Assembly (NCBI GenBank): GCA_964291235.2
Contig: OZ219816.1
Span: 1,280,001-1,344,000 of the forward strand
Origin: Vicinamibacteria bacterium
Lineage (GTDB): Bacteria > Acidobacteriota > Vicinamibacteria > Marinacidobacterales > Marinacidobacteraceae
Length of the DNA stretch: 64,000 nt
Reading direction: 5' to 3'
The notes under the pieces were generated by a model, which was not told where the DNA came from, searched no databases, and worked only from the letters and a program-made list of their open reading frames with translations. Each line of letters starts with the position of its first letter. Position 1 is the stretch's first letter. Positions 1 to 64,000 of the stretch are shown here, piece by piece. Both the position numbers and the translations under genes were made by a program.

Positions 1-564
1 CCAGTCCGGGCTGGGAGCAATCATCGAGACCAGCGTCACCAGCGGCCGCTCGGCCTCCGCTTCGAAGGTGAATGACACGGAACCCGGCGACCGAAAGGAC
101 GCCTCGGAACCTCGGATGCACGGACTGCTTCGCCCCTGGTCCGCTTCTGTCTGGATTTCCCGGCAGAGTGCCGACACGCTGCCGGTCTCCGCCATGCTCT
201 CGATGCCCGGGGTCGCGGTCCCCCCGGACTCCCAGAACGAGACATCCACGGTGTGGGTGGCCCCGACCACCCGGGAGAAATGGGCTCCGGACGGGAAGGG
301 CGGTCGGTTGCCGTGCGAGGCCGCGTTCCAGGTCGCTTGGAAAGTCACGCCGTACTCCGCCGCCGGCGGACATTCGGACTCCATGGGAGGCGTCGGCTCC
401 GGAGCGGGCATCGGCGGTGGAGGGGCCGGGGGCTCGACCGGCGGGGGGGCGGGGGCAACGCTGGGCGACTCGCCGCCACAGGCGAACGTCAAGAATGCGG
501 CCGCCACCCACGGCCCGAGCCGGAGTATCCGAAAGCGTGGCGCGAAGCTGCGGTTGGCGGTCAC
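1..564 (-). CDS. Spondin_N-domain lipoprotein (3' end runs off the window)
   Basis: Not in the ORF track. Manual translation from GTG at 564 (GTGA overlap with the upstream stop) gives a lipobox (LTFAC), a Pro-rich linker, then TFQATW..HFSRVVGATH..FWESGG..GIESMAETG..LVSMIAPSPDW, typical spondin_N motifs. Confidence 0.8.
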   Translation of the reverse strand, partial: MTANRSFAPRFRILRLGPWVAAAFLTFACGGESPSVAPAPPPVEPPAPPPPMPAPEPTPPMESECPPAAEYGVTFQATWNAASHGNRPPFPSGAHFSRVVGATHTVDVSFWESGGTATPGIESMAETGSVSALCREIQTEADQGRSSPCIRGSEASFRSPGSVSFTFEAEAERPLVTLVSMIAPSPDW

Positions 565-1727
565 TCCGACACCGAGCCCAGCGCGAAGAGGGCGCCGTCC
601 TGAGTGCCGAAGACGATCCGGCCGCCGGCGATGGCCGGCGAGCCCATGATCGCGGCCCCGGCGTGAAACTCGAACACCTTGTCCCCGGTCTCGATATCCA
701 GCACGTAGAGCCGGCCGTCGGCGTTGCCGACATAGACCCGGTTCCCCGCCACCGCCGGCGAAGCGTCGAAGCGGGCGCGGGCCCGGAACGTCCAGCGGGC
801 CTCGCCGCTTTCCCGGTCGAGGGCATGCACCAGCTTGTCCCGGCCCGCCGCGATCACCAGATCGCCGGCGATCGCGGCGGAGGCATAGAACGGGAAGTGC
901 CGCTCCGGATGTTCGTAGCGCCACCGGAGTTGTCCCGCCCCGACATCCACCGCCAGCACCTCGTTGTTGAAGGTCCCGTAGTAGAGCGTCTCATCGGCAA
1001 TCGCCGGAGACGCCGCGGTATAGGCCCCGGAATCGAAACGCAGCATCTCCGTGCCGTCCGCGATGCGCACGCCCCGGAGAATGGCGTCGCACCCCGTCAC
1101 CCAGGCGAGCCCGCCGGCCCGGCCGGGGGTGGCGTGCACCGGTCCCTCGGTCTGGAGTTTCCAGCGCAGCTTGCCGGTCGTCCGCTCCACCGCGTAGAAG
1201 TGCTCGTCGTAACTGCCGACGAGGACCAGATCGTCCGCCACCACGGGCGATGACTTGATCTCGGCGCCGGTCGGAAAACGCCAGCGGGGTTCACCCGAGT
1301 CGAGATCGACCGCGTGGAGAACCCCCTGGAGGTCGCCGACGAACACCGCATCGCCGGCAACGGCGGGTGAGGACTCGCCGAAACGGTCCTCCTCGAACTC
1401 CCCCGCCTCGGCTTCGGCGGCGCCGGGGCGATACCGCCAGGCTTCCGCTCCGTCCGCGAGGCCCAGCTTCACCAGCACTCCCGGCAGCGACGTCGCATAG
1501 ACGAAACCGTCGCTGATGGCGGGGGAAGACTCCACCGAAAAGCCGAGGGGCACGCTCCACTTCAGTTCGAGTTGATCGTCGAGCGGCTCAGCGGCAATTC
1601 CGGTGAGCCCCGCATCGCGGCGGAACTGCGGCCAGTCGGCGCCGTCCTGGCCGGCGGCGGCCCCGCTCGGCGAAAGCAGGAGCCCCGGCGGGAGGACGAG
1701 CGCGGCGAGGAGGAATCGGCGTCTCAT
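561..1727 (-). CDS. PQQ-binding-like beta-propeller repeat protein (BamB-like), secreted
   Basis: C-terminal part of ORF 561..2672. ATG at 1727 (TGATG overlap), signal peptide MRRRFLLAALVL, DWPQFR and repeated SSP..G.V..G...G.L.ALD..G...W blades. Confidence 0.85.
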   Translation of the reverse strand: MRRRFLLAALVLPPGLLLSPSGAAAGQDGADWPQFRRDAGLTGIAAEPLDDQLELKWSVPLGFSVESSPAISDGFVYATSLPGVLVKLGLADGAEAWRYRPGAAEAEAGEFEEDRFGESSPAVAGDAVFVGDLQGVLHAVDLDSGEPRWRFPTGAEIKSSPVVADDLVLVGSYDEHFYAVERTTGKLRWKLQTEGPVHATPGRAGGLAWVTGCDAILRGVRIADGTEMLRFDSGAYTAASPAIADETLYYGTFNNEVLAVDVGAGQLRWRYEHPERHFPFYASAAIAGDLVIAAGRDKLVHALDRESGEARWTFRARARFDASPAVAGNRVYVGNADGRLYVLDIETGDKVFEFHAGAAIMGSPAIAGGRIVFGTQDGALFALGSVSE

Positions 1728-2884
1728 CAGACAGCGGAACGATAGACGGCGAGCGCTCCCGCGGCATCGAAAGCCCGTGGATTGAAGCGTCCGGTCCACT
1801 CCCCGGCCGCTTCCTCGGCGAGTGCGGGGAGGTCGCTCGGAGCGACGCGCGTCGCGGTCAGATCGCGGGGCAGACCCGCTGCCGCGATCCAGCTTTCGAG
1901 GCGGCCGGCGAGGGTCTCCGCCGGATCGTCCCCCGGAGGGATCGAGGCCGCGGCGAGAAGATCCCGATAGGCCGCCCCGGTGGCGGGCCCGTTCCAGCGC
2001 ACCACCCGGGGCAGGGTGATGGCCAGCGCACGTCCGTGCGCCACGTCGTAGCGCCGGGTGAGGGGGTTCGCCGAGGCGTGCGCGGCGCCCAGCATGGAGC
2101 GTTCGATCGCCGCGCCGGCAAGGAAAGCGCCGCGCTGCATGTCCTCCCAGACCGACGCGTCCGCCCGGCCCTCCACCACGAGGGGGAAGGCGGCGCTCAA
2201 GAGCGCGAAGGCCCGGTGGCTGAGTGCCGTGGATTCGTCGGTACGCCCGGACGTCACCGCCGTCTCGACCGCGTGGGCGAGGGCATCGAACCCCGTTGCG
2301 GCGATCACGTCGCGGGGAGCCGACGGGAGGAGCGCCGGATCCAGAATCACGGCCCGGAACATCGCCGAGGCGTCTCCGCACGCGAGCTTTTGGTGGTCCC
2401 GGTCCCGGGAAATGAGGGCGTACGACTGCGCCTCGCTCCCGGTGCCCGCCGTCGTCGGGACACCGGCGAGCGGGGGCAGCGGCTGAGGGCACTTCCCGTA
2501 GCCGCGGTAGGCCTCCATGCGTCCGCCTCCGGCAAGGACGAAACCGGCGCCCTTGGCGACATCGAGCGAGCTGCCTCCGCCCACGCCGACCAGGGAGTCG
2601 GCTTCCATCGCCCGGGCCGCCTCGGCGGCGCGCGCCACGTTCGCTTCCGTGGGGTTCTCGCCGAAGCCGCAAAAGACCTCCGCCCGGAGGCCGGCGCGCT
2701 CGAGGCTGGTAACCGCCCGGTCCGTAATTCCGGCCGCGACGATTCCGCGGTCCGAAGTCACCAGCGTGCGGCGGAACCCAAGGTCGGCGACGACCTCGCC
2801 CAGAAAATCGAGCGCGCCCGACCCGGAGCGCACGAGCGGCGACGGGCCACTCGGCAGACGCCAGGTGGCCGAAGGACCGTCCAT
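1727..2884 (-). CDS. Iron-containing alcohol dehydrogenase
   Basis: Motifs GGGSSLDVAK, PTTAGTGSE, DALAHAVE, HASAN and HG. Confidence 0.9.
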   Translation of the reverse strand: MDGPSATWRLPSGPSPLVRSGSGALDFLGEVVADLGFRRTLVTSDRGIVAAGITDRAVTSLERAGLRAEVFCGFGENPTEANVARAAEAARAMEADSLVGVGGGSSLDVAKGAGFVLAGGGRMEAYRGYGKCPQPLPPLAGVPTTAGTGSEAQSYALISRDRDHQKLACGDASAMFRAVILDPALLPSAPRDVIAATGFDALAHAVETAVTSGRTDESTALSHRAFALLSAAFPLVVEGRADASVWEDMQRGAFLAGAAIERSMLGAAHASANPLTRRYDVAHGRALAITLPRVVRWNGPATGAAYRDLLAAASIPPGDDPAETLAGRLESWIAAAGLPRDLTATRVAPSDLPALAEEAAGEWTGRFNPRAFDAAGALAVYRSAV

Positions 2885-2920
2885 CGGGAGTCAGCCCGGG
2901 GGATCAGCCCGCACTTTCCT

Positions 2921-4393
2921 TCAGCGGGCGCCCTCGGTGGTCGTGCCCTGCTCCTCGAGTGCGAAGAGTTGGTTCCGGCTCGCGATGTAGATGACGCCGT
3001 TCGCCGGTACCGCGCTGGAATACACCGAGCTGCCCATGTTCATCTCGGAGATCACTTCTTCGGTCCGGCCGGGACGGAGCACGACCACGTCGCCGTCCTC
3101 GTCGCCCAGGTAGAGCTTGCCATCCGCGATCACCGGTGACGCCCAGACCGCGGCAAAGGTGTCGTGGACCCAGAGGGGCTCCCCGGTTTCGATGTCGAGT
3201 GCGTGAAGGAAGCCGGAGAAATCGGGCAGGTAGAAGATGCCGTCCTTCAGCGCGCCGGTGGAAATGGAGCGCCGGATGGTGTCGTAGTGCCAGAGCCGCC
3301 CGGTCTCGGTGATGTCGCCCCGCTGCGTGGCGTCGATCGCGTAGAGGTGGCCGACGCCCTCCCCGTGCTCCGGATCCTGGCCGTTCGCGATGAAGAGCCG
3401 GTCACCAAGGATGACCGGAGTGGAGATGACGTTGTTCCGGGTGCGCGGCCAGACCGAGTCCTTCGGGTTCGTGTCGAACCACCAGAGGGTTTCTCCGGTC
3501 TCGGCGACGTATCCCCGGACCCAACCGTCGCCCTCGCCCATGATGACCTGGGTCACCCCGCCCACTTCGGCGACGCCCGCCGCCGACCACTGGCCGTGCA
3601 GGATGTTCTCCCCGACGTGGTTCTGCTCCCAGACCAGCTCTCCGGTCACCTTGTTCACCGCGATGATCGCGGGAGTGAGCGGCGAGGGAATGTTGGCGTG
3701 GGTCTCGTCGTGGCCGTTCGAAGTGTTCACGAACAGCAGGTCTCCGTAGGCGACCGGGCTGGCGTTCGACATGTTGTGGGGAAAGGAGCCGAGTTCCTCC
3801 ATCATGTCGAGGCGCCAGATGATGTCTCCGTCGGTCGGCGACTGGAGCGCTTCGTCGGTGACCGGGCCGTCGTTGCCGTTCGCCATGCCGTGAACGTCCA
3901 GCGCGAGCAGTTCTCCCCGGTTCGTGACGTAGTAGACGCGATCGCCCTCCACGAGCGGCGAAGAGCAGACTCCCTGATAGGGCCAGTCGTTGACCCGTCC
4001 CGAGAGCAGCTTGTCGGAGACCATTTGCCACAGAAACTCACCCGTGGCCGCGTCGAACGCGACCAGGATCCCCTTGTCGCCCACGATCTCCTTGTCGTAG
4101 AGGGCTTCGTTGTTCGTACCCACGAACACCCGGCCGCCGGCCACGACCGGGTTGCCGTAGGTCTGCGAACCGAGTGCCGCGACCCAGCGGACGTTGTGGC
4201 CGCTGTCCACGTCCCATTCGGCCGGGAGCCGGGCGGTGGTGTCCGAGACCATATTCCGATCCGGGGTCCCTCCCCACATCGGCCAATCCTGCGCGCCGGC
4301 GCTTCCACCGGCCAGGAGCACCAGCAGGAGACCGTTCCGCGCCGCCGCGGGGATTCCCCGCCGGTAGCGCGGGCTCTTCTCGAGTCGGGACAT
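2921..4393 (-). CDS. PQQ-binding-like beta-propeller protein
   Basis: Signal peptide, DWPMWGG..RN, and repeated propeller blades. Confidence 0.85.
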   Translation of the reverse strand: MSRLEKSPRYRRGIPAAARNGLLLVLLAGGSAGAQDWPMWGGTPDRNMVSDTTARLPAEWDVDSGHNVRWVAALGSQTYGNPVVAGGRVFVGTNNEALYDKEIVGDKGILVAFDAATGEFLWQMVSDKLLSGRVNDWPYQGVCSSPLVEGDRVYYVTNRGELLALDVHGMANGNDGPVTDEALQSPTDGDIIWRLDMMEELGSFPHNMSNASPVAYGDLLFVNTSNGHDETHANIPSPLTPAIIAVNKVTGELVWEQNHVGENILHGQWSAAGVAEVGGVTQVIMGEGDGWVRGYVAETGETLWWFDTNPKDSVWPRTRNNVISTPVILGDRLFIANGQDPEHGEGVGHLYAIDATQRGDITETGRLWHYDTIRRSISTGALKDGIFYLPDFSGFLHALDIETGEPLWVHDTFAAVWASPVIADGKLYLGDEDGDVVVLRPGRTEEVISEMNMGSSVYSSAVPANGVIYIASRNQLFALEEQGTTTEGAR

Positions 4394-4499
4394 GGAACGT
4401 CTCCCTCTTGTCAGGCTCTTATCGGGCTCGGGTGAAACTCTGAAGCCGCTGATTCGCGGCGCGCAACGCCGCGGGGTGGGGTGCTTTCACCACGGGCTG

Positions 4500-6698
4500 C
4501 TACTCGCCGGGTTCCACGACGATGTTGTCAAAGAAAACCTCGGCGGACACCGCGTCGGCAAAGATGCCCGGGGTGCCCTCGTGATGGGGCAGCTCCTCGC
4601 GCCATTCGAGGGTCCATTCGTCCGGTTCGCCCTCGCCCCGAGGCCAGACCTTGCCGCGGGCGACGACTTCCGCGTCGTCCTCCACAACCTGGAACTTCAT
4701 CGAATACCAGGTGTCGGCTTCCCAGGCGAAGGGAATCTGGGTGGTCCGGCCAGGGGTCGCCTGCCAGGAATGGATCTCGAGCCGCTGGTGCGTGCCCATC
4801 AGCACGAACTGGTAGCGCTGGGCGACGAGCCCCGCATTTCCCATCTGGCGGCGGCGGGTGTTGGCCATCACATCCGCGGAGACCGTGTACCCGGAGAGCG
4901 TCGGCGGCCCCATGTAAACGCGCGCCCGGCGGAGGAACGGGTTGTCGGCCCGCTTGACCAGGACCCGCTGGCCGTCTTCCAGGGTCCTGGTCTCGTACTT
5001 TCCCGTGGAGTTGACCCACTGCGGGGGCACGCGCGAGTCCTCCGCGTCGAAATCCCAGCTCCAGGGCAGGGGTGGGACCACCCGGAAGCGGGCGGCTCCG
5101 CTGGCGTCGCCGGCGCTTACCGTCACCTTTCCGGCAGCGCCCGCCGCCTCGGCCGCTACCGCAAGCGTCAGGTCTTCAACCGTGCCGTCGAAACCCTCCA
5201 CCGCCCAGGTCAGGTTGGCCGGCGCTTCGGTCGGGTTGCCCATGGCGTCGAAAGCGCGGACGGAGAGAGCGACTTCCGATCCGGGGGCCAGGATTTCTTC
5301 GGTGGGAGACAGGACGAGATGTGACGGAGCGGCCGCGGACATCTCCGGCGGCGTCGCGGGAGGCGCATCCGGAGCGGGGCGCCGCTCCCCGATCGCATAG
5401 AGGGCGCCGCTGGAAACGAAGTACACGACCCCGTCGCTGACCGCCGCCGACGCGATGATCTCTTCCGGAATCTCGTCGGTGCCGATTACGTCGTCGTCCA
5501 GGACCTCCACGCCGTCCCGGCTCGGACGGAGAATGAAGAAACGCCCGTTGGCCGTCCCCACGTAGAGCTTGCCGTCGGCAAGTACCGGAGAGGCGCGCTG
5601 GATCGTCCCCAGGTTGTGGGTCCAGAGCTCGGTCCCATCCGTCGCCGAAAACGCGGCCAGATTGGCGCTGTTGTCGATCTGATAGAGCAGATCCCCGTCG
5701 CCGACGCCGGAGGAAAAACCGCCCATGAATCCCGGCACCTGCCAGAGAGGAGCGTCGGCCCCGATTTCACCGGTGGAAGTGGCATCCAGCGCGGCGAGGA
5801 GCCCCATCACCGAAGAGTCGAGGTTTTCCTCGCCGTGACTGACCAGCGCAACATCGCCGAAGAGCACCGCACCGCTGTTCACGCCGCGCTTGCTCATCGG
5901 GAAGTTCCAGGCGGAAGCGCCGGTCGCCGGCTGGATCGCGTGGAAGGCGCCGTCGCCGCCGCCCACCAGCAGCAACCGGCGACCGTCCACGGTGCGCACC
6001 GATGCCGGCGCATAGGTGGTGTCGTAGGGGCGGCCGCCCGGTGCCGACAGCCACACCATCTGTCCGCTGCGCTTGTCGAACGCGAAGAATCGCTGACTGC
6101 CCCGCGCGTGCTCACCCCACGAGGAGGTGAGACCGCTGAGGATCACCAGGTCTTCCAGAATCAGGGGCGACGCGGTGCGGCCGCCGTGGGTGGTGACGAG
6201 TCCCAGCTCCTCGGGCAGGGAGCGCGACCAGCGGACGCTGCCGTCGGCAATATCGAAGGCCGTCAGTTCCCCGCCGAGAGTGAAGAAAAACACCGTGCCG
6301 GTTTCGGCATCGGCCGCGGGGGACGCCCAGCCGACCCGCCGCGGCGGCGCGTCGGAGTGGTAGATGTTCCGCCGGGCTTCCCAGAGGAGTTCCCCGGTTC
6401 CGGCGTCGAGCGCCACCAGCTGTTCCTGGCGGGTCTCCCGGTCCCCCACGCCGCGCTGCAGGAAGAGGCGATCTCCCAGAATCACCGGAGTCGATCGCCC
6501 CCCGTAGGGCGCCTTGAAGAGCAGGTTCCGGCCGTCGGGCGACCAGGACTCGGGGAGTCCGGTTTCGGCCGAACGCCCGTCGCGTCCGGGGCCGCGAATC
6601 TCGGGCCAGTCCGACGCGATTGCGGACGCAGCAAGAATAAAGACCGCAGTCCAGACGGCGAGCGCCGTCGCGCCGCGGCGAACGGTTCCGGAACCCAT
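4500..6698 (-). CDS. PQQ-like beta-propeller protein with C-terminal Ig-like/beta-sandwich extension
   Basis: ORF 4500..6884 with likely start at ATG 6698. Signal peptide, DWPEIRGPGRDG, propeller repeats, then a beta-rich C-terminal domain. Confidence 0.8.
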   Translation of the reverse strand: MGSGTVRRGATALAVWTAVFILAASAIASDWPEIRGPGRDGRSAETGLPESWSPDGRNLLFKAPYGGRSTPVILGDRLFLQRGVGDRETRQEQLVALDAGTGELLWEARRNIYHSDAPPRRVGWASPAADAETGTVFFFTLGGELTAFDIADGSVRWSRSLPEELGLVTTHGGRTASPLILEDLVILSGLTSSWGEHARGSQRFFAFDKRSGQMVWLSAPGGRPYDTTYAPASVRTVDGRRLLLVGGGDGAFHAIQPATGASAWNFPMSKRGVNSGAVLFGDVALVSHGEENLDSSVMGLLAALDATSTGEIGADAPLWQVPGFMGGFSSGVGDGDLLYQIDNSANLAAFSATDGTELWTHNLGTIQRASPVLADGKLYVGTANGRFFILRPSRDGVEVLDDDVIGTDEIPEEIIASAAVSDGVVYFVSSGALYAIGERRPAPDAPPATPPEMSAAAPSHLVLSPTEEILAPGSEVALSVRAFDAMGNPTEAPANLTWAVEGFDGTVEDLTLAVAAEAAGAAGKVTVSAGDASGAARFRVVPPLPWSWDFDAEDSRVPPQWVNSTGKYETRTLEDGQRVLVKRADNPFLRRARVYMGPPTLSGYTVSADVMANTRRRQMGNAGLVAQRYQFVLMGTHQRLEIHSWQATPGRTTQIPFAWEADTWYSMKFQVVEDDAEVVARGKVWPRGEGEPDEWTLEWREELPHHEGTPGIFADAVSAEVFFDNIVVEPGE

Positions 6699-6771
6699 GG
6701 CGGGACGGGAGTCTAGCGGGGTGGCGGGAGGGCGCGAAGACTCCCCCTCGGCAGGGGAATGCCTCTCGGCG

Positions 6772-8256
6772 ATGCAATCTCGGACGCCAGCGGACACAAT
6801 ACGCCGCACCGTGCGCAACGTATCCCGCGTGATTGCCCCGGGAGCGCTGCTGGCCGCTGGACTCCTGGCCGGCAGTTCACCCACCCTGGCGCTCGAGAGT
6901 CAGGGTCCCGCCGCCCCAGTGGCGCCGGAGCGGGCGTCGTCCGAACCTCCCGCTTCGGAGACCCGCGCGTCGTCCAACTGGCCGGCGTGGCGGGGGCCGA
7001 CCGCGAACGGCGTCTCCACCGAGACCGGCCTGCCCGTCCGTTTCGATCCGGACACGAACGGGCTCTGGAAGACGGTAACCCCGGGCGAAGGGCATTCTTC
7101 GCCGGTCGTCTGGGACCAGCTTGTCTTCGTCTCGGCCTCCATCGCCGGAGATCCGGTCCCGGGACACAAGCCGCCGGTACACGTCCGCAACGGTGAGGTC
7201 TATCTGCACGCCGGGAGTACGGCCGGGGACCTCCATCACACCCTGCTGGCGCTGGCCTACGACGCGCGCACCGGAGAGGAAGTGTGGCGGCGGACAGTCC
7301 ACGACGGGCCGGTCTACGACAACCGGTACCGGACCAACACCTACGCCTCGCTGACGGCGATCACCGATGGGGAGCGCGTGTACTTCTCCTTCGGCAATCA
7401 GGGCCTGTTCGCCTTCACCCTCGACGGGGAGCCCCTCTGGTCCACCGATCTCGGTGACTTCGGCGTCTGGGGACTTGGCCACGGCATCATGCCGGTGCTG
7501 CATGGCGAAACCTTGATCCTCGTCTGCGACAACGACGACGGCGAGGGATCGCGCATTTTCGGAGTGGACCGCCGTAGCGGGGAGATCGTCTGGAGCACCG
7601 AGCGGCGAGCCCGAAAGGGTTGGGCAACCCCGGCGCTGCTGCCGGTCGGGGGCATCACCCAACTCTTCGTGCCGGGGTACCACGCCCTCGCCGCCTACGA
7701 CGCCGGCAACGGCGTCGAATTGTGGCGGACCGCGCCCTTCGAGGACTCGGCCCCGGTCCATACCCCGGTCCACCAACCTTTCGGAGACGGACGCCTCGTC
7801 TTCGTTTCGACCGGCTATCCCGGCAAGGAAATGCGGGCCCTCGAAGTGCTGCCGGGGGTCGAGCCCCGCGTTCGCTGGACCTACGAGCGGGGGACCGGAT
7901 ACCTCCCCTCGGCGCTCCTCTACCGCGGCATCCTCTTCTTCCTGTCGGACGGCGGCGTGATCACCGCGCTCGACCCGGAGGACGGCTCGCTCCATTTCCA
8001 GGCGCGCCCCACGCACCCCGGCCGCTACCACTCCTCGCCGATCGGATACGAGGGACACGTCCTGATCGGCAGCCTGGAGGGCGACCTGACCGTGTTCCGG
8101 GCCGCCGACGAGTTCGAGATCGTGGCGGAGAGCTCGCTCCCGGAGGCGATCTGGGCGTCACCGGCCATCGCCGGCGGAACGCTCTTCCTGCGGAGCGTGG
8201 ATGCCCTCTACGCGTTTCGTTCGCCAGCCCCCGGCGAAACCACGCCGGCTCGGTGA
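6772..8256 (+). CDS. PQQ-binding-like beta-propeller protein
   Basis: NWPAWRGPTANG, GHSSPVVW and propeller repeats. Start uncertain (6772-6830). Confidence 0.85.
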   Translation: MQSRTPADTIRRTVRNVSRVIAPGALLAAGLLAGSSPTLALESQGPAAPVAPERASSEPPASETRASSNWPAWRGPTANGVSTETGLPVRFDPDTNGLWKTVTPGEGHSSPVVWDQLVFVSASIAGDPVPGHKPPVHVRNGEVYLHAGSTAGDLHHTLLALAYDARTGEEVWRRTVHDGPVYDNRYRTNTYASLTAITDGERVYFSFGNQGLFAFTLDGEPLWSTDLGDFGVWGLGHGIMPVLHGETLILVCDNDDGEGSRIFGVDRRSGEIVWSTERRARKGWATPALLPVGGITQLFVPGYHALAAYDAGNGVELWRTAPFEDSAPVHTPVHQPFGDGRLVFVSTGYPGKEMRALEVLPGVEPRVRWTYERGTGYLPSALLYRGILFFLSDGGVITALDPEDGSLHFQARPTHPGRYHSSPIGYEGHVLIGSLEGDLTVFRAADEFEIVAESSLPEAIWASPAIAGGTLFLRSVDALYAFRSPAPGETTPAR

Positions 8257-9623
8257 GCTTGCCGGGTCGACGGATCGGCCGCGCGGCGGGGACCGTCGCG
8301 CTGGCGGCGCTCCTGACGGGGGACGCTGGGGCACAGCAAACGACGATCCCGGAGTGGCCTCAGTGGCGGGGCCCGGAGGGGCGCGCGCACGCGGAGTCCG
8401 CGGCCCCCCTCCGTTGGGGAACGGACGAGAACATCCGCTGGAAGGCCCCCGTCGAGGGCCGGGGGCATTCGTCGCCAATCGTCGTGGGCGATCTGATCTT
8501 CCTCACGTCGGCCACCTCCGGCGAGAAGGTGCCCGGGGCCGGGCCGATCATCCATTTCATGGGCAGTGAGGAGTTCCTGCATCCCGACAGCCTGGGCGCC
8601 GACCAGCGGCTGGACGTGCTGCTGCTCGCCCTGGACAGGAGGAGCGGAGCGTTGCGCTGGCGCCGGGAAGTGCGCGCCGGGGCGCTCCCCTACGACAACC
8701 GCCACCGGATCGGTTCCTACGCAAATCCCACCCCGGTTAGCGACGGGGAGCGGGTCGTTGCCTGGTTCGGGACGCAGGGTCTCTACGCGTTCACTCTCGA
8801 AGGGGACCTCATCTGGTCCCAGGACTTCGGGGGTGTCGGGACCATGGGGATGGGGGTCGCCACCTCTCCGGTGCTCGTCGCGGCGGCCGGACTCGTAGTG
8901 GTCCAGAGCGACGTGGAGGAGGGCGACGGATCCTTCATCGCGGCTCTGGACACTGCCACCGGCGCAATCCGGTGGCGGGCCGAACGGACCCAGCGGGTGG
9001 GCTGGGCAACGCCGACGGTCGTACGGTCCGCTGACGGCGCCTCACTCGTCGTGACGATGGGGACGGGAGACATCGTCGCCTACGGCGCGGAAACCGGAGA
9101 GGAACGCTGGCGCGCGGGAGGGCTCCGGGGCAACGCGGTACCGAGCCCGGTGGCCTCCGGCGACGGTCTGGTGTTCGCCGTGACGGGCTATCCGCGGAAG
9201 AACGTCCTGGCGCTGGACCTCCAGGATGGATCGCTGCGCTGGAGCTACCGCAAGGGGCAGGGCTACGTTCCGTCTCCGATCTTCCACCGGGGCGTGCTCT
9301 ATCTGGTCAGCGATGGGGGCATCCTCACCGCGCTGGACGGCCGAAGCGGCGAGGTCATCTACGAGGGCGGCCGCATGCCGCTGCCCTCACGTTTCTTCTC
9401 GTCTCCCGTAGTGTCCGGCGAACGGATCTATCTGACCAGCGAGGACGGAGACACCCACGTGATTCGATCGGGTCCCCAATTCGAAATCCTGGCTACCAAC
9501 AGCGTGGACGAGCCGGTCATGGCCTCCCCGGCCATCGTGGACGGCACGATCTACCTGCGGAGTGCGGAACACCTGTATGCCATAGCGGAGCCGGCGCACG
9601 CGACCGGGGCAAATCTCCGATAA
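8253..9623 (+). CDS. PQQ-binding-like beta-propeller protein
   Basis: GTG start overlaps the previous stop (GTGA). EWPQWRGP, GHSSPIV and YVPSP motifs. Confidence 0.85.
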   Translation: MSLPGRRIGRAAGTVALAALLTGDAGAQQTTIPEWPQWRGPEGRAHAESAAPLRWGTDENIRWKAPVEGRGHSSPIVVGDLIFLTSATSGEKVPGAGPIIHFMGSEEFLHPDSLGADQRLDVLLLALDRRSGALRWRREVRAGALPYDNRHRIGSYANPTPVSDGERVVAWFGTQGLYAFTLEGDLIWSQDFGGVGTMGMGVATSPVLVAAAGLVVVQSDVEEGDGSFIAALDTATGAIRWRAERTQRVGWATPTVVRSADGASLVVTMGTGDIVAYGAETGEERWRAGGLRGNAVPSPVASGDGLVFAVTGYPRKNVLALDLQDGSLRWSYRKGQGYVPSPIFHRGVLYLVSDGGILTALDGRSGEVIYEGGRMPLPSRFFSSPVVSGERIYLTSEDGDTHVIRSGPQFEILATNSVDEPVMASPAIVDGTIYLRSAEHLYAIAEPAHATGANLR

Positions 9624-9729
9624 TCCGCCCGTGGCCCGGAGGGAACCGGGCACCGAAGGCCTTCGTATCCGAACGAGAGCCGGCGGCCGCGCGGGGTCGC
9701 CCGACATCCCCAAGCAGAGGAGTGCGCCG

Positions 9730-11649
9730 ATGAAATCCCGAGTCCCCTATTCACCCCGTAACACGGTTCGCATTCCGGCGTTGGCCGGTGGAGTGGTCGC
9801 ACTGCTGGCTGCGTGTGCACCCGAAGCGCCGCAGATCCCGAGTTACGACGCGCGGGCGTTCTATGACACGGAACAGGTCTTCGGAGCGTCCTTCTCGCCG
9901 GACGAGTCGCGCGTCCTGATGACCTCGGACCGGACGGGCGTCATGAACGTCTACGCGCAGCCGATTGCCGGAGGCGAACCCGAGGCGCTGACCAGCTCGG
10001 AGACGGACGCCAACATGGGAATGGCGTTCTTCCCGGATGACGACCGGGTCCTGTTCACCGCGGACCAGGGCGGCAACGAACTGAACCACCTCTACGTACT
10101 GGCCCCCGGCGGAACCCCCGAAGACATCACGCCGGGCGAAAACCTCAAGGCGGGCCTGGTCCGATTCACCACCGAGGGGGACCGATTCTTCGTCACCACA
10201 AACGAACGGGACCCGCAGGCCTTCGACGTCTACGAATATCGCGTCGACGACCTGAGCCGGCGCTTGGTGTTCGAGAACCCCGGCGGTTTCCAGCCGGGCC
10301 CGGTGAGCGGCGACGGCCGTTTCCTGGCGGTCTCCAAGGCGAAGAACAACGCGGACAGCGACGTCTATCTGGTCGACCTCGAGAACCCTGAGCAAGAGCC
10401 CCTCCACATCACCCCGCACGAAGGCGACGCATCGCACGGTCCGGTGACCTTCAACCCGGAGGTCAGCGAACTGCTCTACCGGACCGACGCCCACGGGGAG
10501 TTCGCCGAGGTCTGGGCATACGACCTGGCGAGCGGCGCACACCGGCGGGTGCTGGCGGCCGACTGGGATGTCTTCACCGTCTACTTCTCGAAGCGCGGGA
10601 CCTACCGGGTGAGCGCGGTGAACGTGGATGCCTCCACCGAGGTCGCCGTGCTGGACACCCGGAGCGGCGAGACCGTGGAGTTCCCGGAAGTTCCCGGCGG
10701 GGATGTGACCGGCGTGGCTTTCTCGCCCAGCGAGACGAAGATGGCCTTCTACGTGAACAGCGACACTTCGCCCTCGAATCTCTACGTCTGGGATCTGGAG
10801 ACCGGAGAGCACCGGCGGCTCACGAACACCCTGAACCCGGTGATCGTCGAAGAGAACCTGGTGGACGGCGAGGTCGTTCGCTACCCGAGTTTCGACGGGC
10901 TCGATATCCCGTCGGTTCTGTACCGCCCGCATCAGGCCACGCCGAACTCTCCGGTTCCGGCGCTCGTCTGGGTTCACGGCGGCCCGGGCGGCCAGAGCCG
11001 CAAGGGCTACCGGGCGCAGATCCAGCATCTCGTGAACAACGGCTACGCGGTCCTGGCGGTGAACAACCGCGGTTCCTCGGGGTACGGCAAGACGTTCTTC
11101 CACATGGACGACAAACGGCACGGGGACGTGGACCTGAAGGACTGCGTGGAGGCCCGGACCTATCTCGAATCGCTTGATTGGGTGGACAAGGAACGGGTCG
11201 GGATCATCGGCGGGAGTTACGGCGGCTACATGGTGGGAGCCGCGCTCGCCTTCGAGCCCGAGGTCTTCGACGTCGGCGTGAACATCTTCGGGGTGATGAA
11301 CTGGGTGCGGACACTCTCCAGTATCCCGCCCTGGTGGGGCGCGGCGCGGGATTCGCTCTACGCGGAGCTCGGGGATCCGGAGACCGAGCTGGAACGCCTG
11401 ACCGCCATTTCCCCGCTCTTCCACGCCGAGAACATCGTGCGGCCGCTCTTCGTGGTGCAAGGCGCCAACGACCCGCGGGTGCTCCAGATCGAGAGCGACG
11501 AGATCGTCGAAGCGGTGCGGGCGAATGGAGTGCCGGTCGAGTACGTGATCTTCCCGGACGAGGGACACGGTTTTCGGAATCGGGACAATCGCATCGAGAG
11601 CGCCGACCGCATCCTCGGATTTTTGGACACCTACCTGCGGGGAGACTGA
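9730..11649 (+). CDS. S9 family (prolyl oligopeptidase/acylaminoacyl-type) peptidase, lipoprotein
   Basis: Lipobox LLAAC, HGGP, nucleophile GGSYGG, D-PRV, EGHGF. Confidence 0.92.
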   Translation: MKSRVPYSPRNTVRIPALAGGVVALLAACAPEAPQIPSYDARAFYDTEQVFGASFSPDESRVLMTSDRTGVMNVYAQPIAGGEPEALTSSETDANMGMAFFPDDDRVLFTADQGGNELNHLYVLAPGGTPEDITPGENLKAGLVRFTTEGDRFFVTTNERDPQAFDVYEYRVDDLSRRLVFENPGGFQPGPVSGDGRFLAVSKAKNNADSDVYLVDLENPEQEPLHITPHEGDASHGPVTFNPEVSELLYRTDAHGEFAEVWAYDLASGAHRRVLAADWDVFTVYFSKRGTYRVSAVNVDASTEVAVLDTRSGETVEFPEVPGGDVTGVAFSPSETKMAFYVNSDTSPSNLYVWDLETGEHRRLTNTLNPVIVEENLVDGEVVRYPSFDGLDIPSVLYRPHQATPNSPVPALVWVHGGPGGQSRKGYRAQIQHLVNNGYAVLAVNNRGSSGYGKTFFHMDDKRHGDVDLKDCVEARTYLESLDWVDKERVGIIGGSYGGYMVGAALAFEPEVFDVGVNIFGVMNWVRTLSSIPPWWGAARDSLYAELGDPETELERLTAISPLFHAENIVRPLFVVQGANDPRVLQIESDEIVEAVRANGVPVEYVIFPDEGHGFRNRDNRIESADRILGFLDTYLRGD

Positions 11650-11652
11650 AGC

Positions 11653-13113
11653 ATGAAGCGTTGGATTGCTCTTTTGCTGGCCGCCGGAATCAGCGGTGCG
11701 TTGGGACACGCCGCGGCCGGGCACGCCACGGCCTCCGAATGGGACCGCTTCCGGGGACCGAACGGCACCGGAATCGGCCCGGACGGCGACCTCCCGGTGG
11801 TGTTCGGACCCGAGCACGGCCCCATATTCCGGGTGCCGCTCCCACCGGGGCATTCTTCCCCGATCCTCGCGGGCGGACGCGTCCACCTGACGGCCTACTC
11901 CGATACCGAGTTCTTCACCATCGCGCTCGATGCGGAGACGGGCGACGAGATATGGCGGGCCGCAACCCGTCGCGAGCGCGTCACCGAGGTGGACTCCAGG
12001 AACAACGCGGCGTCGCCGAGCGTCGCGGCCACCGATGACGGGGTGTACGCCTTCTTTCCGGATCTCGGCCTGATCGGCTACGACGGCGAGGGCAGGGAGG
12101 CGTGGCGGCAGCCGCTCGGACCGTTCGACAACTTCTACGGGATGGGCGCCTCGCCGATCCTCGCCGGGGACGCCGTCGTCCTGGTCCTCGATCAGAATCT
12201 GGACTCCGAGATCATCGCGTTCAACCGGAGCGACGGGGAGGTCCGCTGGCGGACGTCACGCCCGGAAGCCACCAGCGGCCATTCCACCCCGGTTCTTCGC
12301 GAGACCGCGCGGGGGACCGAGATCCTGGCGCCGGGAAGCTTCCTGCTCACCGCGTACGGCGTCGATGACGGGAAAGCCCGCTGGTGGGTGCGGGGACTGC
12401 CCTGGGAAATGAAGTCCACGCCCCTGCTGGAGGGAGATCTGGTCTATGTGAACGGCTACGGGGCGCCGCTGAACCAACCGGGAAACCAGATCACGCCGCC
12501 GAGCTTCGCCGAGACCCTCGAAGCCTCCGATCAAAACGGCGACGGGCTGATCGCGCGCGACGAAGCGGAGGGACACTCGGACTTCTGGTTCGGAGTCATC
12601 GATCTCAGCAGCAACGGCCTGCTCGAACCCAGTGAGTGGGCCTACTACGAAGCGGTGCTCTCGTCGCAGAACGGAATTCTCGCCATCCGCCCCGGAGCCC
12701 CCGGAGAGAACGGGGACCTCACGGAAGCAAACACGGTGTGGAGTTACCGGCGGAGTGTCCCGCAGCTTCCCTCACCGCTCCTCTACGGCGGCGTGCTCTA
12801 CATGGTCAACGACGGGGGCATCGTCACCGCCCTGAACCCGCGGACCGGCGCGATGCTCTCCCAGGGGCGGCTGGCGGGCGCGGTGGATGCCTACTACGCC
12901 TCCCCGGTGGCCGCGGACGGCAAGATCTACTTCGTGAGCGAACTGGGCCTCGCAGCCGTGGTGCGCCCCCTCGACCCCGGCGAGACGTCGCCGGAGCTCA
13001 ACGTGGTGCAGGTCAATCCGCTCGGCGAATCGGTGTACGCCACCCCCGCGATCGCCCCCTCGCGCCTCTACATCCGGACCGTCGAGGCGCTCTACGCCTT
13101 CGGCCCGGAGTAG
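11653..13113 (+). CDS. PQQ-like beta-propeller protein with inserted EF-hand-like loops
   Basis: WDRFRGPNG and GHSSP, with DQNGDGLIARDE and DLSSNGLLEPSE loops. Confidence 0.85.
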   Translation: MKRWIALLLAAGISGALGHAAAGHATASEWDRFRGPNGTGIGPDGDLPVVFGPEHGPIFRVPLPPGHSSPILAGGRVHLTAYSDTEFFTIALDAETGDEIWRAATRRERVTEVDSRNNAASPSVAATDDGVYAFFPDLGLIGYDGEGREAWRQPLGPFDNFYGMGASPILAGDAVVLVLDQNLDSEIIAFNRSDGEVRWRTSRPEATSGHSTPVLRETARGTEILAPGSFLLTAYGVDDGKARWWVRGLPWEMKSTPLLEGDLVYVNGYGAPLNQPGNQITPPSFAETLEASDQNGDGLIARDEAEGHSDFWFGVIDLSSNGLLEPSEWAYYEAVLSSQNGILAIRPGAPGENGDLTEANTVWSYRRSVPQLPSPLLYGGVLYMVNDGGIVTALNPRTGAMLSQGRLAGAVDAYYASPVAADGKIYFVSELGLAAVVRPLDPGETSPELNVVQVNPLGESVYATPAIAPSRLYIRTVEALYAFGPE

Positions 13114-13118
13114 GTTCG

Positions 13119-13513
13119 GAGCCATGGTCATTCCGGCGGGAGCCATGGTCAAACTCGTCGGAGCCATGGTCAATCCGGCCGGAGGCATGGTCAAAGCCCG
13201 AATTGCGCCAAGAAGCCATGGTCAATCGCGAAATTCCGGCCTTTTCGGCTCGAATTCGGCCATTTCTTCGGGTTTTCCGGAAATCGGTCCACACCGGTAA
13301 AACCCTGCGGTAACCGGCCGGAATCCGGCTATTTCCGTCGTTTCCACCGGACTCCGCGTCCGAATCCGGCTTTCGAAGAATCGGAATCCGGCCGCGCCGA
13401 ATCCCGCTCGGAAGACCCGCTGGGGAGTCGTGAGCCATGGTCAAAACTCCCGTCCTGCAGGCGGGAGCCATGGTCAAACGGAGCCATGGTCATTCCGGCC
13501 CGAGCCATGGTCA
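13119..13513. repeat. Intergenic repeat: nine copies of (G/A)AG(C/G)CATGGTCA in two clusters
   Basis: Copies at 13119, 13140, 13161, 13182, 13213, 13432, 13465, 13481 and 13502, between convergent genes. Confidence 0.85.
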
Positions 13514-13563
13514 AAGCGAGCGCCGCGCCGCCGGCCGGTACTTCCCGACCCGGCCGCCGGTGC

Positions 13564-14292
13564 CTACCGGGTCGCCGTGTAGGCGATGACCGGAGGGTTC
13601 TCCAGGAATTCGTCCCAGAAGCGGTTGCCGCGTTCGGCCGGATCGAGCGCGACGCCGAGCCAGCGGAAATCCCCGAACCCCGCCCGCTCGAACGCCCGGA
13701 CGTACGTCTCCGGGCTCAGGAAGTAGTTGTGGAATTCGAACTGCGTGCCGTCGGGGTTCGTGAACCGGTAGTGGATCGGCGCGCCGGCGTACGGATCGGC
13801 CGGCCCGGTCCTCACGATCCCGTACCTGGAGAGCGAGACGGTTCCCCGCGGCAGGTTCAGCACGTTGTCGTTGAACCCGACGAGGCGCCCTCCGGGCCGG
13901 AGCGCCCGGTGAGCGACGCCCAGGAAGCGGAGCAGCTTCTCCTCGGCGCCGGCATAGTGGAGGAGATACATAGCGAGCACCAGGTCCACCGGTTCGCCGG
14001 GTTCGTAGTCCGCGGCGTCGCAGCAGACATAGCGGCAGCCCAGCGGGTCTTCCCGTTCCTGCGCCGTCGCCAGGCGGATCATTTCGGAAGAGATGTCCAC
14101 TCCGGTCACCTCGGCGGCCCCCGACCTCCTGAGGAGACGGGAATAAAACCCCTCGCCGCAGGCAAGGTCCAGCACCGACTTGCCGCGGACATCCCCGAGC
14201 ATCTCGAACAACGTGTAGCGCTCGATGTGCTTGCGGAAAGGAAGCTGTTTCGAGTCCTGATAGGCGCCTGCGATCGCGTCGTACTGAGCCAT
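13564..14292 (-). CDS. Class I SAM-dependent methyltransferase
   Basis: Start MAQYDAIA at 14292. VLDLACGEG and GVDISSEM motifs. Confidence 0.88.
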   Translation of the reverse strand: MAQYDAIAGAYQDSKQLPFRKHIERYTLFEMLGDVRGKSVLDLACGEGFYSRLLRRSGAAEVTGVDISSEMIRLATAQEREDPLGCRYVCCDAADYEPGEPVDLVLAMYLLHYAGAEEKLLRFLGVAHRALRPGGRLVGFNDNVLNLPRGTVSLSRYGIVRTGPADPYAGAPIHYRFTNPDGTQFEFHNYFLSPETYVRAFERAGFGDFRWLGVALDPAERGNRFWDEFLENPPVIAYTATR

Positions 14293-14379
14293 GGCAACCC
14301 GAGAATAACCACGCAGGGGATAATGGGACGCGCATCGCGGGTTCACCTGCAACCCGCTCCTGAACGCGGAGGATTCGAT

Positions 14380-16575
14380 GTGAAGTCCCTTCCTTTCCTT
14401 GCTGCCACGCTCGCGCTCCTCGTCGCATCGTCCGCCGGGGCGCAGGAGGATCCCGGAGAGGCGCTCCGCGCCGCCGCCCGCGAGGGGGACACCGAACGGA
14501 TCGGGGAACTGCTGGCCGCCGGCGCGGCGGTGGACGCTCCGAACCGCTACGGCGCGACGGCGCTCTTTTTCGCCGCCGACCGGGGGCACCTCGAGGTGGT
14601 CCGGCGCCTCGTCGAAGCCGGCGCCGCGCTCGATGTCTCCGACCGCTTCTACCAGATGACCGCTCTCAGCCGGGCCGCCGGGTCGGGACACCGCGAGGTG
14701 GTGCTGTTGTTGCTGGCGCGGGGCGCCGCCGGAGCGGGTCCGGTGCTGATTCAGGCGGCGCGCGTCGATGACCGGGAGTTGATGCGCGCGGTCCTCGATA
14801 ACGGGAACTTCGACGCAGACGCCCTGTCCGCCGCCCGGGAGGCAGCCGCATCCGAGGAGATCACGGAGCTACTGCGGGGACGGACCGCCCGGGCGGCCGC
14901 CGTACCGGAACTCACCGAGGAAGCCCGGCGGCAGCTCGCCGGACGCTACTGGCACGAGACCGCGGAACGCGGCGTCCTGGTGGTTTCGGAAGAAGGGAAC
15001 CTCCTTGCTCGCCACTTCGACCGGGATCCGGCGTCCGGGGAGGACCGGTTCGCGGATTCGGCGGTCACGCTCGTTCCGCGCGGCGGCCCGCGCTCCTTCG
15101 TAGCGCGGGGCGCGGAGGAGACGCGCTACGGATTCCCGGGACGGGGCGGAATGGTGGAGCGCCTGATCGTGGAACAGGGCGGCGAGACCGTCGCCTACCC
15201 GCCGGAGGGCGAGACGGAGGGCCGCGCCGCGGCTCGGGAGGCGGCGGAAGCCCCCGTGGAAACCGACCTCGCCGCCGGTGACCTGACGCCGATCCGGGCG
15301 CGGCCCTGGCCTCAGTTCCGGGGTCCGGGCGGCTCGGGAATCGCCGACGGGCAGGGCGTCCCGCTTCGCTGGAGCGTGGCGGAGGGTGACGGCATCGCCT
15401 GGGAAGTCCCGCTGCCCGGCCTCGGCGTGTCGAGCCCCATCGTGTGGGAAGACCGGGTGTACGTGGTCACCGCGGCCAGCCTCACCGAGGATTCCGAGTT
15501 CCGGATCGGGCTCTACGGGGACGTGGCCCCGGTCCAGAACGACAGCGAACACCGGTGGGACCTGCGAGCTTTCGATCTCACCACCGCGGAGCCGGTGTGG
15601 ACCCGGGAGCTCCGCCGCGGCGTGCCGAAGACCCGCCGCCACACGAAGTCCAGCCAGGCCAACGCAACCCCGGTGACCGACGGGGAACGGATCGTCACCC
15701 TGGTCGGGAGCATGGGAGTGCTGATGTGTCATGACCTCGACGGCAACCTGCTCTGGGAGCGGGAGGTGGGCGTCCTCAACAGCGGCTGGTTCTATGACCC
15801 CGACTACCAGTGGGGGCACGCGTCGTCTCCGGTGATCCACGACGGCGCGGTCATCGTGCTCGCCGACGTCCACGGGGATGCGTTCCTGGGGGCTTTCGAC
15901 CTCGAAGACGGGGAGCCCCGCTGGCGAACCACCCGGGACGAGGTCTCCACGTTCTCGACGCCGCTGGTTCACGAGGTGGACGGGGCAACCGAGGTCGTGG
16001 TGAACGGCACCGTGATCCGCGGGTACGACGCATCGACGGGCGCCGAGCGCTGGCGGCTCGGTCCCAACTCGGAGATCCCGATCGGCGTGCCCCTGCTGGG
16101 GGACGGTCTGCTCTTCGTCCAGGCCGGCTATCCACCGATCCGGCCCATCTACGCGATCCGGCCGGGTAGTGAGGGCGATCTGAGCCTTCCGGCCGGCGAG
16201 GATTCGAGCGAAGCCATCGCCTGGAGCAAGAACCGGGGCGGGGTGTACATCCCGTCGCCGCTCTTTTACCGGGGAGTCCTCTACCTGAACGCGAACAACG
16301 GCCGTCTCTCCGCCTACGACGGAGAAACCGGCGAGCGTCTCTACCGCGCCCGGATCGGCGGCGTGGGCGGCTCCTACGCGGCGTCCCCGATCGCCGCCGA
16401 TGGCCGCCTCTACTTCACCACCGAAGAAGGCGAAACCTTCGTGGTCCGCGCGGGCCGGGAATACGAACTCCTCGCCAGGAACAGCGTGGACCGGATCGTG
16501 ATGGCGTCCCCGGCGGCGAGCGGCGGCGTGCTCGTGATGCGCGCGATCGATCGCCTGTTCGGCATCACGCGCTAA
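14380..16575 (+). CDS. Ankyrin-repeat plus PQQ-like beta-propeller fusion protein
   Basis: GTG start (VKSLPF) and signal peptide. Ankyrin repeats (GATALFFAADRGHLEVVRRLVEAGA), then WPQFRGP and propeller repeats. Confidence 0.85.
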   Translation: MKSLPFLAATLALLVASSAGAQEDPGEALRAAAREGDTERIGELLAAGAAVDAPNRYGATALFFAADRGHLEVVRRLVEAGAALDVSDRFYQMTALSRAAGSGHREVVLLLLARGAAGAGPVLIQAARVDDRELMRAVLDNGNFDADALSAAREAAASEEITELLRGRTARAAAVPELTEEARRQLAGRYWHETAERGVLVVSEEGNLLARHFDRDPASGEDRFADSAVTLVPRGGPRSFVARGAEETRYGFPGRGGMVERLIVEQGGETVAYPPEGETEGRAAAREAAEAPVETDLAAGDLTPIRARPWPQFRGPGGSGIADGQGVPLRWSVAEGDGIAWEVPLPGLGVSSPIVWEDRVYVVTAASLTEDSEFRIGLYGDVAPVQNDSEHRWDLRAFDLTTAEPVWTRELRRGVPKTRRHTKSSQANATPVTDGERIVTLVGSMGVLMCHDLDGNLLWEREVGVLNSGWFYDPDYQWGHASSPVIHDGAVIVLADVHGDAFLGAFDLEDGEPRWRTTRDEVSTFSTPLVHEVDGATEVVVNGTVIRGYDASTGAERWRLGPNSEIPIGVPLLGDGLLFVQAGYPPIRPIYAIRPGSEGDLSLPAGEDSSEAIAWSKNRGGVYIPSPLFYRGVLYLNANNGRLSAYDGETGERLYRARIGGVGGSYAASPIAADGRLYFTTEEGETFVVRAGREYELLARNSVDRIVMASPAASGGVLVMRAIDRLFGITR

Positions 16576-16591
16576 TCCCCACGCTTCTACA

Positions 16592-17974
16592 ATGAACGCC
16601 ACTACCGGAGGTTCCGCCGTGTCCCTGACTACTCTTCGTCTCATTCTGGTCCTGGTGATCGCCGGTCTGCTCCCGGCGGGCGCCTTTGCCGAAGACTGGC
16701 CCCACTGGCGGGGGCCGACCCACGACGGGGTCAGCGGCGAGACCGGACTCCCGGTCCAGTGGGACACCGAGAACGGGATCGTGTGGAAGACCCCGATGCC
16801 CGCCTGGAGCGGGGCGACCCCCATCATCTCGGGGGACACGATCTTCCTGAACGTTTCGATTCCCGCCGACGCCGCGGGAGTGCCGGCAAATCCGTCGGAG
16901 AGCAACCGGCGCCGGCGGGGTGCGGTGTCCGGCCGGGGCAACGTCGCCTACTCGGGTCACATCGAACTCTGGGCGCTCGATCGGAGCGACGGATCGGTGC
17001 GCTGGACGCGTCACCTGAGCGACCGGGATACCCGCGGACGGAAGCAGAACATGTCCTCGCCGTCTCCGGTCACCGACGGGAATCACGTCTTTGTTCTGAC
17101 CGGGACCGGGATGCTCACGGCTTTCGACTTCGAGGGGAACGAACTCTGGTCGCGCAGCATTCAGGCGGACTACGGCGATTTCGGACTGAACTGGGGTTAC
17201 GCGAGCAGCCCGCTCCTGTTCGGGGACGGGATCTACGTCCAGGTGCTGCACGGCATGAAGACGGACGATCCTTCCTACATCCTGCGGATCGACAAGGCCA
17301 GCGGCGAGACGGTCTGGCACGTCGAGCGTCCCACCGAGGCGATTCGCGAGTCCCCCGATTCGTACACCACCCCGTTCATGCACCAGGTGGGCGGACGCGA
17401 TGAACTCGTCATCACCGGCGGCGACGTGGTGACCGGACACGATCCCGAGACCGGCCGCGAGCGGTGGCGTTCTGACGGCCTGAACCCGGAAAACAACGGC
17501 GCCTACCGGATCGTGGCGTCACCGGTCGTGAAGGACGGGATCATCTACGCCCCGACCCGGGTCAAGCCGCTGCTCGCGCTCCGGACCGGCGGGGAAGGGG
17601 ACATCACGGACTCCCACCGCATCTGGTCCTTCGACCGGGGGCCCGACGTCCCGAGCCCGGTGACCGACGGGGAGCGCTTCTACGTGGTGACGGACAACGG
17701 CGTGATGTATGCGCTCGACGCCAAGACCGGCGAGGTTCTCCTGGGGCCGACCCGCCTGGCGTCCGGCACCTACAGCGCTTCTCCGGTGCTGGCCGAGGAC
17801 CGCCTCTACATCATCAACGAGGACGGGGTGGCCAGCGTGGTCGGGCTGGAACAAGACTCTCTCGACATCCTCGCCACCAACGACATGGGCGCCTACACGC
17901 TCAGTTCGATGGCGATGTCGAACGGGCAGATCTTCCTGCGGACCGCGGAGGCCCTCTACTGCATCGGGGGGTAA
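16592..17974 (+). CDS. PQQ-binding-like beta-propeller protein
   Basis: Signal peptide, DWPHWRGPTHDG and propeller repeats. Confidence 0.87.
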   Translation: MNATTGGSAVSLTTLRLILVLVIAGLLPAGAFAEDWPHWRGPTHDGVSGETGLPVQWDTENGIVWKTPMPAWSGATPIISGDTIFLNVSIPADAAGVPANPSESNRRRRGAVSGRGNVAYSGHIELWALDRSDGSVRWTRHLSDRDTRGRKQNMSSPSPVTDGNHVFVLTGTGMLTAFDFEGNELWSRSIQADYGDFGLNWGYASSPLLFGDGIYVQVLHGMKTDDPSYILRIDKASGETVWHVERPTEAIRESPDSYTTPFMHQVGGRDELVITGGDVVTGHDPETGRERWRSDGLNPENNGAYRIVASPVVKDGIIYAPTRVKPLLALRTGGEGDITDSHRIWSFDRGPDVPSPVTDGERFYVVTDNGVMYALDAKTGEVLLGPTRLASGTYSASPVLAEDRLYIINEDGVASVVGLEQDSLDILATNDMGAYTLSSMAMSNGQIFLRTAEALYCIGG

Positions 17975-17980
17975 CCGCCG

Positions 17981-18400
17981 GTGGTGACCGCCCCCGCCGG
18001 TGATCGAGCCCCCAACACCCGGATTCGATCCACTCGGGTTCGACTGGCGCTCGCCGCCGCGCTGCTGCTCGGTTCCTGCAGTGGCGCCGCGGACACTCTG
18101 ACGGCGCCGGCGCTCTCGCCCCGGGCGGCGCGGCTGACCGGCCTCTTGGTCGTCGCCCCGCAGACCTCGATCCGGGTCGGTCAGTCCGTGGGTCCGCTCG
18201 TGGCCCGCGGCACCTACGACGACGGCCCTTCGGCCACGGTCCGCGCGATCTGGACTTCGACCGACCGCGCGGTCCTGACGGTGGACGCCCAGGGCGTGGT
18301 GACCGGGGTCGGCGTCGGGACGGCCCGGGTGGCCGCGACGTTCGGGCCCTGGACCGCGGAGGTCTTTTTTCAGGTGACGCCGGCAAACCCCGGCAACTGA
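17981..18400 (+). CDS. Ig-like (Big_2) domain lipoprotein
   Basis: Lipobox LLGSC. WTSTDRAVLTVDAQGVVTGVGVGTARVAA is a Big_2-like signature. Confidence 0.7.
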   Translation: MVTAPAGDRAPNTRIRSTRVRLALAAALLLGSCSGAADTLTAPALSPRAARLTGLLVVAPQTSIRVGQSVGPLVARGTYDDGPSATVRAIWTSTDRAVLTVDAQGVVTGVGVGTARVAATFGPWTAEVFFQVTPANPGN

Positions 18401-18404
18401 GCGA

Positions 18405-20375
18405 TCAGCCGGATGGCAACCGGGCGCCGGCGGTCGAAGTGCCAGCCATATTGGCCCCTCCGGGGGTTGAGCGTCGTCGGCGGGAGACCAGGAGGAGGGC
18501 GGTGGCCGCGCCCAGGCCCAGCAGATTGGGCAGGGCCAGCAACTGCTCCGGGTCGGGAGGCCACAGCAGCAGCGCGGCAGCCCCCAGCGCGAGCGCCCGA
18601 AGCCCGAAACCCAACGGGCCGAAGAGCCATCCCACGATGCCGGCCGAGAGGAGCAGGACAACCCCGCTCCCGAGCACAAAAGCCACGACGGCGCCCGTCA
18701 CTCCGCGGCCGCCGTCCAGAATGAGGAGCAGTTCGGGCCGGAAGACGAAGAAATAGGGCAGGGCAAATCCCGCCAGCGCGAACCGGAAGGCGCTGAGCGC
18801 GACCGGCAGGATCGGAGTGCCTGCAATTCCGGCGGTCGTGTACGCGGCGAGGGCCACCGGGGGAGTCACCATGGACATCATTCCGAAGTAGAAGATGAAG
18901 AAGTGGATCGAGAGCGGCGGAACCCCGAGCTGGCTGATCACCGGGCCGATCAGGATCGCCATCAGGAGGTAACAGACGGCTGAGGGCAGTCCCATTCCGA
19001 GGACTACGGACCCGACCATGATGAGGAGGAGGGCGGGGAGCAGGCCCTCACCGGCAACCGAGAGCACCGTTGCCGGAAAACGGGTGCCGAGCCCGGTCAG
19101 GGTGACCATCCCGAGGATGATCCCGACGGAGCCGGCGGCCGCCACCAGGGGCGCCGCGCCCTCGGCAATGCGGCCCAGCCCTTGCCAGAGCTTCTTGAGA
19201 TCCGGACGGGTAGCGGGGTGCCAAACGGAGGTTGCTACGACGATTGCGAGGGCGATGCTGACCGCCCGGAACACCGTCCGGCCCGCCACCAGCGCGACGA
19301 TGAGGGCCAGGAGGCCGACGCAGAAGACGATTCCCGCCTGAATCGGGACGGAAGCGCTCTCTTCGCGAGGTGGCGCCTCGCCATGGGCCCGGCCCAGATA
19401 GCGGCGCGCATAGAGATGGACCATGGCGATCAGCGCCGCGTAATAGAGGAGCGCCGGCAGGATGGCGGCCCGCACGACCTCCAGGTAACTGACCGGGGGG
19501 TCCACGAGCTCCAGCATCATGTAGGCGCCGGCGCCCATCACCGGCGGGACCAGCGCCGCACCGGAGCTGGCCGCCGCGGTAATCGCGGCGGCGGCCCGCG
19601 CGCTGAACCCCGTGCTCTCCATCAACGGGATGGTCAGCGTCCCGGTGGTGGCGGCGCCCGCCACCGCGCTCCCGGACAGCGAACCCATCATGGCGTTCGC
19701 GACCACCGACACCTTGGCCGCTCCGCCCACGGTCCCGGAGAACACCCGGCGCGCCGAAGTGGTGATGAAGCGGATCGCGCCCGTCTGCTGCAGCGCCGCG
19801 CCAAAGACGACGAACAGGAACACATAGGCGAACATCACCTTCATCGCGATCCCGAAAACACCCTGGCTCTGGAGGAAGCCCTGGGATGCGATGCGGGCGA
19901 GGGAATAGCCGCGATGGGGGAAAAGAAACTCCGGGAGATAGGGGCCGAGGACCGCGTGGAGCAGAAAAAGGCCGGTGAGAATGGGCAGGGCCGGACCGAT
20001 CACCCGCCAGGTGGCGGCGAGCACGCCGGCGAGGCCCAGGAGGCCTACCGCGATGTCGAGCGAACTCTCGCCGCCGGCACGATCTCCGAGCATCGTGGCG
20101 GCGAAGCCGCTCCAGTAGAGGACGTAGGCGCAGCCGGCAACCGCCGCCGCCAAGCTCAAGAGATCAACCCCGCGTCGCCACCAAGGATCGCCCGGTTTCA
20201 TCCGCAGGAGAAAGCAAAGCGGAAGCCCGAAGAGCGCGAACGCCGCCAACTGCGCTTGCGGGGTCAGCGCCGGCCGATTCACTTCGACCAGCACGAAGAC
20301 CGTCAGCAGCAGCGTGAGGATCCCGATGGCGACGCTGCGAACGCTCGCCGACGCCCGCGGGGCCGATTCAGTCAC
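18405..20375 (-). CDS. TRAP transporter fused 4TM/12TM permease
   Basis: Many TM helices, GSLSGSAVA, PPVMGAGAYMM, LGMGLP and TPPVALAAY. Confidence 0.92.
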   Translation of the reverse strand: MTESAPRASASVRSVAIGILTLLLTVFVLVEVNRPALTPQAQLAAFALFGLPLCFLLRMKPGDPWWRRGVDLLSLAAAVAGCAYVLYWSGFAATMLGDRAGGESSLDIAVGLLGLAGVLAATWRVIGPALPILTGLFLLHAVLGPYLPEFLFPHRGYSLARIASQGFLQSQGVFGIAMKVMFAYVFLFVVFGAALQQTGAIRFITTSARRVFSGTVGGAAKVSVVANAMMGSLSGSAVAGAATTGTLTIPLMESTGFSARAAAAITAAASSGAALVPPVMGAGAYMMLELVDPPVSYLEVVRAAILPALLYYAALIAMVHLYARRYLGRAHGEAPPREESASVPIQAGIVFCVGLLALIVALVAGRTVFRAVSIALAIVVATSVWHPATRPDLKKLWQGLGRIAEGAAPLVAAAGSVGIILGMVTLTGLGTRFPATVLSVAGEGLLPALLLIMVGSVVLGMGLPSAVCYLLMAILIGPVISQLGVPPLSIHFFIFYFGMMSMVTPPVALAAYTTAGIAGTPILPVALSAFRFALAGFALPYFFVFRPELLLILDGGRGVTGAVVAFVLGSGVVLLLSAGIVGWLFGPLGFGLRALALGAAALLLWPPDPEQLLALPNLLGLGAATALLLVSRRRRSTPGGANMAGTSTAGARLPSG

Positions 20376-20399
20376 CGCGGGCGGCCGTCCGGAGTCTGA

Positions 20400-21398
20400 T
20401 CAGGGCTCGGGATTGGAGTCCGGCCAGATTCCCACTTCCCGATAGAACCGCACGGCGCCCGGATGAAAGGGTACGCCGGTGTTCCGGGGAGCGTTGTTCT
20501 CATTGATGGCCCGGCCGGCCGGGTGTTTTTCCACCACCGATGCGCGTCGTTCCCAGAGCGTGCGGGTCACCTGGTAGATGATTTCTTCGTCGGCATCCGC
20601 CCGGGTGATGACGTGCATCGACCCGACGTCGAGGCCCATGTAGTCCTCGTCCTGGCCGCGATAGGTCCCGGCGGGAACGACCGCTTCCCGATAGAACGGA
20701 AACTCCTCGGGAAGCCGGTCGCGCACCTCGGGGTCGAGGGGGACGAGCAGTGTGTCCATCCCCGCGGTTGCCTGCACGATCGAAGCGGTGGGAACCGCGC
20801 CGCCCAGAAAAGCCGCCGCCGCCGAGTCGTCGCTGAGCATGTCCACCGCTCCGGCCTGGGTGTTGTAGAGCGGAGTGAAATCCTCGTAGGTGACTCCGTG
20901 CGCCTCCACGATCGGCCTGATGAAGTGCTCGAAGCCGGCGCCCGCCACCCCGACCACGACACGTCTTCCGACGAGGTCCTGGATGCGGCTGATCTCGTGG
21001 CGGCGCGGAGCGACGAACGTCGCCACGTTCGGAGCCAGGGTCATGACGGCCTGGACGGGATACTCCCGACCCCAACCGTCTTCCCCGCGGGCCGCGAAGT
21101 AGCTCACCGCCGAGTTCGAAACCGCGAGATCGAGTTCCCCGGACGCCAGACGGCGAATGTTCTCGCCGGAGCCCTTGGTCGCCTCGGCGGTAACCCGGTG
21201 ATCCGCCTCCCCGAGGACTTCCGCGAGCGCCCCGCCAACCACGAAGAACGCCCCGCCGGGCGGCGCGGTGCCGAGGCTCAGAAACGCCGGTGCGGGGCCT
21301 TCGCCTTCTCCACCACCACACCCCCCCAGGGCGAGCAGGGGCAGACAAAGGCACAGCAGAACACGGAATCCGCGGAGACCGCGAAGATGCACGCTCAT
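20400..21398 (-). CDS. TAXI family TRAP transporter solute-binding lipoprotein
   Basis: Lipobox LGGC, GTAPPGG, ATKGSGEN and VPFHPGA. Adjacent to the fused permease. Confidence 0.9.
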   Translation of the reverse strand: MSVHLRGLRGFRVLLCLCLPLLALGGCGGGEGEGPAPAFLSLGTAPPGGAFFVVGGALAEVLGEADHRVTAEATKGSGENIRRLASGELDLAVSNSAVSYFAARGEDGWGREYPVQAVMTLAPNVATFVAPRRHEISRIQDLVGRRVVVGVAGAGFEHFIRPIVEAHGVTYEDFTPLYNTQAGAVDMLSDDSAAAAFLGGAVPTASIVQATAGMDTLLVPLDPEVRDRLPEEFPFYREAVVPAGTYRGQDEDYMGLDVGSMHVITRADADEEIIYQVTRTLWERRASVVEKHPAGRAINENNAPRNTGVPFHPGAVRFYREVGIWPDSNPEP

Positions 21399-21420
21399 CG
21401 AATCGACCGGAGCCCCGCGG

Positions 21421-22020
21421 CTACCGGGACAAAGCGGCCAGGGGGCCGGACAGCGCGTCGGCGAGATCATCGAGGGTGTCGAAACCCGATGCCCCCGGAT
21501 CCCGCGGCGAAAAGGCGAACCCCGGCAGGATGCGATCCGTGCCGTCCTCGCCGGTCCGGAGATGGCGTTTTCCCGCCTCCCCGGAAGTCACCCGGGGGAG
21601 CCGTCCGCTCTCCCCGGCCAGGAATACGAGCGCCCTTTCTCCCACCGAGAACTGGGCCGAGTGGGTGGCAATCATCCGGGTGTCCCCCACGGTTCCCCCC
21701 GGAACCCGGAAACGAACCAGGTTGCGGGCCGTCCCCTTGAAGCTCCGCTCCGCGCGGAGGGTCACGGTGGTAAAGATTTCACGGCGGTCGGTGGTCCAGG
21801 CGGAGCGCATGTCCAGGACCTCGCCGGCGACGATGGTGTCGGAGTTCTCCACCAGCTCCGAGAGTCCCGGCCAGGCGTAGGGATTCCGGAAGCGCTCGGA
21901 CTCGGGATCCTGGCCGCGCTGCGCCAGCGCCAGGGAGCCGGCCTGAACACCAACCGTTGCCAGAAGCGTGAGGGCCGAGATCGCGGCGACCCCGATCTTC
22001 AACCTGTAAGCGTTGCGCAT
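21421..22020 (-). CDS. Secreted hypothetical protein
   Basis: Signal peptide, ELVENSDTIVAGEV and PGGTVG..FSVGERALVFL, a pattern seen in conserved secreted hypotheticals. Confidence 0.65.
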   Translation of the reverse strand: MRNAYRLKIGVAAISALTLLATVGVQAGSLALAQRGQDPESERFRNPYAWPGLSELVENSDTIVAGEVLDMRSAWTTDRREIFTTVTLRAERSFKGTARNLVRFRVPGGTVGDTRMIATHSAQFSVGERALVFLAGESGRLPRVTSGEAGKRHLRTGEDGTDRILPGFAFSPRDPGASGFDTLDDLADALSGPLAALSR

Positions 22021-22076
22021 GCTTCAAGCATACCCACACGCTCCGGCCACGCGCCAGCCAGCCGCGAGCACAGCGG

Positions 22077-23501
22077 TCAGATCGGCGGCAGCTCCTCGTG
22101 CCAGGCCGTGCGTTCCTGGTAGGCGTGGGCGACCTGGAGCAACCGGTCTTCCGAAAACGGCGGCCCATAGATCTGGAGGGCGAGGGGCCGCTTCGGGGCC
22201 TCAGCGGAAAACCCGCATCCCATGGTGAGCCCGGGATAGCCGGTCATGTTTCCGATGAAGGTGTTCCCCGGCCGCGTGGTCAGCTCGTCCGGATCGGTTC
22301 CGGCCCGGACATCGCTCCGCGCCGCCGCCTCCGATCGCAGGGGATCGGCCGGCGAAAAGGAACTCGGCACGATCATGACATCGCAGTTCCGAAAGACTCC
22401 GGCCATTTCTTCCTGCAGGATGCTTCGGACCCGGAGCGCCTTGATGTAGTCGGTGGCCCGGTAGAACTTGGCAACCTCCAACCGTTCGCGTACCAGCGGA
22501 TCGAGATCCTCGGGCTGCTCCGCGAGGCGCTTCTCGTGAAACGTCGCCGCCTCCGCCATCGCGACGATCCAGCCGGCGCTTCCCGCGAGTTCGGCGTGCG
22601 GCACGTGCACCTCTACGGTTTCGGCGCCGTCCGCCGCCAGGAGCGCGATCGCCGCCCGAACCGCCTCCTGGACCTCCTCGGTCGCGTCCTCAAAAAACCC
22701 GGACGCCGGGACCCCGATACGGAGGCCGGCAACGTCGGGGGTGAGACTCCCCAGGTAGTCCGGAACCGCCACCTCGGCAGCGCTGGGGTCGCGTGGGTCG
22801 GGTCCCGCGATGGCGCCCAGCATCGCCGCCGCGTCCCAGGCGGTCCGGGTCATCGGGCCGGCATGGTCCAGCGTCCAGCTCAGGGTGGTGACGCCGAATC
22901 GGCTCACCCTCCCGTAGGTCTGTTTCAGGCCGACGATGCCGCACGCGGCTGCCGGACCGCGGATGGAGCCGCCGGTGTCGGTGCCGATGGAGAGCGGCAC
23001 CAGGCGCGCCGCGACGGCGGCGCCCGAGCCGGACGAGGATCCGGAGGGGGTGTAGTCGGTGGCCCAGGGATTTCGGGCCGGGCCGAAACCCGAGAGCACG
23101 CCGCTCCCCATGGCGAACTCGAGCAGATTCAGCTTGCCGATCAGGATCGCACCCGCCTCGTTCAGGCGCGTGGTGATCGTGGACTCGTAGTCAGGGACCC
23201 AGTCCGCGGTGGCCTTCGAGCCGTTAGTGGTGAGGATGCCCGCGGTGGCCAGGATGTCCTTCGGCGCGTACGGGATCCCGTGCAGCGGCCCCCGCCGGTT
23301 GCCGGAGGCAATTTCGGCCTCCGCCTCCCGGGCCCGCTCGCGGGCGTGGTCCGCGGTCACGGTAATGAAGGAATTGAGGGCGGGGTCCGTGGCCTCGATA
23401 TGGGCGAGGTACGCATCCACCACCTCCACCGGAGACAGGTCGCCACTCGATATCCGCTCGGAGAGCGCGCGGGCGCTGAGTTGGCAGAGGTCGGGGATCA
23501 C
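22077..23501 (-). CDS. Amidase-signature family protein (GatA-like amidase)
   Basis: GPLHGIP..KD, GSSSGS and GTDTGGSIR.PAA.CG. Confidence 0.92.
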   Translation of the reverse strand: MIPDLCQLSARALSERISSGDLSPVEVVDAYLAHIEATDPALNSFITVTADHARERAREAEAEIASGNRRGPLHGIPYAPKDILATAGILTTNGSKATADWVPDYESTITTRLNEAGAILIGKLNLLEFAMGSGVLSGFGPARNPWATDYTPSGSSSGSGAAVAARLVPLSIGTDTGGSIRGPAAACGIVGLKQTYGRVSRFGVTTLSWTLDHAGPMTRTAWDAAAMLGAIAGPDPRDPSAAEVAVPDYLGSLTPDVAGLRIGVPASGFFEDATEEVQEAVRAAIALLAADGAETVEVHVPHAELAGSAGWIVAMAEAATFHEKRLAEQPEDLDPLVRERLEVAKFYRATDYIKALRVRSILQEEMAGVFRNCDVMIVPSSFSPADPLRSEAAARSDVRAGTDPDELTTRPGNTFIGNMTGYPGLTMGCGFSAEAPKRPLALQIYGPPFSEDRLLQVAHAYQERTAWHEELPPI

Positions 23502-23809
23502 GGTGAATCTCCGGGGTCCGAGGGGCCACGCGCCGAAAAAAGCACCGGCGGCTCCACGAGATCCGGGATTTCAAGTTCCCGCACCGCCTGGAAGAAGGCG
23601 TGGTTCATCCGCACCGCCGGGAGGATCGTGGACAACCGGTCGGCGGCGAGCGGATGGTCGGTCAGGCTGTTCGCGTACTCGAGCGCCGCCACCGTGGCGC
23701 CCGCTCCGGGCTCCGGGCCGCCCGTGCAACCGCTGAGCGCGAGAGGGGCCGTCGCGGCGGCACCAAGCAGTTTCCGGCGGCTCATGGGTTTCGGATCGCG
23801 CTTGGTCAT
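23498..23809 (-). CDS. Small Tat-signal lipoprotein, GatC/AtzG-like partner of the amidase
   Basis: SRRKLL twin-arginine signal plus LSGC lipobox. C-terminal LEIPDLVEPPVLF. Overlaps the amidase start. Confidence 0.6.
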   Translation of the reverse strand: MTKRDPKPMSRRKLLGAAATAPLALSGCTGGPEPGAGATVAALEYANSLTDHPLAADRLSTILPAVRMNHAFFQAVRELEIPDLVEPPVLFSARGPSDPGDSP

Positions 23810-23947
23810 GACGGACCTCCGTCGGCGGGTGCCGGATTCGCATTCTACCGGCGTCTTCGCAGGCGGTCCGAGGCCCCGCCACCCTGACGGGGGCGCTTCG
23901 GCCGAACAAGCACGCCGCCGCGGCGGGCCGGGGTATCCTTAGCCCCC

Positions 23948-24673
23948 GTGCTGCTTCGCGAAGCGGATCGCACGGCGGTCCGGAAACATTTCGAGGACCT
24001 TGCCGGCCCCGTCTCCGTCACCCTCTACTCCCGGAAGGACGGTCCGCCCGTGGCGCCCGGCCAGATGCCCTGCGCGACCTGCCCAACGACCGAGGCGCTG
24101 CTTCGGGAGGTGGAAGATCTCTCGGAGAGCCTCACCGTCGAGGTGCGTGACATCGACAAGTCCCCGGAGACGGCGCGGGCGGCGGGGATTTCCCGCCTGC
24201 CGGCGATCGAACTGGCCGGCGTCGCGAAGGGGAGGGTCCGCTTCCTCGGCCTTCCCGACGGCCATGAGTTCGGCTCGCTGATCACCGCGGCCACCTGGGT
24301 TTCCGGAGCGCCGCTGGCGCTCTCGGGAGAGGCCGCCGAGCAGCTTGCGGCCCTTCGCCGCCCCGTCCACATCAAGGTCTTCACCACTCCCACGTGACCG
24401 TGGTGCGCCCCGGCGGCCAGTCTGGCCGTCCAGTTCGCCGTCGTCAGTCCCGCGGTAACCACCGATATCGTGATGGTTCAGGAATTTCCCGATCTGGCCC
24501 GGGCCTACTCCGTGTCTTCGGTACCGCTCACCGTGGTCGAACCCATGGGAGAAGACGCCGGGTTGGCCGGGCAGGGGACTTCGGTACTGGGCGCGCGAGG
24601 TGAGGAAGCCTTCCTCTCCGCCGTCACCGAAGTAGCCGGGCGCGGGGATTCGAGTCAGGATTCCGCATCATGA
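23948..24673 (+). CDS. Protein-disulfide oxidoreductase (AhpF-N/glutaredoxin-like), probable selenoprotein (UPWC)
   Basis: ORFs 23948..24397 and 24470..24673 are in one frame. CATC in the first Trx domain and FTTPT-TGA-PWC in the second. Hairpin at 24412-24430. Confidence 0.8.
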
Positions 24674-26175
24674 GCAGCCACCGCCCCCGGCATCCCCTCG
24701 CCGACTGGCGCCTGGATCGGCGCCGGGCGCTTCGCGTCCTCTCCGGAGGGGCGGCGCTCGCCATGGGCGCGCCGGCTTTCGGGCGAGAGGAGACGCCGCC
24801 CTTTTCCGAGGATTCGCTCGCGACCCTCGACCGGCGGCTCCACGCGGTGCGCAGACGTTTCGGGTTGCGCCGCGCCATCGGCATTCACGTGGAAGACCTC
24901 GCGACCGGGCGAGCGCTCTTCGGCCACAACCCGGACCGGAACTACGTGCCCGCCTCCGGCATGAAGTTGCCCGTGATGGCCGCCTGTCTCCACTACCTGG
25001 GGCCGAGCTATCGCTTCCCCACGAATCTCCTGGTGGACACGCCGCCGACCGAAGCCGGGGTCATCGAGGGGCCTGTGTATGTCGTCGGATCCGGCGATCC
25101 GAGCCTGAATCGGCATGACATGGACTTCATCGCGGATTCCCTCGCGGCGTTCGGGATCACCGAAATCCGCGGCGATGTCGTTCTCGACGATTCCTTCTTC
25201 GAGGCCCAGGAGACCGATCAGGCGCTCGTGAGGCGCCGGCTGCGCTACAAGGAACCCATCCAGAGCGCCCTCGGGTACCACTGGAACCGGGTGGAAGTCG
25301 CGGGGGTGCCGGGCGAGGGCGATCGACCCGACGTCCGCGACGAGGGGTATGGCTACTACGCGGTCCAAAACCGGATGGTGCTCCGCAACTCCGGGCGGCC
25401 CTACATCCTGGCGCAGCGCCGTGGAACGCGCCGGATTCGGCTTCAGGGCCGGATTCTCCGCAACGGCAACGAACGCGTCGCCCGCTTCACCGCCACCGAG
25501 CCGGCTCTCTATTTCGGGTACGCCCTCAAGGGGAAACTCGTCGCGCGCGGAGTCTCGGTCGGGGGAGAACCGCGGCGGGGGAGGGTGCCGGACGCAGGCG
25601 GGAAGCTGCTGCTCTATCGCCACGAATCCGCACCGCTCACCCAGGTCATCGAGGCGCTCGGCAAGTACAGCAACAACTGGTCCGCCGAGCAGCTCCTCTT
25701 CGCCGTGGGCGCCCACCGCTGGGGCCCCCCGGGCACCCGCGAGAAGGGGGTACGGGCCCTCGAGGAGTATCTGGTCGGACTCGGCTTCCCGGCGGACAGC
25801 TTCTCGGTGGACGACGGCTCCGGGCTCTCGAGAGAGAACCACCTGAGCGCCCGTCTTCTCGTCGCAGTGGTCCGTGATCTCTACAACCAGCCGGAACTGC
25901 GAAGCGACTTCCTCTGTTCGCTGGCCGTTTCCGGAGTGGACGGCACGCTCGCGCGCCGGCTCTGGAGCGAGGACACGCTGGGCCGGGTGATCGCGAAGAC
26001 GGGGTCGCTGAGCGGCGTCAGTTCGCTCTCCGGGGTGGCCTTCCCCATGTCCGCCGAAGACCGGGCGCTCGGTTTTTCGGTGATGACGAATGGGCTGCGG
26101 AATTCGTGGAACGGGGACGCCGTCGAGAATCTGATCGCCGCCGAACTCGTTCGTTGGGACGGCGTTACCACCTGA
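24670..26175 (+). CDS. dacB: D-alanyl-D-alanine carboxypeptidase/endopeptidase (PBP4, S13)
   Basis: PASGMK (SxxK), GSGDP, SNN, DGSGLSR and KTGSL. Confidence 0.92.
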   Translation: MSSHRPRHPLADWRLDRRRALRVLSGGAALAMGAPAFGREETPPFSEDSLATLDRRLHAVRRRFGLRRAIGIHVEDLATGRALFGHNPDRNYVPASGMKLPVMAACLHYLGPSYRFPTNLLVDTPPTEAGVIEGPVYVVGSGDPSLNRHDMDFIADSLAAFGITEIRGDVVLDDSFFEAQETDQALVRRRLRYKEPIQSALGYHWNRVEVAGVPGEGDRPDVRDEGYGYYAVQNRMVLRNSGRPYILAQRRGTRRIRLQGRILRNGNERVARFTATEPALYFGYALKGKLVARGVSVGGEPRRGRVPDAGGKLLLYRHESAPLTQVIEALGKYSNNWSAEQLLFAVGAHRWGPPGTREKGVRALEEYLVGLGFPADSFSVDDGSGLSRENHLSARLLVAVVRDLYNQPELRSDFLCSLAVSGVDGTLARRLWSEDTLGRVIAKTGSLSGVSSLSGVAFPMSAEDRALGFSVMTNGLRNSWNGDAVENLIAAELVRWDGVTT

Positions 26176-26185
26176 CCGCAGCGCC

Positions 26186-27283
26186 GTGAGGGGCATTCCC
26201 GGACTCGACCCCCCGGAGTACGTCCACTGGAAGGAGGATCCCGAACTCCTCCGCGAGTTCGGCCGGGTGTCCCTGGACGACCCCGAGCGCGCGCGCATCG
26301 TTCAGGGGCTCGACGGGCCACTCCGGCTCCGCCTCTACGAAGGCCTGGTCCGAAACCGGTTTCACGACCTTCAGTTGAAGCGGTGGGTTCGGTCCGGGGC
26401 GCTATCCAAGGCCTGGCTCGGCCCGGGTGAAGAGGCGGTGACCGTCGGAGCCTGTCATGCCCTCGAGCCGGGTGACGTCGTCGGGCCGATGATTCGCAAC
26501 ATCGGCGCCTGTCACGAACGGGGGATGAGTCTCACCTCCATGTTCCGGGGAGCCCTCGGCACCGGAGACGGACCGGCGCGGGGCAGGGATCTCCACTACG
26601 GAAACCTCGCTCGCGGCATCGTGGCGCCGATCAGCATGGTCGGTTCGCTGGTGCCGGTATGCGCCGGGATGGCGCTCGCGTTCCGGCTCCGGGGGGAGCC
26701 GCGGGTGGCTCTGACGTGGGCCGGCGACGGCACGACCGGGACCGCCGCCTTCCACGAAGGCATGGCCTCGGCGGTGGCGCTCGAGGCGCCGCTCATCGTG
26801 GTGATCCAGAACAACCGGATCGCCCTCGGCACTCCGCTGGACGACCGAGCCGAGGCGCGCCTCGCCCAACTCGGGGGCGCACACGGGATTTCCACGTTGC
26901 CCGTGGACGGCAACAACGTGCTGGACGTCTTTGCGGCCACCTGGCTTGCCCGGCAGGAGGCCCTCGAGGAGTCTCGGCCCGTCTTCCTGGTCGCGAACAC
27001 CTTCCGGATGGGCGGGCACGCCACCCATGACGAAGGCGAGAGCCGGAGAATCCTCCCCGCCGAACTCTTCGATCATCACGGGCGCCGGGATCCCGTTCGA
27101 ACCTACCGCGCCTTCTTGCAGTTGGGTGGCGCCGGAGGCGCACCGGTCGCCGCGTCGGTCCTCGATGAGATCGAGGCGCGGGTCGGGGCGGAAATCGAAG
27201 ACGCCGAACGCGAGGCGCTTGCCTCGCAACGAACCGCCCGGCCGGATCCCGCCGGGGCGGGGGAGGGGGTCTTCGCTACCTAG
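26186..27283 (+). CDS. TPP-dependent 2-oxoacid dehydrogenase E1 alpha subunit
   Basis: GEEA, GDG..(N)N TPP motif, VDGNNV, RMGGHATHD and RDP. Confidence 0.85.
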   Translation: MRGIPGLDPPEYVHWKEDPELLREFGRVSLDDPERARIVQGLDGPLRLRLYEGLVRNRFHDLQLKRWVRSGALSKAWLGPGEEAVTVGACHALEPGDVVGPMIRNIGACHERGMSLTSMFRGALGTGDGPARGRDLHYGNLARGIVAPISMVGSLVPVCAGMALAFRLRGEPRVALTWAGDGTTGTAAFHEGMASAVALEAPLIVVIQNNRIALGTPLDDRAEARLAQLGGAHGISTLPVDGNNVLDVFAATWLARQEALEESRPVFLVANTFRMGGHATHDEGESRRILPAELFDHHGRRDPVRTYRAFLQLGGAGGAPVAASVLDEIEARVGAEIEDAEREALASQRTARPDPAGAGEGVFAT

Positions 27284-27364
27284 CGACCCTCGCGAAACTG
27301 TCGCCCAGTCGCCGGTGGCAAAACCCGGGCGGCCCGGTGCTCCCGGTGGGGGCCGCGGCCGCAG

Positions 27365-27790
27365 CTAGAGGCGAGTCTTCGCGGGGAAGTGGTTCAGCCC
27401 GAGGCGCGTGGCGGTTCGGTCGGTCTGGTCCACGATCGCGGCGGCATTGATGCCGATCGCGATCACGATCGCTTCACTGATCTCTTCCTTGCTGGCTCCG
27501 AGCTTGATGGCCTTCTTCACATGGCCGTCCATACAGCCCTCGCACTTGGCGATGAGCGAGCAGGCAAGGGCGATCAGCTCCTGGATCTTCGGGTCCAGGT
27601 GCTTGTTCTCCGAAAAGTAGGTCTCCTTGTAGAACTGGCCATAAATGGCCTTCATGCGCGGCTCGAGCATCGAATAGGACGCCGGGGCCGCACCGTTCTG
27701 CTTCGGGGCGGTCTCTTTCTGCCCCCCCTTCTCGGGCTCGTAGTCGATGCCCGGAATCCGAGCCTCGGGAGCCGCTACGTTGTCCGCCAT
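27365..27790 (-). CDS. Carboxymuconolactone decarboxylase/AhpD family protein
   Basis: LDPKIQELIALA..CEGC..H..A..GAS.EEI.EA. Confidence 0.85.
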   Translation of the reverse strand: MADNVAAPEARIPGIDYEPEKGGQKETAPKQNGAAPASYSMLEPRMKAIYGQFYKETYFSENKHLDPKIQELIALACSLIAKCEGCMDGHVKKAIKLGASKEEISEAIVIAIGINAAAIVDQTDRTATRLGLNHFPAKTRL

Positions 27791-27930
27791 GCCGGGTCTT
27801 GCCTCGTGCCCGCCGCTGTCGGCCAGGACTTCGTTTCGGGGGACGGCGGGTGGGACGGCCGCTTGTCTGGCGCCGCCCGCTCAGCGCGTCGAAAGAGGAG
27901 TAACCGGGGAAGGTTAGCATCAGGTAAACG

Positions 27931-28395
27931 ATGCGGATCTTCCAATGTTCCGTGGCGCTGGCGTCACCGCTCGACGTCGTCTTCGCGTTCTTTGCGGACG
28001 CCAGGAACCTGGAGCTGCTGACTCCGCCCTGGCTCCGGTTCCGGGTCCTCAGCGAGGGAGAGATCGTGATGGGACGGGGTGCGCAGATCGACTACCGGCT
28101 GCGTCTCAGGGGTCTCCCGCTCCGCTGGCGGAGCGAAATCACCGCCTGGGAGCCACCGCACCGCTTTGTGGATGAGCAACGGGTCGGTCCCTACCGCACC
28201 TGGATTCATGAACATCGCTTCGAGATCCGGGAGGACGCGGGCAGGGGATCCGTCGTCCTCGCAAGCGACGAGGTCCACTACCAGGCGCCGGGCGGAGCGC
28301 TCGTGAACCGTTTCCTCGTGGAGCCCGACCTGAAGCGGATTTTCAGGTACCGGAGCGCCCGGCTGCGGGAGCGGTTCGGCACCCCCGGAGCGTGA
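27931..28395 (+). CDS. SRPBCC family protein
   Basis: FF..ARNLELLTPP, W.SEIT.WEPP..FVDEQ..GPY..W.HEH.F. Confidence 0.88.
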   Translation: MRIFQCSVALASPLDVVFAFFADARNLELLTPPWLRFRVLSEGEIVMGRGAQIDYRLRLRGLPLRWRSEITAWEPPHRFVDEQRVGPYRTWIHEHRFEIREDAGRGSVVLASDEVHYQAPGGALVNRFLVEPDLKRIFRYRSARLRERFGTPGA

Positions 28396-28427
28396 AACGG
28401 AGGTCTGCGTCCGGGCCGGGGATCCGA

Positions 28428-28443
28428 TGTCGGCGCGCCGACA
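28428..28443. promoter_or_regulatory. 16-bp palindrome TGTCGGCGCGCCGACA (parS-like), copy 1
   Basis: Perfect palindrome. The 21 bp 28423-28443 are identical to 61905-61925 in the parB 3' end. Confidence 0.5.
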
Positions 28444-28644
28444 ATGCGCGTGAGACCCGGTGGGCCGGGTGAGCGAAGGGGCGGACGGCTGCGGCGCCGC
28501 GAGGAGGAAGGCACGCGGGCGGTACGCCGTTCCTGGGCGTTCTGCAGGCACACGGTCGCAACATTGACGGTTCCCCCTCGGGTTTCCGCTGTCGCGGGAC
28601 GTAGGGGTGGAGAGCGATGCGCTGTCCGCGGGCCTGCGGCCCGC

Positions 28645-28672
28645 TGTGCCGATCTGGAGATCGGCGTTCCCG
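28645..28672. repeat. REP-like hairpin (GCCGATCT-GG-AGATCGGC-GTTCCC)
   Basis: Intergenic stem-loop of REP-like form. Only one copy seen in the window. Confidence 0.4.
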
Positions 28673-28787
28673 TGCCCCCGCGCCACGAGGCCGGTCGGAG
28701 GCGCCCACCGGGAGAACTGACCGGCGCTCCTACATCGCGTCTGCCTCTCGGGCCCGGGGTTCGGTTCGTCCCAATCATTCACGAAAT

Positions 28788-29060
28788 CCGCTGACGCGAC
28801 TCCGAGCCCGCGCGCTTATCGGATGCCGTGGTAGCGGCTTCGGATAAGCGCCGCGTCATTATCGGATGTCGCGGCGGGCTCTCGGGCGCGGAATCGTGGT
28901 CTGATCATTATCGAAGGCCGCTGACGCAACTTCGGGCCCGCGCGCGCTTATCGGATGCCGCGGCAGCGGCTTCGGATAAGCACCGCGTCATTATCGGATG
29001 TCGCGGCGGGCTCTTGGGCCGGATTTCGGTGTCTGATCATTATCGAAAGCCGCTGGCGCG
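28788..29060. repeat. Two ~131-bp tandem repeats rich in XerC-arm-like 11-mers, abutting attL
   Basis: Units start at 28788, 28918 and (partial) 29050. Each contains TTATCGGATGC, GCTTCGGATAA, TTATCGGATGT and TTATCGAA(A/G)GC. Confidence 0.8.
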
Positions 29061-29383
29061 ACTTCCGATAATGATGCTTCCCTTGGCTTCGCGACTTCCG
29101 ATAAGGATGAGTACGGTCGAGCTGCCACCGCGTGTTTTGAGGGAGGTGGAACGGGAGGGGCGGGGCCCGTGGTGGTGCTTTCAGGGAGCGCAAAGAGGGC
29201 GGCGAGGCGCACCGGATCTTCGGCAAGAGAGAGGCGGGCGCGACGGGCGTGCCGTGGACGCGATTGCGGTGTGTCCGGCACGCAGCTCGGGCAAGGCGCG
29301 ACAGCGGGGGAGCCATCGGGGCGAGGTGAGGTCACCCAACAGGTGTCTCCGCAGCCCGGGCAGTCTTTCGGTAGAGTTGTCAT
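28991..29383 (-). CDS. 5' (N-terminal, CxxC..CxxC) fragment of the split putative replication initiator
   Basis: Reads through attL as ...REASLSEVA. The same peptide in the same phase begins the right-end ORF at attR. Confidence 0.7.
   Translation of the reverse strand: MTTLPKDCPGCGDTCWVTSPRPDGSPAVAPCPSCVPDTPQSRPRHARRARLSLAEDPVRLAALFALPESTTTGPAPPVPPPSKHAVAARPYSSLSEVAKPREASLSEVAPAAFDNDQTPKSGPRARRDIR
29061..29088 (+). other. attL: dif-like site with intact XerC arm and spacer, degenerate XerD arm
   Basis: ACTTCCGATAA-TGATGC-TTCCCTTGGCT. A second XerC arm follows at 29094-29104. Confidence 0.8.
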
Positions 29384-29503
29384 CAGCCGATCGGAGGGAT
29401 CGGTTAGCGGCTCGCCGGGTGTTTATCTTTTCCCGGCGGGTCCGCGCCTGACGGTATCACGCGAACGGGACTAGAATCCGGAGGTGTTGGGTCCGAAACC
29501 CTG

Positions 29504-29743
29504 ATGGCATACACGCTCGATACCGCCGCCGCCACGGAACGGCTCATTGCCGCTGGTGCGGATCCTGCGGTGGCGCGCGCGATCGTGACCGAGGTCGCCA
29601 GCGCGGATGATGCGCACCGGGCGGATCTGGCCACGAAAGCCGATCTCCTCGTGCTGGAAGTCCGCCTGGTGAAGTGGGGGATCGGAATTGCGCTTGGCGG
29701 CGCCGGGGTTCTCTTCGCCCTGTTGCGCTTCACCGGCGGGTAG
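29504..29743 (+). CDS. Small coiled-coil/TM protein (DUF1640/CCDC90-like)
   Basis: DT....L.AAG..A.AIV....DLATKADL..LE.RL.KW plus a C-terminal TM helix. Paralog at 31031..31333. Confidence 0.7.
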   Translation: MAYTLDTAAATERLIAAGADPAVARAIVTEVASADDAHRADLATKADLLVLEVRLVKWGIGIALGGAGVLFALLRFTGG

Positions 29744-30029
29744 GCCTGCGCGCTCTTGACTTCGAGCGTTATCGGAACTTGAGTCCGGACTTGGCGTGCC
29801 CGGGCAGCGCGAATTCGGCCGCCAGTGGGCCTGGGCAGCTCCTCGAGAAGCCCGGACCCACGGCAGTGCCGGCGAGATCCGGCCGAATTCGGATGATTTG
29901 ACATAACTCGGGCATAGGAGAGACGCGCTCCTCAGCCTCCGGAGCGCACTGGAGCCCGTTCGAAGGTGATTCGGAGGCTCCTGGGACGCCGGAATCCGGC
30001 CGGACCGGCGGGCAGGTCGTATTTGGCCA

Positions 30030-31034
30030 TCAGACGGAGATCCGCTCGACGATGTTGCGGCTGACGGAGCGGCTGCGCCGGTCGTAGAGCTGGGTGGTGG
30101 AGGGGTCCGAATGGCCGGCGAGGTACTGGACGTCCTCCATGGGGACGCCCTGGTTGAGAAGGTCGGTGATGACCATGGCCCGGAAGCTGTGCACGGTGAT
30201 GAAGCTCGGGAGGCCGGCAGCCCGGAGGCGGCGCTTGAGGATGGCGCGCAGGGTCCAGGGTTCGATGCCGGCGTCACTGAATCCCGTGGGCGAGCCCGGG
30301 GAGATGACGCGGAAGAAAGGTGTGTCCTGCGGCTGGTCGCGAATCCGGGCTGCGGCCAGGTAGGCGGCAAGCCAGGCGTCGAGGTCGATGCGGACGGGGA
30401 TTTCGCGCTGCTTGCCGCGCTTTTCGCGCATGCACAGCGTTCGGTGGTCGCCGTAGTTCCGGAGGTCCTGGAGGCGCAGCGCGGCGACGGCGCCGGCCCG
30501 GGCGCCGGTGTAGATGAGGGTGCCGAGGATGGCGCGATCGCGCACGCCGGCCCTCGAGGAAGGGTCTATGGAGGCGAGGAGGCCACGGGTCTGCGTGACG
30601 GTGATCTCCGGCGTCTTGCCTTCGCGTGACTCGGAACGGGGAGGCCGGACGGACTGGAAGGGATTGATGACGACGGCGTGGCGGGTGACGAGGAGGTCGA
30701 AGAAGTGTCGGAGCGCGGAGAGGGCGAGTTTCTGGGTGGGGATGGAGCCGCCGTAGGCGTCGAGGAAGCGGGCGGCCTGTCCCGGCGTGGCGTTGACGAG
30801 GGCGATCTCCTGGGCGGCCAGCCAGTGGAGGAAGCGCCGGACGGGGACCGCGTACGCCTTGCGGGTGTGGGGGTTGCGTAGGCGGGCGCTGAAGAATTCG
30901 TCGGCGGCGAAGGTCGCCGCTGGGCCGGCTGCCTGGAGGACCTCCAGGTGGGCGGTCGTTGGCGCCGGTGCGAGGGCCGTGTTTTGGAGGGCCTCGGAGG
31001 AGGTGTGCGCTAGAGAGTTCCCGCGGGCGGTCAT
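30030..31034 (-). CDS. Tyrosine recombinase/integrase (Xer/ResD-like)
   Basis: RDRAIL..L.YTGAR, K, HSFR, LAGH...TT.LY catalytic set. Start at ATG 31034, coupled to the upstream stop. Confidence 0.92.
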   Translation of the reverse strand: MTARGNSLAHTSSEALQNTALAPAPTTAHLEVLQAAGPAATFAADEFFSARLRNPHTRKAYAVPVRRFLHWLAAQEIALVNATPGQAARFLDAYGGSIPTQKLALSALRHFFDLLVTRHAVVINPFQSVRPPRSESREGKTPEITVTQTRGLLASIDPSSRAGVRDRAILGTLIYTGARAGAVAALRLQDLRNYGDHRTLCMREKRGKQREIPVRIDLDAWLAAYLAAARIRDQPQDTPFFRVISPGSPTGFSDAGIEPWTLRAILKRRLRAAGLPSFITVHSFRAMVITDLLNQGVPMEDVQYLAGHSDPSTTQLYDRRSRSVSRNIVERISV

Positions 31035-31333
31035 CCGGTGAGGCGCAGGGCCGCAAACAGTAGCCCGGCGATTGCCAGGGCGATGGTGATTCCCCACTTC
31101 AGGAGGCGTATTTCAAGATCGGCAATAGCGGCCTGAGCGGCTGTGTCGCTCCGGTCGATCCGGGCCACTAGATCGGTTCTCAGGTCGGCCAGGTCGGCCT
31201 TCGTGGCGAGGTTGGCGCGTTGCGCGTCGTCGGCGCGGCTGATCGTCGCGACGATCACTTCTGCCTGTTCGGCGGGCAGCCCAGCGGCGGTGAGGTCGCG
31301 GATGGCGGCGTGGGTGTCAATGGTGTAGGCCAT
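31031..31333 (-). CDS. Small coiled-coil/TM protein (DUF1640/CCDC90-like)
   Basis: MAYTIDTHAAIRDLTAAG..NLATKADL..LEIRLLKWG. Paralog of 29504..29743. Confidence 0.7.
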   Translation of the reverse strand: MAYTIDTHAAIRDLTAAGLPAEQAEVIVATISRADDAQRANLATKADLADLRTDLVARIDRSDTAAQAAIADLEIRLLKWGITIALAIAGLLFAALRLTG

Positions 31334-31364
31334 CAGGAGTTCCTCGGGAAGAGCCCATTATAGA

Positions 31365-31392
31365 GGGTGCGATAATCCTTTTTATCCGAACC
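31365..31392. promoter_or_regulatory. 11-6-11 tyrosine-recombinase core-type site
   Basis: GGGTGCGATAA-TCCTTT-TTATCCGAACC, imperfect inverted arms, upstream of the recombinase operon. Confidence 0.55.
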
Positions 31393-31414
31393 CAATGGGG
31401 CGTACCATCGAGGG

Positions 31415-31807
31415 ATGAGCGGGTCGCGCGCCTCGGTGTTGGAGGGGTGGATGTGCGGATGCGCGGTGCGGGGGTGGGATACACCAGCGCCGGGCGACCG
31501 CGGGCTCCGGTGCGCGACGTGCGGCGAGTGGATTCCCTGGGAGTTGTTCGAGGAGGACGGCGGCACAACGTTCAACAGGATCGCTGGCGTGCAACGGCAG
31601 CATGACCCAGCGGGCTTCCGATCGTTCGCGGTCGGAATGGTCCTCGCGTTGGGCGAGTGGAGAAGGGCCGAGGCCGAAGGGCGGTTGCCGGCGCGACGGC
31701 AGCCGAGTCCGGAGGAATGGCGACAGGCAGAGTCTCTCGTGGATGAGGTCTTTGGCCCCGGAATTCCACGCCCGGATGGTCGGCTGAGCGAATCGGGGCC
31801 GTCGTGA
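31415..31807 (+). CDS. Hypothetical protein (Cys-rich N-terminus)
   Basis: ORF with GAGGG RBS and CGC..CATC motif. Confidence 0.45.
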   Translation: MSGSRASVLEGWMCGCAVRGWDTPAPGDRGLRCATCGEWIPWELFEEDGGTTFNRIAGVQRQHDPAGFRSFAVGMVLALGEWRRAEAEGRLPARRQPSPEEWRQAESLVDEVFGPGIPRPDGRLSESGPS

Positions 31808-31885
31808 GGATCGTTCCCTCCGGGGACGCCCCGGTGAGCGCTGCCGTGGGTCTGTGGTGAAATATGTCGCGTTGGAGGAGCGACC

Positions 31886-32128
31886 ATGACCTCAGCAATC
31901 AACCATTTCCTGGCTACGTCCATCGGATGGCTCAACGCACTTGCGGCTGTGCTGCTCGTCGTGGTGTTCACCGGTGGCGCGTTTTTCGCGCTCGGTGGCA
32001 TAGGGATCATCGTGGGCCCGCTGGTAGGGGCTGCGGTTGCAGTGATCCTGTGCGGCGCGCTGGCGGTGCTCATCAATATCCGCGACCTGCTGGCGGCATC
32101 GGCGGACAAGTCGGAATCGGAGTCGTAA
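31886..32128 (+). CDS. Small two-TM membrane protein
   Basis: GGAGGAG RBS and two hydrophobic segments. Confidence 0.65.
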   Translation: MTSAINHFLATSIGWLNALAAVLLVVVFTGGAFFALGGIGIIVGPLVGAAVAVILCGALAVLINIRDLLAASADKSESES

Positions 32129-32230
32129 TCGTGGCCTGAGAAGGCCACCGGGGCACATTGTCAGCGGGCGGCGCCGCTGGTGGCGAGAACGCGGGCTGGG
32201 AACGGATTCGTCAGGGGCGCCGACGCCGCT

Positions 32231-32866
32231 TTATCCGAACCCCTCGGGCTCGCGGTCATGGTTATCCGAGGATCTGGGTGGCGCCGCGAACATGTGGAGC
32301 CAGTCGATCACCTGCGGTCGGCGGATCCCGGAGAAGTGGATCGCGCGGGCCAGTTCGAAGACGGACAGCCGTTCGCGAGACAGGAGTCTCGTGAGATCCC
32401 AAGACCGGATACAGCCGAGGACGTGGTAGAGGATGGAGCATTCGCGTTCCGTGGGGGTGGCCGATCGGAAGATGCGGGCGAGTTCGGAACCGCTGGGCCG
32501 GTTGGGGTATCCGGCTAGGTGGTCCGCGATGAGAGCGTCGAGCACGGGATGATCTTGGGGCGCCCCCCCTGGTGGCGGCGTGCGGGCTTCCGGATGCGTG
32601 AACCAGGACAGAGGCAGAGGGATCCGTGCGGCTCGGTATTCGGGAGGGCAGTCGAGGTTTGAGGTTCGTAGCGGTTTGTCTGGCCCGCCGATCAAGGAGC
32701 CGTGCTCGCCGAGCCCTGCGGCTCCTGGATCGCCGCCCCCCGCCAACCACGCCGCCACGACGCGACGTTCGTGGCGGGCGATGTGCTCCTCCCGGGTGAG
32801 AAGGCGGCCCGGATCGGCTGGTGGCGGGTTGAAATAGGCATGGCGGAGCCTTGCGATGTCGAGCAC
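32231..32866 (-). CDS. Hypothetical protein, possible partner/antitoxin of the AbiEii toxin
   Basis: Starts 2 bp after the toxin stop. No recognised motif. Confidence 0.55.
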   Translation of the reverse strand: MLDIARLRHAYFNPPPADPGRLLTREEHIARHERRVVAAWLAGGGDPGAAGLGEHGSLIGGPDKPLRTSNLDCPPEYRAARIPLPLSWFTHPEARTPPPGGAPQDHPVLDALIADHLAGYPNRPSGSELARIFRSATPTERECSILYHVLGCIRSWDLTRLLSRERLSVFELARAIHFSGIRRPQVIDWLHMFAAPPRSSDNHDREPEGFG

Positions 32867-32868
32867 GG

Positions 32869-33561
32869 TCAGCGCTGCCAGTGGTAGGTTCGGCTGGGCT
32901 GCAAGATGGAGCGAACCATGGAGACGGCGTATGCCGCCGCGCCAGGGCGGGCGGGCGCAAGAAGTCGCTGTGGATGGGTTGTCATGAAGTCGCGAGGCAG
33001 GGACCGCAGTTCGGCGCGGATATCCGCCAACTGATCGGGGGAGAACGGTTGGAGGGCGCGCGGGAGCGCTTCTGGCTCGTAATGTTGGGCGACAGCAATG
33101 TCATAGAGGTCGCGCGGGACGAAGGTGTTGTTCCCAAGAATGCGGCCGCCAATCTTGCGCGCGAGGATCTCGGCGCTGGTTTCGAGAGAGATCTGGGTTC
33201 CGCGAACGGTGTCGTCGGAGCGTGGGTTGCCGGTGAAGCCGGGGGTGGTGGAGACGCTGATCTCCCCGCCGTCGGCCAAGATGATCCGAGCGAAGGCAGG
33301 GCCGGTGGTGAGTTCCCGTAGCCCGCCGGTGGCACGGTTGAGGTCACGGCTGAAGGGATCAACGTTGGCGTACAGGAGCGCATAAGGTTCGGATTTGATG
33401 AAGTAGTCGATATCTGTGCTGTGGCGATGGTGCCAGCGGGCGGCGAGCGCGGTGCCGCCGCCGAGGCAGAGATGGTGTTCGCCGCCGAGGTGTTGGCCGA
33501 GAGGCGGCCGGGTAAGTTCCAGGAGTTCGGCGGGGCCGGCCGGAAGCTTGAGGGCGGCCAT
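32869..33561 (-). CDS. Nucleotidyltransferase AbiEii/AbiGii-family toxin
   Basis: LGGGTALAARWHHRHSTDIDYF, EILARK and RDLYD motifs. Confidence 0.82.
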   Translation of the reverse strand: MAALKLPAGPAELLELTRPPLGQHLGGEHHLCLGGGTALAARWHHRHSTDIDYFIKSEPYALLYANVDPFSRDLNRATGGLRELTTGPAFARIILADGGEISVSTTPGFTGNPRSDDTVRGTQISLETSAEILARKIGGRILGNNTFVPRDLYDIAVAQHYEPEALPRALQPFSPDQLADIRAELRSLPRDFMTTHPQRLLAPARPGAAAYAVSMVRSILQPSRTYHWQR

Positions 33562-33565
33562 GGCA

Positions 33566-33829
33566 TCAACGAGCCGCGAGGACTCCGATCTGGACGCCGA
33601 TCCCGATCCCGATGGCCAGCCCGAAGACGAACCGGAAGATCCAGCGGCGGTAGACGGTGCGCCGGTGGCGGCGGAGTTCTGAGCGGAGCTCAGCTGTGGC
33701 TTCGACGATCTCGCGCAGCACCCCGCGGAGGTCCTGGCTGTTCTCGAGGAGGAGCTGGCGCAGGTGGACGTCGCCAGGGCGGGCGGTCTCCGCGAGACTG
33801 TCCGGGAGGGAGAGATCGGAGGGGCTCAT
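33566..33829 (-). CDS. Small coiled-coil membrane-anchored hypothetical protein
   Basis: ATG at 33829 overlaps the upstream stop (ATGA). C-terminal TM helix. Confidence 0.55.
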   Translation of the reverse strand: MSPSDLSLPDSLAETARPGDVHLRQLLLENSQDLRGVLREIVEATAELRSELRRHRRTVYRRWIFRFVFGLAIGIGIGVQIGVLAAR

Positions 33830-34182
33830 GGGTTCGGGCCCGGGGCGTCGGGCGCGGCCCAGCGCGAACGGCCGTGCTGGTATTTCTGGAGGGTCCCGAT
33901 GGCCTCGCGCAAGGCCTCCGGCGGGAGCGCGGCAAGGGCATGGAGGCCGGCGCGGACGAGTTCGCTCTTGCTGGCCTGGGTGGAGGCGGCGAGACAGCGC
34001 GCCTGGAGGTCGGCGAGCAGCGCGTGGTCGCTGCGGGGGAAGGAGAAGGTGGCGCGGACCGCGGTTTGCGCGGGTGGCGGAGCGGCGGCAACCCGGTCCG
34101 CGGTGTCGAAGCGCTGCTCGACGGCGGCGCTCTCGGCCGCGAGGCTGCGGCCGAGGTTGCCGAGGGGATCTTCGGAGGTCAT
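33826..34182 (-). CDS. Ribbon-helix-helix partition partner (ParG-like)
   Basis: Coupled to parA. VRATFSF beta strand followed by SKSELVRAGL helix. Confidence 0.6.
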   Translation of the reverse strand: MTSEDPLGNLGRSLAAESAAVEQRFDTADRVAAAPPPAQTAVRATFSFPRSDHALLADLQARCLAASTQASKSELVRAGLHALAALPPEALREAIGTLQKYQHGRSRWAAPDAPGPNP

Positions 34183-34865
34183 GGTGACGAGTCCTCCTCG
34201 AGGACGTTGAGGATTTCATGGGTGAGGCCGAAGATTTCGGCCTGGGCGAGCTGGGCCCGGGGCACGCCGGCGATGGTGAGGCCGCCCGCGGCGGCATGCC
34301 GGAAGGCTTCGCGGTCCCCGACCTGGGTGTTGAGGACGGGGATCCCGTATTCGGGCAGGAGGTCGCGGGTCTTGGCGGCGAGCCGCGTGCCCGCCTTGCG
34401 CTGGTTGACGACGATCCGGGCCTTGAGGCCGGGGCGCACCTGCACGACGCCGGCGATCACCTGGCGGATGGCGAGGCCGGCCCAGAGGTCGGGAGGCGAC
34501 GGGATGACCGGGACGATGGCGATGTCGGCCACCAGGAGCGCGCTGCGCGAGATGGGCGACTCGGCCGAGGGAGGGCAGTCGACGACGATGAAGTCATGGT
34601 CCTGGAGTTGCGCCCGCAGTTCACCGCGGAGGCGGTCGGCGGCACCGCTGGTGGCGAGAACGCGGGCCGGGAACGGTTTGGACGCCGGCGCCGACTCGGC
34701 CCAGCGGGTCGCCGTTCGCTGGGGATCGGCGTCGGCGACCAGGACGGAGTGGCCGCGGCGGGCGAGTTCGCCCGCCAGGCACATCGTCAGAGTCGTCTTG
34801 CCAGGCCCCCCTTTCTGGTTCACGATGGCGATGATGCGCGCGGCCTGGCTCGGGAGAGTATGCAC
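34179..34865 (-). CDS. parA: ParA/ParF-type partition ATPase (element-encoded)
   Basis: NQKGGPGKTT, DADPQ and VDCPP. Start probably GTG 34865; the upstream ORF extension is repeat DNA. Confidence 0.9.
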   Translation of the reverse strand: MHTLPSQAARIIAIVNQKGGPGKTTLTMCLAGELARRGHSVLVADADPQRTATRWAESAPASKPFPARVLATSGAADRLRGELRAQLQDHDFIVVDCPPSAESPISRSALLVADIAIVPVIPSPPDLWAGLAIRQVIAGVVQVRPGLKARIVVNQRKAGTRLAAKTRDLLPEYGIPVLNTQVGDREAFRHAAAGGLTIAGVPRAQLAQAEIFGLTHEILNVLEEDSSP

Positions 34866-34912
34866 GGTAAATACCGGTATGAAAGCATACCGTATGCAAC
34901 ATACGGTATGCA
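34858..34912. repeat. 55-bp inverted repeat, left copy (CATACCG/CGGTATG-rich)
   Basis: Reverse complement of 35949-36003 with 1 mismatch. Confidence 0.9.
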
Positions 34913-34949
34913 AGGAGTCGTCGGCCGATGTAGGCATAGAATTGACTAC

Positions 34950-35210
34950 ATGGAAGATGGCCTGAGCGCGTCAACCAGAGATCGCCAGGACATAGCCCGG
35001 GCGGAGGGGATCATGGAGCGTCTCCGTCGGGATCTCGATGACTGGTATCGAGCCAGTCAGGGGCGTGTGGGATGGCGTGAGCAGCCGTTGGACGTGGAGG
35101 GGCTGCACCGTCAGGCGCGGGAACTCGCGAACGTCCTGGGACGGGTGCGTCGCCGTCATGCCAAGCGCCGGGAGGCGCGCGAGCGTCGCGGTAGCGTGCT
35201 GGAGGGTTAG
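34950..35210 (+). CDS. Small helical hypothetical protein
   Basis: ATG 34950 (MEDGLS...), ending 2 bp before the AIM24 gene. Confidence 0.5.
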   Translation: MEDGLSASTRDRQDIARAEGIMERLRRDLDDWYRASQGRVGWREQPLDVEGLHRQARELANVLGRVRRRHAKRREARERRGSVLEG

Positions 35211-35212
35211 CG

Positions 35213-35869
35213 GTGAAGGAATGGACGACCGGCGCAACAGGGATCCGGTACCGCGTCGGAGGCGGCGGCGCACAAGTGGCAATCCCGGAGGGGCAGGCGA
35301 TGGTGGCCGAGGCGGACCGCCTGCTGTATCGTGGGGACGGCGTGACCTGGTCGATGGCCGGATCGGGTGGCGGTTGGGTGCGAGGATGGGTGAACCGGAT
35401 CCAGCGACGGGCCGCCGGCCTGGCGGGCCGGATGAATCTCTACGAGGGACCCGGTGAGGTGGCGTTCGCCGCGGGCGGCGGGGCGGAGGTTCAGGCCGTG
35501 GACCTGGTGAGGGGAGACAGCCTTGTGGTGGCCGCGCCGGCTTTGCTGGCGACGTCGGCCGGCGTTCACGTGGACGTGGCGCTGGTGGAGAAGGTCCGGG
35601 ACGAGGGAGAGCGGCGAACCGTGGTGATGTATAGGGTGACGGGTGAGGGGTTGGTGCTGCTCGCCGCGTTCGGACGTGCGGTGCGGATGGAGCTGGCGCA
35701 AGAGGAGGCGATCGAGGCGGCGGTATGGGGAGTCGCCTGGTATGGCGCGACGGGGGGCTACGAGTTGCGCGTGCTGGGTGGCCGCGGTGGCGGCCACGTG
35801 GCGCGGATCACGGGACCGGCGCGGCTGGTTCTGCAGACGGGGCGGCCGCCGGAGCGTTCGAATGGTTAG
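35213..35869 (+). CDS. AIM24 family protein
   Basis: G..MVAE...LY, GPGEVAFA, VTGEG.V...A.G and TGP..L.LQT. Confidence 0.65.
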   Translation: MKEWTTGATGIRYRVGGGGAQVAIPEGQAMVAEADRLLYRGDGVTWSMAGSGGGWVRGWVNRIQRRAAGLAGRMNLYEGPGEVAFAAGGGAEVQAVDLVRGDSLVVAAPALLATSAGVHVDVALVEKVRDEGERRTVVMYRVTGEGLVLLAAFGRAVRMELAQEEAIEAAVWGVAWYGATGGYELRVLGGRGGGHVARITGPARLVLQTGRPPERSNG

Positions 35870-35948
35870 CGGAGGGGATGGCCGGCAGACCACAGGAGAC
35901 GAGGACAGCCTAGGGTGAGCGGTTCTCCGGTGTTGGCGTCTTCGATCG

Positions 35949-36003
35949 TGCATACCGTATGTTGCATACGGTATGCTTTCATACCGGTATTTACGGTGCA
36001 TAC
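35949..36003. repeat. 55-bp inverted repeat, right copy
   Basis: Inverse of 34858-34912. Confidence 0.9.
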
Positions 36004-36041
36004 CGCTTTGGCGGCGGGCGAAGCGCCGGCGGCCGAGACGG

Positions 36042-36590
36042 TCAGGCGTGGGCCAGCGCCAGGCCGACTCCGGCAGCGAGGAGCCAGGCCGAGGCGGCGG
36101 CAGCGATTCCGAGCCGCAGGCGGCGCCGGGAAGGCGGCCGGCCCCGGAGGGTGGCGGCGCTGATCGCTGCCGCGGCGATGGGGAGCAGGGCCGGGAAGAC
36201 GAGGCCAAGCGTGAGGCCTGCGAAGAGGGCGGCCAGGGCCATGGAGACGAGGACCGCGCACGGCGACGCGAGCGGCCCGCCCGGGCAGGGCAGCACGGAG
36301 AACTCCCAACCGGCGGCGATCAGGAGCGCGGCGCCGGCGAACGCCGCCGCGGCCGTGCCGGCGGCATAGACCGCCAGGAAGTGTGCGAAGGGCTCGGCGG
36401 TGCGAGCCTCACCGTGGTACCAGACGCGCGCACCCAGGAGCGCGGCGAACAGCCACGGCCAGGCGGCGGCGCTCGTAAGCATGGTTGCGAGGCGGGAGCC
36501 GGGGTTGCTCCAGGCTGCGACCAGCGCGGCCCAGGCGACCAGGACGCAGGCGACCGAGACCGCGAGCAGGTAGACGGCGGGGCGGGTCAA
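36042..36590 (-). CDS. Multi-pass membrane hypothetical protein
   Basis: About five hydrophobic segments. Probable TTG start overlapping the virB11 stop. Confidence 0.55.
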   Translation of the reverse strand: MTRPAVYLLAVSVACVLVAWAALVAAWSNPGSRLATMLTSAAAWPWLFAALLGARVWYHGEARTAEPFAHFLAVYAAGTAAAAFAGAALLIAAGWEFSVLPCPGGPLASPCAVLVSMALAALFAGLTLGLVFPALLPIAAAAISAATLRGRPPSRRRLRLGIAAAASAWLLAAGVGLALAHA

Positions 36591-37567
36591 GGTCCGGACG
36601 GCGCGCCCGCTGCGGCGTCCTCGATGATCCAGCTGTTGTCCTCGACCTGCCACCCGCGGACGTAGATCCCGTTCTCGACGACGCGGCGGCCGCGGATGCG
36701 GGCGGTGTGGAGGACGAGGGCGATGCCGTCCACGACGCTGCGGCAGACGACTTCCCAGGGAAGGGCGTCCCGGGCCGCCATGGCGCAGCTCGCGAGCCGG
36801 GAGAGGGCGGAGACGGCCGTGTTGGCGTGGATGGTGGTGAGGCTGCCGCCGTGGCCGGTGTTCAGGGCCTGCAGGAGGTCGGCGGCCTCGGCGCCGCGGA
36901 TCTCGCCGACCACGATGTGGTCGGGCCGATGCCGGAGCGAGTGCTTCACGAGGCTCCGGACGGTGACGGGCCGGGTGTGCGTGTCCGTGGTGTCCGCCTC
37001 GCGGGCCTCGAAGCGCACGGTGTTCGGCTGCTCGATGCGCAGCTCCAGGGTGTCCTCGATCGAGACGATGCGCTCGTCCGGAGGAAGCAGCCCGATGAGG
37101 GCGTTGACGACCGTCGTCTTGCCGGTGCCGGTGCCGCCGGAAACGAGGATGTTCCGCCTGGCGGCGAGGGTGTTCCTGGCGGCCTCGAAGAGCGCAGGAG
37201 GCAGCGAACCGGCCGTGACGAGGTCCTCCGCGGTGAAGGCGCGCTTGCCGAAGCGGCGGATGGTGATGGCGACGTGGGGCGACGCCGGCGGGACGCAGAT
37301 GGCGACGCGGGAGCCGTCCTCGAGACGCGCATCGATGGTCGGCGAAACCGTGGGATCCAGGCCGAGCGGGCGGGCGATGTGGATGGCCGCCCGCTCGAGA
37401 GTGTCCCTGTCGAGCTTCGGGGCGTCGGCGGGGCGGAGCCCCTGCCCTGCCCGCTCGACCCAGACGTTGTGCGGGCCGTTGATCATGAGCTCCGAGACGG
37501 CCATGTCGGCGAAGATGTCCTCCAGGCCGGGGAGGAACGGGCTGAGCCGGTCGATCCCGGTGCTCAT
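36587..37567 (-). CDS. virB11: T4SS ATPase VirB11/CpaF family
   Basis: DARLEDGSRV, SGGTGTGKTT, IEDTLEL, RPDHIVVGEIRG and NTGHGGSLTTIHA. Confidence 0.92.
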   Translation of the reverse strand: MSTGIDRLSPFLPGLEDIFADMAVSELMINGPHNVWVERAGQGLRPADAPKLDRDTLERAAIHIARPLGLDPTVSPTIDARLEDGSRVAICVPPASPHVAITIRRFGKRAFTAEDLVTAGSLPPALFEAARNTLAARRNILVSGGTGTGKTTVVNALIGLLPPDERIVSIEDTLELRIEQPNTVRFEAREADTTDTHTRPVTVRSLVKHSLRHRPDHIVVGEIRGAEAADLLQALNTGHGGSLTTIHANTAVSALSRLASCAMAARDALPWEVVCRSVVDGIALVLHTARIRGRRVVENGIYVRGWQVEDNSWIIEDAAAGAPSGP

Positions 37568-39921
37568 ATCTGGCCGGCGGCGCGGGCGCGCCAGTAGGGG
37601 CGGTCGCGCGGGAGGTAGTGGGGCTTGAGATAGACCCGGGTGGCGGGAAGCGCCTGGGCGCCGTCGTAGGCGAGCACGACGGCCTGGCAGTTCTCGAGGA
37701 GCGTGAACTGGCGGGCGTGGAACATCGGCTCGCGCTGTTCGCGGTAGGACTTCGAGGTCCCCAGCGTGCCCTTCGCGCCGCCGGCGCGGGCGGTGATGAG
37801 GGAGAAGCCGGGCTTGGCGGACTCGGTGAAGGAGTAAGAGGGGGAGAGCCGCAGGATCTTGCCGCACATGTTGGAAGCGAGTTCGGCGCTGCTGTCGTCG
37901 CTGAGGGAGAGGAATATCTTGGTCCGGAGCGTCTGCAGGAGGGTGCGCCAGGCGTCCTGTCCGGGAAGCACCGATTTGAGGGAGCTGATGGACTGGGTGG
38001 CGACGATGGGGATGACGCGGCACTGGCGGGTGAGCGCGAAGGCTTTCTCGTCGCCGGAGGGGTCGTCCTCGCCGACGGAGGCGAAGGACTGGTATTCGTC
38101 GCAGAGGAAAACCGCGGGCCGGACGTAGCGGTTGGGGTGCAGCTTCATGGCGGCGGGCCGCTTGAGGAGGCCCTGGAGCCAGGCGTTCTTGAGCATGACG
38201 CCGATGGTGCGGGCGAGGGCGGGGTTGGCCCCGGCCGGCATGTTGAGCGCCACGACCTTGCCGTCCTCGGCGAGCTCCTCGACCGGCGGGAGCGGTTGCA
38301 GGAGTGCGGCGCCGGTGGATGGCGGGGTTCCGGGCGGCGGCGGCGGCAGGTCCGCGGGCGGCGGGGTGCGCGGCCGGGGCCGGTCCGGACAGAAGACGCG
38401 GGCGACCTCTGGGAGGTCGAACATGGAGAGGAAGACGGAGACGCCCTCGACGATGGAGGTGCGGAGCTTGGGGTCGAGCTGGAGCCAGTCGTGCTCGTAC
38501 CAGCGCTGGATGGCGTCGATGCGGAGGGCGTGCTCGGAGCGCGGGCGCTCGGGCGGGTTGTCGACCGTGAACGGCACGCCCAGCGCCGTGAGCGTGTCCT
38601 CGAGTTCCTGGTCGGCAGGAGTGCGGGCGTGACCGTCGCCGCTCTTGGTCCAGGTGCGCCCCTCGCGGAGCTGCGGGTGAGTGACGAAGTCGTCGTTCCT
38701 GACCAGCACGTCGTTGACGGGGGGCGGGTCGCTGAAGGAGCGCGCCCGCGCGAGCTTCCTGCCGATGAGTTCGGTGTCGATCGCGCAGTGATAGAGATCC
38801 CGGAAGGTGCACCAGCGCTCGGGGAGGGCGCGGTGCAGCTCGATGAGCCAGCGGATGAGGTTGGTGTATGCCTGCTGCCAGAAGGGCTCCTTGGACTTGC
38901 CGAAGAGCTGGTTGAGGAGGGTGGCGACGGTGTAGGCGAGGGAGTAGCTGTCCATGTCGGACGCGAGGGGGTTCCACTGCCAGCGTCCGCCGATGCCGAG
39001 TTCGAGGTAGTCGTCGGGCCGGCCGGCGTGCTCCAGGACGGCGCGGATGTCGTGGCAGAAGTCGCCCTTGACTTCGAGGACGAGTCCGGCCGCGCGGCGG
39101 GCGGGATCGTCGGCCTGCCAGGAGAGGAGCTGGTCGGCGAAGGGGCGCATGCAGGCGGAGGTCTTGCCGGTGCCGACGGCCCCGAAGATGGCGATGCCGG
39201 TGAAGAGGCCGCGTTCGGGCAGCGTGAGCCACTCCGGCCGGGTGGTCTCCTTGGCCTCGGTGGGGTGGTGGAGTTCCCCGACCACGAGAGAGGGGGCGGG
39301 GTCCTGGGGGCCATTGGGCCAGGGGGGCAGGACGCCGCGCCCGGGGAGGCGGCGGTTTGCCGGGGAATCGAGCCAGAGGCGCCGAATGCTGGTGGCGATG
39401 AGGAGCCCCCCGCCGGCGACGACGGCGGGAGCCACGAGAAACCACCCGCGGATGACGTTGTAGAAGACGGGGTCCTCGAGGGCGATGAGGTCGAGGAGGG
39501 GCACCTCGCCGGGCGCGGGGAAAGAGCGGGAGAGGATGGACCAGGCGAGCGCCGCGAGTCCGAGGACGATGGCGACGACGGTGCGCCAGGAGAGGAGCCG
39601 GCCCAGCGATGCCTCGGAGTTGCGTAGGCGCAAAACCGCCCACGAGAAGATCCGTCCCAGCGCGCGACGGAGGTCCGGTGCGAGCCAGAATGCGAGCAGG
39701 GCGAGGGAGAAGGCCCCGAGGGCGGGGCCGGCGTAGAACCAGGCCCGGAGGAGCTGGTAACCGAAGGGATCCTTGAGCGCGACGAGGTCGAGGAGCGGGA
39801 CGGCGCCCTCGGCCGGGAACCCGCCCTGGCGGACGATGACGAGGAGCGCCAGGATCGCGGCGGCCGCCGGAAAGAGGAAGCGCGGCGAGGAGAGCGTCAT
39901 GGGAGCGGCCCGCTCGGGCAT
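37564..39921 (-). CDS. virD4: Type IV coupling protein VirD4/TraG-like
   Basis: N-terminal TM helices, GAVGTGKT, LEVKGDF, FLCDEYQ and VATQSISSL. Confidence 0.88.
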   Translation of the reverse strand: MPERAAPMTLSSPRFLFPAAAAILALLVIVRQGGFPAEGAVPLLDLVALKDPFGYQLLRAWFYAGPALGAFSLALLAFWLAPDLRRALGRIFSWAVLRLRNSEASLGRLLSWRTVVAIVLGLAALAWSILSRSFPAPGEVPLLDLIALEDPVFYNVIRGWFLVAPAVVAGGGLLIATSIRRLWLDSPANRRLPGRGVLPPWPNGPQDPAPSLVVGELHHPTEAKETTRPEWLTLPERGLFTGIAIFGAVGTGKTSACMRPFADQLLSWQADDPARRAAGLVLEVKGDFCHDIRAVLEHAGRPDDYLELGIGGRWQWNPLASDMDSYSLAYTVATLLNQLFGKSKEPFWQQAYTNLIRWLIELHRALPERWCTFRDLYHCAIDTELIGRKLARARSFSDPPPVNDVLVRNDDFVTHPQLREGRTWTKSGDGHARTPADQELEDTLTALGVPFTVDNPPERPRSEHALRIDAIQRWYEHDWLQLDPKLRTSIVEGVSVFLSMFDLPEVARVFCPDRPRPRTPPPADLPPPPPGTPPSTGAALLQPLPPVEELAEDGKVVALNMPAGANPALARTIGVMLKNAWLQGLLKRPAAMKLHPNRYVRPAVFLCDEYQSFASVGEDDPSGDEKAFALTRQCRVIPIVATQSISSLKSVLPGQDAWRTLLQTLRTKIFLSLSDDSSAELASNMCGKILRLSPSYSFTESAKPGFSLITARAGGAKGTLGTSKSYREQREPMFHARQFTLLENCQAVVLAYDGAQALPATRVYLKPHYLPRDRPYWRARAAGQI

Positions 39922-40120
39922 GCGTAAGCGACGAGGAGCACGGCCCCCGCCAGGACAAGCACCTTGGCGACGAGATGTCGCAGGGTGCTCATCGCCTTCC
40001 CGCAGGGATCAGTGCGTCACGAGTGACGGCTGGGAGCGACCCGAACACGGGAAGAAGGGGTGAGAAATGCAACCCGATTCCGTGCCGCATTTCCTGGGGA
40101 AATGGGGGGGTCGCTCCCTA

Positions 40121-40263
40121 CTCCGCCTGCCCGCTGAAATGCGGGCAGGCGGAGCGGTCCCATAGGGACCGAACCACACCGGGGAGAACGAGAATCGGAC
40201 GAGCCGGGGTGAGAAATGTGAAACGGGAAAAAGCGAGAAATGCGGGTTATGTGCATTTCTCGC
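40121..40263. promoter_or_regulatory. Intergenic inverted repeats and GAGAAATG repeats (candidate oriT/promoter)
   Basis: CTCCGCCTGCCCGC-6-GCGGGCAGGCGGAG (40121-40154) and GCGAGAAATGC-9-GCATTTCTCGC (40233-40263). Confidence 0.4.
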
Positions 40264-40290
40264 GGGGAGATCGCCGCGAGACGAGGAGGT

Positions 40291-40551
40291 TCACTCATCC
40301 GCGGGAGCGTCCGCGGCGGCGTTGAGTTCGGCGAGCGCGCGGTGCGTGTCGTGCGCGAGCAGGGCCAGGTGCGGCAGGTCGTTGATGCCGAAGCTGGGGC
40401 GGCTGCGCCAGCCGTCCTCGGTCTTGTAGAGGCGCGAGAAGGTGGCCGAGTGGAACGTGTTCCCGTCGGCCTCGTTCCGCCAGATGGCGGCGCGGCAGGT
40501 GCCGACCCGGAGTTCGTCGACGGGAGGAGCGTTGTTCGTGCTGGTGGTCAT
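40291..40551 (-). CDS. Small protein, possible ssDNA-binding (PC4-like)
   Basis: AAIWRN..G..FHS.TFSR.YK..DG.W....SF...DL pattern common on mobile elements. Confidence 0.6.
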   Translation of the reverse strand: MTTSTNNAPPVDELRVGTCRAAIWRNEADGNTFHSATFSRLYKTEDGWRSRPSFGINDLPHLALLAHDTHRALAELNAAADAPADE

Positions 40552-40577
40552 GGAAGCCTCCTTGGGGGCGTCAGGGG

Positions 40578-41093
40578 TCATGGGCGGAAGTTGAGCCGTT
40601 CGACCAGGTCGATGCCGTGCGCCACGTAGAACAGGAAGGCTTTTTCGACCTGGGGGTCGGTGGGCGGCGCGCACGACGGGATGGCACAGAACTGCTGCAG
40701 CCTCATCTCGATATCTGAGCCGCCCCCGTCAAGGAACCAGACGGTGAAGCCGCGGCGGGATCCGCGTGTCGGCCTGACTGTTTCCAGGAGAGGACCGCTC
40801 CACGGCATTGCCGAATAGGTTTCGATCCATTGCTTCGCCCGGCGCCACGCGGTGGCGCATTCCCCGATCAGCTCACCCGGACCGGCTTCTCGATCTTCCT
40901 CCTCGTTCAGGCAGGTGACAGCGTTCGTGACATCGGCCTGCCGCAGGGCGGCTTCGATCTTGTCGTGATCGGAGTGGCCGATGAGGGGGAGTGGGGCCAC
41001 GGCATTGTTGAACGCATCGCAGGCGCCGAAGGCCAGGAGGGAACACAGGACGAGACGGAGTAACGGAGCTGGTCGGGGACGAAGGGGGCACAT
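40578..41093 (-). CDS. Hypothetical lipoprotein
   Basis: Lipobox-like LLAFGAC. Confidence 0.5.
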   Translation of the reverse strand: MCPLRPRPAPLLRLVLCSLLAFGACDAFNNAVAPLPLIGHSDHDKIEAALRQADVTNAVTCLNEEEDREAGPGELIGECATAWRRAKQWIETYSAMPWSGPLLETVRPTRGSRRGFTVWFLDGGGSDIEMRLQQFCAIPSCAPPTDPQVEKAFLFYVAHGIDLVERLNFRP

Positions 41094-41105
41094 GGCTGTG
41101 GTCGG

Positions 41106-42077
41106 TTACGGGAGGGTGATGGAGTCGGGCGCGAGGCGTTCGGCGACGTGTGTGGAGGAGCCGTCGATCGCGGGGCCGGGTGGGGCGGCGGCGTTGTTGC
41201 GGCGCTGGATCCGGTCGAGAGCGTTGGCGGCGTCAACGACGCCGCCCCACGTATCGAGGATCCGCCAGTTGCGGGTCTCGCGGGCGCGCTGGACGTCGTC
41301 CATGAGTTCCTGCTCTGCGGCAGACAGTTCCAGCGCGGCGGGCGGAGGGCCGCACCACCTGGCGAGCTTCCTGCCGATCGATCGGGCCTGGCCGGGGGTG
41401 CGGGTGACGGCGACGACGCGGACGGTGCGGCCGTCGCGGCGGAGGGCGTTCCAGAGGGACTGATGGCCCTCGCCCCAGTAGTCGAGTTGGTTGATGTCCG
41501 CGCTGCTGGCCACGGTGTAGACGAAGGTGGCGGAGCGGTCGTCGGCGGCGATCGGGAGCTTGACGGCGAAGTAGCGGATGGTGGGTGCGACAGCACCCTT
41601 GAAGGTGCGCTGCGGGAGATCGGCGAGCGGAACACCGAGTCCCGTGAAGTGGGCGACCTTCTCCTGCTCCGTGGGGAGCCATGGCAGCTGTGGGTGCTCG
41701 ATGACGTAGTCGAGGGAGAGGAGGCGGCGGAAGAGGAGGCCGGGGGATCCGCGGCGGCGGTGGCGGACGTGCTCGATGCCGAGAGCGCGGTAGATGGGCC
41801 GCGCGGTCACGTGGCAGAGATGTTCGCTCGCGCCGCCCTGGTCGGGCGCAAGAGGGTGTTGATGCCCAGCTTGGGCACCGAGGAGCCGGTCGACGAAACG
41901 GTGGGCCGATTTGGTGGTGCATCCGCGGTACGCCATGTATTGCGAGCGCAGGAAAACGCCGCTGTGGAGGCAGGCGAGGGCGAGCCAGGCGGCGTCCCGC
42001 CCAGTCCAGCCGAGAGGCTTCAGGGCGGCCTCACGGCCGGCCAGGTGAAGGATGACGGGGTGGGGTCTGGCGGTCAC
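41106..42077 (-). CDS. Conserved ICE-associated hypothetical protein (wHTH-like N-terminus)
   Basis: GTG start coupled to the upstream stop. GWTGRDAAWLALACLHSGVFLRSQY, RRLLSLDYV and WLPTEQEKV. Confidence 0.7.
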   Translation of the reverse strand: MTARPHPVILHLAGREAALKPLGWTGRDAAWLALACLHSGVFLRSQYMAYRGCTTKSAHRFVDRLLGAQAGHQHPLAPDQGGASEHLCHVTARPIYRALGIEHVRHRRRGSPGLLFRRLLSLDYVIEHPQLPWLPTEQEKVAHFTGLGVPLADLPQRTFKGAVAPTIRYFAVKLPIAADDRSATFVYTVASSADINQLDYWGEGHQSLWNALRRDGRTVRVVAVTRTPGQARSIGRKLARWCGPPPAALELSAAEQELMDDVQRARETRNWRILDTWGGVVDAANALDRIQRRNNAAAPPGPAIDGSSTHVAERLAPDSITLP

Positions 42078-43474
42078 GGATCGTTTCCGCCTCCCAGGAG
42101 GCTGCGGTCGAGGTCCGCGCGGGGCAGGGCGTCGGAGTAGATGGCGCGGTCGCCGTCGAGGGGCGACCGGCGGCAGCGGTAGAGAACGGTACGGGGCGTC
42201 TGGCGGGCGGCGTGCCAGCCGGTGTCGGACTGGAGCTTGCCGCCGAGTTCGCGGACCGCGCAGTCGGCGAACACGCTGCGCAGGGTGCGGTCGGCGCGGG
42301 TGAGGAAGAGGGTGTCGCCGGGGAAGGCGACGTGGTTGACGTACAGCGAGCCGCCCGGCGCCAGGCGGGAGCGGACGAGGCGGTAGAACTCGACGGTGAG
42401 GAGGTGCCGGGGAATGGAGCGCCAGTTCGAGAAGGCATCGGCCACGATGGCGTCCCACTCTGCGGGGTCGTCCCGGAGGAAGGCGCGCGCATCGCGGGCG
42501 TGGAAGGTTCCGGCGGCGCCGTCCGGGACCTGGAGGAAGCGGGCGGCGATGCGCTGCTGGGCCGGGTCGACGTCGATGAAGACCGGCTTGATGGGACAGG
42601 GGGCGCCCTGTCCGAGGGTCATGCCGGCGGCGCCGAGGACGAGGACGCGCGTTTCGCGGGCCTCGCAGAGGGTGGTTTCGAGGAGTTCGACGTAGGCCCA
42701 ACCCGTGCCGTGCCGATCGTGGCCCGAGGCGCGCTGGTTATTGACTTCGAGCGCCGACCGGCCCTCGGGGAGGGGGGTGATCCGGTAGTCGGCGTAGGCG
42801 TTGCGCTCGACGTAGGTCGTCGCTTCGAGGTAGAGGTCGAACGAAAGGAGGGCGGCGACTGCAGCGGTGGCGAGCGCGTATCCGGTGGCGACGCGGCGGG
42901 ATGCGAGGGCGGCGGCGGCGAGGAGGCCTGCGCAGAGGATGAGGGCGGAGGCGGCGGTGCCGAGAAAGCGCAGGAGGAGGAAGGTGGTCGCCAGGGCTCC
43001 GGCGACGTTGCCGACGGTGGACAGGGCGAAGACGCGGCCGGCGGTGGCAGAGCGCTCGGCGGGAGGCGCACAGGCGTGGGCCAGGAGGACGGATTCGGCG
43101 AGAAGCCAGCCGATGGGGGCGATGCCGACAACGGCGTAGAAGCCGGCCTGGGCGAGCGGGGGGAGGGGCAGGCCGAAGGCGAGGAGGATGGCGGGCTCGG
43201 AGAGCCAGAAGGCGGCCAGGACCGCCGCGAGCGATAGCCGGAACGCGAGCCGCGGGCGAGGGTCGCCATCCTCGGCGAGGCGGCCGCCGCGGCGGTAGCC
43301 GCCGGCAAGGGCGGCCAGGTAGGCGGCGAGGAGCACGGTGGTGACGTCGACCGAAGTGCCCGCCCAGGGGGCGATCCGCCGCAGTGCGAGGATCTCCGTT
43401 CCGAGCGAGGCGTAGCCTTCCGCGAACAGCACGACGCTGAGGGCGAAGGGGCGCAGCGCAGGGGGGCGCGTCAT
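42074..43474 (-). CDS. Fused membrane/spermidine-synthase-like methyltransferase
   Basis: N-terminal TM region (EILALR..P..G; AGRVFALSTVG), then VLVLGAAG, D.DP, DARAFL, D.IV.DAF. Confidence 0.78.
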   Translation of the reverse strand: MTRPPALRPFALSVVLFAEGYASLGTEILALRRIAPWAGTSVDVTTVLLAAYLAALAGGYRRGGRLAEDGDPRPRLAFRLSLAAVLAAFWLSEPAILLAFGLPLPPLAQAGFYAVVGIAPIGWLLAESVLLAHACAPPAERSATAGRVFALSTVGNVAGALATTFLLLRFLGTAASALILCAGLLAAAALASRRVATGYALATAAVAALLSFDLYLEATTYVERNAYADYRITPLPEGRSALEVNNQRASGHDRHGTGWAYVELLETTLCEARETRVLVLGAAGMTLGQGAPCPIKPVFIDVDPAQQRIAARFLQVPDGAAGTFHARDARAFLRDDPAEWDAIVADAFSNWRSIPRHLLTVEFYRLVRSRLAPGGSLYVNHVAFPGDTLFLTRADRTLRSVFADCAVRELGGKLQSDTGWHAARQTPRTVLYRCRRSPLDGDRAIYSDALPRADLDRSLLGGGNDP

Positions 43475-43764
43475 GGCCGGAGCGGGGAGTGCGGGAGACC
43501 GTATGCATCGTGCGTACGCATACGGTATGTATCGTGCGTATGCATACCGTGCATACGGGATGCACCACCGGAAGGGACTCCTTCGAACGTCGGGGGCCAG
43601 CTTGTGTGGCGGGCGTCCGCGGGTGGCGCGCCGCAGTCTCGTGCGAAGACGTTGGGGTAGGAGACGAGCCACAGGAGCAGCGCGAGGAGCAGCACGAGCA
43701 GGAACATGTGGAGGGGGATCTGGTTGTCGAGGCGGTCCCGGCCGCAATGGCGGCAGTACGTCAT
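43471..43764 (-). CDS. Small membrane hypothetical protein
   Basis: ATGA-coupled at both ends, with CxxC and one TM helix. Its 3' end overlaps the repeat motif. Confidence 0.45.
   Translation of the reverse strand: MTYCRHCGRDRLDNQIPLHMFLLVLLLALLLWLVSYPNVFARDCGAPPADARHTSWPPTFEGVPSGGASRMHGMHTHDTYRMRTHDAYGLPHSPLRP
43499..43565. repeat. Dispersed GCATAC(C/G)G motif cluster
   Basis: Same motif family as 34858-34912. Confidence 0.6.
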
Positions 43765-44426
43765 TCGAAAGCGGCGGCGCGATCGGCCTGCAGGTAGGTG
43801 ATGACGAGTCCCATGGGGTTGGAGGGGAGGAGTTCGGGCGGGACCTGGTCGAGGAAGGTGAACTGGAGGCTGATGGTCCAGCGTTCGCGCGTGGTTGCCT
43901 GGCCGCGCTCGAGGGTTACGAGGTCGAAGTCGGCGGTTGCCGCGTGGGGCGGCTCCGGGTTCGGGTTGATCCGGAGCACGACGCCCTGGACCTGGAGTTC
44001 GGCGGCCGTGATGCCGGCAGCCATTTGGGCGACGGCGTCGCTGTCGGCGCGGAAGGCGGCGTTCGCCAGGTCGCTGCTCAGGAAGTTCAGGGACCGGGCC
44101 CAGGACGTCTCGACCGTGGCCCGGCGGCGCGAGTAGAAGTCGGAGAGCCACTGGTTGAGGAAGTACTTGGTGGTGGGGTCGAGGGGGTCGGCCTGGGCTT
44201 CGACGGCCTCGTAGGCGAGGGCCTCGGCGCGGCCGACCTCGTCCACGCGGATGACGATGGGCTTGGGCAGCTCCACGGCGGAGAGGCGCACGACGGCGAC
44301 GAGGAGCAGTACGGCGAATCCGCCGAGGGCCAGGAGCCAGAGGCGGAGGAAGCGGTTGCTGGCGACCTGCTCGGCCCAGATCTCGGCGAACTCTCTGCCG
44401 GGGTCCGGCTTCTTGCTCCGTCCCAT
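43761..44426 (-). CDS. virB8: T4SS VirB8/TrbF family protein
   Basis: Single TM helix, PIVIRVDEVGRA and C-terminal NPMGLVITY. Confidence 0.85.
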   Translation of the reverse strand: MGRSKKPDPGREFAEIWAEQVASNRFLRLWLLALGGFAVLLLVAVVRLSAVELPKPIVIRVDEVGRAEALAYEAVEAQADPLDPTTKYFLNQWLSDFYSRRRATVETSWARSLNFLSSDLANAAFRADSDAVAQMAAGITAAELQVQGVVLRINPNPEPPHAATADFDLVTLERGQATTRERWTISLQFTFLDQVPPELLPSNPMGLVITYLQADRAAAFE

Positions 44427-44439
44427 GGGCCGGTTCTCC

Positions 44440-45570
44440 CTACTTGCCCTTGCCGGCGATGGCGGCGATCTTCCCGGCGCCGCCGGTGGCGACCATGATG
44501 CCCGTGGTGGCCATGCCGGCGACGTTCATGCCGCCGCCGCCGGCGCCGCTGACGAGGGAGCTGGCGATCTCTCCGACCTTGGTGGAGGACAGGACCGCGG
44601 CGACGGCGAGAGGGACGATCCCGATGAACCAGGCGGCGGACCAGCCGAGGCTCGAGAAGTCGATGGTCGCGTTGATGAAGGTGTTGACGTAGGCCAGCGC
44701 GATGGAGGACCAGACGTAGAGCATGGCGCCGGCGACGGCGCTGTAGAGGCTGTAGACGAAGAGGGAGCGGAGCCAGCCCCAGAAGAGGAAGGAGAGGGGC
44801 TGGAAGATGAAGAATGGGACGAAGACGGGCCCGACGTAGATCAGGATGTTGATGACGACGAGGGCGTAGAGGACCTGGGCGTAGGCGAAGCAGAAGACGA
44901 GGATGAGGAGCACGCAGAAGAGCGGCAGGACGACGGCGGTGACGGAGAGGGTGTAGAGCGTGCCGCCGCCGCCGGTGATCAGGCTCCAGAGGGTCTGGGC
45001 GTCCCAGATGGCGGTGAGGTGGTTGCTGATGTTCTCGATGAGGTTCGTGAATGCCTGGAACATCTGGGCGGGCACGGACTCGACGAAGGTCTGGCTGATG
45101 AAGTTGCCGCCCGCCGGGATGATCATGGGGAACGCCATGCCGACGCCGGGGATCGGGGTCGAGTAGGTCTGCAGGATCCAGAGGGGGATGATGATGTTGA
45201 GGACCATCCGGAAGAGGTCCCAGGAGTTCCAGCCGCCTCCGCCGAAAGCGATGCGGAGGCCGGTCCAGGAGATGAGGATCACGGCGAGGCCGCGCCAGAG
45301 GGCCATGCCGGTGGCCTGGAGGGGCGAGCCGCCGGCCGCCGTGAAGATGTCGCTGAGGATCGTGTTCAGGAGCCCCATGTGGTCGGTGAGTTGTTCGACC
45401 GGGATGGTGGTGGGCAGGGCCGGGTTCGGCAGCTGTGCCGGCGGTGGCTGCCCCAGGACGAGGCTCGGGGCGAGCAGAAGCAGCCCGGCCAGGAGCATGC
45501 GTCGAACGGTCACCGGTGGTGAAGGCATGGAGCTCAGCCGGCTGGCGATTGCTTCGCGTGCGGACGGCAT
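44440..45570 (-). CDS. virB6: T4SS VirB6/TrbL family protein
   Basis: Polytopic membrane protein with GPVFVPF..F.PL.FLFWGW. Start may be 45528 or 45498. Confidence 0.82.
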   Translation of the reverse strand: MPSAREAIASRLSSMPSPPVTVRRMLLAGLLLLAPSLVLGQPPPAQLPNPALPTTIPVEQLTDHMGLLNTILSDIFTAAGGSPLQATGMALWRGLAVILISWTGLRIAFGGGGWNSWDLFRMVLNIIIPLWILQTYSTPIPGVGMAFPMIIPAGGNFISQTFVESVPAQMFQAFTNLIENISNHLTAIWDAQTLWSLITGGGGTLYTLSVTAVVLPLFCVLLILVFCFAYAQVLYALVVINILIYVGPVFVPFFIFQPLSFLFWGWLRSLFVYSLYSAVAGAMLYVWSSIALAYVNTFINATIDFSSLGWSAAWFIGIVPLAVAAVLSSTKVGEIASSLVSGAGGGGMNVAGMATTGIMVATGGAGKIAAIAGKGK

Positions 45571-45590
45571 GCGCCTTCGGCATGCAACTC

Positions 45591-45624
45591 GTGCATACCG
45601 TGCACATGCATACCGTTCATACGG
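45591..45624. repeat. Dispersed GCATACCG motif cluster
   Basis: GTGCATACCGTGCACATGCATACCGTTCATACGG, intergenic. Confidence 0.6.
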
Positions 45625-45642
45625 CGGGGGACGGCCCGATCG

Positions 45643-46563
45643 TCACCGGGCTCCGTAGCTGGTGGGCAGGAGCAGGCCCCGGCCCATCGCGGACGCGTTG
45701 GCCTGGAGCCAGGTGGTGGTGGCTTCGGTCTGGGTCCGGGCGGTTGTGTGTGCGCCGGCCCAGTCCGTCAGCGCCTCGCGCCGGCCGCGTTCGGCCTCGT
45801 GGCTGTCCTGGACTTGGCGGATTGCCTGGAGGGCGAGCAGCTGGTTGGTCGCGACCTGGAGTTCGGCCTGGGTGAGCTGCGCGGCGAGGACGGCCTGCTG
45901 CAGGGCGGTGCCGGAGAGGTTCGTCTGGCTCCGGAGGGTGGCGATGGAGGTCTGGGTGTCCGCGAGCTGCGCCGCGAGCTCCCGGGCGGCATCCAGGGCC
46001 GCGTAGTCGGCGGCGAGCCGCCGTTCGGCGGTGTCGCGGTTCGCGCGCCAGTCCCTGACGGCTCTTTGCCGCGTGGCGGGGTCGTTCGGGAAGAGCGCCC
46101 GGATATCGGCCACTCGGACATCGTCGACCGCGCCGAGCGCGTCGCGCCAGACCGTCGTGAGGTCGGCGCCCTGCGGGTCGGTGAGTTCGAGGAACTCCCG
46201 GGCGAGCAGGCGCGTGTCGGCATCGCGGAAGGCGGTGGTCCAGGCCGGGGGCGCGATGTGCTTGAGGAGTTCCGCCGGTTCGGAGGAGAGCTGCTCGAAC
46301 GACTGGGGCAACGCGGCGCTTGCCAAGGTCCCGAGCGCCTCCTGTCGGGCCCGGTTGATCTCCTCGCTGATCTTCTGGCTATTGAGCGTCCGGACGCCGT
46401 TCACCGCGGCGACGACGGCGGCCATGTCGAGTGAGCCACTCAGGGCGTTGACGGCGGAGACCACAGCGGAAAAACTGGAGGCCTTCAGGTCGGGGGCCGG
46501 AACGAGGAGGAGGGCGGGGACGAGGAGGAGAACGAGGCTCCAGCGGAGGGCGGTGCGGATCAT
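45643..46563 (-). CDS. Secreted helical T4SS protein, VirB5/TrbJ-like
   Basis: Signal peptide, helical content, and position between virB10 and virB6. Confidence 0.55.
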   Translation of the reverse strand: MIRTALRWSLVLLLVPALLLVPAPDLKASSFSAVVSAVNALSGSLDMAAVVAAVNGVRTLNSQKISEEINRARQEALGTLASAALPQSFEQLSSEPAELLKHIAPPAWTTAFRDADTRLLAREFLELTDPQGADLTTVWRDALGAVDDVRVADIRALFPNDPATRQRAVRDWRANRDTAERRLAADYAALDAARELAAQLADTQTSIATLRSQTNLSGTALQQAVLAAQLTQAELQVATNQLLALQAIRQVQDSHEAERGRREALTDWAGAHTTARTQTEATTTWLQANASAMGRGLLLPTSYGAR

Positions 46564-47840
46564 GGGAGGCTCCTGCGGTTGGACGGGAAGAGGGCGTCGC
46601 TGGTGAACCAGATCCGGAGCCGGTGGCCGGCCCGGATCGTGACGGTGGGGAGGCGGTTGAGGAAACGGCGCATGACCTGGAGTCCGCTTTCGGACGTGCC
46701 CTGGGCGACGCCGCTGCGGTAGCCGGCGAGTCCGCCGGCGTAGGGGTTGCCGCCGAGGGCGGCGAAGCCGCTCATGAGGCCGACGGCGCCGGCGGCGAGG
46801 AAGGTCGAGAAGTAGTGCCGGTCGACCTGGTCCTTGAGGGCGCCCTCGCCGAGCTGGTTGAGTCCCTGGAACTGCAGGGCCACGTGCGTTCCGTCGGGCA
46901 GGATGACGCGGTGGAAGCCGACGGCGAGCCGCTCCTGGTCCTGCCCGCGGACGGGCTGCGCGGTGCCGATGAAGCGGCTGCCGCGGGGGATCAGGATGCG
47001 CTGCCGGTCCGTGCTGTAGAAGGGCACGGCGACGGTGGCGAGGACGGGCGAGGGGAAGTCCCCGCTGAGCTGGGTGACGAGCACGGCCTCGACGAGGGAG
47101 CCCTCGTAGATGCGTTCCCAGCCGGGCGGGTCGCGGGGGAGGGAGAAGCGGGGAGGGTTGTCGTAGTCGGGGAGGTTGTTGGAATCGGGCAGCGGGACAT
47201 CGAGGGTCCCTGGAGCGGGTGTGTATCCCGATGGATCGGCGCGCGGGAGGGCCTCCGGCCCGGGGAGGGCGCCGCCCATCGCGTCTGTGGGCGCCGAAGG
47301 CGCGGCGGGCGCCGGCGTGTGGAGGCCGGGGACGGCTCCGGAGTCATCCGGGGGCGCGGCGTCCGCGCCGCGGTGGCTCTGCGCGACCGGCGAGGTCCGG
47401 AGCGACCGCAGTTGGCGCTCCATCTCTTCGAGGCGGATCGCCTGCCGCAGTTGGTGTTCCTCGGGGGTGAGCGCCTCCCCGGTGTCGGGGTCCACCGGAG
47501 GCGGACGGCCGGGGTCCGGATCTCCGGAGGCCGCCATTCCGGCGGCCTGCAGGCGGAGCTGCTGGTCGGCTTCGCGCTGCTCGGCCTGGGCGCGGAGGCG
47601 CGCCTGCAGTTCCTGTTCGCGGATCCGCCGCGGCAGCGCGTCGCCGGCGGCGGGGTTGATGATTGGCTCGTCCGCGCCGGCGGCGCTGTCAGCGTCCTGC
47701 TCCGGGTCGTCGGAGCTCAGGGAGACGCTGAGGATGAGGGCGAGGAGGAGGACGGTGATGAGGAGCACGCCGACCTTCCCGACGATGTTGGCGGGGAGCG
47801 CCCCGGCGGGCTTGGACACGAGCCGTTTCCAGGTGGACAT
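46560..47840 (-). CDS. virB10: T4SS VirB10/TrbI
   Basis: EG..EAVL.TQLSGDFP.PV, LIPRGSR.IG, G.GALKDQVDRHY and PTVTIRAG. Confidence 0.9.
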   Translation of the reverse strand: MSTWKRLVSKPAGALPANIVGKVGVLLITVLLLALILSVSLSSDDPEQDADSAAGADEPIINPAAGDALPRRIREQELQARLRAQAEQREADQQLRLQAAGMAASGDPDPGRPPPVDPDTGEALTPEEHQLRQAIRLEEMERQLRSLRTSPVAQSHRGADAAPPDDSGAVPGLHTPAPAAPSAPTDAMGGALPGPEALPRADPSGYTPAPGTLDVPLPDSNNLPDYDNPPRFSLPRDPPGWERIYEGSLVEAVLVTQLSGDFPSPVLATVAVPFYSTDRQRILIPRGSRFIGTAQPVRGQDQERLAVGFHRVILPDGTHVALQFQGLNQLGEGALKDQVDRHYFSTFLAAGAVGLMSGFAALGGNPYAGGLAGYRSGVAQGTSESGLQVMRRFLNRLPTVTIRAGHRLRIWFTSDALFPSNRRSLP

Positions 47841-48147
47841 GAGGGTTGTCAGCCCGGCAGGGGCGCGAAGAGAGCCTCGGGAGAAGCCCGGAGCACCGGC
47901 TGCTCGGGGAAATGGCCCGGGAACGGCCCGAAAACGGCCTCTCTCGCCGTTTTCGGGGTCCGCGCGGGCCGGACATCGTCCGGACGGCCGCGCCGTCCTG
48001 AGGCGCGGTTTGGGGCTGACGACGCGGCGGCGCGCGCGGCGCGCGCGAGAATCGGGTCCGAAGGCTGGCGTTCTCCGGGCGGTCCGGCGGACCGGCCGTC
48101 TCCGCGAGGGGGCATCCCCGAGCGGCGGGGGGAGCGGAACGCGATGT

Positions 48148-49038
48148 TCACGGCAGCGGGTCCGGGGGCGTGAAGCGCCAGCGGGCGCGTTCGTCGCCTA
48201 GCTGGAGCCAGCCTTCGCCGATGATGCGCCGGACGACGTAGAGGCCGGTCTCGGTGAGGTCGTAGGGCACCAGCGAGGGCTCGCCGTCCTTGCGCTCGTA
48301 GAGCGCGGCGGACTCCGGGGCGCGGCTCCGGAGGTAGGTGAACTGGCCGTCGTGCCACATCGCCTCGACCAGGAAGGGCCACTCGCGGGCCTTCCGGTCG
48401 AGGGTGTAGGGGAACTCGATCCGGAGCGGGTAGGCCGCCCGGTAGGCGTCGATCTCCTCGGCGGCGGCCTCCCGGGCCGCGTGCACCTGCTCGTCGGCCG
48501 CGGTCCGGATGGCCTGGAGTTCGGCGCGGGCCTGGGTGGCCATGGCCTGGTAGGACTGGACCCGGGAGCGGGCGACGAAGGCCGGCTGGTGCGCGCCGCG
48601 CGCGCTCGGGGCCGGCAGGCCCGTGGAGTCGTCGATGGGCGCGGAGCTGTCGAAACGGACCACGAGATGGGGCTCCTCGGCGCCGGACTCGGCGACGAGG
48701 AACGAGTAGATCCGGCCGGACTCGCAGACAAGGGCGATGTTCGTCGCGGCGTCGTCGGCGATGGGCTTCAGGAACGCGACGTTGGCGCTGCCGGACAGGT
48801 GCCAGTACTCGGCGTCGCCCACCACGAAGTCGAGGATGGTCTCGTGCGCCGGGAGGGTGATGACGGTGGTGTGGCGGACGCGCGTCCGGAGCTGCCAGAC
48901 GGTGTCCTCGGGCGTGTCGTCGAGCCGGAGGATGTGCCCGTCCTGGGGCGCGGCGAGTGGCGCGAGCCCCTGGCAGAGCAGGAAGACGAGCAGGAAGAGG
49001 AGAAGGCGGGGCGGGACCTGGGGGAAGCCGGGGATCAT
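48148..49038 (-). CDS. virB9: T4SS VirB9/TrbG
   Basis: Start MIPGF at 49038. TTVITLP..E.I.D..VGD..W, KP, TN and WHDGQFTY. Confidence 0.87.
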   Translation of the reverse strand: MIPGFPQVPPRLLLFLLVFLLCQGLAPLAAPQDGHILRLDDTPEDTVWQLRTRVRHTTVITLPAHETILDFVVGDAEYWHLSGSANVAFLKPIADDAATNIALVCESGRIYSFLVAESGAEEPHLVVRFDSSAPIDDSTGLPAPSARGAHQPAFVARSRVQSYQAMATQARAELQAIRTAADEQVHAAREAAAEEIDAYRAAYPLRIEFPYTLDRKAREWPFLVEAMWHDGQFTYLRSRAPESAALYERKDGEPSLVPYDLTETGLYVVRRIIGEGWLQLGDERARWRFTPPDPLP

Positions 49039-51470
49039 GCGGGGCGCTCCATCTGGCGGGCGAGGGCGGCGAGGCCGCCGGTGAGGCCGTGCGCCGCGAC
49101 CGCTTCGGCGCGCCGCTCGGCGTCGGTGGGGGAGGACGTGTAGAGCCAGTAGCTCTCGGGGTCCACGTGGAGCCGGAGCACGCCGGCGGCCTGCGAGCGC
49201 CGCAGGTAGAGCTCCTGCTTGGGGACGAGCTGGCGGATGGTGGCCATCTCCGTCTCGTTGAGGCGGAAGATCTCGCCGACCTGGTCGGGCAGGTCGGGGT
49301 TGGCCAGGAACAGTTTCGTCGGCATGGACTCGAGGAGCCCCTTGGCCGCCGGGGTGGCGGTCACGTCGATCGCCGACTGGGTGGCGAGGACGAGGGCGGC
49401 GTTGCGCTTGCGCCAGGTCTTCGCGGCCTCCGCGAGGTAGGCGAGGATGGCGGGGTCCTTGAGGTACCGCCAGGCCTCGTCGACGACCATCAGCTTGACG
49501 CGGGCGGCCTCGGCCGGGTTGTCGAGGGCGAGGCGCATGCGCTCGAGGAGGTAGAAGAGCGCGGCCTCGCAGAGATCCTCGTGCTCGGCGGCGCCCGCGA
49601 GGTCGATGACCTGCCAGTCCTGGAGCTGGAGTTCGTCGGCGCCGGGGTTGTCGAAATAGGCGGCCCAGGCCCCGTTGCCGTGCCAGCGGCTCATCGCGGG
49701 CCACATCGCTTTCGGAAGCGAGGAGACGAAGGCGGAGAGCGAGCGCTGGGACTCCGGGAAGGCGTAGAGGTCCTCGACGCGGCTCCGGAGCTCCGACGGA
49801 TCCCGTCCGCTGAGCTGGTAGCCGCCGATCTTGAGCAGGCGGGTGATCCAGCCGGTGAGGAACTGGAAGGTGCGCTCACCGGGCGGCAGGGAGAAGGGCT
49901 TGAGGGCGAGCGCGCCGTCGGCGCGCTCGGGCGCGAGCTGCAGGTAGCCGCCGCCCAGGAACTGGGTGAGCCACCGGTAGCTGCCGCCGAGGTCCAGGAT
50001 GAGGACCCGCGGCTGGTACTGGAGGGCCTGGACGAGCAGGAAGTTGAGCGTGAAGCTCTTGCCCGCGCCGGTGGCCCCGAGGATGAGCGTGTGGCCGACG
50101 TCGGCCCCCGCGAAGAGGTCGTAGTGGTACGAGGTCTTCCAGGGCGTCTCGAAGGTGGCGAGCGCCGGCCGGGAGAGGTGCTTGCTGGTCCGGTGGCCGC
50201 GCGGAGGCCCGAAGAGCGGGGCGAGGCAGGCCGCGACGCCGGCGCTCGCGAAGACGGAGCGGATCTGGCGCTTCCGCGGCATCGCGGGCATGCGGGCGAA
50301 CCAGCTGGCGAGCTGCCCGTAGCCCTCGCGGATGAGCTTCGCGTCGCACCCGGCGAAGATCCGGCGCAGTTCGGCGTCCAGCCGCTCGGTCTCCGCCAGC
50401 GGGCCGTGCAGCGCGACGGTCAGCGACACGTCGCCGTAGCCGACGCCGTCGGCCTCCAGTTCGACCAGGGCGCCCCCGAGACGGTCCGCCTCGGCGTCGG
50501 CGGCCGCATCGACCATGGCGGAGGCCGTGCCTTCGGTGTCCTGCATGTGCGCCGACATCGAGTAGCGCTTCGAGAAGTAGTGGCGCTGCGCGCTCCGGAT
50601 CTTCCGCCGGGCGGCCTCGAGGGCGTAGGGACGCCACTCGAGCGAGAGCGTGAACCGCGCCTCCATGCGGGCGAGTTCGTAGAGGAGGTTGGCGCGGGCG
50701 GTCGCCGGCGGCGAGAGCAGCGAGTAGAGGATGACGGGCTCGCCGTCCAGCCGGAGGTGCCGGCGCTCGGCCTCGAGTTCGGAGAGCGGCAGCCGCCAGT
50801 TCAGGGCGCTGGGGGCGGCGTTGCCCTGCCACTCCAGGCCGGGGCGGTTGACGAGTTCGCTGAGGAAGGGGGTGGCCTCCGCCGCCGGCAGCAGCCGGAG
50901 CGGCGTGACCTCGTTGGTGAGCGCGGCCGAGGCCTCGACGAGCTGGCGGAAGCGGGTGGCGGCCTGGCGCACCTCGGCGAGCAGGTAGACGGACTCGTGG
51001 GGGTTGCGGCGGGCGCGGAGCCAGTTGCGCGCCGACTCGACGAGCCAGTGGCCGCCCCGGGGGCCGGTGCGGCCCGCCGGCTCGAGCCGGGGGTTGTGGC
51101 TCCAGACGACGAACGTCCGGAGGTCGTGGATCCGGGAGAGGAGGAAGTCGCGCCGGTTGCTCTGGGACAGGGCGGCGACGCCGTCAAGGCCGTTGACCTC
51201 CGGCAGGACGCCGGGCCGCCGGAGCAGGTAGAAGTAGAGGCGGGTATCGGTATCGAGGGAGGAGAGCAGGCGCTGCCAGCGGTTGAGGATCCGGTCGAGC
51301 TGCTCGGGGGTGCGGCCGTCCAGGACGGCGGGCTCCAGTTCGGCGGCCGCCAGGAGCTCGCCGGCGCGGGTGATGCAGAAGGGGTGCTCCTTCAGCCAGC
51401 CCCAGTAGGGCAGCTCGTCGGCGAGCGCGCCCGCCGCGGCGAAGTCCTGCTGCTCGGCCTTGAGGTTCAT
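49035..51470 (-). CDS. virB4: T4SS ATPase VirB4
   Basis: Start MNLKAE (TAATG overlap). GHTLILGATGAGKS, D.GGSY, VDEAW and RKRNA..ATQS. Confidence 0.93.
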   Translation of the reverse strand: MNLKAEQQDFAAAGALADELPYWGWLKEHPFCITRAGELLAAAELEPAVLDGRTPEQLDRILNRWQRLLSSLDTDTRLYFYLLRRPGVLPEVNGLDGVAALSQSNRRDFLLSRIHDLRTFVVWSHNPRLEPAGRTGPRGGHWLVESARNWLRARRNPHESVYLLAEVRQAATRFRQLVEASAALTNEVTPLRLLPAAEATPFLSELVNRPGLEWQGNAAPSALNWRLPLSELEAERRHLRLDGEPVILYSLLSPPATARANLLYELARMEARFTLSLEWRPYALEAARRKIRSAQRHYFSKRYSMSAHMQDTEGTASAMVDAAADAEADRLGGALVELEADGVGYGDVSLTVALHGPLAETERLDAELRRIFAGCDAKLIREGYGQLASWFARMPAMPRKRQIRSVFASAGVAACLAPLFGPPRGHRTSKHLSRPALATFETPWKTSYHYDLFAGADVGHTLILGATGAGKSFTLNFLLVQALQYQPRVLILDLGGSYRWLTQFLGGGYLQLAPERADGALALKPFSLPPGERTFQFLTGWITRLLKIGGYQLSGRDPSELRSRVEDLYAFPESQRSLSAFVSSLPKAMWPAMSRWHGNGAWAAYFDNPGADELQLQDWQVIDLAGAAEHEDLCEAALFYLLERMRLALDNPAEAARVKLMVVDEAWRYLKDPAILAYLAEAAKTWRKRNAALVLATQSAIDVTATPAAKGLLESMPTKLFLANPDLPDQVGEIFRLNETEMATIRQLVPKQELYLRRSQAAGVLRLHVDPESYWLYTSSPTDAERRAEAVAAHGLTGGLAALARQMERPA

Positions 51471-51760
51471 TACTCGAGGAGGTCGAGGTGCCAACGGGCC
51501 GGCTTGCCGGCGTCGTAGCGGGTGTGCGTCTCGGCGCTCGCCTTGACGATGGAGAGCATGTTGGGGTCCTCGCGCCAGGCGAGCAGACCGAGGCCGTAGA
51601 GGACGAGGAAGATCACGCCGCCGGTGAGGAGCGAGTTGATGGCGTTCCACATCGCCATGCCCAGGGTGCCGGCGAGCAGGAACCACCGCCTCTCGACGCC
51701 CATGATGGTGAGCGGCCGGCTCAGGGCGGGGTGGCCGTGCCAGGCGCGCCTGCCGGTCAC
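51470..51760 (-). CDS. virB3: T4SS VirB3
   Basis: L.RP.TIMGVER, two TM helices and DP motif, directly upstream of virB4. Confidence 0.85.
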   Translation of the reverse strand: MTGRRAWHGHPALSRPLTIMGVERRWFLLAGTLGMAMWNAINSLLTGGVIFLVLYGLGLLAWREDPNMLSIVKASAETHTRYDAGKPARWHLDLLE

Positions 51761-51773
51761 GGCTCAGCGCCGA

Positions 51774-51817
51774 CCGTATGCACGGTCAATACCGGATGTC
51801 GTCATACGATGCATACG
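51774..51817. repeat. Dispersed motif copy (GTATGCACGGTCAATACCGG...)
   Basis: 51776-51795 matches 34858-34877 with 1 mismatch. Intergenic between virB2 and virB3. Confidence 0.7.
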
Positions 51818-51846
51818 AGCACTAGTCCCTGTTGGCGGTGGGCGCT

Positions 51847-52143
51847 CTAGGTGAACCAGTCCAGGAAGTTGCCCGCGGCCATCGTCATGCCGAGGCCGAA
51901 GATGATCCCGGCGATCGCCTTCTTGGAGCCGCCCTCCCCGAAGGCGAACATCAGCCCGCCGATCACGATCGCGATGAGCGACAGGCCGCGCGCGATCGGG
52001 CCGGTGAAGGCGGTCTGGATGACGTTGACCGCGTTTTCCCAGGGGCTGGTGCCCGCCTTCCCGGCAAACGCCGTGCCCGGGACGAGCATGGCGGCAGCCG
52101 CCAGGGTCAGGAAAACGAAGAGACGTGAGGGGATGCGCTTCAT
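51847..52143 (-). CDS. virB2: T4SS pilin VirB2/TrbC
   Basis: PWE.....I...FTGPIA..L..IAIV..GL..AFGEG. Confidence 0.88.
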   Translation of the reverse strand: MKRIPSRLFVFLTLAAAAMLVPGTAFAGKAGTSPWENAVNVIQTAFTGPIARGLSLIAIVIGGLMFAFGEGGSKKAIAGIIFGLGMTMAAGNFLDWFT

Positions 52144-52165
52144 GGCAGGGACCTCCTGGTCTGGA

Positions 52166-52483
52166 CTATTCGGTGAAGTCGCCCTGCTCCTGTTCGGCAA
52201 GGCGGCGGGAAAGCTCGGGATCGCCGTCGCCGCGGCGCACCGAGCGCTCCGCGAGGTCGACCTTCCGGCCGATGTCGTAGAGGCCCAGGCTCCGCAGGAT
52301 CCCCGCGGCGGCGACGACGGCGGCGAGGAACGCGCTCCCCGCGTAGGCGGTGACCGGCCACCAGTACTCGGTGACGATGACCCGCCGGTAGGGGGCCAGA
52401 TAATCAAAGTGCGACGCCGCGAAGAAGACGACGGCGGCCGTGAGGGCGACGCCGACGCCGAGGCTGATCTTCCAGGGATGCAC
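52166..52483 (-). CDS. Two-TM hypothetical protein of the tra region
   Basis: Two TM helices, then L.D.GRK.DL.ER..RRG. Confidence 0.6.
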   Translation of the reverse strand: MHPWKISLGVGVALTAAVVFFAASHFDYLAPYRRVIVTEYWWPVTAYAGSAFLAAVVAAAGILRSLGLYDIGRKVDLAERSVRRGDGDPELSRRLAEQEQGDFTE

Positions 52484-52484
52484 G

Positions 52485-53387
52485 TCAGATCTCCATGAGT
52501 TCCGGCGGCCGCGGGTCGCGCCCGCTGCCCCCCCGCTGTGGTCTTGCCGCCTCCCGGAACGCCTTCGCGACCTTCGCGATCATCCGCCCGGCCTTGCCGT
52601 TCGCGCCGTGGAGCGCGAACCCGGCGGCGGCCTTGGCCGCGACCGCGCCCGCGTTGTAGTGCTAGGTGGTGACCTCGATGTTCACCCGCCCGAACGTGTC
52701 GCGGCCGCCGGCATCGGCGGCGGCGTATTCGAGCTGCGCGTCCGGGAAGGACACCGCCCCCTCCGGAGTGTGGGGGAGTCCGAGTTCGGCGGCCGCGCGA
52801 CGCCGTTCCTGGTCCGCGGCCTCGCGCCCCGCCCGGGCGCGGGCCCGTTCGCTCCGCCGCACCACGGCGCTCCGCAGCTCGGCGTCGAGCCGGACGCGGA
52901 CCGCCGTGACGCCCTTCGCGGCGAGTTCCTCCCGGGCGGCCAGGACCGCGCGGTAGACGGCGACGTCGTGCGCGAGGTTCTTGCGGCGTTCGATCCCGCT
53001 CCAGAAGCGCTGGTCCTCGGCGTAGCCGCGGTCGGCCGCGGCGTCCCCGGCCTCCCTCGCGCCTTTCGGGGTGGCGGCCAACACGGTGAAGGAGCCACCG
53101 TTGGGGCCGTCGGCCTGGTGCTCCGTCACGAGGCCCTCGCGCTTGAGCCGGTTGATGCCGGCGCGCGCGGCGAAGGGGTGGCCGTCGAAGTGCACGTCCG
53201 CGATGTCCCGGTAGGCCACGGCGCGGTGCGCGCTGATGTCCGCGAGCGCGCCTTTCTCGCGCCGGACGCGGCCGCGGGACCCGCCCTCCCGGGTCCCCTG
53301 TTCCCGGCGGTGGCCCGAGCGCCGCAGTTCGCGGTCGCGGAGGACTTCCGGCCGGTCGGGGCGGCGGGGTTCGGGACGACGGCTCAT
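52485..53387 (-). pseudogene. Replication-relaxation-like (wHTH plus PD-(D/E)xK) putative relaxase, interrupted by an in-frame TAG at 52662-52664
   Basis: LAHD..VY, FPDAQLEY and NIEVTT*HYNAGAVAAKAAAGF. The frame continues 58 more codons to TGA at 52485. Confidence 0.55.
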
Positions 53388-53396
53388 CGACGGGGA

Positions 53397-54392
53397 TCAG
53401 CGCCCGGGCGTCATCGCCGGCGCCTGGCGCTGGGCCACGGGGGGCGGAGGAGTCTGGGGAGCACGCTCGGGCGTCGCCCCATCGCGCGCGGCGCGCGCCT
53501 CGCGGGCGATGTCCCGTAGCTCGCCGCGGGCTGGCTTGATGAGGTTCCGCGCGATGCGGTGCCCCTCGGAGGCCGCCCGGTGCATCTCCCGCGGGTCCTC
53601 CCTAAGCGCCTTGAGCCAGGCCTGTTTGTGTTCGTCGCCGTGGTCGGGTTGATAACCGATCCCCAGGCGGTCGCCAGCGGTCATGGTGGCGATCTCGACG
53701 CGGAGTTTTTCGCGGATGTGCCCGTCGCCGTCGAGACCCTCGCTGTGGGTCTGCTTGAAGGTCTCGCGGGCCATCCGGCTCTCATGTCCGGAGGCGTGCG
53801 CCATGTTCCGGAGCGCGGTGCTGTAGTAGTGCTCCGGGCTCCGGAACTGCTTCCGCTCGGGCAGGACCACCTGGTCGTGGTCCTTGCTGTAGTAGTTCTG
53901 GTCGCCGGGGGAGTGCTTGATCTCGACGGCGGAGGCGGCGATCACGGCGTCGGCGCCGCGGTGCGCCTGCCAGTCCGGACGCCGCGGCCGCCGGTCGAGC
54001 TTCAGGCCGCGCACCTGCTCCACGTTGTAGACGATGGAGGTGCGCCAGAGCGGCTTCTGCCCGTTGCGGTCGTCGCGGAAGAGGATCCGTTCGCCCGGGC
54101 CCTTCGGCGGCTGGCCGCCCGCCTTCTTGATCTGGGCGTTCGTGATCCAGCGGTTGTCGGTGAACCCGCGGTCCTGGCCGCGGCTGGCCAGGTAGAGCGC
54201 GTTGCCGCCGGTATAGGCGCGGCCGGTGACGGCGTTCCGGGGCAGGACGGGCTCACCGGCCTTCGCTGCGCGCTGCCAGGGCGCGGTGCCGGCCTCCATC
54301 TGCCGGATGGCGGTCTCGGCGAACTTCCCGTAGTAGCGGCTGGGCGAGTCGATCGCGGGCTTCGGGGAGGGAGAGGTTTTGGCTTCAGCCAT
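53397..54392 (-). CDS. ardC: ArdC-like antirestriction protein (metal-binding motif degenerate)
   Basis: GTAPW, P.N..TG.AYTGGN.L.L, D.RW.T..Q. ALRNMAH replaces HExxH. Confidence 0.75.
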   Translation of the reverse strand: MAEAKTSPSPKPAIDSPSRYYGKFAETAIRQMEAGTAPWQRAAKAGEPVLPRNAVTGRAYTGGNALYLASRGQDRGFTDNRWITNAQIKKAGGQPPKGPGERILFRDDRNGQKPLWRTSIVYNVEQVRGLKLDRRPRRPDWQAHRGADAVIAASAVEIKHSPGDQNYYSKDHDQVVLPERKQFRSPEHYYSTALRNMAHASGHESRMARETFKQTHSEGLDGDGHIREKLRVEIATMTAGDRLGIGYQPDHGDEHKQAWLKALREDPREMHRAASEGHRIARNLIKPARGELRDIAREARAARDGATPERAPQTPPPPVAQRQAPAMTPGR

Positions 54393-54473
54393 GTTGGTTG
54401 CTCCTGGTTCAGGGGTTCGGGACAGCGAGTCGTAGAGCGCCGCCGCGGTGGTCCGGAACGGCGTGTTCGCTGT

Positions 54474-55550
54474 TCATCGTCCGGGCGTCAGGGCCGGCTG
54501 TTGGCGCGCGGGCGTGGGAGGCGTGATGCCGGGCACGCGCATCTCAGTTGCATCCGGAGGCGTGGGGCTGTCGCGCCCGACCTGCTGGATACGTTCCCTG
54601 GCGGGCTCCAGCAGATAACGGGAGATCCGTTCCGCTTCGGCAGCCGCGCGGTAGATCTCGCGAGGTTCGTCGGAAAGAGCCTTGATCCAGCTCTTGACGT
54701 ACGCGGCGCTGTTGCCGTGGCCGCCACGGGGCAGGTGGCCGACGCCGATCCGCTCGCCGGCCATCATGGCGCTGATCTCGGCGCGGAGTTCCTCGCGGGC
54801 GTAGGCGGGGCTGCCGAAACCGGCCTGTACGCCGTTGTAGAAGGTCTTCCGGTCCATGCGGGTCTGATGGCCGGACGCATGGGACAGTTCGTGAAGGGCG
54901 GTTGCGTAGTAGGCCTCCGCGCTGGGGAACTGGCCGCGCGCCGGCAGGACGATCTGGTCGGCCTGCGGGCTGTAGTAGGCGCGGTCGCCCGCGACGTGCC
55001 TGATCGGGACCTTGGCCGTTTCGATGACGGCTTCGGCGGCTTGATGCGCCTGCCAAGCCGCGACCGCCGCTTGCCGTGGGGGAAGGTCCAGATCACGGGT
55101 CTGTTCGACGTTGAACACGGTGTAGACGCGTTGCAAAGGGAATCGTTGTTCGGGGCGTTCATAGACCGGCCGGCCCTCCCCATCGACCAGGTGGCGTCCG
55201 GCTTGGTCCTTCTTCGGAACGAGTTTCTGGGTCCGGAAGAAGACAATGTGTTCGCCTCGTTCGCCCTTGCGGACGTGGCCTCCGGCTTCCCTGATCTGGC
55301 GGTATGTCGCCCAGCGGTTGTCGGTGAACCCGCGCTCCGGACCGCGAAGGGAGAGACGGAGAGCGTTGCCTCCGGTGTAGGCATTGCCGGTGATGGCGTT
55401 CCGGGGTAGCGCCTGCTCGCCAGGCTTCCAGGGACGCTGCCAGGGTGCAGTGCCCGCCTCGATCTGCTTGACGATCGCGGCGGCGAATTGCTCGTGATAT
55501 TCGGTGATGCGGTCCCGCCCGCGGGGAGTGTTGGCTTTGGCAGCGGCCAT
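54474..55550 (-). CDS. ardC: ArdC antirestriction protein (ssDNA-binding plus zincin-like domain)
   Basis: GTAPWQRPW, WATYRQ, VFNVEQ, AYYSP..D.I.LP, ALHELSH, YAREELRAE and AAYVKSW. Confidence 0.9.
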   Translation of the reverse strand: MAAAKANTPRGRDRITEYHEQFAAAIVKQIEAGTAPWQRPWKPGEQALPRNAITGNAYTGGNALRLSLRGPERGFTDNRWATYRQIREAGGHVRKGERGEHIVFFRTQKLVPKKDQAGRHLVDGEGRPVYERPEQRFPLQRVYTVFNVEQTRDLDLPPRQAAVAAWQAHQAAEAVIETAKVPIRHVAGDRAYYSPQADQIVLPARGQFPSAEAYYATALHELSHASGHQTRMDRKTFYNGVQAGFGSPAYAREELRAEISAMMAGERIGVGHLPRGGHGNSAAYVKSWIKALSDEPREIYRAAAEAERISRYLLEPARERIQQVGRDSPTPPDATEMRVPGITPPTPARQQPALTPGR

Positions 55551-55580
55551 GTTGGTTTCTCGCCGGGCGCGGGGGGGGCG

Positions 55581-55799
55581 TCAGTCCCGGTCTTCGTCGG
55601 CCAAATCCAGGAGCTCAGCTGGAAGTTCGCCGAACTCGATGGGGTCGCCGTTCTCGTCGGCGCCGGGGACCCCGAAGGCCGCGATGACCTCGCGTGGGGC
55701 GGCGATGGGCAGCCCACGGTCGAACACGCGAGCGAACTCCTCCTCGGTGTCGACGCTGAGGGCGGGCTTGCCCTCGACGATGATTTCTCGGATTGCCAT
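55581..55799 (-). CDS. Small acidic hypothetical protein
   Basis: AAGGAG RBS and ATG start. Confidence 0.55.
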   Translation of the reverse strand: MAIREIIVEGKPALSVDTEEEFARVFDRGLPIAAPREVIAAFGVPGADENGDPIEFGELPAELLDLADEDRD

Positions 55800-55816
55800 A
55801 GGTGCTCCTTCCGCGG

Positions 55817-56712
55817 TTAGCGGGATGGCTGCGCCCGCGCCTGCGGGCGCTGGATGTCGAGGAATGCCTTGCGGGTGGTCCGCTCGGCGTAGTAGTGGGG
55901 GTCGTGCTTTTCGCCGGCGCGGCGCTTCTCGAGCGCGGCGATGACCCTCTCCTGGGGGACTCCCTTGCGGAGCTGGTCCTTCGCATAGGCCCAGTCCCGG
56001 GCGGACTGGCTGGTGTCCCGGCCCTCAATCTGACGGCCGGGGGCGGGAGAGCGGTTTGGGGAAAGCTCCACCCTGGGTAGATGCGCGAACGCATGGGGGT
56101 GTGTCGCGCGGCCGGCGTGGTCGGTCCAGCGCACGGGCGCATCGTCCCGCTCCGGCTTCTTGTTGCGGAAGCCCGGGAGCCGCATCACGCGCGCAACGTC
56201 GGCCACCGAGGAGTCCCCGCCGTATTCGGCCGCCAGGCGGCGCATGGTGTCCTCCGCCTCCGGAGCCGTCCAGGCGTCCGGATCCGCGTGCCAGATCACC
56301 TGGTAGTTGTGGCGCGAACTCCGGACCACAGCCGCAGGCGGGGGCAGGGAACCGGCATGCACGTCGGCGAGGACGCGGTGGAGGGACTTGGGGCCGTTGC
56401 GGTCCAGGTCGAGCTGAAGGCGGCGCACCTTCGCCACGTCCTGCTTCTCGCGGCGGCGCCGCTGTGGGTTGACGGGGTTCATCGACACGAAGATGTCGTA
56501 GCCCTGGGCGTTCAGGGCACGAAGCCACGCCTGGAACTTCGGCGCAGTGACGGCTCGCACCTGTCGGATTCGCTGTTCCGGGTGGCGCTCTGCGACCCGG
56601 TCGATCGCGACTAAGGCGAGATGTTCAGTGTCAGCGGGATAGAGCGTCCGGATATACGCCGTGGCCTGGTCCGGATCTTGCGGTGTGTGTGTGTGTGTGT
56701 GTGTGTGGTCAC
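55817..56712 (-). CDS. RepB-type DNA primase; likely start GTG 56712 is out of frame across an (AC)12 tract
   Basis: Y..MNP, LDLD, SS..NYQ.IW, D.ARVMRLPGF.N.K and DTSQS..DW. The frame stays open and coding-like from 56560 up to the repeat. Confidence 0.75.
56683..56706. repeat. (GT)12/(AC)12 microsatellite
   Basis: Direct count from the sequence. Confidence 0.95.
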
Positions 56713-57068
56713 GGGTTTTGGGTTCGGAACCGGTTATCTATCACACTCCGGGTGGTGATGGCGAATTCGGACACCTGCTCTGGCGACAGTCCGGGTGTTA
56801 CTGAGCCGGTCGGCTGAGCTTTTCGCGTTCGTAGTTGACCCGCCGCGCTAGCGGCGGGAGAGGAAGGGGCCGCGAAGCGGAGCCCGACCGGAGGCGCGCG
56901 ACGAAGTCGCGCTCGATGGCACCATCAGGCGGGTGAGGTTAGGGCGGGAGGCCGGATTTTCAAGTCCGGCCGACAGGCCCTTTTTTTCTCCTCCCCCCCT
57001 CCGAAGGGTCGGGGTAGGGGAAGGAGCGAACGGAAGTCATTGGTTTTGCGCGTAAATTCGGGCAAGAA

Positions 57069-57176
57069 CGTGACCGGAGTACACGTCCAGCGTGACCGGA
57101 GTACACGTCCAGCGTGACCGGAGTACACGTCCAGCGTGACCGGAGTACACGTCCAAGCGTGACCGGAGTACACGTC
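57069..57176. repeat. Five tandem 22-bp iterons CGTGACCGGAGTACACGTCCAG (putative oriV)
   Basis: Units at 57069, 57091, 57113, 57135 (+1 nt) and 57158 (partial), 28 bp downstream of the putative rep gene. Confidence 0.85.
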
Positions 57177-57204
57177 GCCTAAGCGGGGACGGATTTGCGA
57201 CGTT

Positions 57205-58620
57205 TCAGTCGTCGCTGTCGTTGACGTGTGTCGTTGGCGGGAGGATCCGGCCAGGCGTGATACGGCCGACAGCGCCGGCCTCGTGGAGCGTGGAAAGAAT
57301 GCGTCGGATTCGCTCAAGACGCTTGCGTCTCCCAGGGGCCGAAACGGTGTCGCCCGACGGGTAGAAGAGAGCCATGAGATCCGCGGGGGTGAGCGGGTGA
57401 TAGCGCTCCGGATCGTCGGCATGCCGCCAGTGGACGATCTTCTTGTTGCGGCGGATCGGATAGAGGGTCTTGCCGGGTTTGTGCCATTGGTAGGCGAGCC
57501 CGATCAGGCCGCGATAGGCGAGTGCGGACCGCGCGCCCCAGTAGCGGAGGCGAGGCATGTCCACGGCGGGGCCGTTCTCGGATCCGGGCGGGTAGAGGAC
57601 GCGCACGTGGAAACGCGAGTCGAGGCCGGCGCCGATGGCAGGGGGCAAGGCCTCGAGCGAGATGACGCGGCGGTCCGTTGGATCGCCGGTTGCCGGGTCG
57701 AGCCAGCGGACCCTTGCGGCGTCCGAGTCGTAAAAACGGAGGGCTTCGCGAAGCGCGGGCCAATCCCGCCCCACGCGCCAATTGGCGGCTCCGTTCTGCC
57801 GGAGCCAGTTGACGAGATCCCGGACCGTGAACTCAAGCAGCGCCCCATCCCGGTGGTCCCGCCGGTCGAGCGGCACGGCCGCGAGAAACTCCGTCCCGAG
57901 CCGCAGGTTGATCGGGGCGGCGGAATGCCCGCCGCCGCCTGCGAAGGTAGGCCCGCCTGCACGGTCGAAGGCGGCAAGCCAGGCGGGGATCTGCACCGTG
58001 GGCGCGCGCGGGTCAGAGAATCCCGGCAGTGTCGGCGCAGGATCGCTCGGCGCGCTGAGCGAAGCCGGCAGGGATTGCTGTTGGGAATGCACGCCAGCGG
58101 CGGGCATCATCAGGGTGCCCGCCGGCAGGATGGGGTCTTTCCGGACGGTCGGGAGGACGGGAAAAGCGGCCTGGACGACTTCGTCCAGCACGGATCTGCT
58201 GCGCTGGGGATCAGCCCAGATGTTGCTCATCTGTTCGAGCAGGAAGCGCCAGGCTTCGCCATGCTCGAGAACCTTCTGGTGCCAGACGTGCTTCCGGGAG
58301 AAGTCCTCCAGAATCGGAAGGCTGGCGAGCTGCTGCGCGAGATTCCGGAGCCGCGTGGCCGGCTGCCCGTACGGGTCGACGGCGTTGTTCCAGCGCTTCA
58401 GGCGGTGGGGGTTGAGCGCCTCCTGGAACACGCGGCGCGAATACTGGGTTGCGATCGAGAGGAGGAGTTTCCGGCGCTGCCGGAAAGCCTCTCGGTCGGA
58501 GGGAGTAGCGTTCGGGGCAGCCCGGTCCGCGAGTATGGCGTCGAGCGCCTGCGGCTCGCCCGGGCGGCGACGCGCCGGATCTTCACCGGAAGTCGCTTTC
58601 GCGACTTCCGATAATGATGC
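57205..58620 (-). CDS. 3' portion of the split putative replication initiator (Rep)
   Basis: Frame is open from the dif core (ASLSEVAKATSGED...) to TGA 57205, with only an internal GTG at 58431. Adjacent to the iterons. Confidence 0.7.
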   Translation of the reverse strand, partial: ASLSEVAKATSGEDPARRRPGEPQALDAILADRAAPNATPSDREAFRQRRKLLLSIATQYSRRVFQEALNPHRLKRWNNAVDPYGQPATRLRNLAQQLASLPILEDFSRKHVWHQKVLEHGEAWRFLLEQMSNIWADPQRSRSVLDEVVQAAFPVLPTVRKDPILPAGTLMMPAAGVHSQQQSLPASLSAPSDPAPTLPGFSDPRAPTVQIPAWLAAFDRAGGPTFAGGGGHSAAPINLRLGTEFLAAVPLDRRDHRDGALLEFTVRDLVNWLRQNGAANWRVGRDWPALREALRFYDSDAARVRWLDPATGDPTDRRVISLEALPPAIGAGLDSRFHVRVLYPPGSENGPAVDMPRLRYWGARSALAYRGLIGLAYQWHKPGKTLYPIRRNKKIVHWRHADDPERYHPLTPADLMALFYPSGDTVSAPGRRKRLERIRRILSTLHEAGAVGRITPGRILPPTTHVNDSDD

Positions 58621-58631
58621 TTATGTAAAGT
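58604..58631 (+). other. dif: dif-like XerC/XerD site (attR; restored chromosomal dif)
   Basis: ACTTCCGATAA-TGATGC-TTATGTAAAGT, closely resembling B. subtilis dif ACTTCCTAGAA-TATATA-TTATGTAAACT. Confidence 0.85.
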
Positions 58632-58670
58632 AGTGGGTGTTTTGGGCCGCCGAACGGCGCGCTCTGCTCC

Positions 58671-59573
58671 TCACCCTTCCTCCCCAAACGCCGCGACGTC
58701 GCGGTGGAACACGAACAACGCGTCCACGTCCTCCGAGGGCGACTCGAAGTTGTAGGTCCTGCCGCCGCGCACCTTCAGCCGCAGGTTGTTGTCCAGATAG
58801 TCGATTTCAAACCGTTCCGCCTGCCCGAACGGCAACTGGAACGCATCCTTGTGGTCCGTCCGGTAGTCAAACCCGTCCGCTGTCGCGACCAGCACCCCCT
58901 CACACGATCCGAACCGGTGCTTGTGCACCACCGGCACCCGCACGTCCAGCGTCGCCACCGAGTCGCCGAAGTCCACGCGCACGGGCACCGCCCGCCGGCC
59001 GACTTCCACTCGCCGGGAAACGACGTCGTGGCCTTCGACGGAAACCGTCAGGTTGTATCGCCCGGGCTGGAGATCCGCGATGGTGACCGGCGTGTTCCCC
59101 TTGAAGTTCCGATCCAGAAAGACATTCGCCCCCGCCACATCGCTCTCCACGACGATCGAACCCAGCATTTCGGTGAGCGTTGCGGCCAGCGATCGAGTTC
59201 GCCCACCGCGGATGGTGACGCTGACCTCCAGCGGGTGGAAGCCTTCTTTTTCGATGCGAACCGGAAACTCCCCGACGTCCAAATCCTCCCAGGTGCCCGG
59301 TACGGTGCCCAGCATCCGGCCGTTCAGGAGCACGCTCGCGCCATTCGTGCCTTCAATCTGCAGGGTGCCGGTGGTCGGCGCCGGCGGCGGAGGAGGTGGT
59401 GGCGCCCGGTCCGGCTCAGGCGCCTCGACGGGTGGCGCCTCCTCGACGGGAGCCGGCTCCTCGGGAGGGGCCGCCGGCTCCTCGTTTCCACCACAACCGG
59501 CGAGGAGTGCCAAGCCGATAAGAGGTGTCAGCCTCCAGGACAGGGCGCGCGTCCACTCAGCACGACGAGTCAT
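58671..59573 (-). CDS. PEGA domain lipoprotein
   Basis: Lipobox LAGC and two PEGA repeats (GA.VFLD..FKG.TP.....L.PG.Y). Confidence 0.82.
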   Translation of the reverse strand: MTRRAEWTRALSWRLTPLIGLALLAGCGGNEEPAAPPEEPAPVEEAPPVEAPEPDRAPPPPPPPAPTTGTLQIEGTNGASVLLNGRMLGTVPGTWEDLDVGEFPVRIEKEGFHPLEVSVTIRGGRTRSLAATLTEMLGSIVVESDVAGANVFLDRNFKGNTPVTIADLQPGRYNLTVSVEGHDVVSRRVEVGRRAVPVRVDFGDSVATLDVRVPVVHKHRFGSCEGVLVATADGFDYRTDHKDAFQLPFGQAERFEIDYLDNNLRLKVRGGRTYNFESPSEDVDALFVFHRDVAAFGEEG

Positions 59574-60075
59574 CCACCGCGTCTCCTATCTCGCGATACG
59601 CCCGGTCGTAGTAGAGCAACGGTGGCGCGTCAGCGCGTTCTACCCTGCCCTCGATCACCCTGCCGATGAAGAGCGTGTGGTCACCCTCCCGGTGAGCACC
59701 AACCGTGCGGCACTCGAGCCATCCGATGCTCCCCGAGAGCTGCGGCGGCTTCCCCGCGCCTCCGGCCTCGACGGCACCAGCAAACGCTCCGGCGAACTGG
59801 GTCGCGGAATCGAGCCCGGGCTTCGCGAAGTGCCCAGAAACCCCAGCCTGATCGGAAGCGAGGAGATGCACCCGAAATCCGGCGGCGGCGATCCCGGCGT
59901 GCGCCTGCGCGGAATTCATGATCGAAACCAGCACCAGCGGCGGCTCAAGGCTCACTGAAGTGAACGAACTGACGGTGATGCCCCGCGGGCCCTCGGGACC
60001 CGTGGTGGTTACCACGGTCACCAATTGCGGCGCGCAGCGCATCAGCGCCCGGATTGCCGAAGCGGCGTCGCTCAT
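59557..60075 (-). CDS. Flavin reductase-like protein
   Basis: VTVVTT, G.TVSSFTSVSLEPPLVLV, GDHTLFIGRV and PLLYY. Confidence 0.9.
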   Translation of the reverse strand: MSDAASAIRALMRCAPQLVTVVTTTGPEGPRGITVSSFTSVSLEPPLVLVSIMNSAQAHAGIAAAGFRVHLLASDQAGVSGHFAKPGLDSATQFAGAFAGAVEAGGAGKPPQLSGSIGWLECRTVGAHREGDHTLFIGRVIEGRVERADAPPLLYYDRAYREIGDAVDDSSC

Positions 60076-60554
60076 GCGGCGCTGGTGTTGTCGAGCTCCT
60101 CGAAATCGGCCGTGTAGCGGATGTCCACCCCGCCCTTCAGGGTATTGGCCAACGGGCAGCCACGCTCATGGAAGCGCAGCGCCCGTTCCGCCTCGGCGCG
60201 CTTGCCCGAAGGTACGGCAACCCGGTACCGAATCCGGATGGCGCGCAGCGCCATCACGCCGTCTTCGTCCACGATGTCGCCTTCAACGTCTGCCGAAAGC
60301 CGATTCGGCTGGCTGGGAATTCCGCGTACTTCGAGCGCCCGCCCGAAAGTCCCCACCATTCAACCGCCGGTGGCGGCGACGACGTAGTCGAGGGTCGCGG
60401 GCAGCTCCTCGGCCGGGGTGACTCCGTAGAACGCGGCGATTCCGCTATGGACTCCGAAACGCACCGGCTGGTCGAAGTCTTCCAGAAAAGCCTGCCGGAC
60501 CGGGCCGGCTTGCTTGACGACCCGCGCGTGACAGGTATGGACGACCTTGCTCAT
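60072..60554 (-). CDS. OsmC-like protein, probable selenoprotein
   Basis: ORFs 60360..60554 and 60072..60359 are contiguous in one frame: DYVVAATGG-TGA-MVGTF...GCPL. Hairpin at 60330-60347. Confidence 0.8.
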
Positions 60555-61096
60555 CGTGACACGTTGAAGATGTCGGAACGAAGCATCTTCACCGGGGCCC
60601 CCGCCTTTGCAGTCGGCAGGGACAGCTCGAGGGTCGTGCTGGTGGGGGCGCTGCAGGCGTTGTCCGTGCAGAGCTGGTAGCGGACCAGCACTTCGGCGTT
60701 CGCCGCCCGTCCTCGCTCGAGGACGGAGGTCACCGGAATCCGGATGGCTACCGTGCCCTCGTAGAGGTCATATTCGCCGAGGCCGGAAAGATCGCGCCGG
60801 ATGGGCGTCGGATAGTCAGGCTCACCGGCTTCGAAAGCACCGCCCTCAACGAGTTCCACGACCGTTGCCGTCGGGAATGCCTCCTCGGGCCCGTAGAGGT
60901 GATACCCCTCGTCGAGTTCCGCAACCACCGCGACTGCGAGTTGGTCGCCGGGGCGCACGGGAGACTGGGAGGCCACCAGTTCGAACTTCGCCGCGTTGTC
61001 CCAGTCGGGAATCATGGGCGCCTGGGCAGCCGGGGCGGCCGCGAGGGCGCCGGACACGCCCAGGAGGAGAGCAAACAGCGGGAGAGGGTGTTTCAT
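60551..61096 (-). CDS. DsbD N-terminal (protein-disulfide reductase) domain protein
   Basis: Signal peptide, GYHLY and YQLCTDNACSAP. Confidence 0.8.
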   Translation of the reverse strand: MKHPLPLFALLLGVSGALAAAPAAQAPMIPDWDNAAKFELVASQSPVRPGDQLAVAVVAELDEGYHLYGPEEAFPTATVVELVEGGAFEAGEPDYPTPIRRDLSGLGEYDLYEGTVAIRIPVTSVLERGRAANAEVLVRYQLCTDNACSAPTSTTLELSLPTAKAGAPVKMLRSDIFNVSR

Positions 61097-61128
61097 GAGG
61101 CGAAACTCCTTTGGGAAAGGACGGAACA

Positions 61129-61710
61129 TCAGGATCCTCCGAGACGGGAGATCTCGGCAAGGATCTCGTCCGGAGGTGTTCGGTCGCGGTAGTTCACCCA
61201 CACGTTGACGAACCGGACCACGCCGTCACCGTCCACGATGATCGTCGCGGGATGGGGAATCCCTTCGCGGTCCGTCCCGGCGTGATCCGGGTTGGGGATG
61301 CCGTAGTCAGCGATGACCGAACCGCCTTCAACGAGGATCGGGAAGGTCCAGTCATTCTTCGAAAGCCACATCAGAGTGTCGCCTGGCCCGTACTTGGAGA
61401 TTCCGAGGACGGTGACGCTCTGCGTTTCGAACTGATCCAAAGACTGTTGCAACTCGCCGAGTTGCGCAATGCAGAATGGTCACCAGCCTCCACTGCGGAA
61501 GAACTCGAGGACGACCGGCCCGCCTTTGACGAGATCGGAAAGCCGATAGCTGGCGCCGTGGGCGTCCTTGAGCTCGAAATCGGGAGCTGGGTCGCCGACC
61601 TTCACGGTCGCAGTGTCGGCATCCTGCGCGACTCCGCTGGCGGCCCCGAGGCCGACGGTCAAACCGGCGATCAGTAGTGCAGAGGTGGTACTTCGAACCA
61701 TGCGGGCCAT
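61129..61710 (-). CDS. AhpC/TSA peroxiredoxin-like protein, probable selenoprotein (WUPFC)
   Basis: VGDPAPDFEL..VVLEFFRSGGW-TGA-PFCIAQLGEL is in frame with ORF 61129..61452. Hairpin at 61449-61465. Confidence 0.82.
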
Positions 61711-61876
61711 TCTAGCCCCGGCGCGGGCGAACCGAGAGGGGGCGCGCAGGAAGGAAATGTCGCGCTCTCGGAGTGCCGAAGAAACGGCCCCGCCTCGCGG
61801 AAATCAGAACCCGTACCGGGGAATTCCGGAATCCCCGGGCTCCCCAGCGACCTTCCGGTGTTTAGCTCCTGCCTGG

Positions 61877-62752
61877 CTAACTTGTTGATTCTGCTTCGCT
61901 TGGCTCCGATGTCGGCGCGCCGACATCCTCTTCTTTCGCTTCGAGCTGTTGGAGGAGAGTCCGCAGCGCCTCCACGACCTCTGCCTCTTCCACCTCGCTG
62001 CGGCGGAACGTCAGTTGGAGCCGGAACGGTCCACCCCGCGGCGAATATCGAAACACGAAGGGCCGCGGCCGTTCTCCCTTGCGCTTCCGGCGTTTGGGGG
62101 TTGGCTCTTCAAGCCCCTGAGCGAGGCGCTGGACACAGGCCAGCATCGCCTCCGCGTCCGGTTCCCGCGCCACCCGCAAGAGCTGCCGGCGGGACACGAT
62201 CCCGGATGCCTGGCAGACCTCCCGAATTTCCTCCGGAATATGGAGCAGCGCAAGCGTTTCGGTGATCGACGTGCGTCCCTTGCCGACCCGGCGCGCCAGG
62301 GAGTCGTGGGTGTGTCCGTGTTCCCTGATGAGGCCCTCGTAGGCGACCGCCTCTTCAAAGGCCGAGAGATCGTCCCGTAGCAGGTTCTCCACCAGCGCCA
62401 ACTCGAGAGCATCCCCTTCCCCGGCCTCGCGCTCGACGCAGGGCACTTCGCGCAGGCCTGCCAGCACGGCGGCGCGATACCGGCGTTCGCCGGCGATGAT
62501 CTGGAAATCCTTGGGTCCCAGTCGCCGGACCAGGATGGGCTGCAGGATTCCCTGGTCCCGAATCGAGGTGGCGAGCGGTTCCAGAGTCCCGATGCGCTGA
62601 CGGGGCTGATGGGGGTTCGGGTGAATCTGGGCCGTCGGGATCATGCGCTGGCGAGCCCCCGGCTCATCGGGGGTCAGACCCGCCACGTAGTGGCTGTCGC
62701 GCGGCTTGAGACTGAGTTTTTCAGGAAGACCGGTTCGCTTGGACACGGGCAA
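61877..62752 (-). CDS. parB: ParB/Spo0J partition protein
   Basis: PNPHQPR, GILQPILVR, IIAGERRYRA, ALVEN..R.DL and an HTH. Confidence 0.92.
   Translation of the reverse strand: MPVSKRTGLPEKLSLKPRDSHYVAGLTPDEPGARQRMIPTAQIHPNPHQPRQRIGTLEPLATSIRDQGILQPILVRRLGPKDFQIIAGERRYRAAVLAGLREVPCVEREAGEGDALELALVENLLRDDLSAFEEAVAYEGLIREHGHTHDSLARRVGKGRTSITETLALLHIPEEIREVCQASGIVSRRQLLRVAREPDAEAMLACVQRLAQGLEEPTPKRRKRKGERPRPFVFRYSPRGGPFRLQLTFRRSEVEEAEVVEALRTLLQQLEAKEEDVGAPTSEPSEAESTS
61908..61927. promoter_or_regulatory. 20-bp palindrome GATGTCGGCGCGCCGACATC (parS-like), copy 2
   Basis: Perfect palindrome in the parB 3' end; shared with 28423-28443. Confidence 0.55.
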
Positions 62753-63497
62753 GCACCTCCTGAGACAGGCGCCGATAGTCCTCGGCGCCTCGGGAGTTGG
62801 GTGCGAAACTGAAGATCGATTCCTTGTACGCGGGACTCTCCTCGAGTCGTACGTTCCTGCTGATCAGGGTCCGAAATACGGCCTTCCCGAAGTGCCGGCG
62901 AATTTTCCGAATCGCATCGCGGGCAATCTTCGTGCGTTGGTCAGCCATGGTGATGACAACCCCGAGGAGGGACAGGTCGGGATTGGGACGGCGACGCACC
63001 TGCTCGAGCGTATCGAGAAGATCGTCGGCCCCTTCCAGAGCGTAGTACGTCGGCGGCAGGGGCAACAGTACATAGTCACTCGCGACCATCGCATTCACCG
63101 TAATCAGACCCAGGGTCGGCGGCGTGTCGATCACGACGAAGTCGAACTGCTCCCGAACGTGTTGAATGCGGTCGCGCAGTCGATAGTGGGCGTCGATGTC
63201 GCCGAGCAGTTGTCGCTCCAGCTTGGCCAGCGAGATGCGCGCTTCGGCGACGGACAGTCTTTCCACGCTGGTGGGGCTGATGATGTCCGCGAAGCGGACC
63301 TCGCCGGTCAGCGCCTCCAGCATCGAACGCCGGGACGGATCGGGCTCGATGACACTCACCGAGGCGTTGGCTTGCGGATCTACGTCAACCAGGAGGGTCC
63401 GGTGTCCGGCGCCTGCAAACGCTGCCGCCAGGTTGACCGCGGTGGTGGTCTTGGCCACCCCTCCCTTCTGGTTCGCTACGGTGATGGTGGCGCGCAT
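62721..63497 (-). CDS. parA: ParA/Soj ATPase
   Basis: ANQKGGVAKTTT, DVDPQANA, IDTPPTLG and RNVRLEESP. Confidence 0.93.
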   Translation of the reverse strand: MRATITVANQKGGVAKTTTAVNLAAAFAGAGHRTLLVDVDPQANASVSVIEPDPSRRSMLEALTGEVRFADIISPTSVERLSVAEARISLAKLERQLLGDIDAHYRLRDRIQHVREQFDFVVIDTPPTLGLITVNAMVASDYVLLPLPPTYYALEGADDLLDTLEQVRRRPNPDLSLLGVVITMADQRTKIARDAIRKIRRHFGKAVFRTLISRNVRLEESPAYKESIFSFAPNSRGAEDYRRLSQEVLARVQANRSS

Positions 63498-63506
63498 ACC
63501 CGGAGC

Positions 63507-64000
63507 TCAGTGCGTGTCGCCGAGATCATCCTCGTCCAGAGCCTCGAGCCAGTCGCCGAGCGCTTCGCTGTCTTCCGGCGGTTCGACATCTTCGGCCATG
63601 AGCTCCTCGGCGCGCTTCGCCCCCCGTTCAATGACGCGGGAATGGACGAAGATGGGCGCTCTCGTTCTCAGGGCCAGCGCGATGGCGTCGCTCGGCCGGG
63701 CATCGACCGCGAGCCGCTGGCGTTTTCGCTCCAGGTGGACGTGCGCATAAAAGGTGTTGTCCTGGACATCGTGGATCACCACTTTGGTAACCCTTGCATC
63801 CAGCTCCCGCAGCAGTTCCCGAATCAGGTCGTGCGTGAACGGCCGGGGCGGCTCATAGTTCTCGATCTGCAGGCCGATGGCGCGGACTTCCATGGGCCCA
63901 ACCCAAATGGGCACTTCACGATCGCCCGACTCCTCCTTGAGCATCACCACCGCCGCACTGGTCCGCGGCACCATCAGGATCGCCTTGATACTTACCTCAA
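63507..64000 (-). CDS. Bifunctional nuclease family protein (DUF151), 5' end outside the window
   Basis: PIWVG..E..AI, PRP.THDL and DARPSDAIALA. Confidence 0.9.
   Translation of the reverse strand, partial: EVSIKAILMVPRTSAAVVMLKEESGDREVPIWVGPMEVRAIGLQIENYEPPRPFTHDLIRELLRELDARVTKVVIHDVQDNTFYAHVHLERKRQRLAVDARPSDAIALALRTRAPIFVHSRVIERGAKRAEELMAEDVEPPEDSEALGDWLEALDEDDLGDTH

Follow-up and report, generated by a model that had tools for sequence, protein, structure and literature searches.

The question raised by this locus is whether a plasmid-like conjugation element has entered the chromosome at dif and, if so, whether the recombinases of the host or the element's own enzyme performed the reaction. 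We analysed a 64,000-nucleotide stretch of a Vicinamibacteria genome (the window) and describe here the position of the element, the anatomy of its junctions, its polymorphism between species and its gene content. The first-pass annotation had proposed that a 23-bp direct repeat bounds about 29.5 kb, and the repeat (CGCGACTTCCGATAATGATGCTT) proved to be exact, with copies at 29057-29079 and 58600-58622 and a spacing of 29,543 bp. As also proposed there, the right copy belongs to a complete 11-6-11 dif-like site, and the left copy retains the XerC arm and spacer next to a degenerate XerD arm. The ends and their host surroundings are:

27931-28395, plus strand: SRPBCC/polyketide cyclase-like host gene on the left flank (Pfam; synteny in relatives)
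28774-29065, no strand assigned: host tandem repeat of 132 bp in 2.2 copies with inverted XerC-arm-like half-sites of the CGATAA/GGATAA type; host DNA, outside the element
29057-29079 and 29061-29088, plus strand: left end, 23-bp repeat and pseudo-dif L1 with XerC arm and host-type spacer TGATGC, lacking an XerD arm
29094-29121, plus strand: second pseudo-dif L2 with XerC arm and spacer GGATGA, followed by GTACGGTCGAG
58600-58622 and 58604-58631, plus strand: right end, 23-bp repeat and host dif, the full 11-6-11 site ACTTCCGATAA-TGATGC-TTATGTAAAGT
58671-59573, minus strand: PEGA-domain host gene on the right flank (Pfam)

In L1, the XerC arm and spacer are followed by TTCCCTTGGCT, which agrees with the right (XerD-side) arm at four of 11 positions. 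The second site, L2, lies 33 bp inward of the left repeat and is the sequence ortholog of attL in six related elements. A multiple alignment of left ends had presented L1 as the counterpart of the relatives' attL, a candidate that we rejected as free-end pairwise alignment and comparison with genome G015 favour L2. Since L2 and not L1 aligns with the left junction of the relatives, the element's true left boundary may be 33 bp inward of 29057; of the start previously placed at 29057, the repeat stands and the end itself is in doubt. One simple integration does not account for the presence of L1 beside L2. The last palindrome of the 132-bp repeat pairs with the XerC arm and spacer start of dif, and relatives whose site is empty likewise have units of this repeat upstream of it. 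The island is a compositional unit with strong GC skew, amounting to +0.17 to +0.25 over ~29-51 kb, lower and mostly positive to ~58.6 kb and ~0 outside.

The right copy is the genuine host dif at the replication terminus. Its motif ATAA-N6-TTATG occurs nowhere else in the 3.45-Mb genome, and it is located at the cumulative GC-skew maximum (contig C2, ~1.34 Mb), with dnaA at the skew minimum (contig C1, ~0.94 Mb). Assuming that C1 joins C2, dnaA and the right site are 1,744 of 3,452 kb apart, about half of the chromosome. Strand bias is strongest for the octamer GGGCAGGG, of whose 258 copies 88% are on the leading strand (z = 12). It changes strand between 1,336,342 and 1,339,643, and dif is at 1,338,604; both the skew maximum and the flip agree with the terminus that the first-pass annotation had suggested looking for here. 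Furthermore, TTCCGATAA-N6-TTATGT is found exactly once per genome in 27 of 28 genomes of the family, with 0 control matches, the arms being conserved and the spacers variable. The host encodes an XerD above the family cut-off, an XerC-like protein of 326 bits (cut-off 335) and an FtsK with a gamma domain, and the genome contains no serine recombinase. These results locate dif and the terminus of this uncultured lineage, together with a KOPS-like octamer.

Comparison with relatives of the same family showed the locus with and without an insert. The PEGA gene adjoins dif in 18/18 relatives examined, and among 15 sister species the empty arrangement SRPBCC-dif-PEGA, sought on the suggestion of the earlier reading, was found in seven, with 0.26-0.64 kb between the SRPBCC gene and dif; in six the locus is occupied by a related T4SS element, oriented like the 29.5-kb element, and two carry other inserts. 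An insert of 14.6 kb near dif in G004 was considered as a recombinase-less IMEX and rejected, since the 25-bp inverted repeats and the mutually identical 420-aa ORFs at its bounds make it look like a composite transposon within the repeat array, not flanked by att sites. All seven T4SS elements, including the one described here, have one left junction composed of XerC arm, spacer and non-XerD sequence. Left and right spacers differ in three of the seven, namely G006, G012 and the source genome G000 (L2 versus the right site). The right spacer is host-specific in G000 (the sole T at spacer position 1 among 27) and in G006 (the sole GTATGA), and in G012 the right copy has the common spacer of the genus and the left copy a variant. 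VirB4, VirB8, VirB9 and VirB10 of the relatives share 72-92% amino acid identity with those of the window, and VirB6 (~52-76%), VirB2 and the product of 45643-46563 (~30%) are less conserved. The presence of diverged elements in seven species together with clean empty sites in seven sisters points to repeated gain or loss. Integration of the 29.5-kb element at dif is solid.

The conjugation genes and other cargo, all on the minus strand, are arranged as follows:

32869-33561, minus strand: AbiEii-type toxin, a type IV toxin-antitoxin nucleotidyltransferase (Pfam)
~36587-37600, minus strand: VirB11-type ATPase (Pfam/NCBIfam)
37564-39921, minus strand: VirD4-type coupling protein (Pfam/NCBIfam)
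42074-52483, minus strand: T4SS block in the gene order 42074-43747, VirB8, VirB6, 45643-46563, VirB10, VirB9, VirB4, VirB3, VirB2
42074-43747, minus strand: conserved gene of unknown family with a spermidine-synthase-like C-terminus
53397-54392 and 54474-55550, minus strand: two ArdC genes (Pfam)
55817-56560, minus strand: RepB-type primase (Pfam)

Pfam and NCBIfam recovered VirB2, VirB3, a VirB4-like ATPase, VirB6/TrbL, VirB8, VirB9/CagX, VirB10/TrbI, VirB11, VirD4 and ParA, and in addition the two ArdC genes and the RepB-type primase. The gene content named by the first-pass annotation was hence largely recovered, except that its ribbon-helix-helix gene (33826-34182) and its virB5 (45643-46563) have no family match. 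VirB4, a coupling protein and at least three MPF genes, the set asked for by a CONJscan-type criterion (PMC5587801), are all present. Scans of selected ORFs against Pfam and NCBIfam gave no family match for a relaxase, several conserved ORFs (41106-42701, 42074-43747, 52662-53387 and 57205-58431 among them) being left without an assigned family; there was no Pfam match to TraI_2, the T4SS matches being of the VirB/Trb type (VirB8, CagX, TrbI, TrbL, VirB3, TrbC/VirB2), and no XafT-like family was recognised among the ORFs scanned. Other T4SS elements of the same genome are without the recombinase encoded at 30030-31097, and one of them lies beside tRNA-Ser with a phage-type integrase.

The plasmid-like character put forward earlier is supported by a ParA ATPase, iteron-like repeats and a related circular replicon. 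The features concerned are:

33826-34182, minus strand: small ORF downstream of the ParA gene (no family match)
34179-34937, minus strand: ParA ATPase (Pfam)
34871-34914 and 35949-35986, no strand assigned: palindromic GCATACCGGTATGC-like repeats (TRF)
57069-57176, no strand assigned: five 22-bp direct repeats (4.9 copies), iteron-like, beside the 408-aa gene (TRF)
57205-58431, minus strand: 408-aa gene of unknown family with five unnamed homologs

The palindromes are possible centromere or operator sites. That the 408-aa product might be a replication initiator is a guess: Pfam and NCBIfam returned nothing for this ORF, the protein atlas gave Rep-family leads only (scores 0.92-0.93, recognition below the reliability mark), the AF2 model has a mean pLDDT of 42, too low for a comparison of folds, and the ORF that takes its place in relative G011 has no significant BLASTP similarity to it and no Pfam match. 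The related replicon is 26,505 bp long, its circularity being evident from a 7,933-bp terminal redundancy of the contig, and it possesses a recombinase and a T4SS without a mimic of its host's dif. It is the dif mimic, and not the recombinase, that marks the integrating lineage.

We also looked for free forms in public data. Logan contigs contain the left junction in four public runs of one study; among the contigs listed none spans 28652-29057 and none has a joint or a loose end at the att sites, which makes them uninformative on excision. One X4 contig starts exactly at 29057, at best a weak hint that the assembly graph might branch there to a different left neighbour. Metagenome scans with the relatives' attL string and with the L1 string gave 0 matches in each.

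The first-pass annotation had not mentioned the toxin, L2 or the 22-bp repeats, nor a recombinase of the element and a site next to it:

30030-31097, minus strand: Xer-like tyrosine recombinase (Pfam Phage_integrase and SAM_1)
31365-31392, no strand assigned: internal 11-6-11 site GGTTCGGATAA-AAAGGA-TTATCGCACCC (read on the minus strand), upstream of the recombinase gene and conserved in relatives

The recombinase ORF encodes 355 aa (homologs ~320 aa), and the alignment shows the full catalytic set R, K, H, R, H and Y. Against NCBIfam it scored 110 bits for XerD (cut-off 330) and 101 bits for XerC (cut-off 335), below both equivalog cut-offs; its best PDB match is XerD (1a0p) and its identity to the host XerC and XerD is 24-26%. 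In G000 the gene is the first recognisable one from the left end, 0.95 kb from the left junction, and in relatives its distance from that junction is 1.8-5 kb. It is present in 7/7 elements occupying dif and in 0/7 genomes with an empty site, and its close homologs, at 84-88% identity, are confined to the six sisters whose dif is occupied; beyond those, a search of 55 genomes of the order at E <= 1e-45 gave matches only in G001, in three copies of 54-57% identity. The wider family is widespread away from dif, with several copies per chromosome, on the circular replicon and on mobile elements of many phyla. An 11-6-11 site upstream of a gene of this family was found at 49 of 77 loci (background 0.05 per kb), 38 of them no more than 130 bp away, and the site at 31365-31392, the putative cognate site of the element recombinase, is intact within the integrated element. 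The left arm of this own site (G[GC]TTCGGATAA) shares 8-10 of 11 positions with the XerC arm, and the element recombinase may on this likeness bind dif. The non-XerC halves of attP and dif are similar to neither arm of the recombinase's own site.

We propose that the putatively conjugative, plasmid-like element of 29.5 kb entered the chromosomal dif at the terminus by site-specific recombination, with a dif mimic that comprises only the XerC-binding arm and central region. Recombination with dif would occur at or beside the border of XerC arm and spacer and place the element on the XerC side, regenerating a complete dif at the right and leaving behind a pseudo-dif without an XerD arm. The catalyst, we infer, would be host XerC, with XerD bound or not, acting on an IMEX-type element of GGI/TLC layout, and the element's own Xer-like recombinase with its adjacent 28-bp site would resolve multimers of the circular form as a self-contained module. 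We hold with moderate confidence that dependence on host XerCD is the more likely mechanism. It is consistent with the identity of the right site as dif, with the insertion polymorphism among sister species, with the XerC arm/spacer/non-XerD left junction of 7/7 elements and with the spacer differences in G000, G006 and G012, which fit an exchange on the XerC side. The recombinase has a palindromic site of its own that is untouched in the integrated element, the circular relative carries the recombinase without a mimic of its host's dif, and sister T4SS elements of the same genome do without this enzyme. Moreover, the combination of an intact site with one of degenerate XerD arm, which the earlier reading had likened to GGI and TLC, is the attP layout described for both in PMC5357621, with the XerC side and centre conserved and the XerD side divergent. 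Against this reading, the attP is without any XerD arm, a situation in which TLC needs XafT (PMC9226527, PMC9765430), and no such factor turned up among the ORFs scanned; neither the Logan contigs listed nor the metagenome scans contained an excised circle or an empty site; the ORFs scanned yielded no relaxase; and the L1-L2 pair is not explained by a single simple integration. An intact recombinase of the Xer clade, by default labelled an integrase, is also aboard, so that use of host XerCD cannot be assumed.

That enzyme could make the island an ordinary ICE, with an integrase evolved toward the XerC arm and spacer of dif and host XerCD in no catalytic role. Most ICEs are integrated by their own tyrosine recombinase (PMC5587801), and the gene is intact with its six catalytic residues, close to the left junction, strictly tied to dif occupancy in the genus (7/7 occupied versus 0/7 empty) and provided with a putative site of which one arm is near the XerC arm. 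We nevertheless consider this rather unlikely, because the enzyme's 11-6-11 site survives intact inside the element and so did not serve as attP, the halves of attP and dif away from the XerC arm resemble neither arm of that site, the family is common away from dif, including the circular replicon without a mimic of its host's dif, and the co-occurrence is trivial if the gene merely belongs to the backbone. In a mixed reaction, host XerC would act on the shared XerC arms and the element recombinase would substitute for XerD at the arm-less half of attP or activate the complex. The missing XerD arm in 7/7 elements, the Xer-like nature of the enzyme with XerD as best PDB match and the need of a TLC attP of this kind for an element factor (PMC9226527) fit such a division of labour, but the right half of attP has no sequence like the recombinase's own arms and no precedent was found in the literature searched, and we regard it as improbable. 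It is equally improbable, in our estimate, that the recombinase is a dedicated partner of host XerC by which the plasmid enters and leaves dif free of FtsK control; were the mixed reaction true, the half-sites resembling the XerC arm that are arrayed upstream of dif in this genus would be its traces or landing pads. Finally, the plasmid might have been captured once and be immobile now, with the repeat a scar and not an active att pair, in keeping with the missing XerD arm on the left, the lack of circle or empty-site reads among the Logan contigs listed and of a relaxase in the ORFs scanned. Seven species with diverged versions (72-92% in the best-conserved T4SS proteins) against seven clean empty sisters, intact ORFs and an L1/right repeat identical at 23/23 positions render this very improbable. 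The seven junction pairs with their differing spacers offer a natural series on recombination of an attP without an XerD arm, and the question is raised whether the Xer-like recombinase with its own site serves multimer resolution only or takes part in the dif reaction.

Among known systems, IMEXs are elements that exploit host Xer recombinases for integration (PMC4246890, PMC9765430). The present element shares with them the location at host dif and the flanking dif mimic, as do 6/6 related elements, and departs from them in encoding a recombinase that could be an integrase. TLC-phi of Vibrio cholerae likewise has an attP matching dif on the XerC arm and centre with a highly divergent XerD side, and regenerates dif on one side by integration (PMC5357621, PMC9226527); it differs, in the accounts consulted, in being a small satellite phage whose exchange begins with XerD and is activated by XafT, a factor of the phage itself. 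LME-1 of Legionella, an IMEX of the single recombinase XerL, is similar in its episome-like state, its 22-bp partial dif mimic and the one intact and one modified dif after integration, which stabilise the integrated form (PMC9765430), but is described as phage-like in a one-recombinase host, whereas the element here is of conjugative type in a host with XerC, XerD and FtsK. The 11-6-11 site directly upstream of the recombinase gene recalls XerS/difSL, XerH/difH and those systems of plasmid resolution in which site and gene are neighbours; XerS and XerH form a genetic module with their sites (PMC5357621), and the putative module of the element recombinase differs in being borne on mobile elements in many phyla. 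Placement of such an element exactly at dif is rare and best known from the GGI of Neisseria, an 'unusually long IMEX', which is a large T4SS island at the chromosomal dif that carries parA (PMC5357621, PMC4207684). One of its flanks is a functional dif, the other a dif-like site that is conserved on the XerC side and in the centre and divergent on the XerD side (PMC5357621). The GGI accounts consulted describe an F-like T4SS (Tra genes) and the MOBH relaxase TraI and report no recombinase, whereas the present element has a VirB/Trb-type system with no relaxase found in the ORFs scanned, an Xer-like recombinase next to a site of its own, a putative Rep beside iteron-like repeats and a host of a different phylum. 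According to PMC4207684, none of the GGI-like systems of other genera was located at dif, and in the literature surveyed, supplementary tables of IMEX/ICE papers aside, the Neisseria GGI was the only T4SS-bearing island at dif. A VirB-type, plasmid-like family unrelated to it now occupies dif in seven of 16 sampled species of one Acidobacteriota genus, with clean empty sites in sisters, which suggests that the capture of conjugative plasmids at dif has more than one origin.

The 29.5-kb island carrying genes for a type IV secretion system (T4SS) is bounded by an exact 23-bp direct repeat (29057-29079 and 58600-58622; spacing 29,543 bp), and there is good support for its integration at the host dif through site-specific recombination on the XerC side. 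The repeat is as the first-pass annotation described it, with a complete right copy (R) and a degenerate left copy (L1) that diverges after the spacer. That annotation lacked a tyrosine recombinase, an AbiEii toxin gene, a second left pseudo-dif (L2), an internal 11-6-11 site and a block of 22-bp repeats.

Sites and features of the element (window positions)
29061-29088, L1: arm and spacer retained, then divergence to TTCCCTTGGCT
29094-29121, L2, second pseudo-dif: ACTTCCGATAA-GGATGA-GTACGGTCGAG
30030-31097, minus strand: tyrosine recombinase
31365-31392: internal palindromic 11-6-11 site
57069-57176: 22-bp direct repeats, 4.9 copies
58604-58631, R, full 11-6-11 site: ACTTCCGATAA-TGATGC-TTATGTAAAGT

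All recognisable genes of the element lie on the minus strand, and the plus-strand GC skew is about +0.17 to +0.25 up to ~51 kb, lower and mostly positive from there to ~58.6 kb, and about 0 outside the element. Pfam and NCBIfam models identified VirB2, VirB3, a VirB4-like ATPase, VirB6, VirB8, VirB9, VirB10, VirB11 and VirD4, together with ParA, two ArdC proteins and a RepB-type primase; most of the genes named previously were thus recovered, except 'RHH' and 'VirB5', which had no family match. From the T4SS and coupling protein we infer conjugative transfer; neither a relaxase nor an oriT was found in the element. That a 408-aa gene and the repeats represent Rep and iterons is a guess. A conserved gene of the T4SS block (42074-43747, minus strand), located after VirB8 here and between VirB9 and VirB10 in relatives, matches in its C-terminal part the NCBIfam fused MFS/spermidine-synthase model (107 bits, cut-off 40).

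Several concordant lines of evidence identify the right site as the host dif. Throughout the 3.45 Mb genome (two contigs, C1 and C2) it is the sole match to ATAA-N6-TTATG, and only L1 lies within 7 mismatches of it. The window corresponds to C2:1,280,001-1,344,000. The cumulative GC-skew minimum of C1 falls at dnaA (C1:940,407) and the maximum of C2 at ~1.34 Mb; if the end of C1 joins the start of C2, dnaA and the site are separated by 1,744 of 3,452 kb. An unbiased octamer scan returned GGGCAGGG as the most strand-skewed word, with 88% of its 258 copies on the leading strand (z = 12.1). On C2 it occurs 21 times on the plus and 0 times on the minus strand in 1.2-1.3 Mb, and 2 versus 9 times in 1.4-1.5 Mb; the last plus copy lies at 1,336,342, the site at 1,338,604 and the first minus copy beyond it at 1,339,643. 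Skew and octamer polarity therefore agree with the terminus for which the first-pass annotation had suggested looking. Within the element a relaxed form of the word occurs 13 times on the plus and 4 times on the minus strand and thus points towards dif. The host encodes XerD (334 bits, above the cut-off), a XerC-like protein (326 bits, cut-off 335) and FtsK with a gamma domain. A second parB-parA pair (61877-63497, minus strand) lies at the terminus, 3 kb to the right of dif; it shares 49% (ParB) and 40% (ParA) identity with the dnaA-adjacent pair at C1:945.7-947.0 kb.

A PEGA-gene search found this flank in 31/31 related genomes, and a dif-like site adjoins it in the same orientation at all 18 same-family loci; at G028, the sole order-level locus examined, none was present within 8 mismatches. 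Of 28 family genomes, 27 have exactly one copy of TTCCGATAA-N6-TTATGT, and the remaining genome is 86% complete. The motif has no control matches; across the family its arms show conservation, its spacers variation. We surveyed 20 kb on the XerC side in 18 genomes, 15 of them sister species of the genus, and found among the latter the empty SRPBCC-dif-PEGA locus anticipated for relatives. None of the conclusions drawn here depends on the unpublished genome G027.

Occupancy of the dif locus in the 15 sister species
Empty site, SRPBCC gene 0.26-0.64 kb from dif: 7/15 (G002, G003, G008, G009, G010, G013, G014)
Related T4SS element, same orientation, primase end adjoining dif: 6/15 (G005, G006, G007, G011, G012, G015)
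Other inserts: 2/15 (G004, G001)

Two other genera have the order CMD gene-dif-PEGA, and G017 had no match within 20 kb. Elements were spanned completely in G005 (37.2 kb), G011 (35.0 kb) and G006 (34.9 kb), in the order host array, attL, cargo, recombinase, ParA, VirB11/D4, T4SS, ArdC, primase, ~2 kb, dif. The 14-kb G004 insert (L029 5300-19430), which contains a 2,121-aa ORF, was rejected as an att-flanked element: 25-bp inverted repeats and a pair of identical 420-aa ORFs flank it, suggesting a composite transposon within the repeat array adjoining dif. Such arrays consist of ~130 bp tandem units with inverted XerC-arm-like half-sites (CTTCGGATAA, CATCCGATAA, CTTTCGATAA) upstream of dif in the genus (window 28774-29065, L009, L011, L014, L015, L046; up to ~5 units, in G006), also at empty sites. 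The final palindrome pairs with the XerC arm plus the first spacer bases and varies together with spacer position 1, which is T here and G elsewhere. Past insertions may have left these units as scars, or they may be accessory sites or of another nature.

Each of the six related elements has a single left junction, made of the host palindrome, XerC arm, spacer and GT[AC][AC]GGT... with no XerD arm, and on the right a complete dif preceded by element DNA. L2 is the predicted ancestral left junction, because L2 and its downstream sequence match the G015 attL most closely and free-end pairwise alignment places the relatives' attL on L2. L1, 33 bp outside L2, has the host-type spacer, is identical to the right copy at 23/23 positions and is an extra pseudo-dif beyond what one simple integration explains; it may have been present in the host as a pseudo-dif before integration, or it may be the attL today, the element having captured an older junction. 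In three of the seven elements the left spacer is not the same as the right one.

Elements with differing spacers
G006: left GGATGA, right GTATGA
G012: left GGAGGA, right GGATGA
Present element (L2/R): left GGATGA, right TGATGC

The right spacer is host-specific in the present host and G006; in G012 the right spacer is the one common in the genus, and the variant is on the left. These mismatches fit a crossover at the border of XerC arm and spacer in which the spacer itself is not exchanged, and could also stem from later mutation.

The recombinase (355 aa; homologs ~320 aa) retains all catalytic residues, shares 24-26% identity with host XerD and XerC, scores far under the XerC/XerD cut-offs and has XerD (1a0p) as best solved-structure match. 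Among 55 genomes of the order, homologs of 84-88% identity are confined to the six occupied sister genomes and found in all of them; three copies at 54-57% are present in G001, and none of 39 genomes outside the genus has a homolog at E <= 1e-45. The wider family is large (2,787 matches at E <= 1e-20 among 8,000 scored) and spans Acidobacteriota, Gemmatimonadota, Planctomycetota and others, some chromosomes carrying several copies; related T4SS genes lie within 10 kb in ~21 of 80 retained loci. Of 77 evaluable loci, 49 have an ATAA-N6-TTAT core in the 800 bp upstream of the gene (38 of them within 130 bp), against a background of 0.05 per kb; hence the gene travels with its own putative Xer-type site, which at 31365-31392 is intact within the integrated element. 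Members at L058-L137, from Acidobacteriota, Gemmatimonadota, Planctomycetota, Dehalococcoidia and other MAGs and often multiple per chromosome, are ~320 aa long, end in ...VTRNIVERISV and have a palindromic CGATAA-N6-TTATCG just upstream; we know of no described function for them.

The ends of a related contig (G056:C150, L138+L139; 34,438 bp) repeat each other perfectly over 7,933 bp; it is thus a 26,505-bp circle, encoding VirB11/D4, ParA, the recombinase, ArdC, VirB proteins and a homolog of the 408-aa gene adjoined by 68-bp direct repeats. Neither the circle nor partial loci of three other hosts contain a mimic of their own host's dif (<=3 mismatches in 17). The present host has two additional T4SS elements, both lacking this Xer-like recombinase. 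Copy 2 (C2:531,962-551,095) and window 36352-54421 have 18 kb in common at 95-97% nucleotide identity, several proteins being 100% identical; copy 3 (C1:~1,215,000-1,234,300; 46-80% protein identity) adjoins tRNA-Ser(cga) and a phage-type integrase. Copy 2 lies just beyond the switch point of a segment, C2:1-510,000, whose GC skew and GGGCAGGG polarity oppose the prediction for a single balanced chromosome with the C1 end joined to the C2 start; an inversion of large size, an assembly misjoin in the repeated 18 kb or another replicon arrangement could account for this.

Integration by host XerC/XerD, as in an IMEX (a mobile element that integrates by exploiting Xer), is favoured with moderate confidence, because possession of a dif mimic, rather than of the recombinase, sets the integrating lineage apart from its plasmid relatives, because the recombinase has a separate, intact site of its own, and because the XerC arm and centre are conserved and the XerD arm absent, the layout described for the gonococcal genetic island (GGI) and TLC of Vibrio cholerae in PMC5357621 and PMC9226527. 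Against host XerC/XerD, however, stand the intact recombinase close to the left end, its strict co-occurrence with dif occupancy, the resemblance of one arm of its own site to the XerC arm, and the lack of a recognised XafT-like helper in the element. Weighing both sets of observations, we regard action of the element's recombinase alone as possible though doubtful, a hybrid reaction as improbable, and a fixed remnant as very improbable.

Our search of the full-text literature (main texts outside subscription journals) turned up neither a VirB-type nor an acidobacterial conjugative element at dif, and no IMEX with a Xer-like recombinase. The GGI has been termed an unusually long IMEX, and GGI-like T4SSs elsewhere were, according to PMC4207684, not found at dif.
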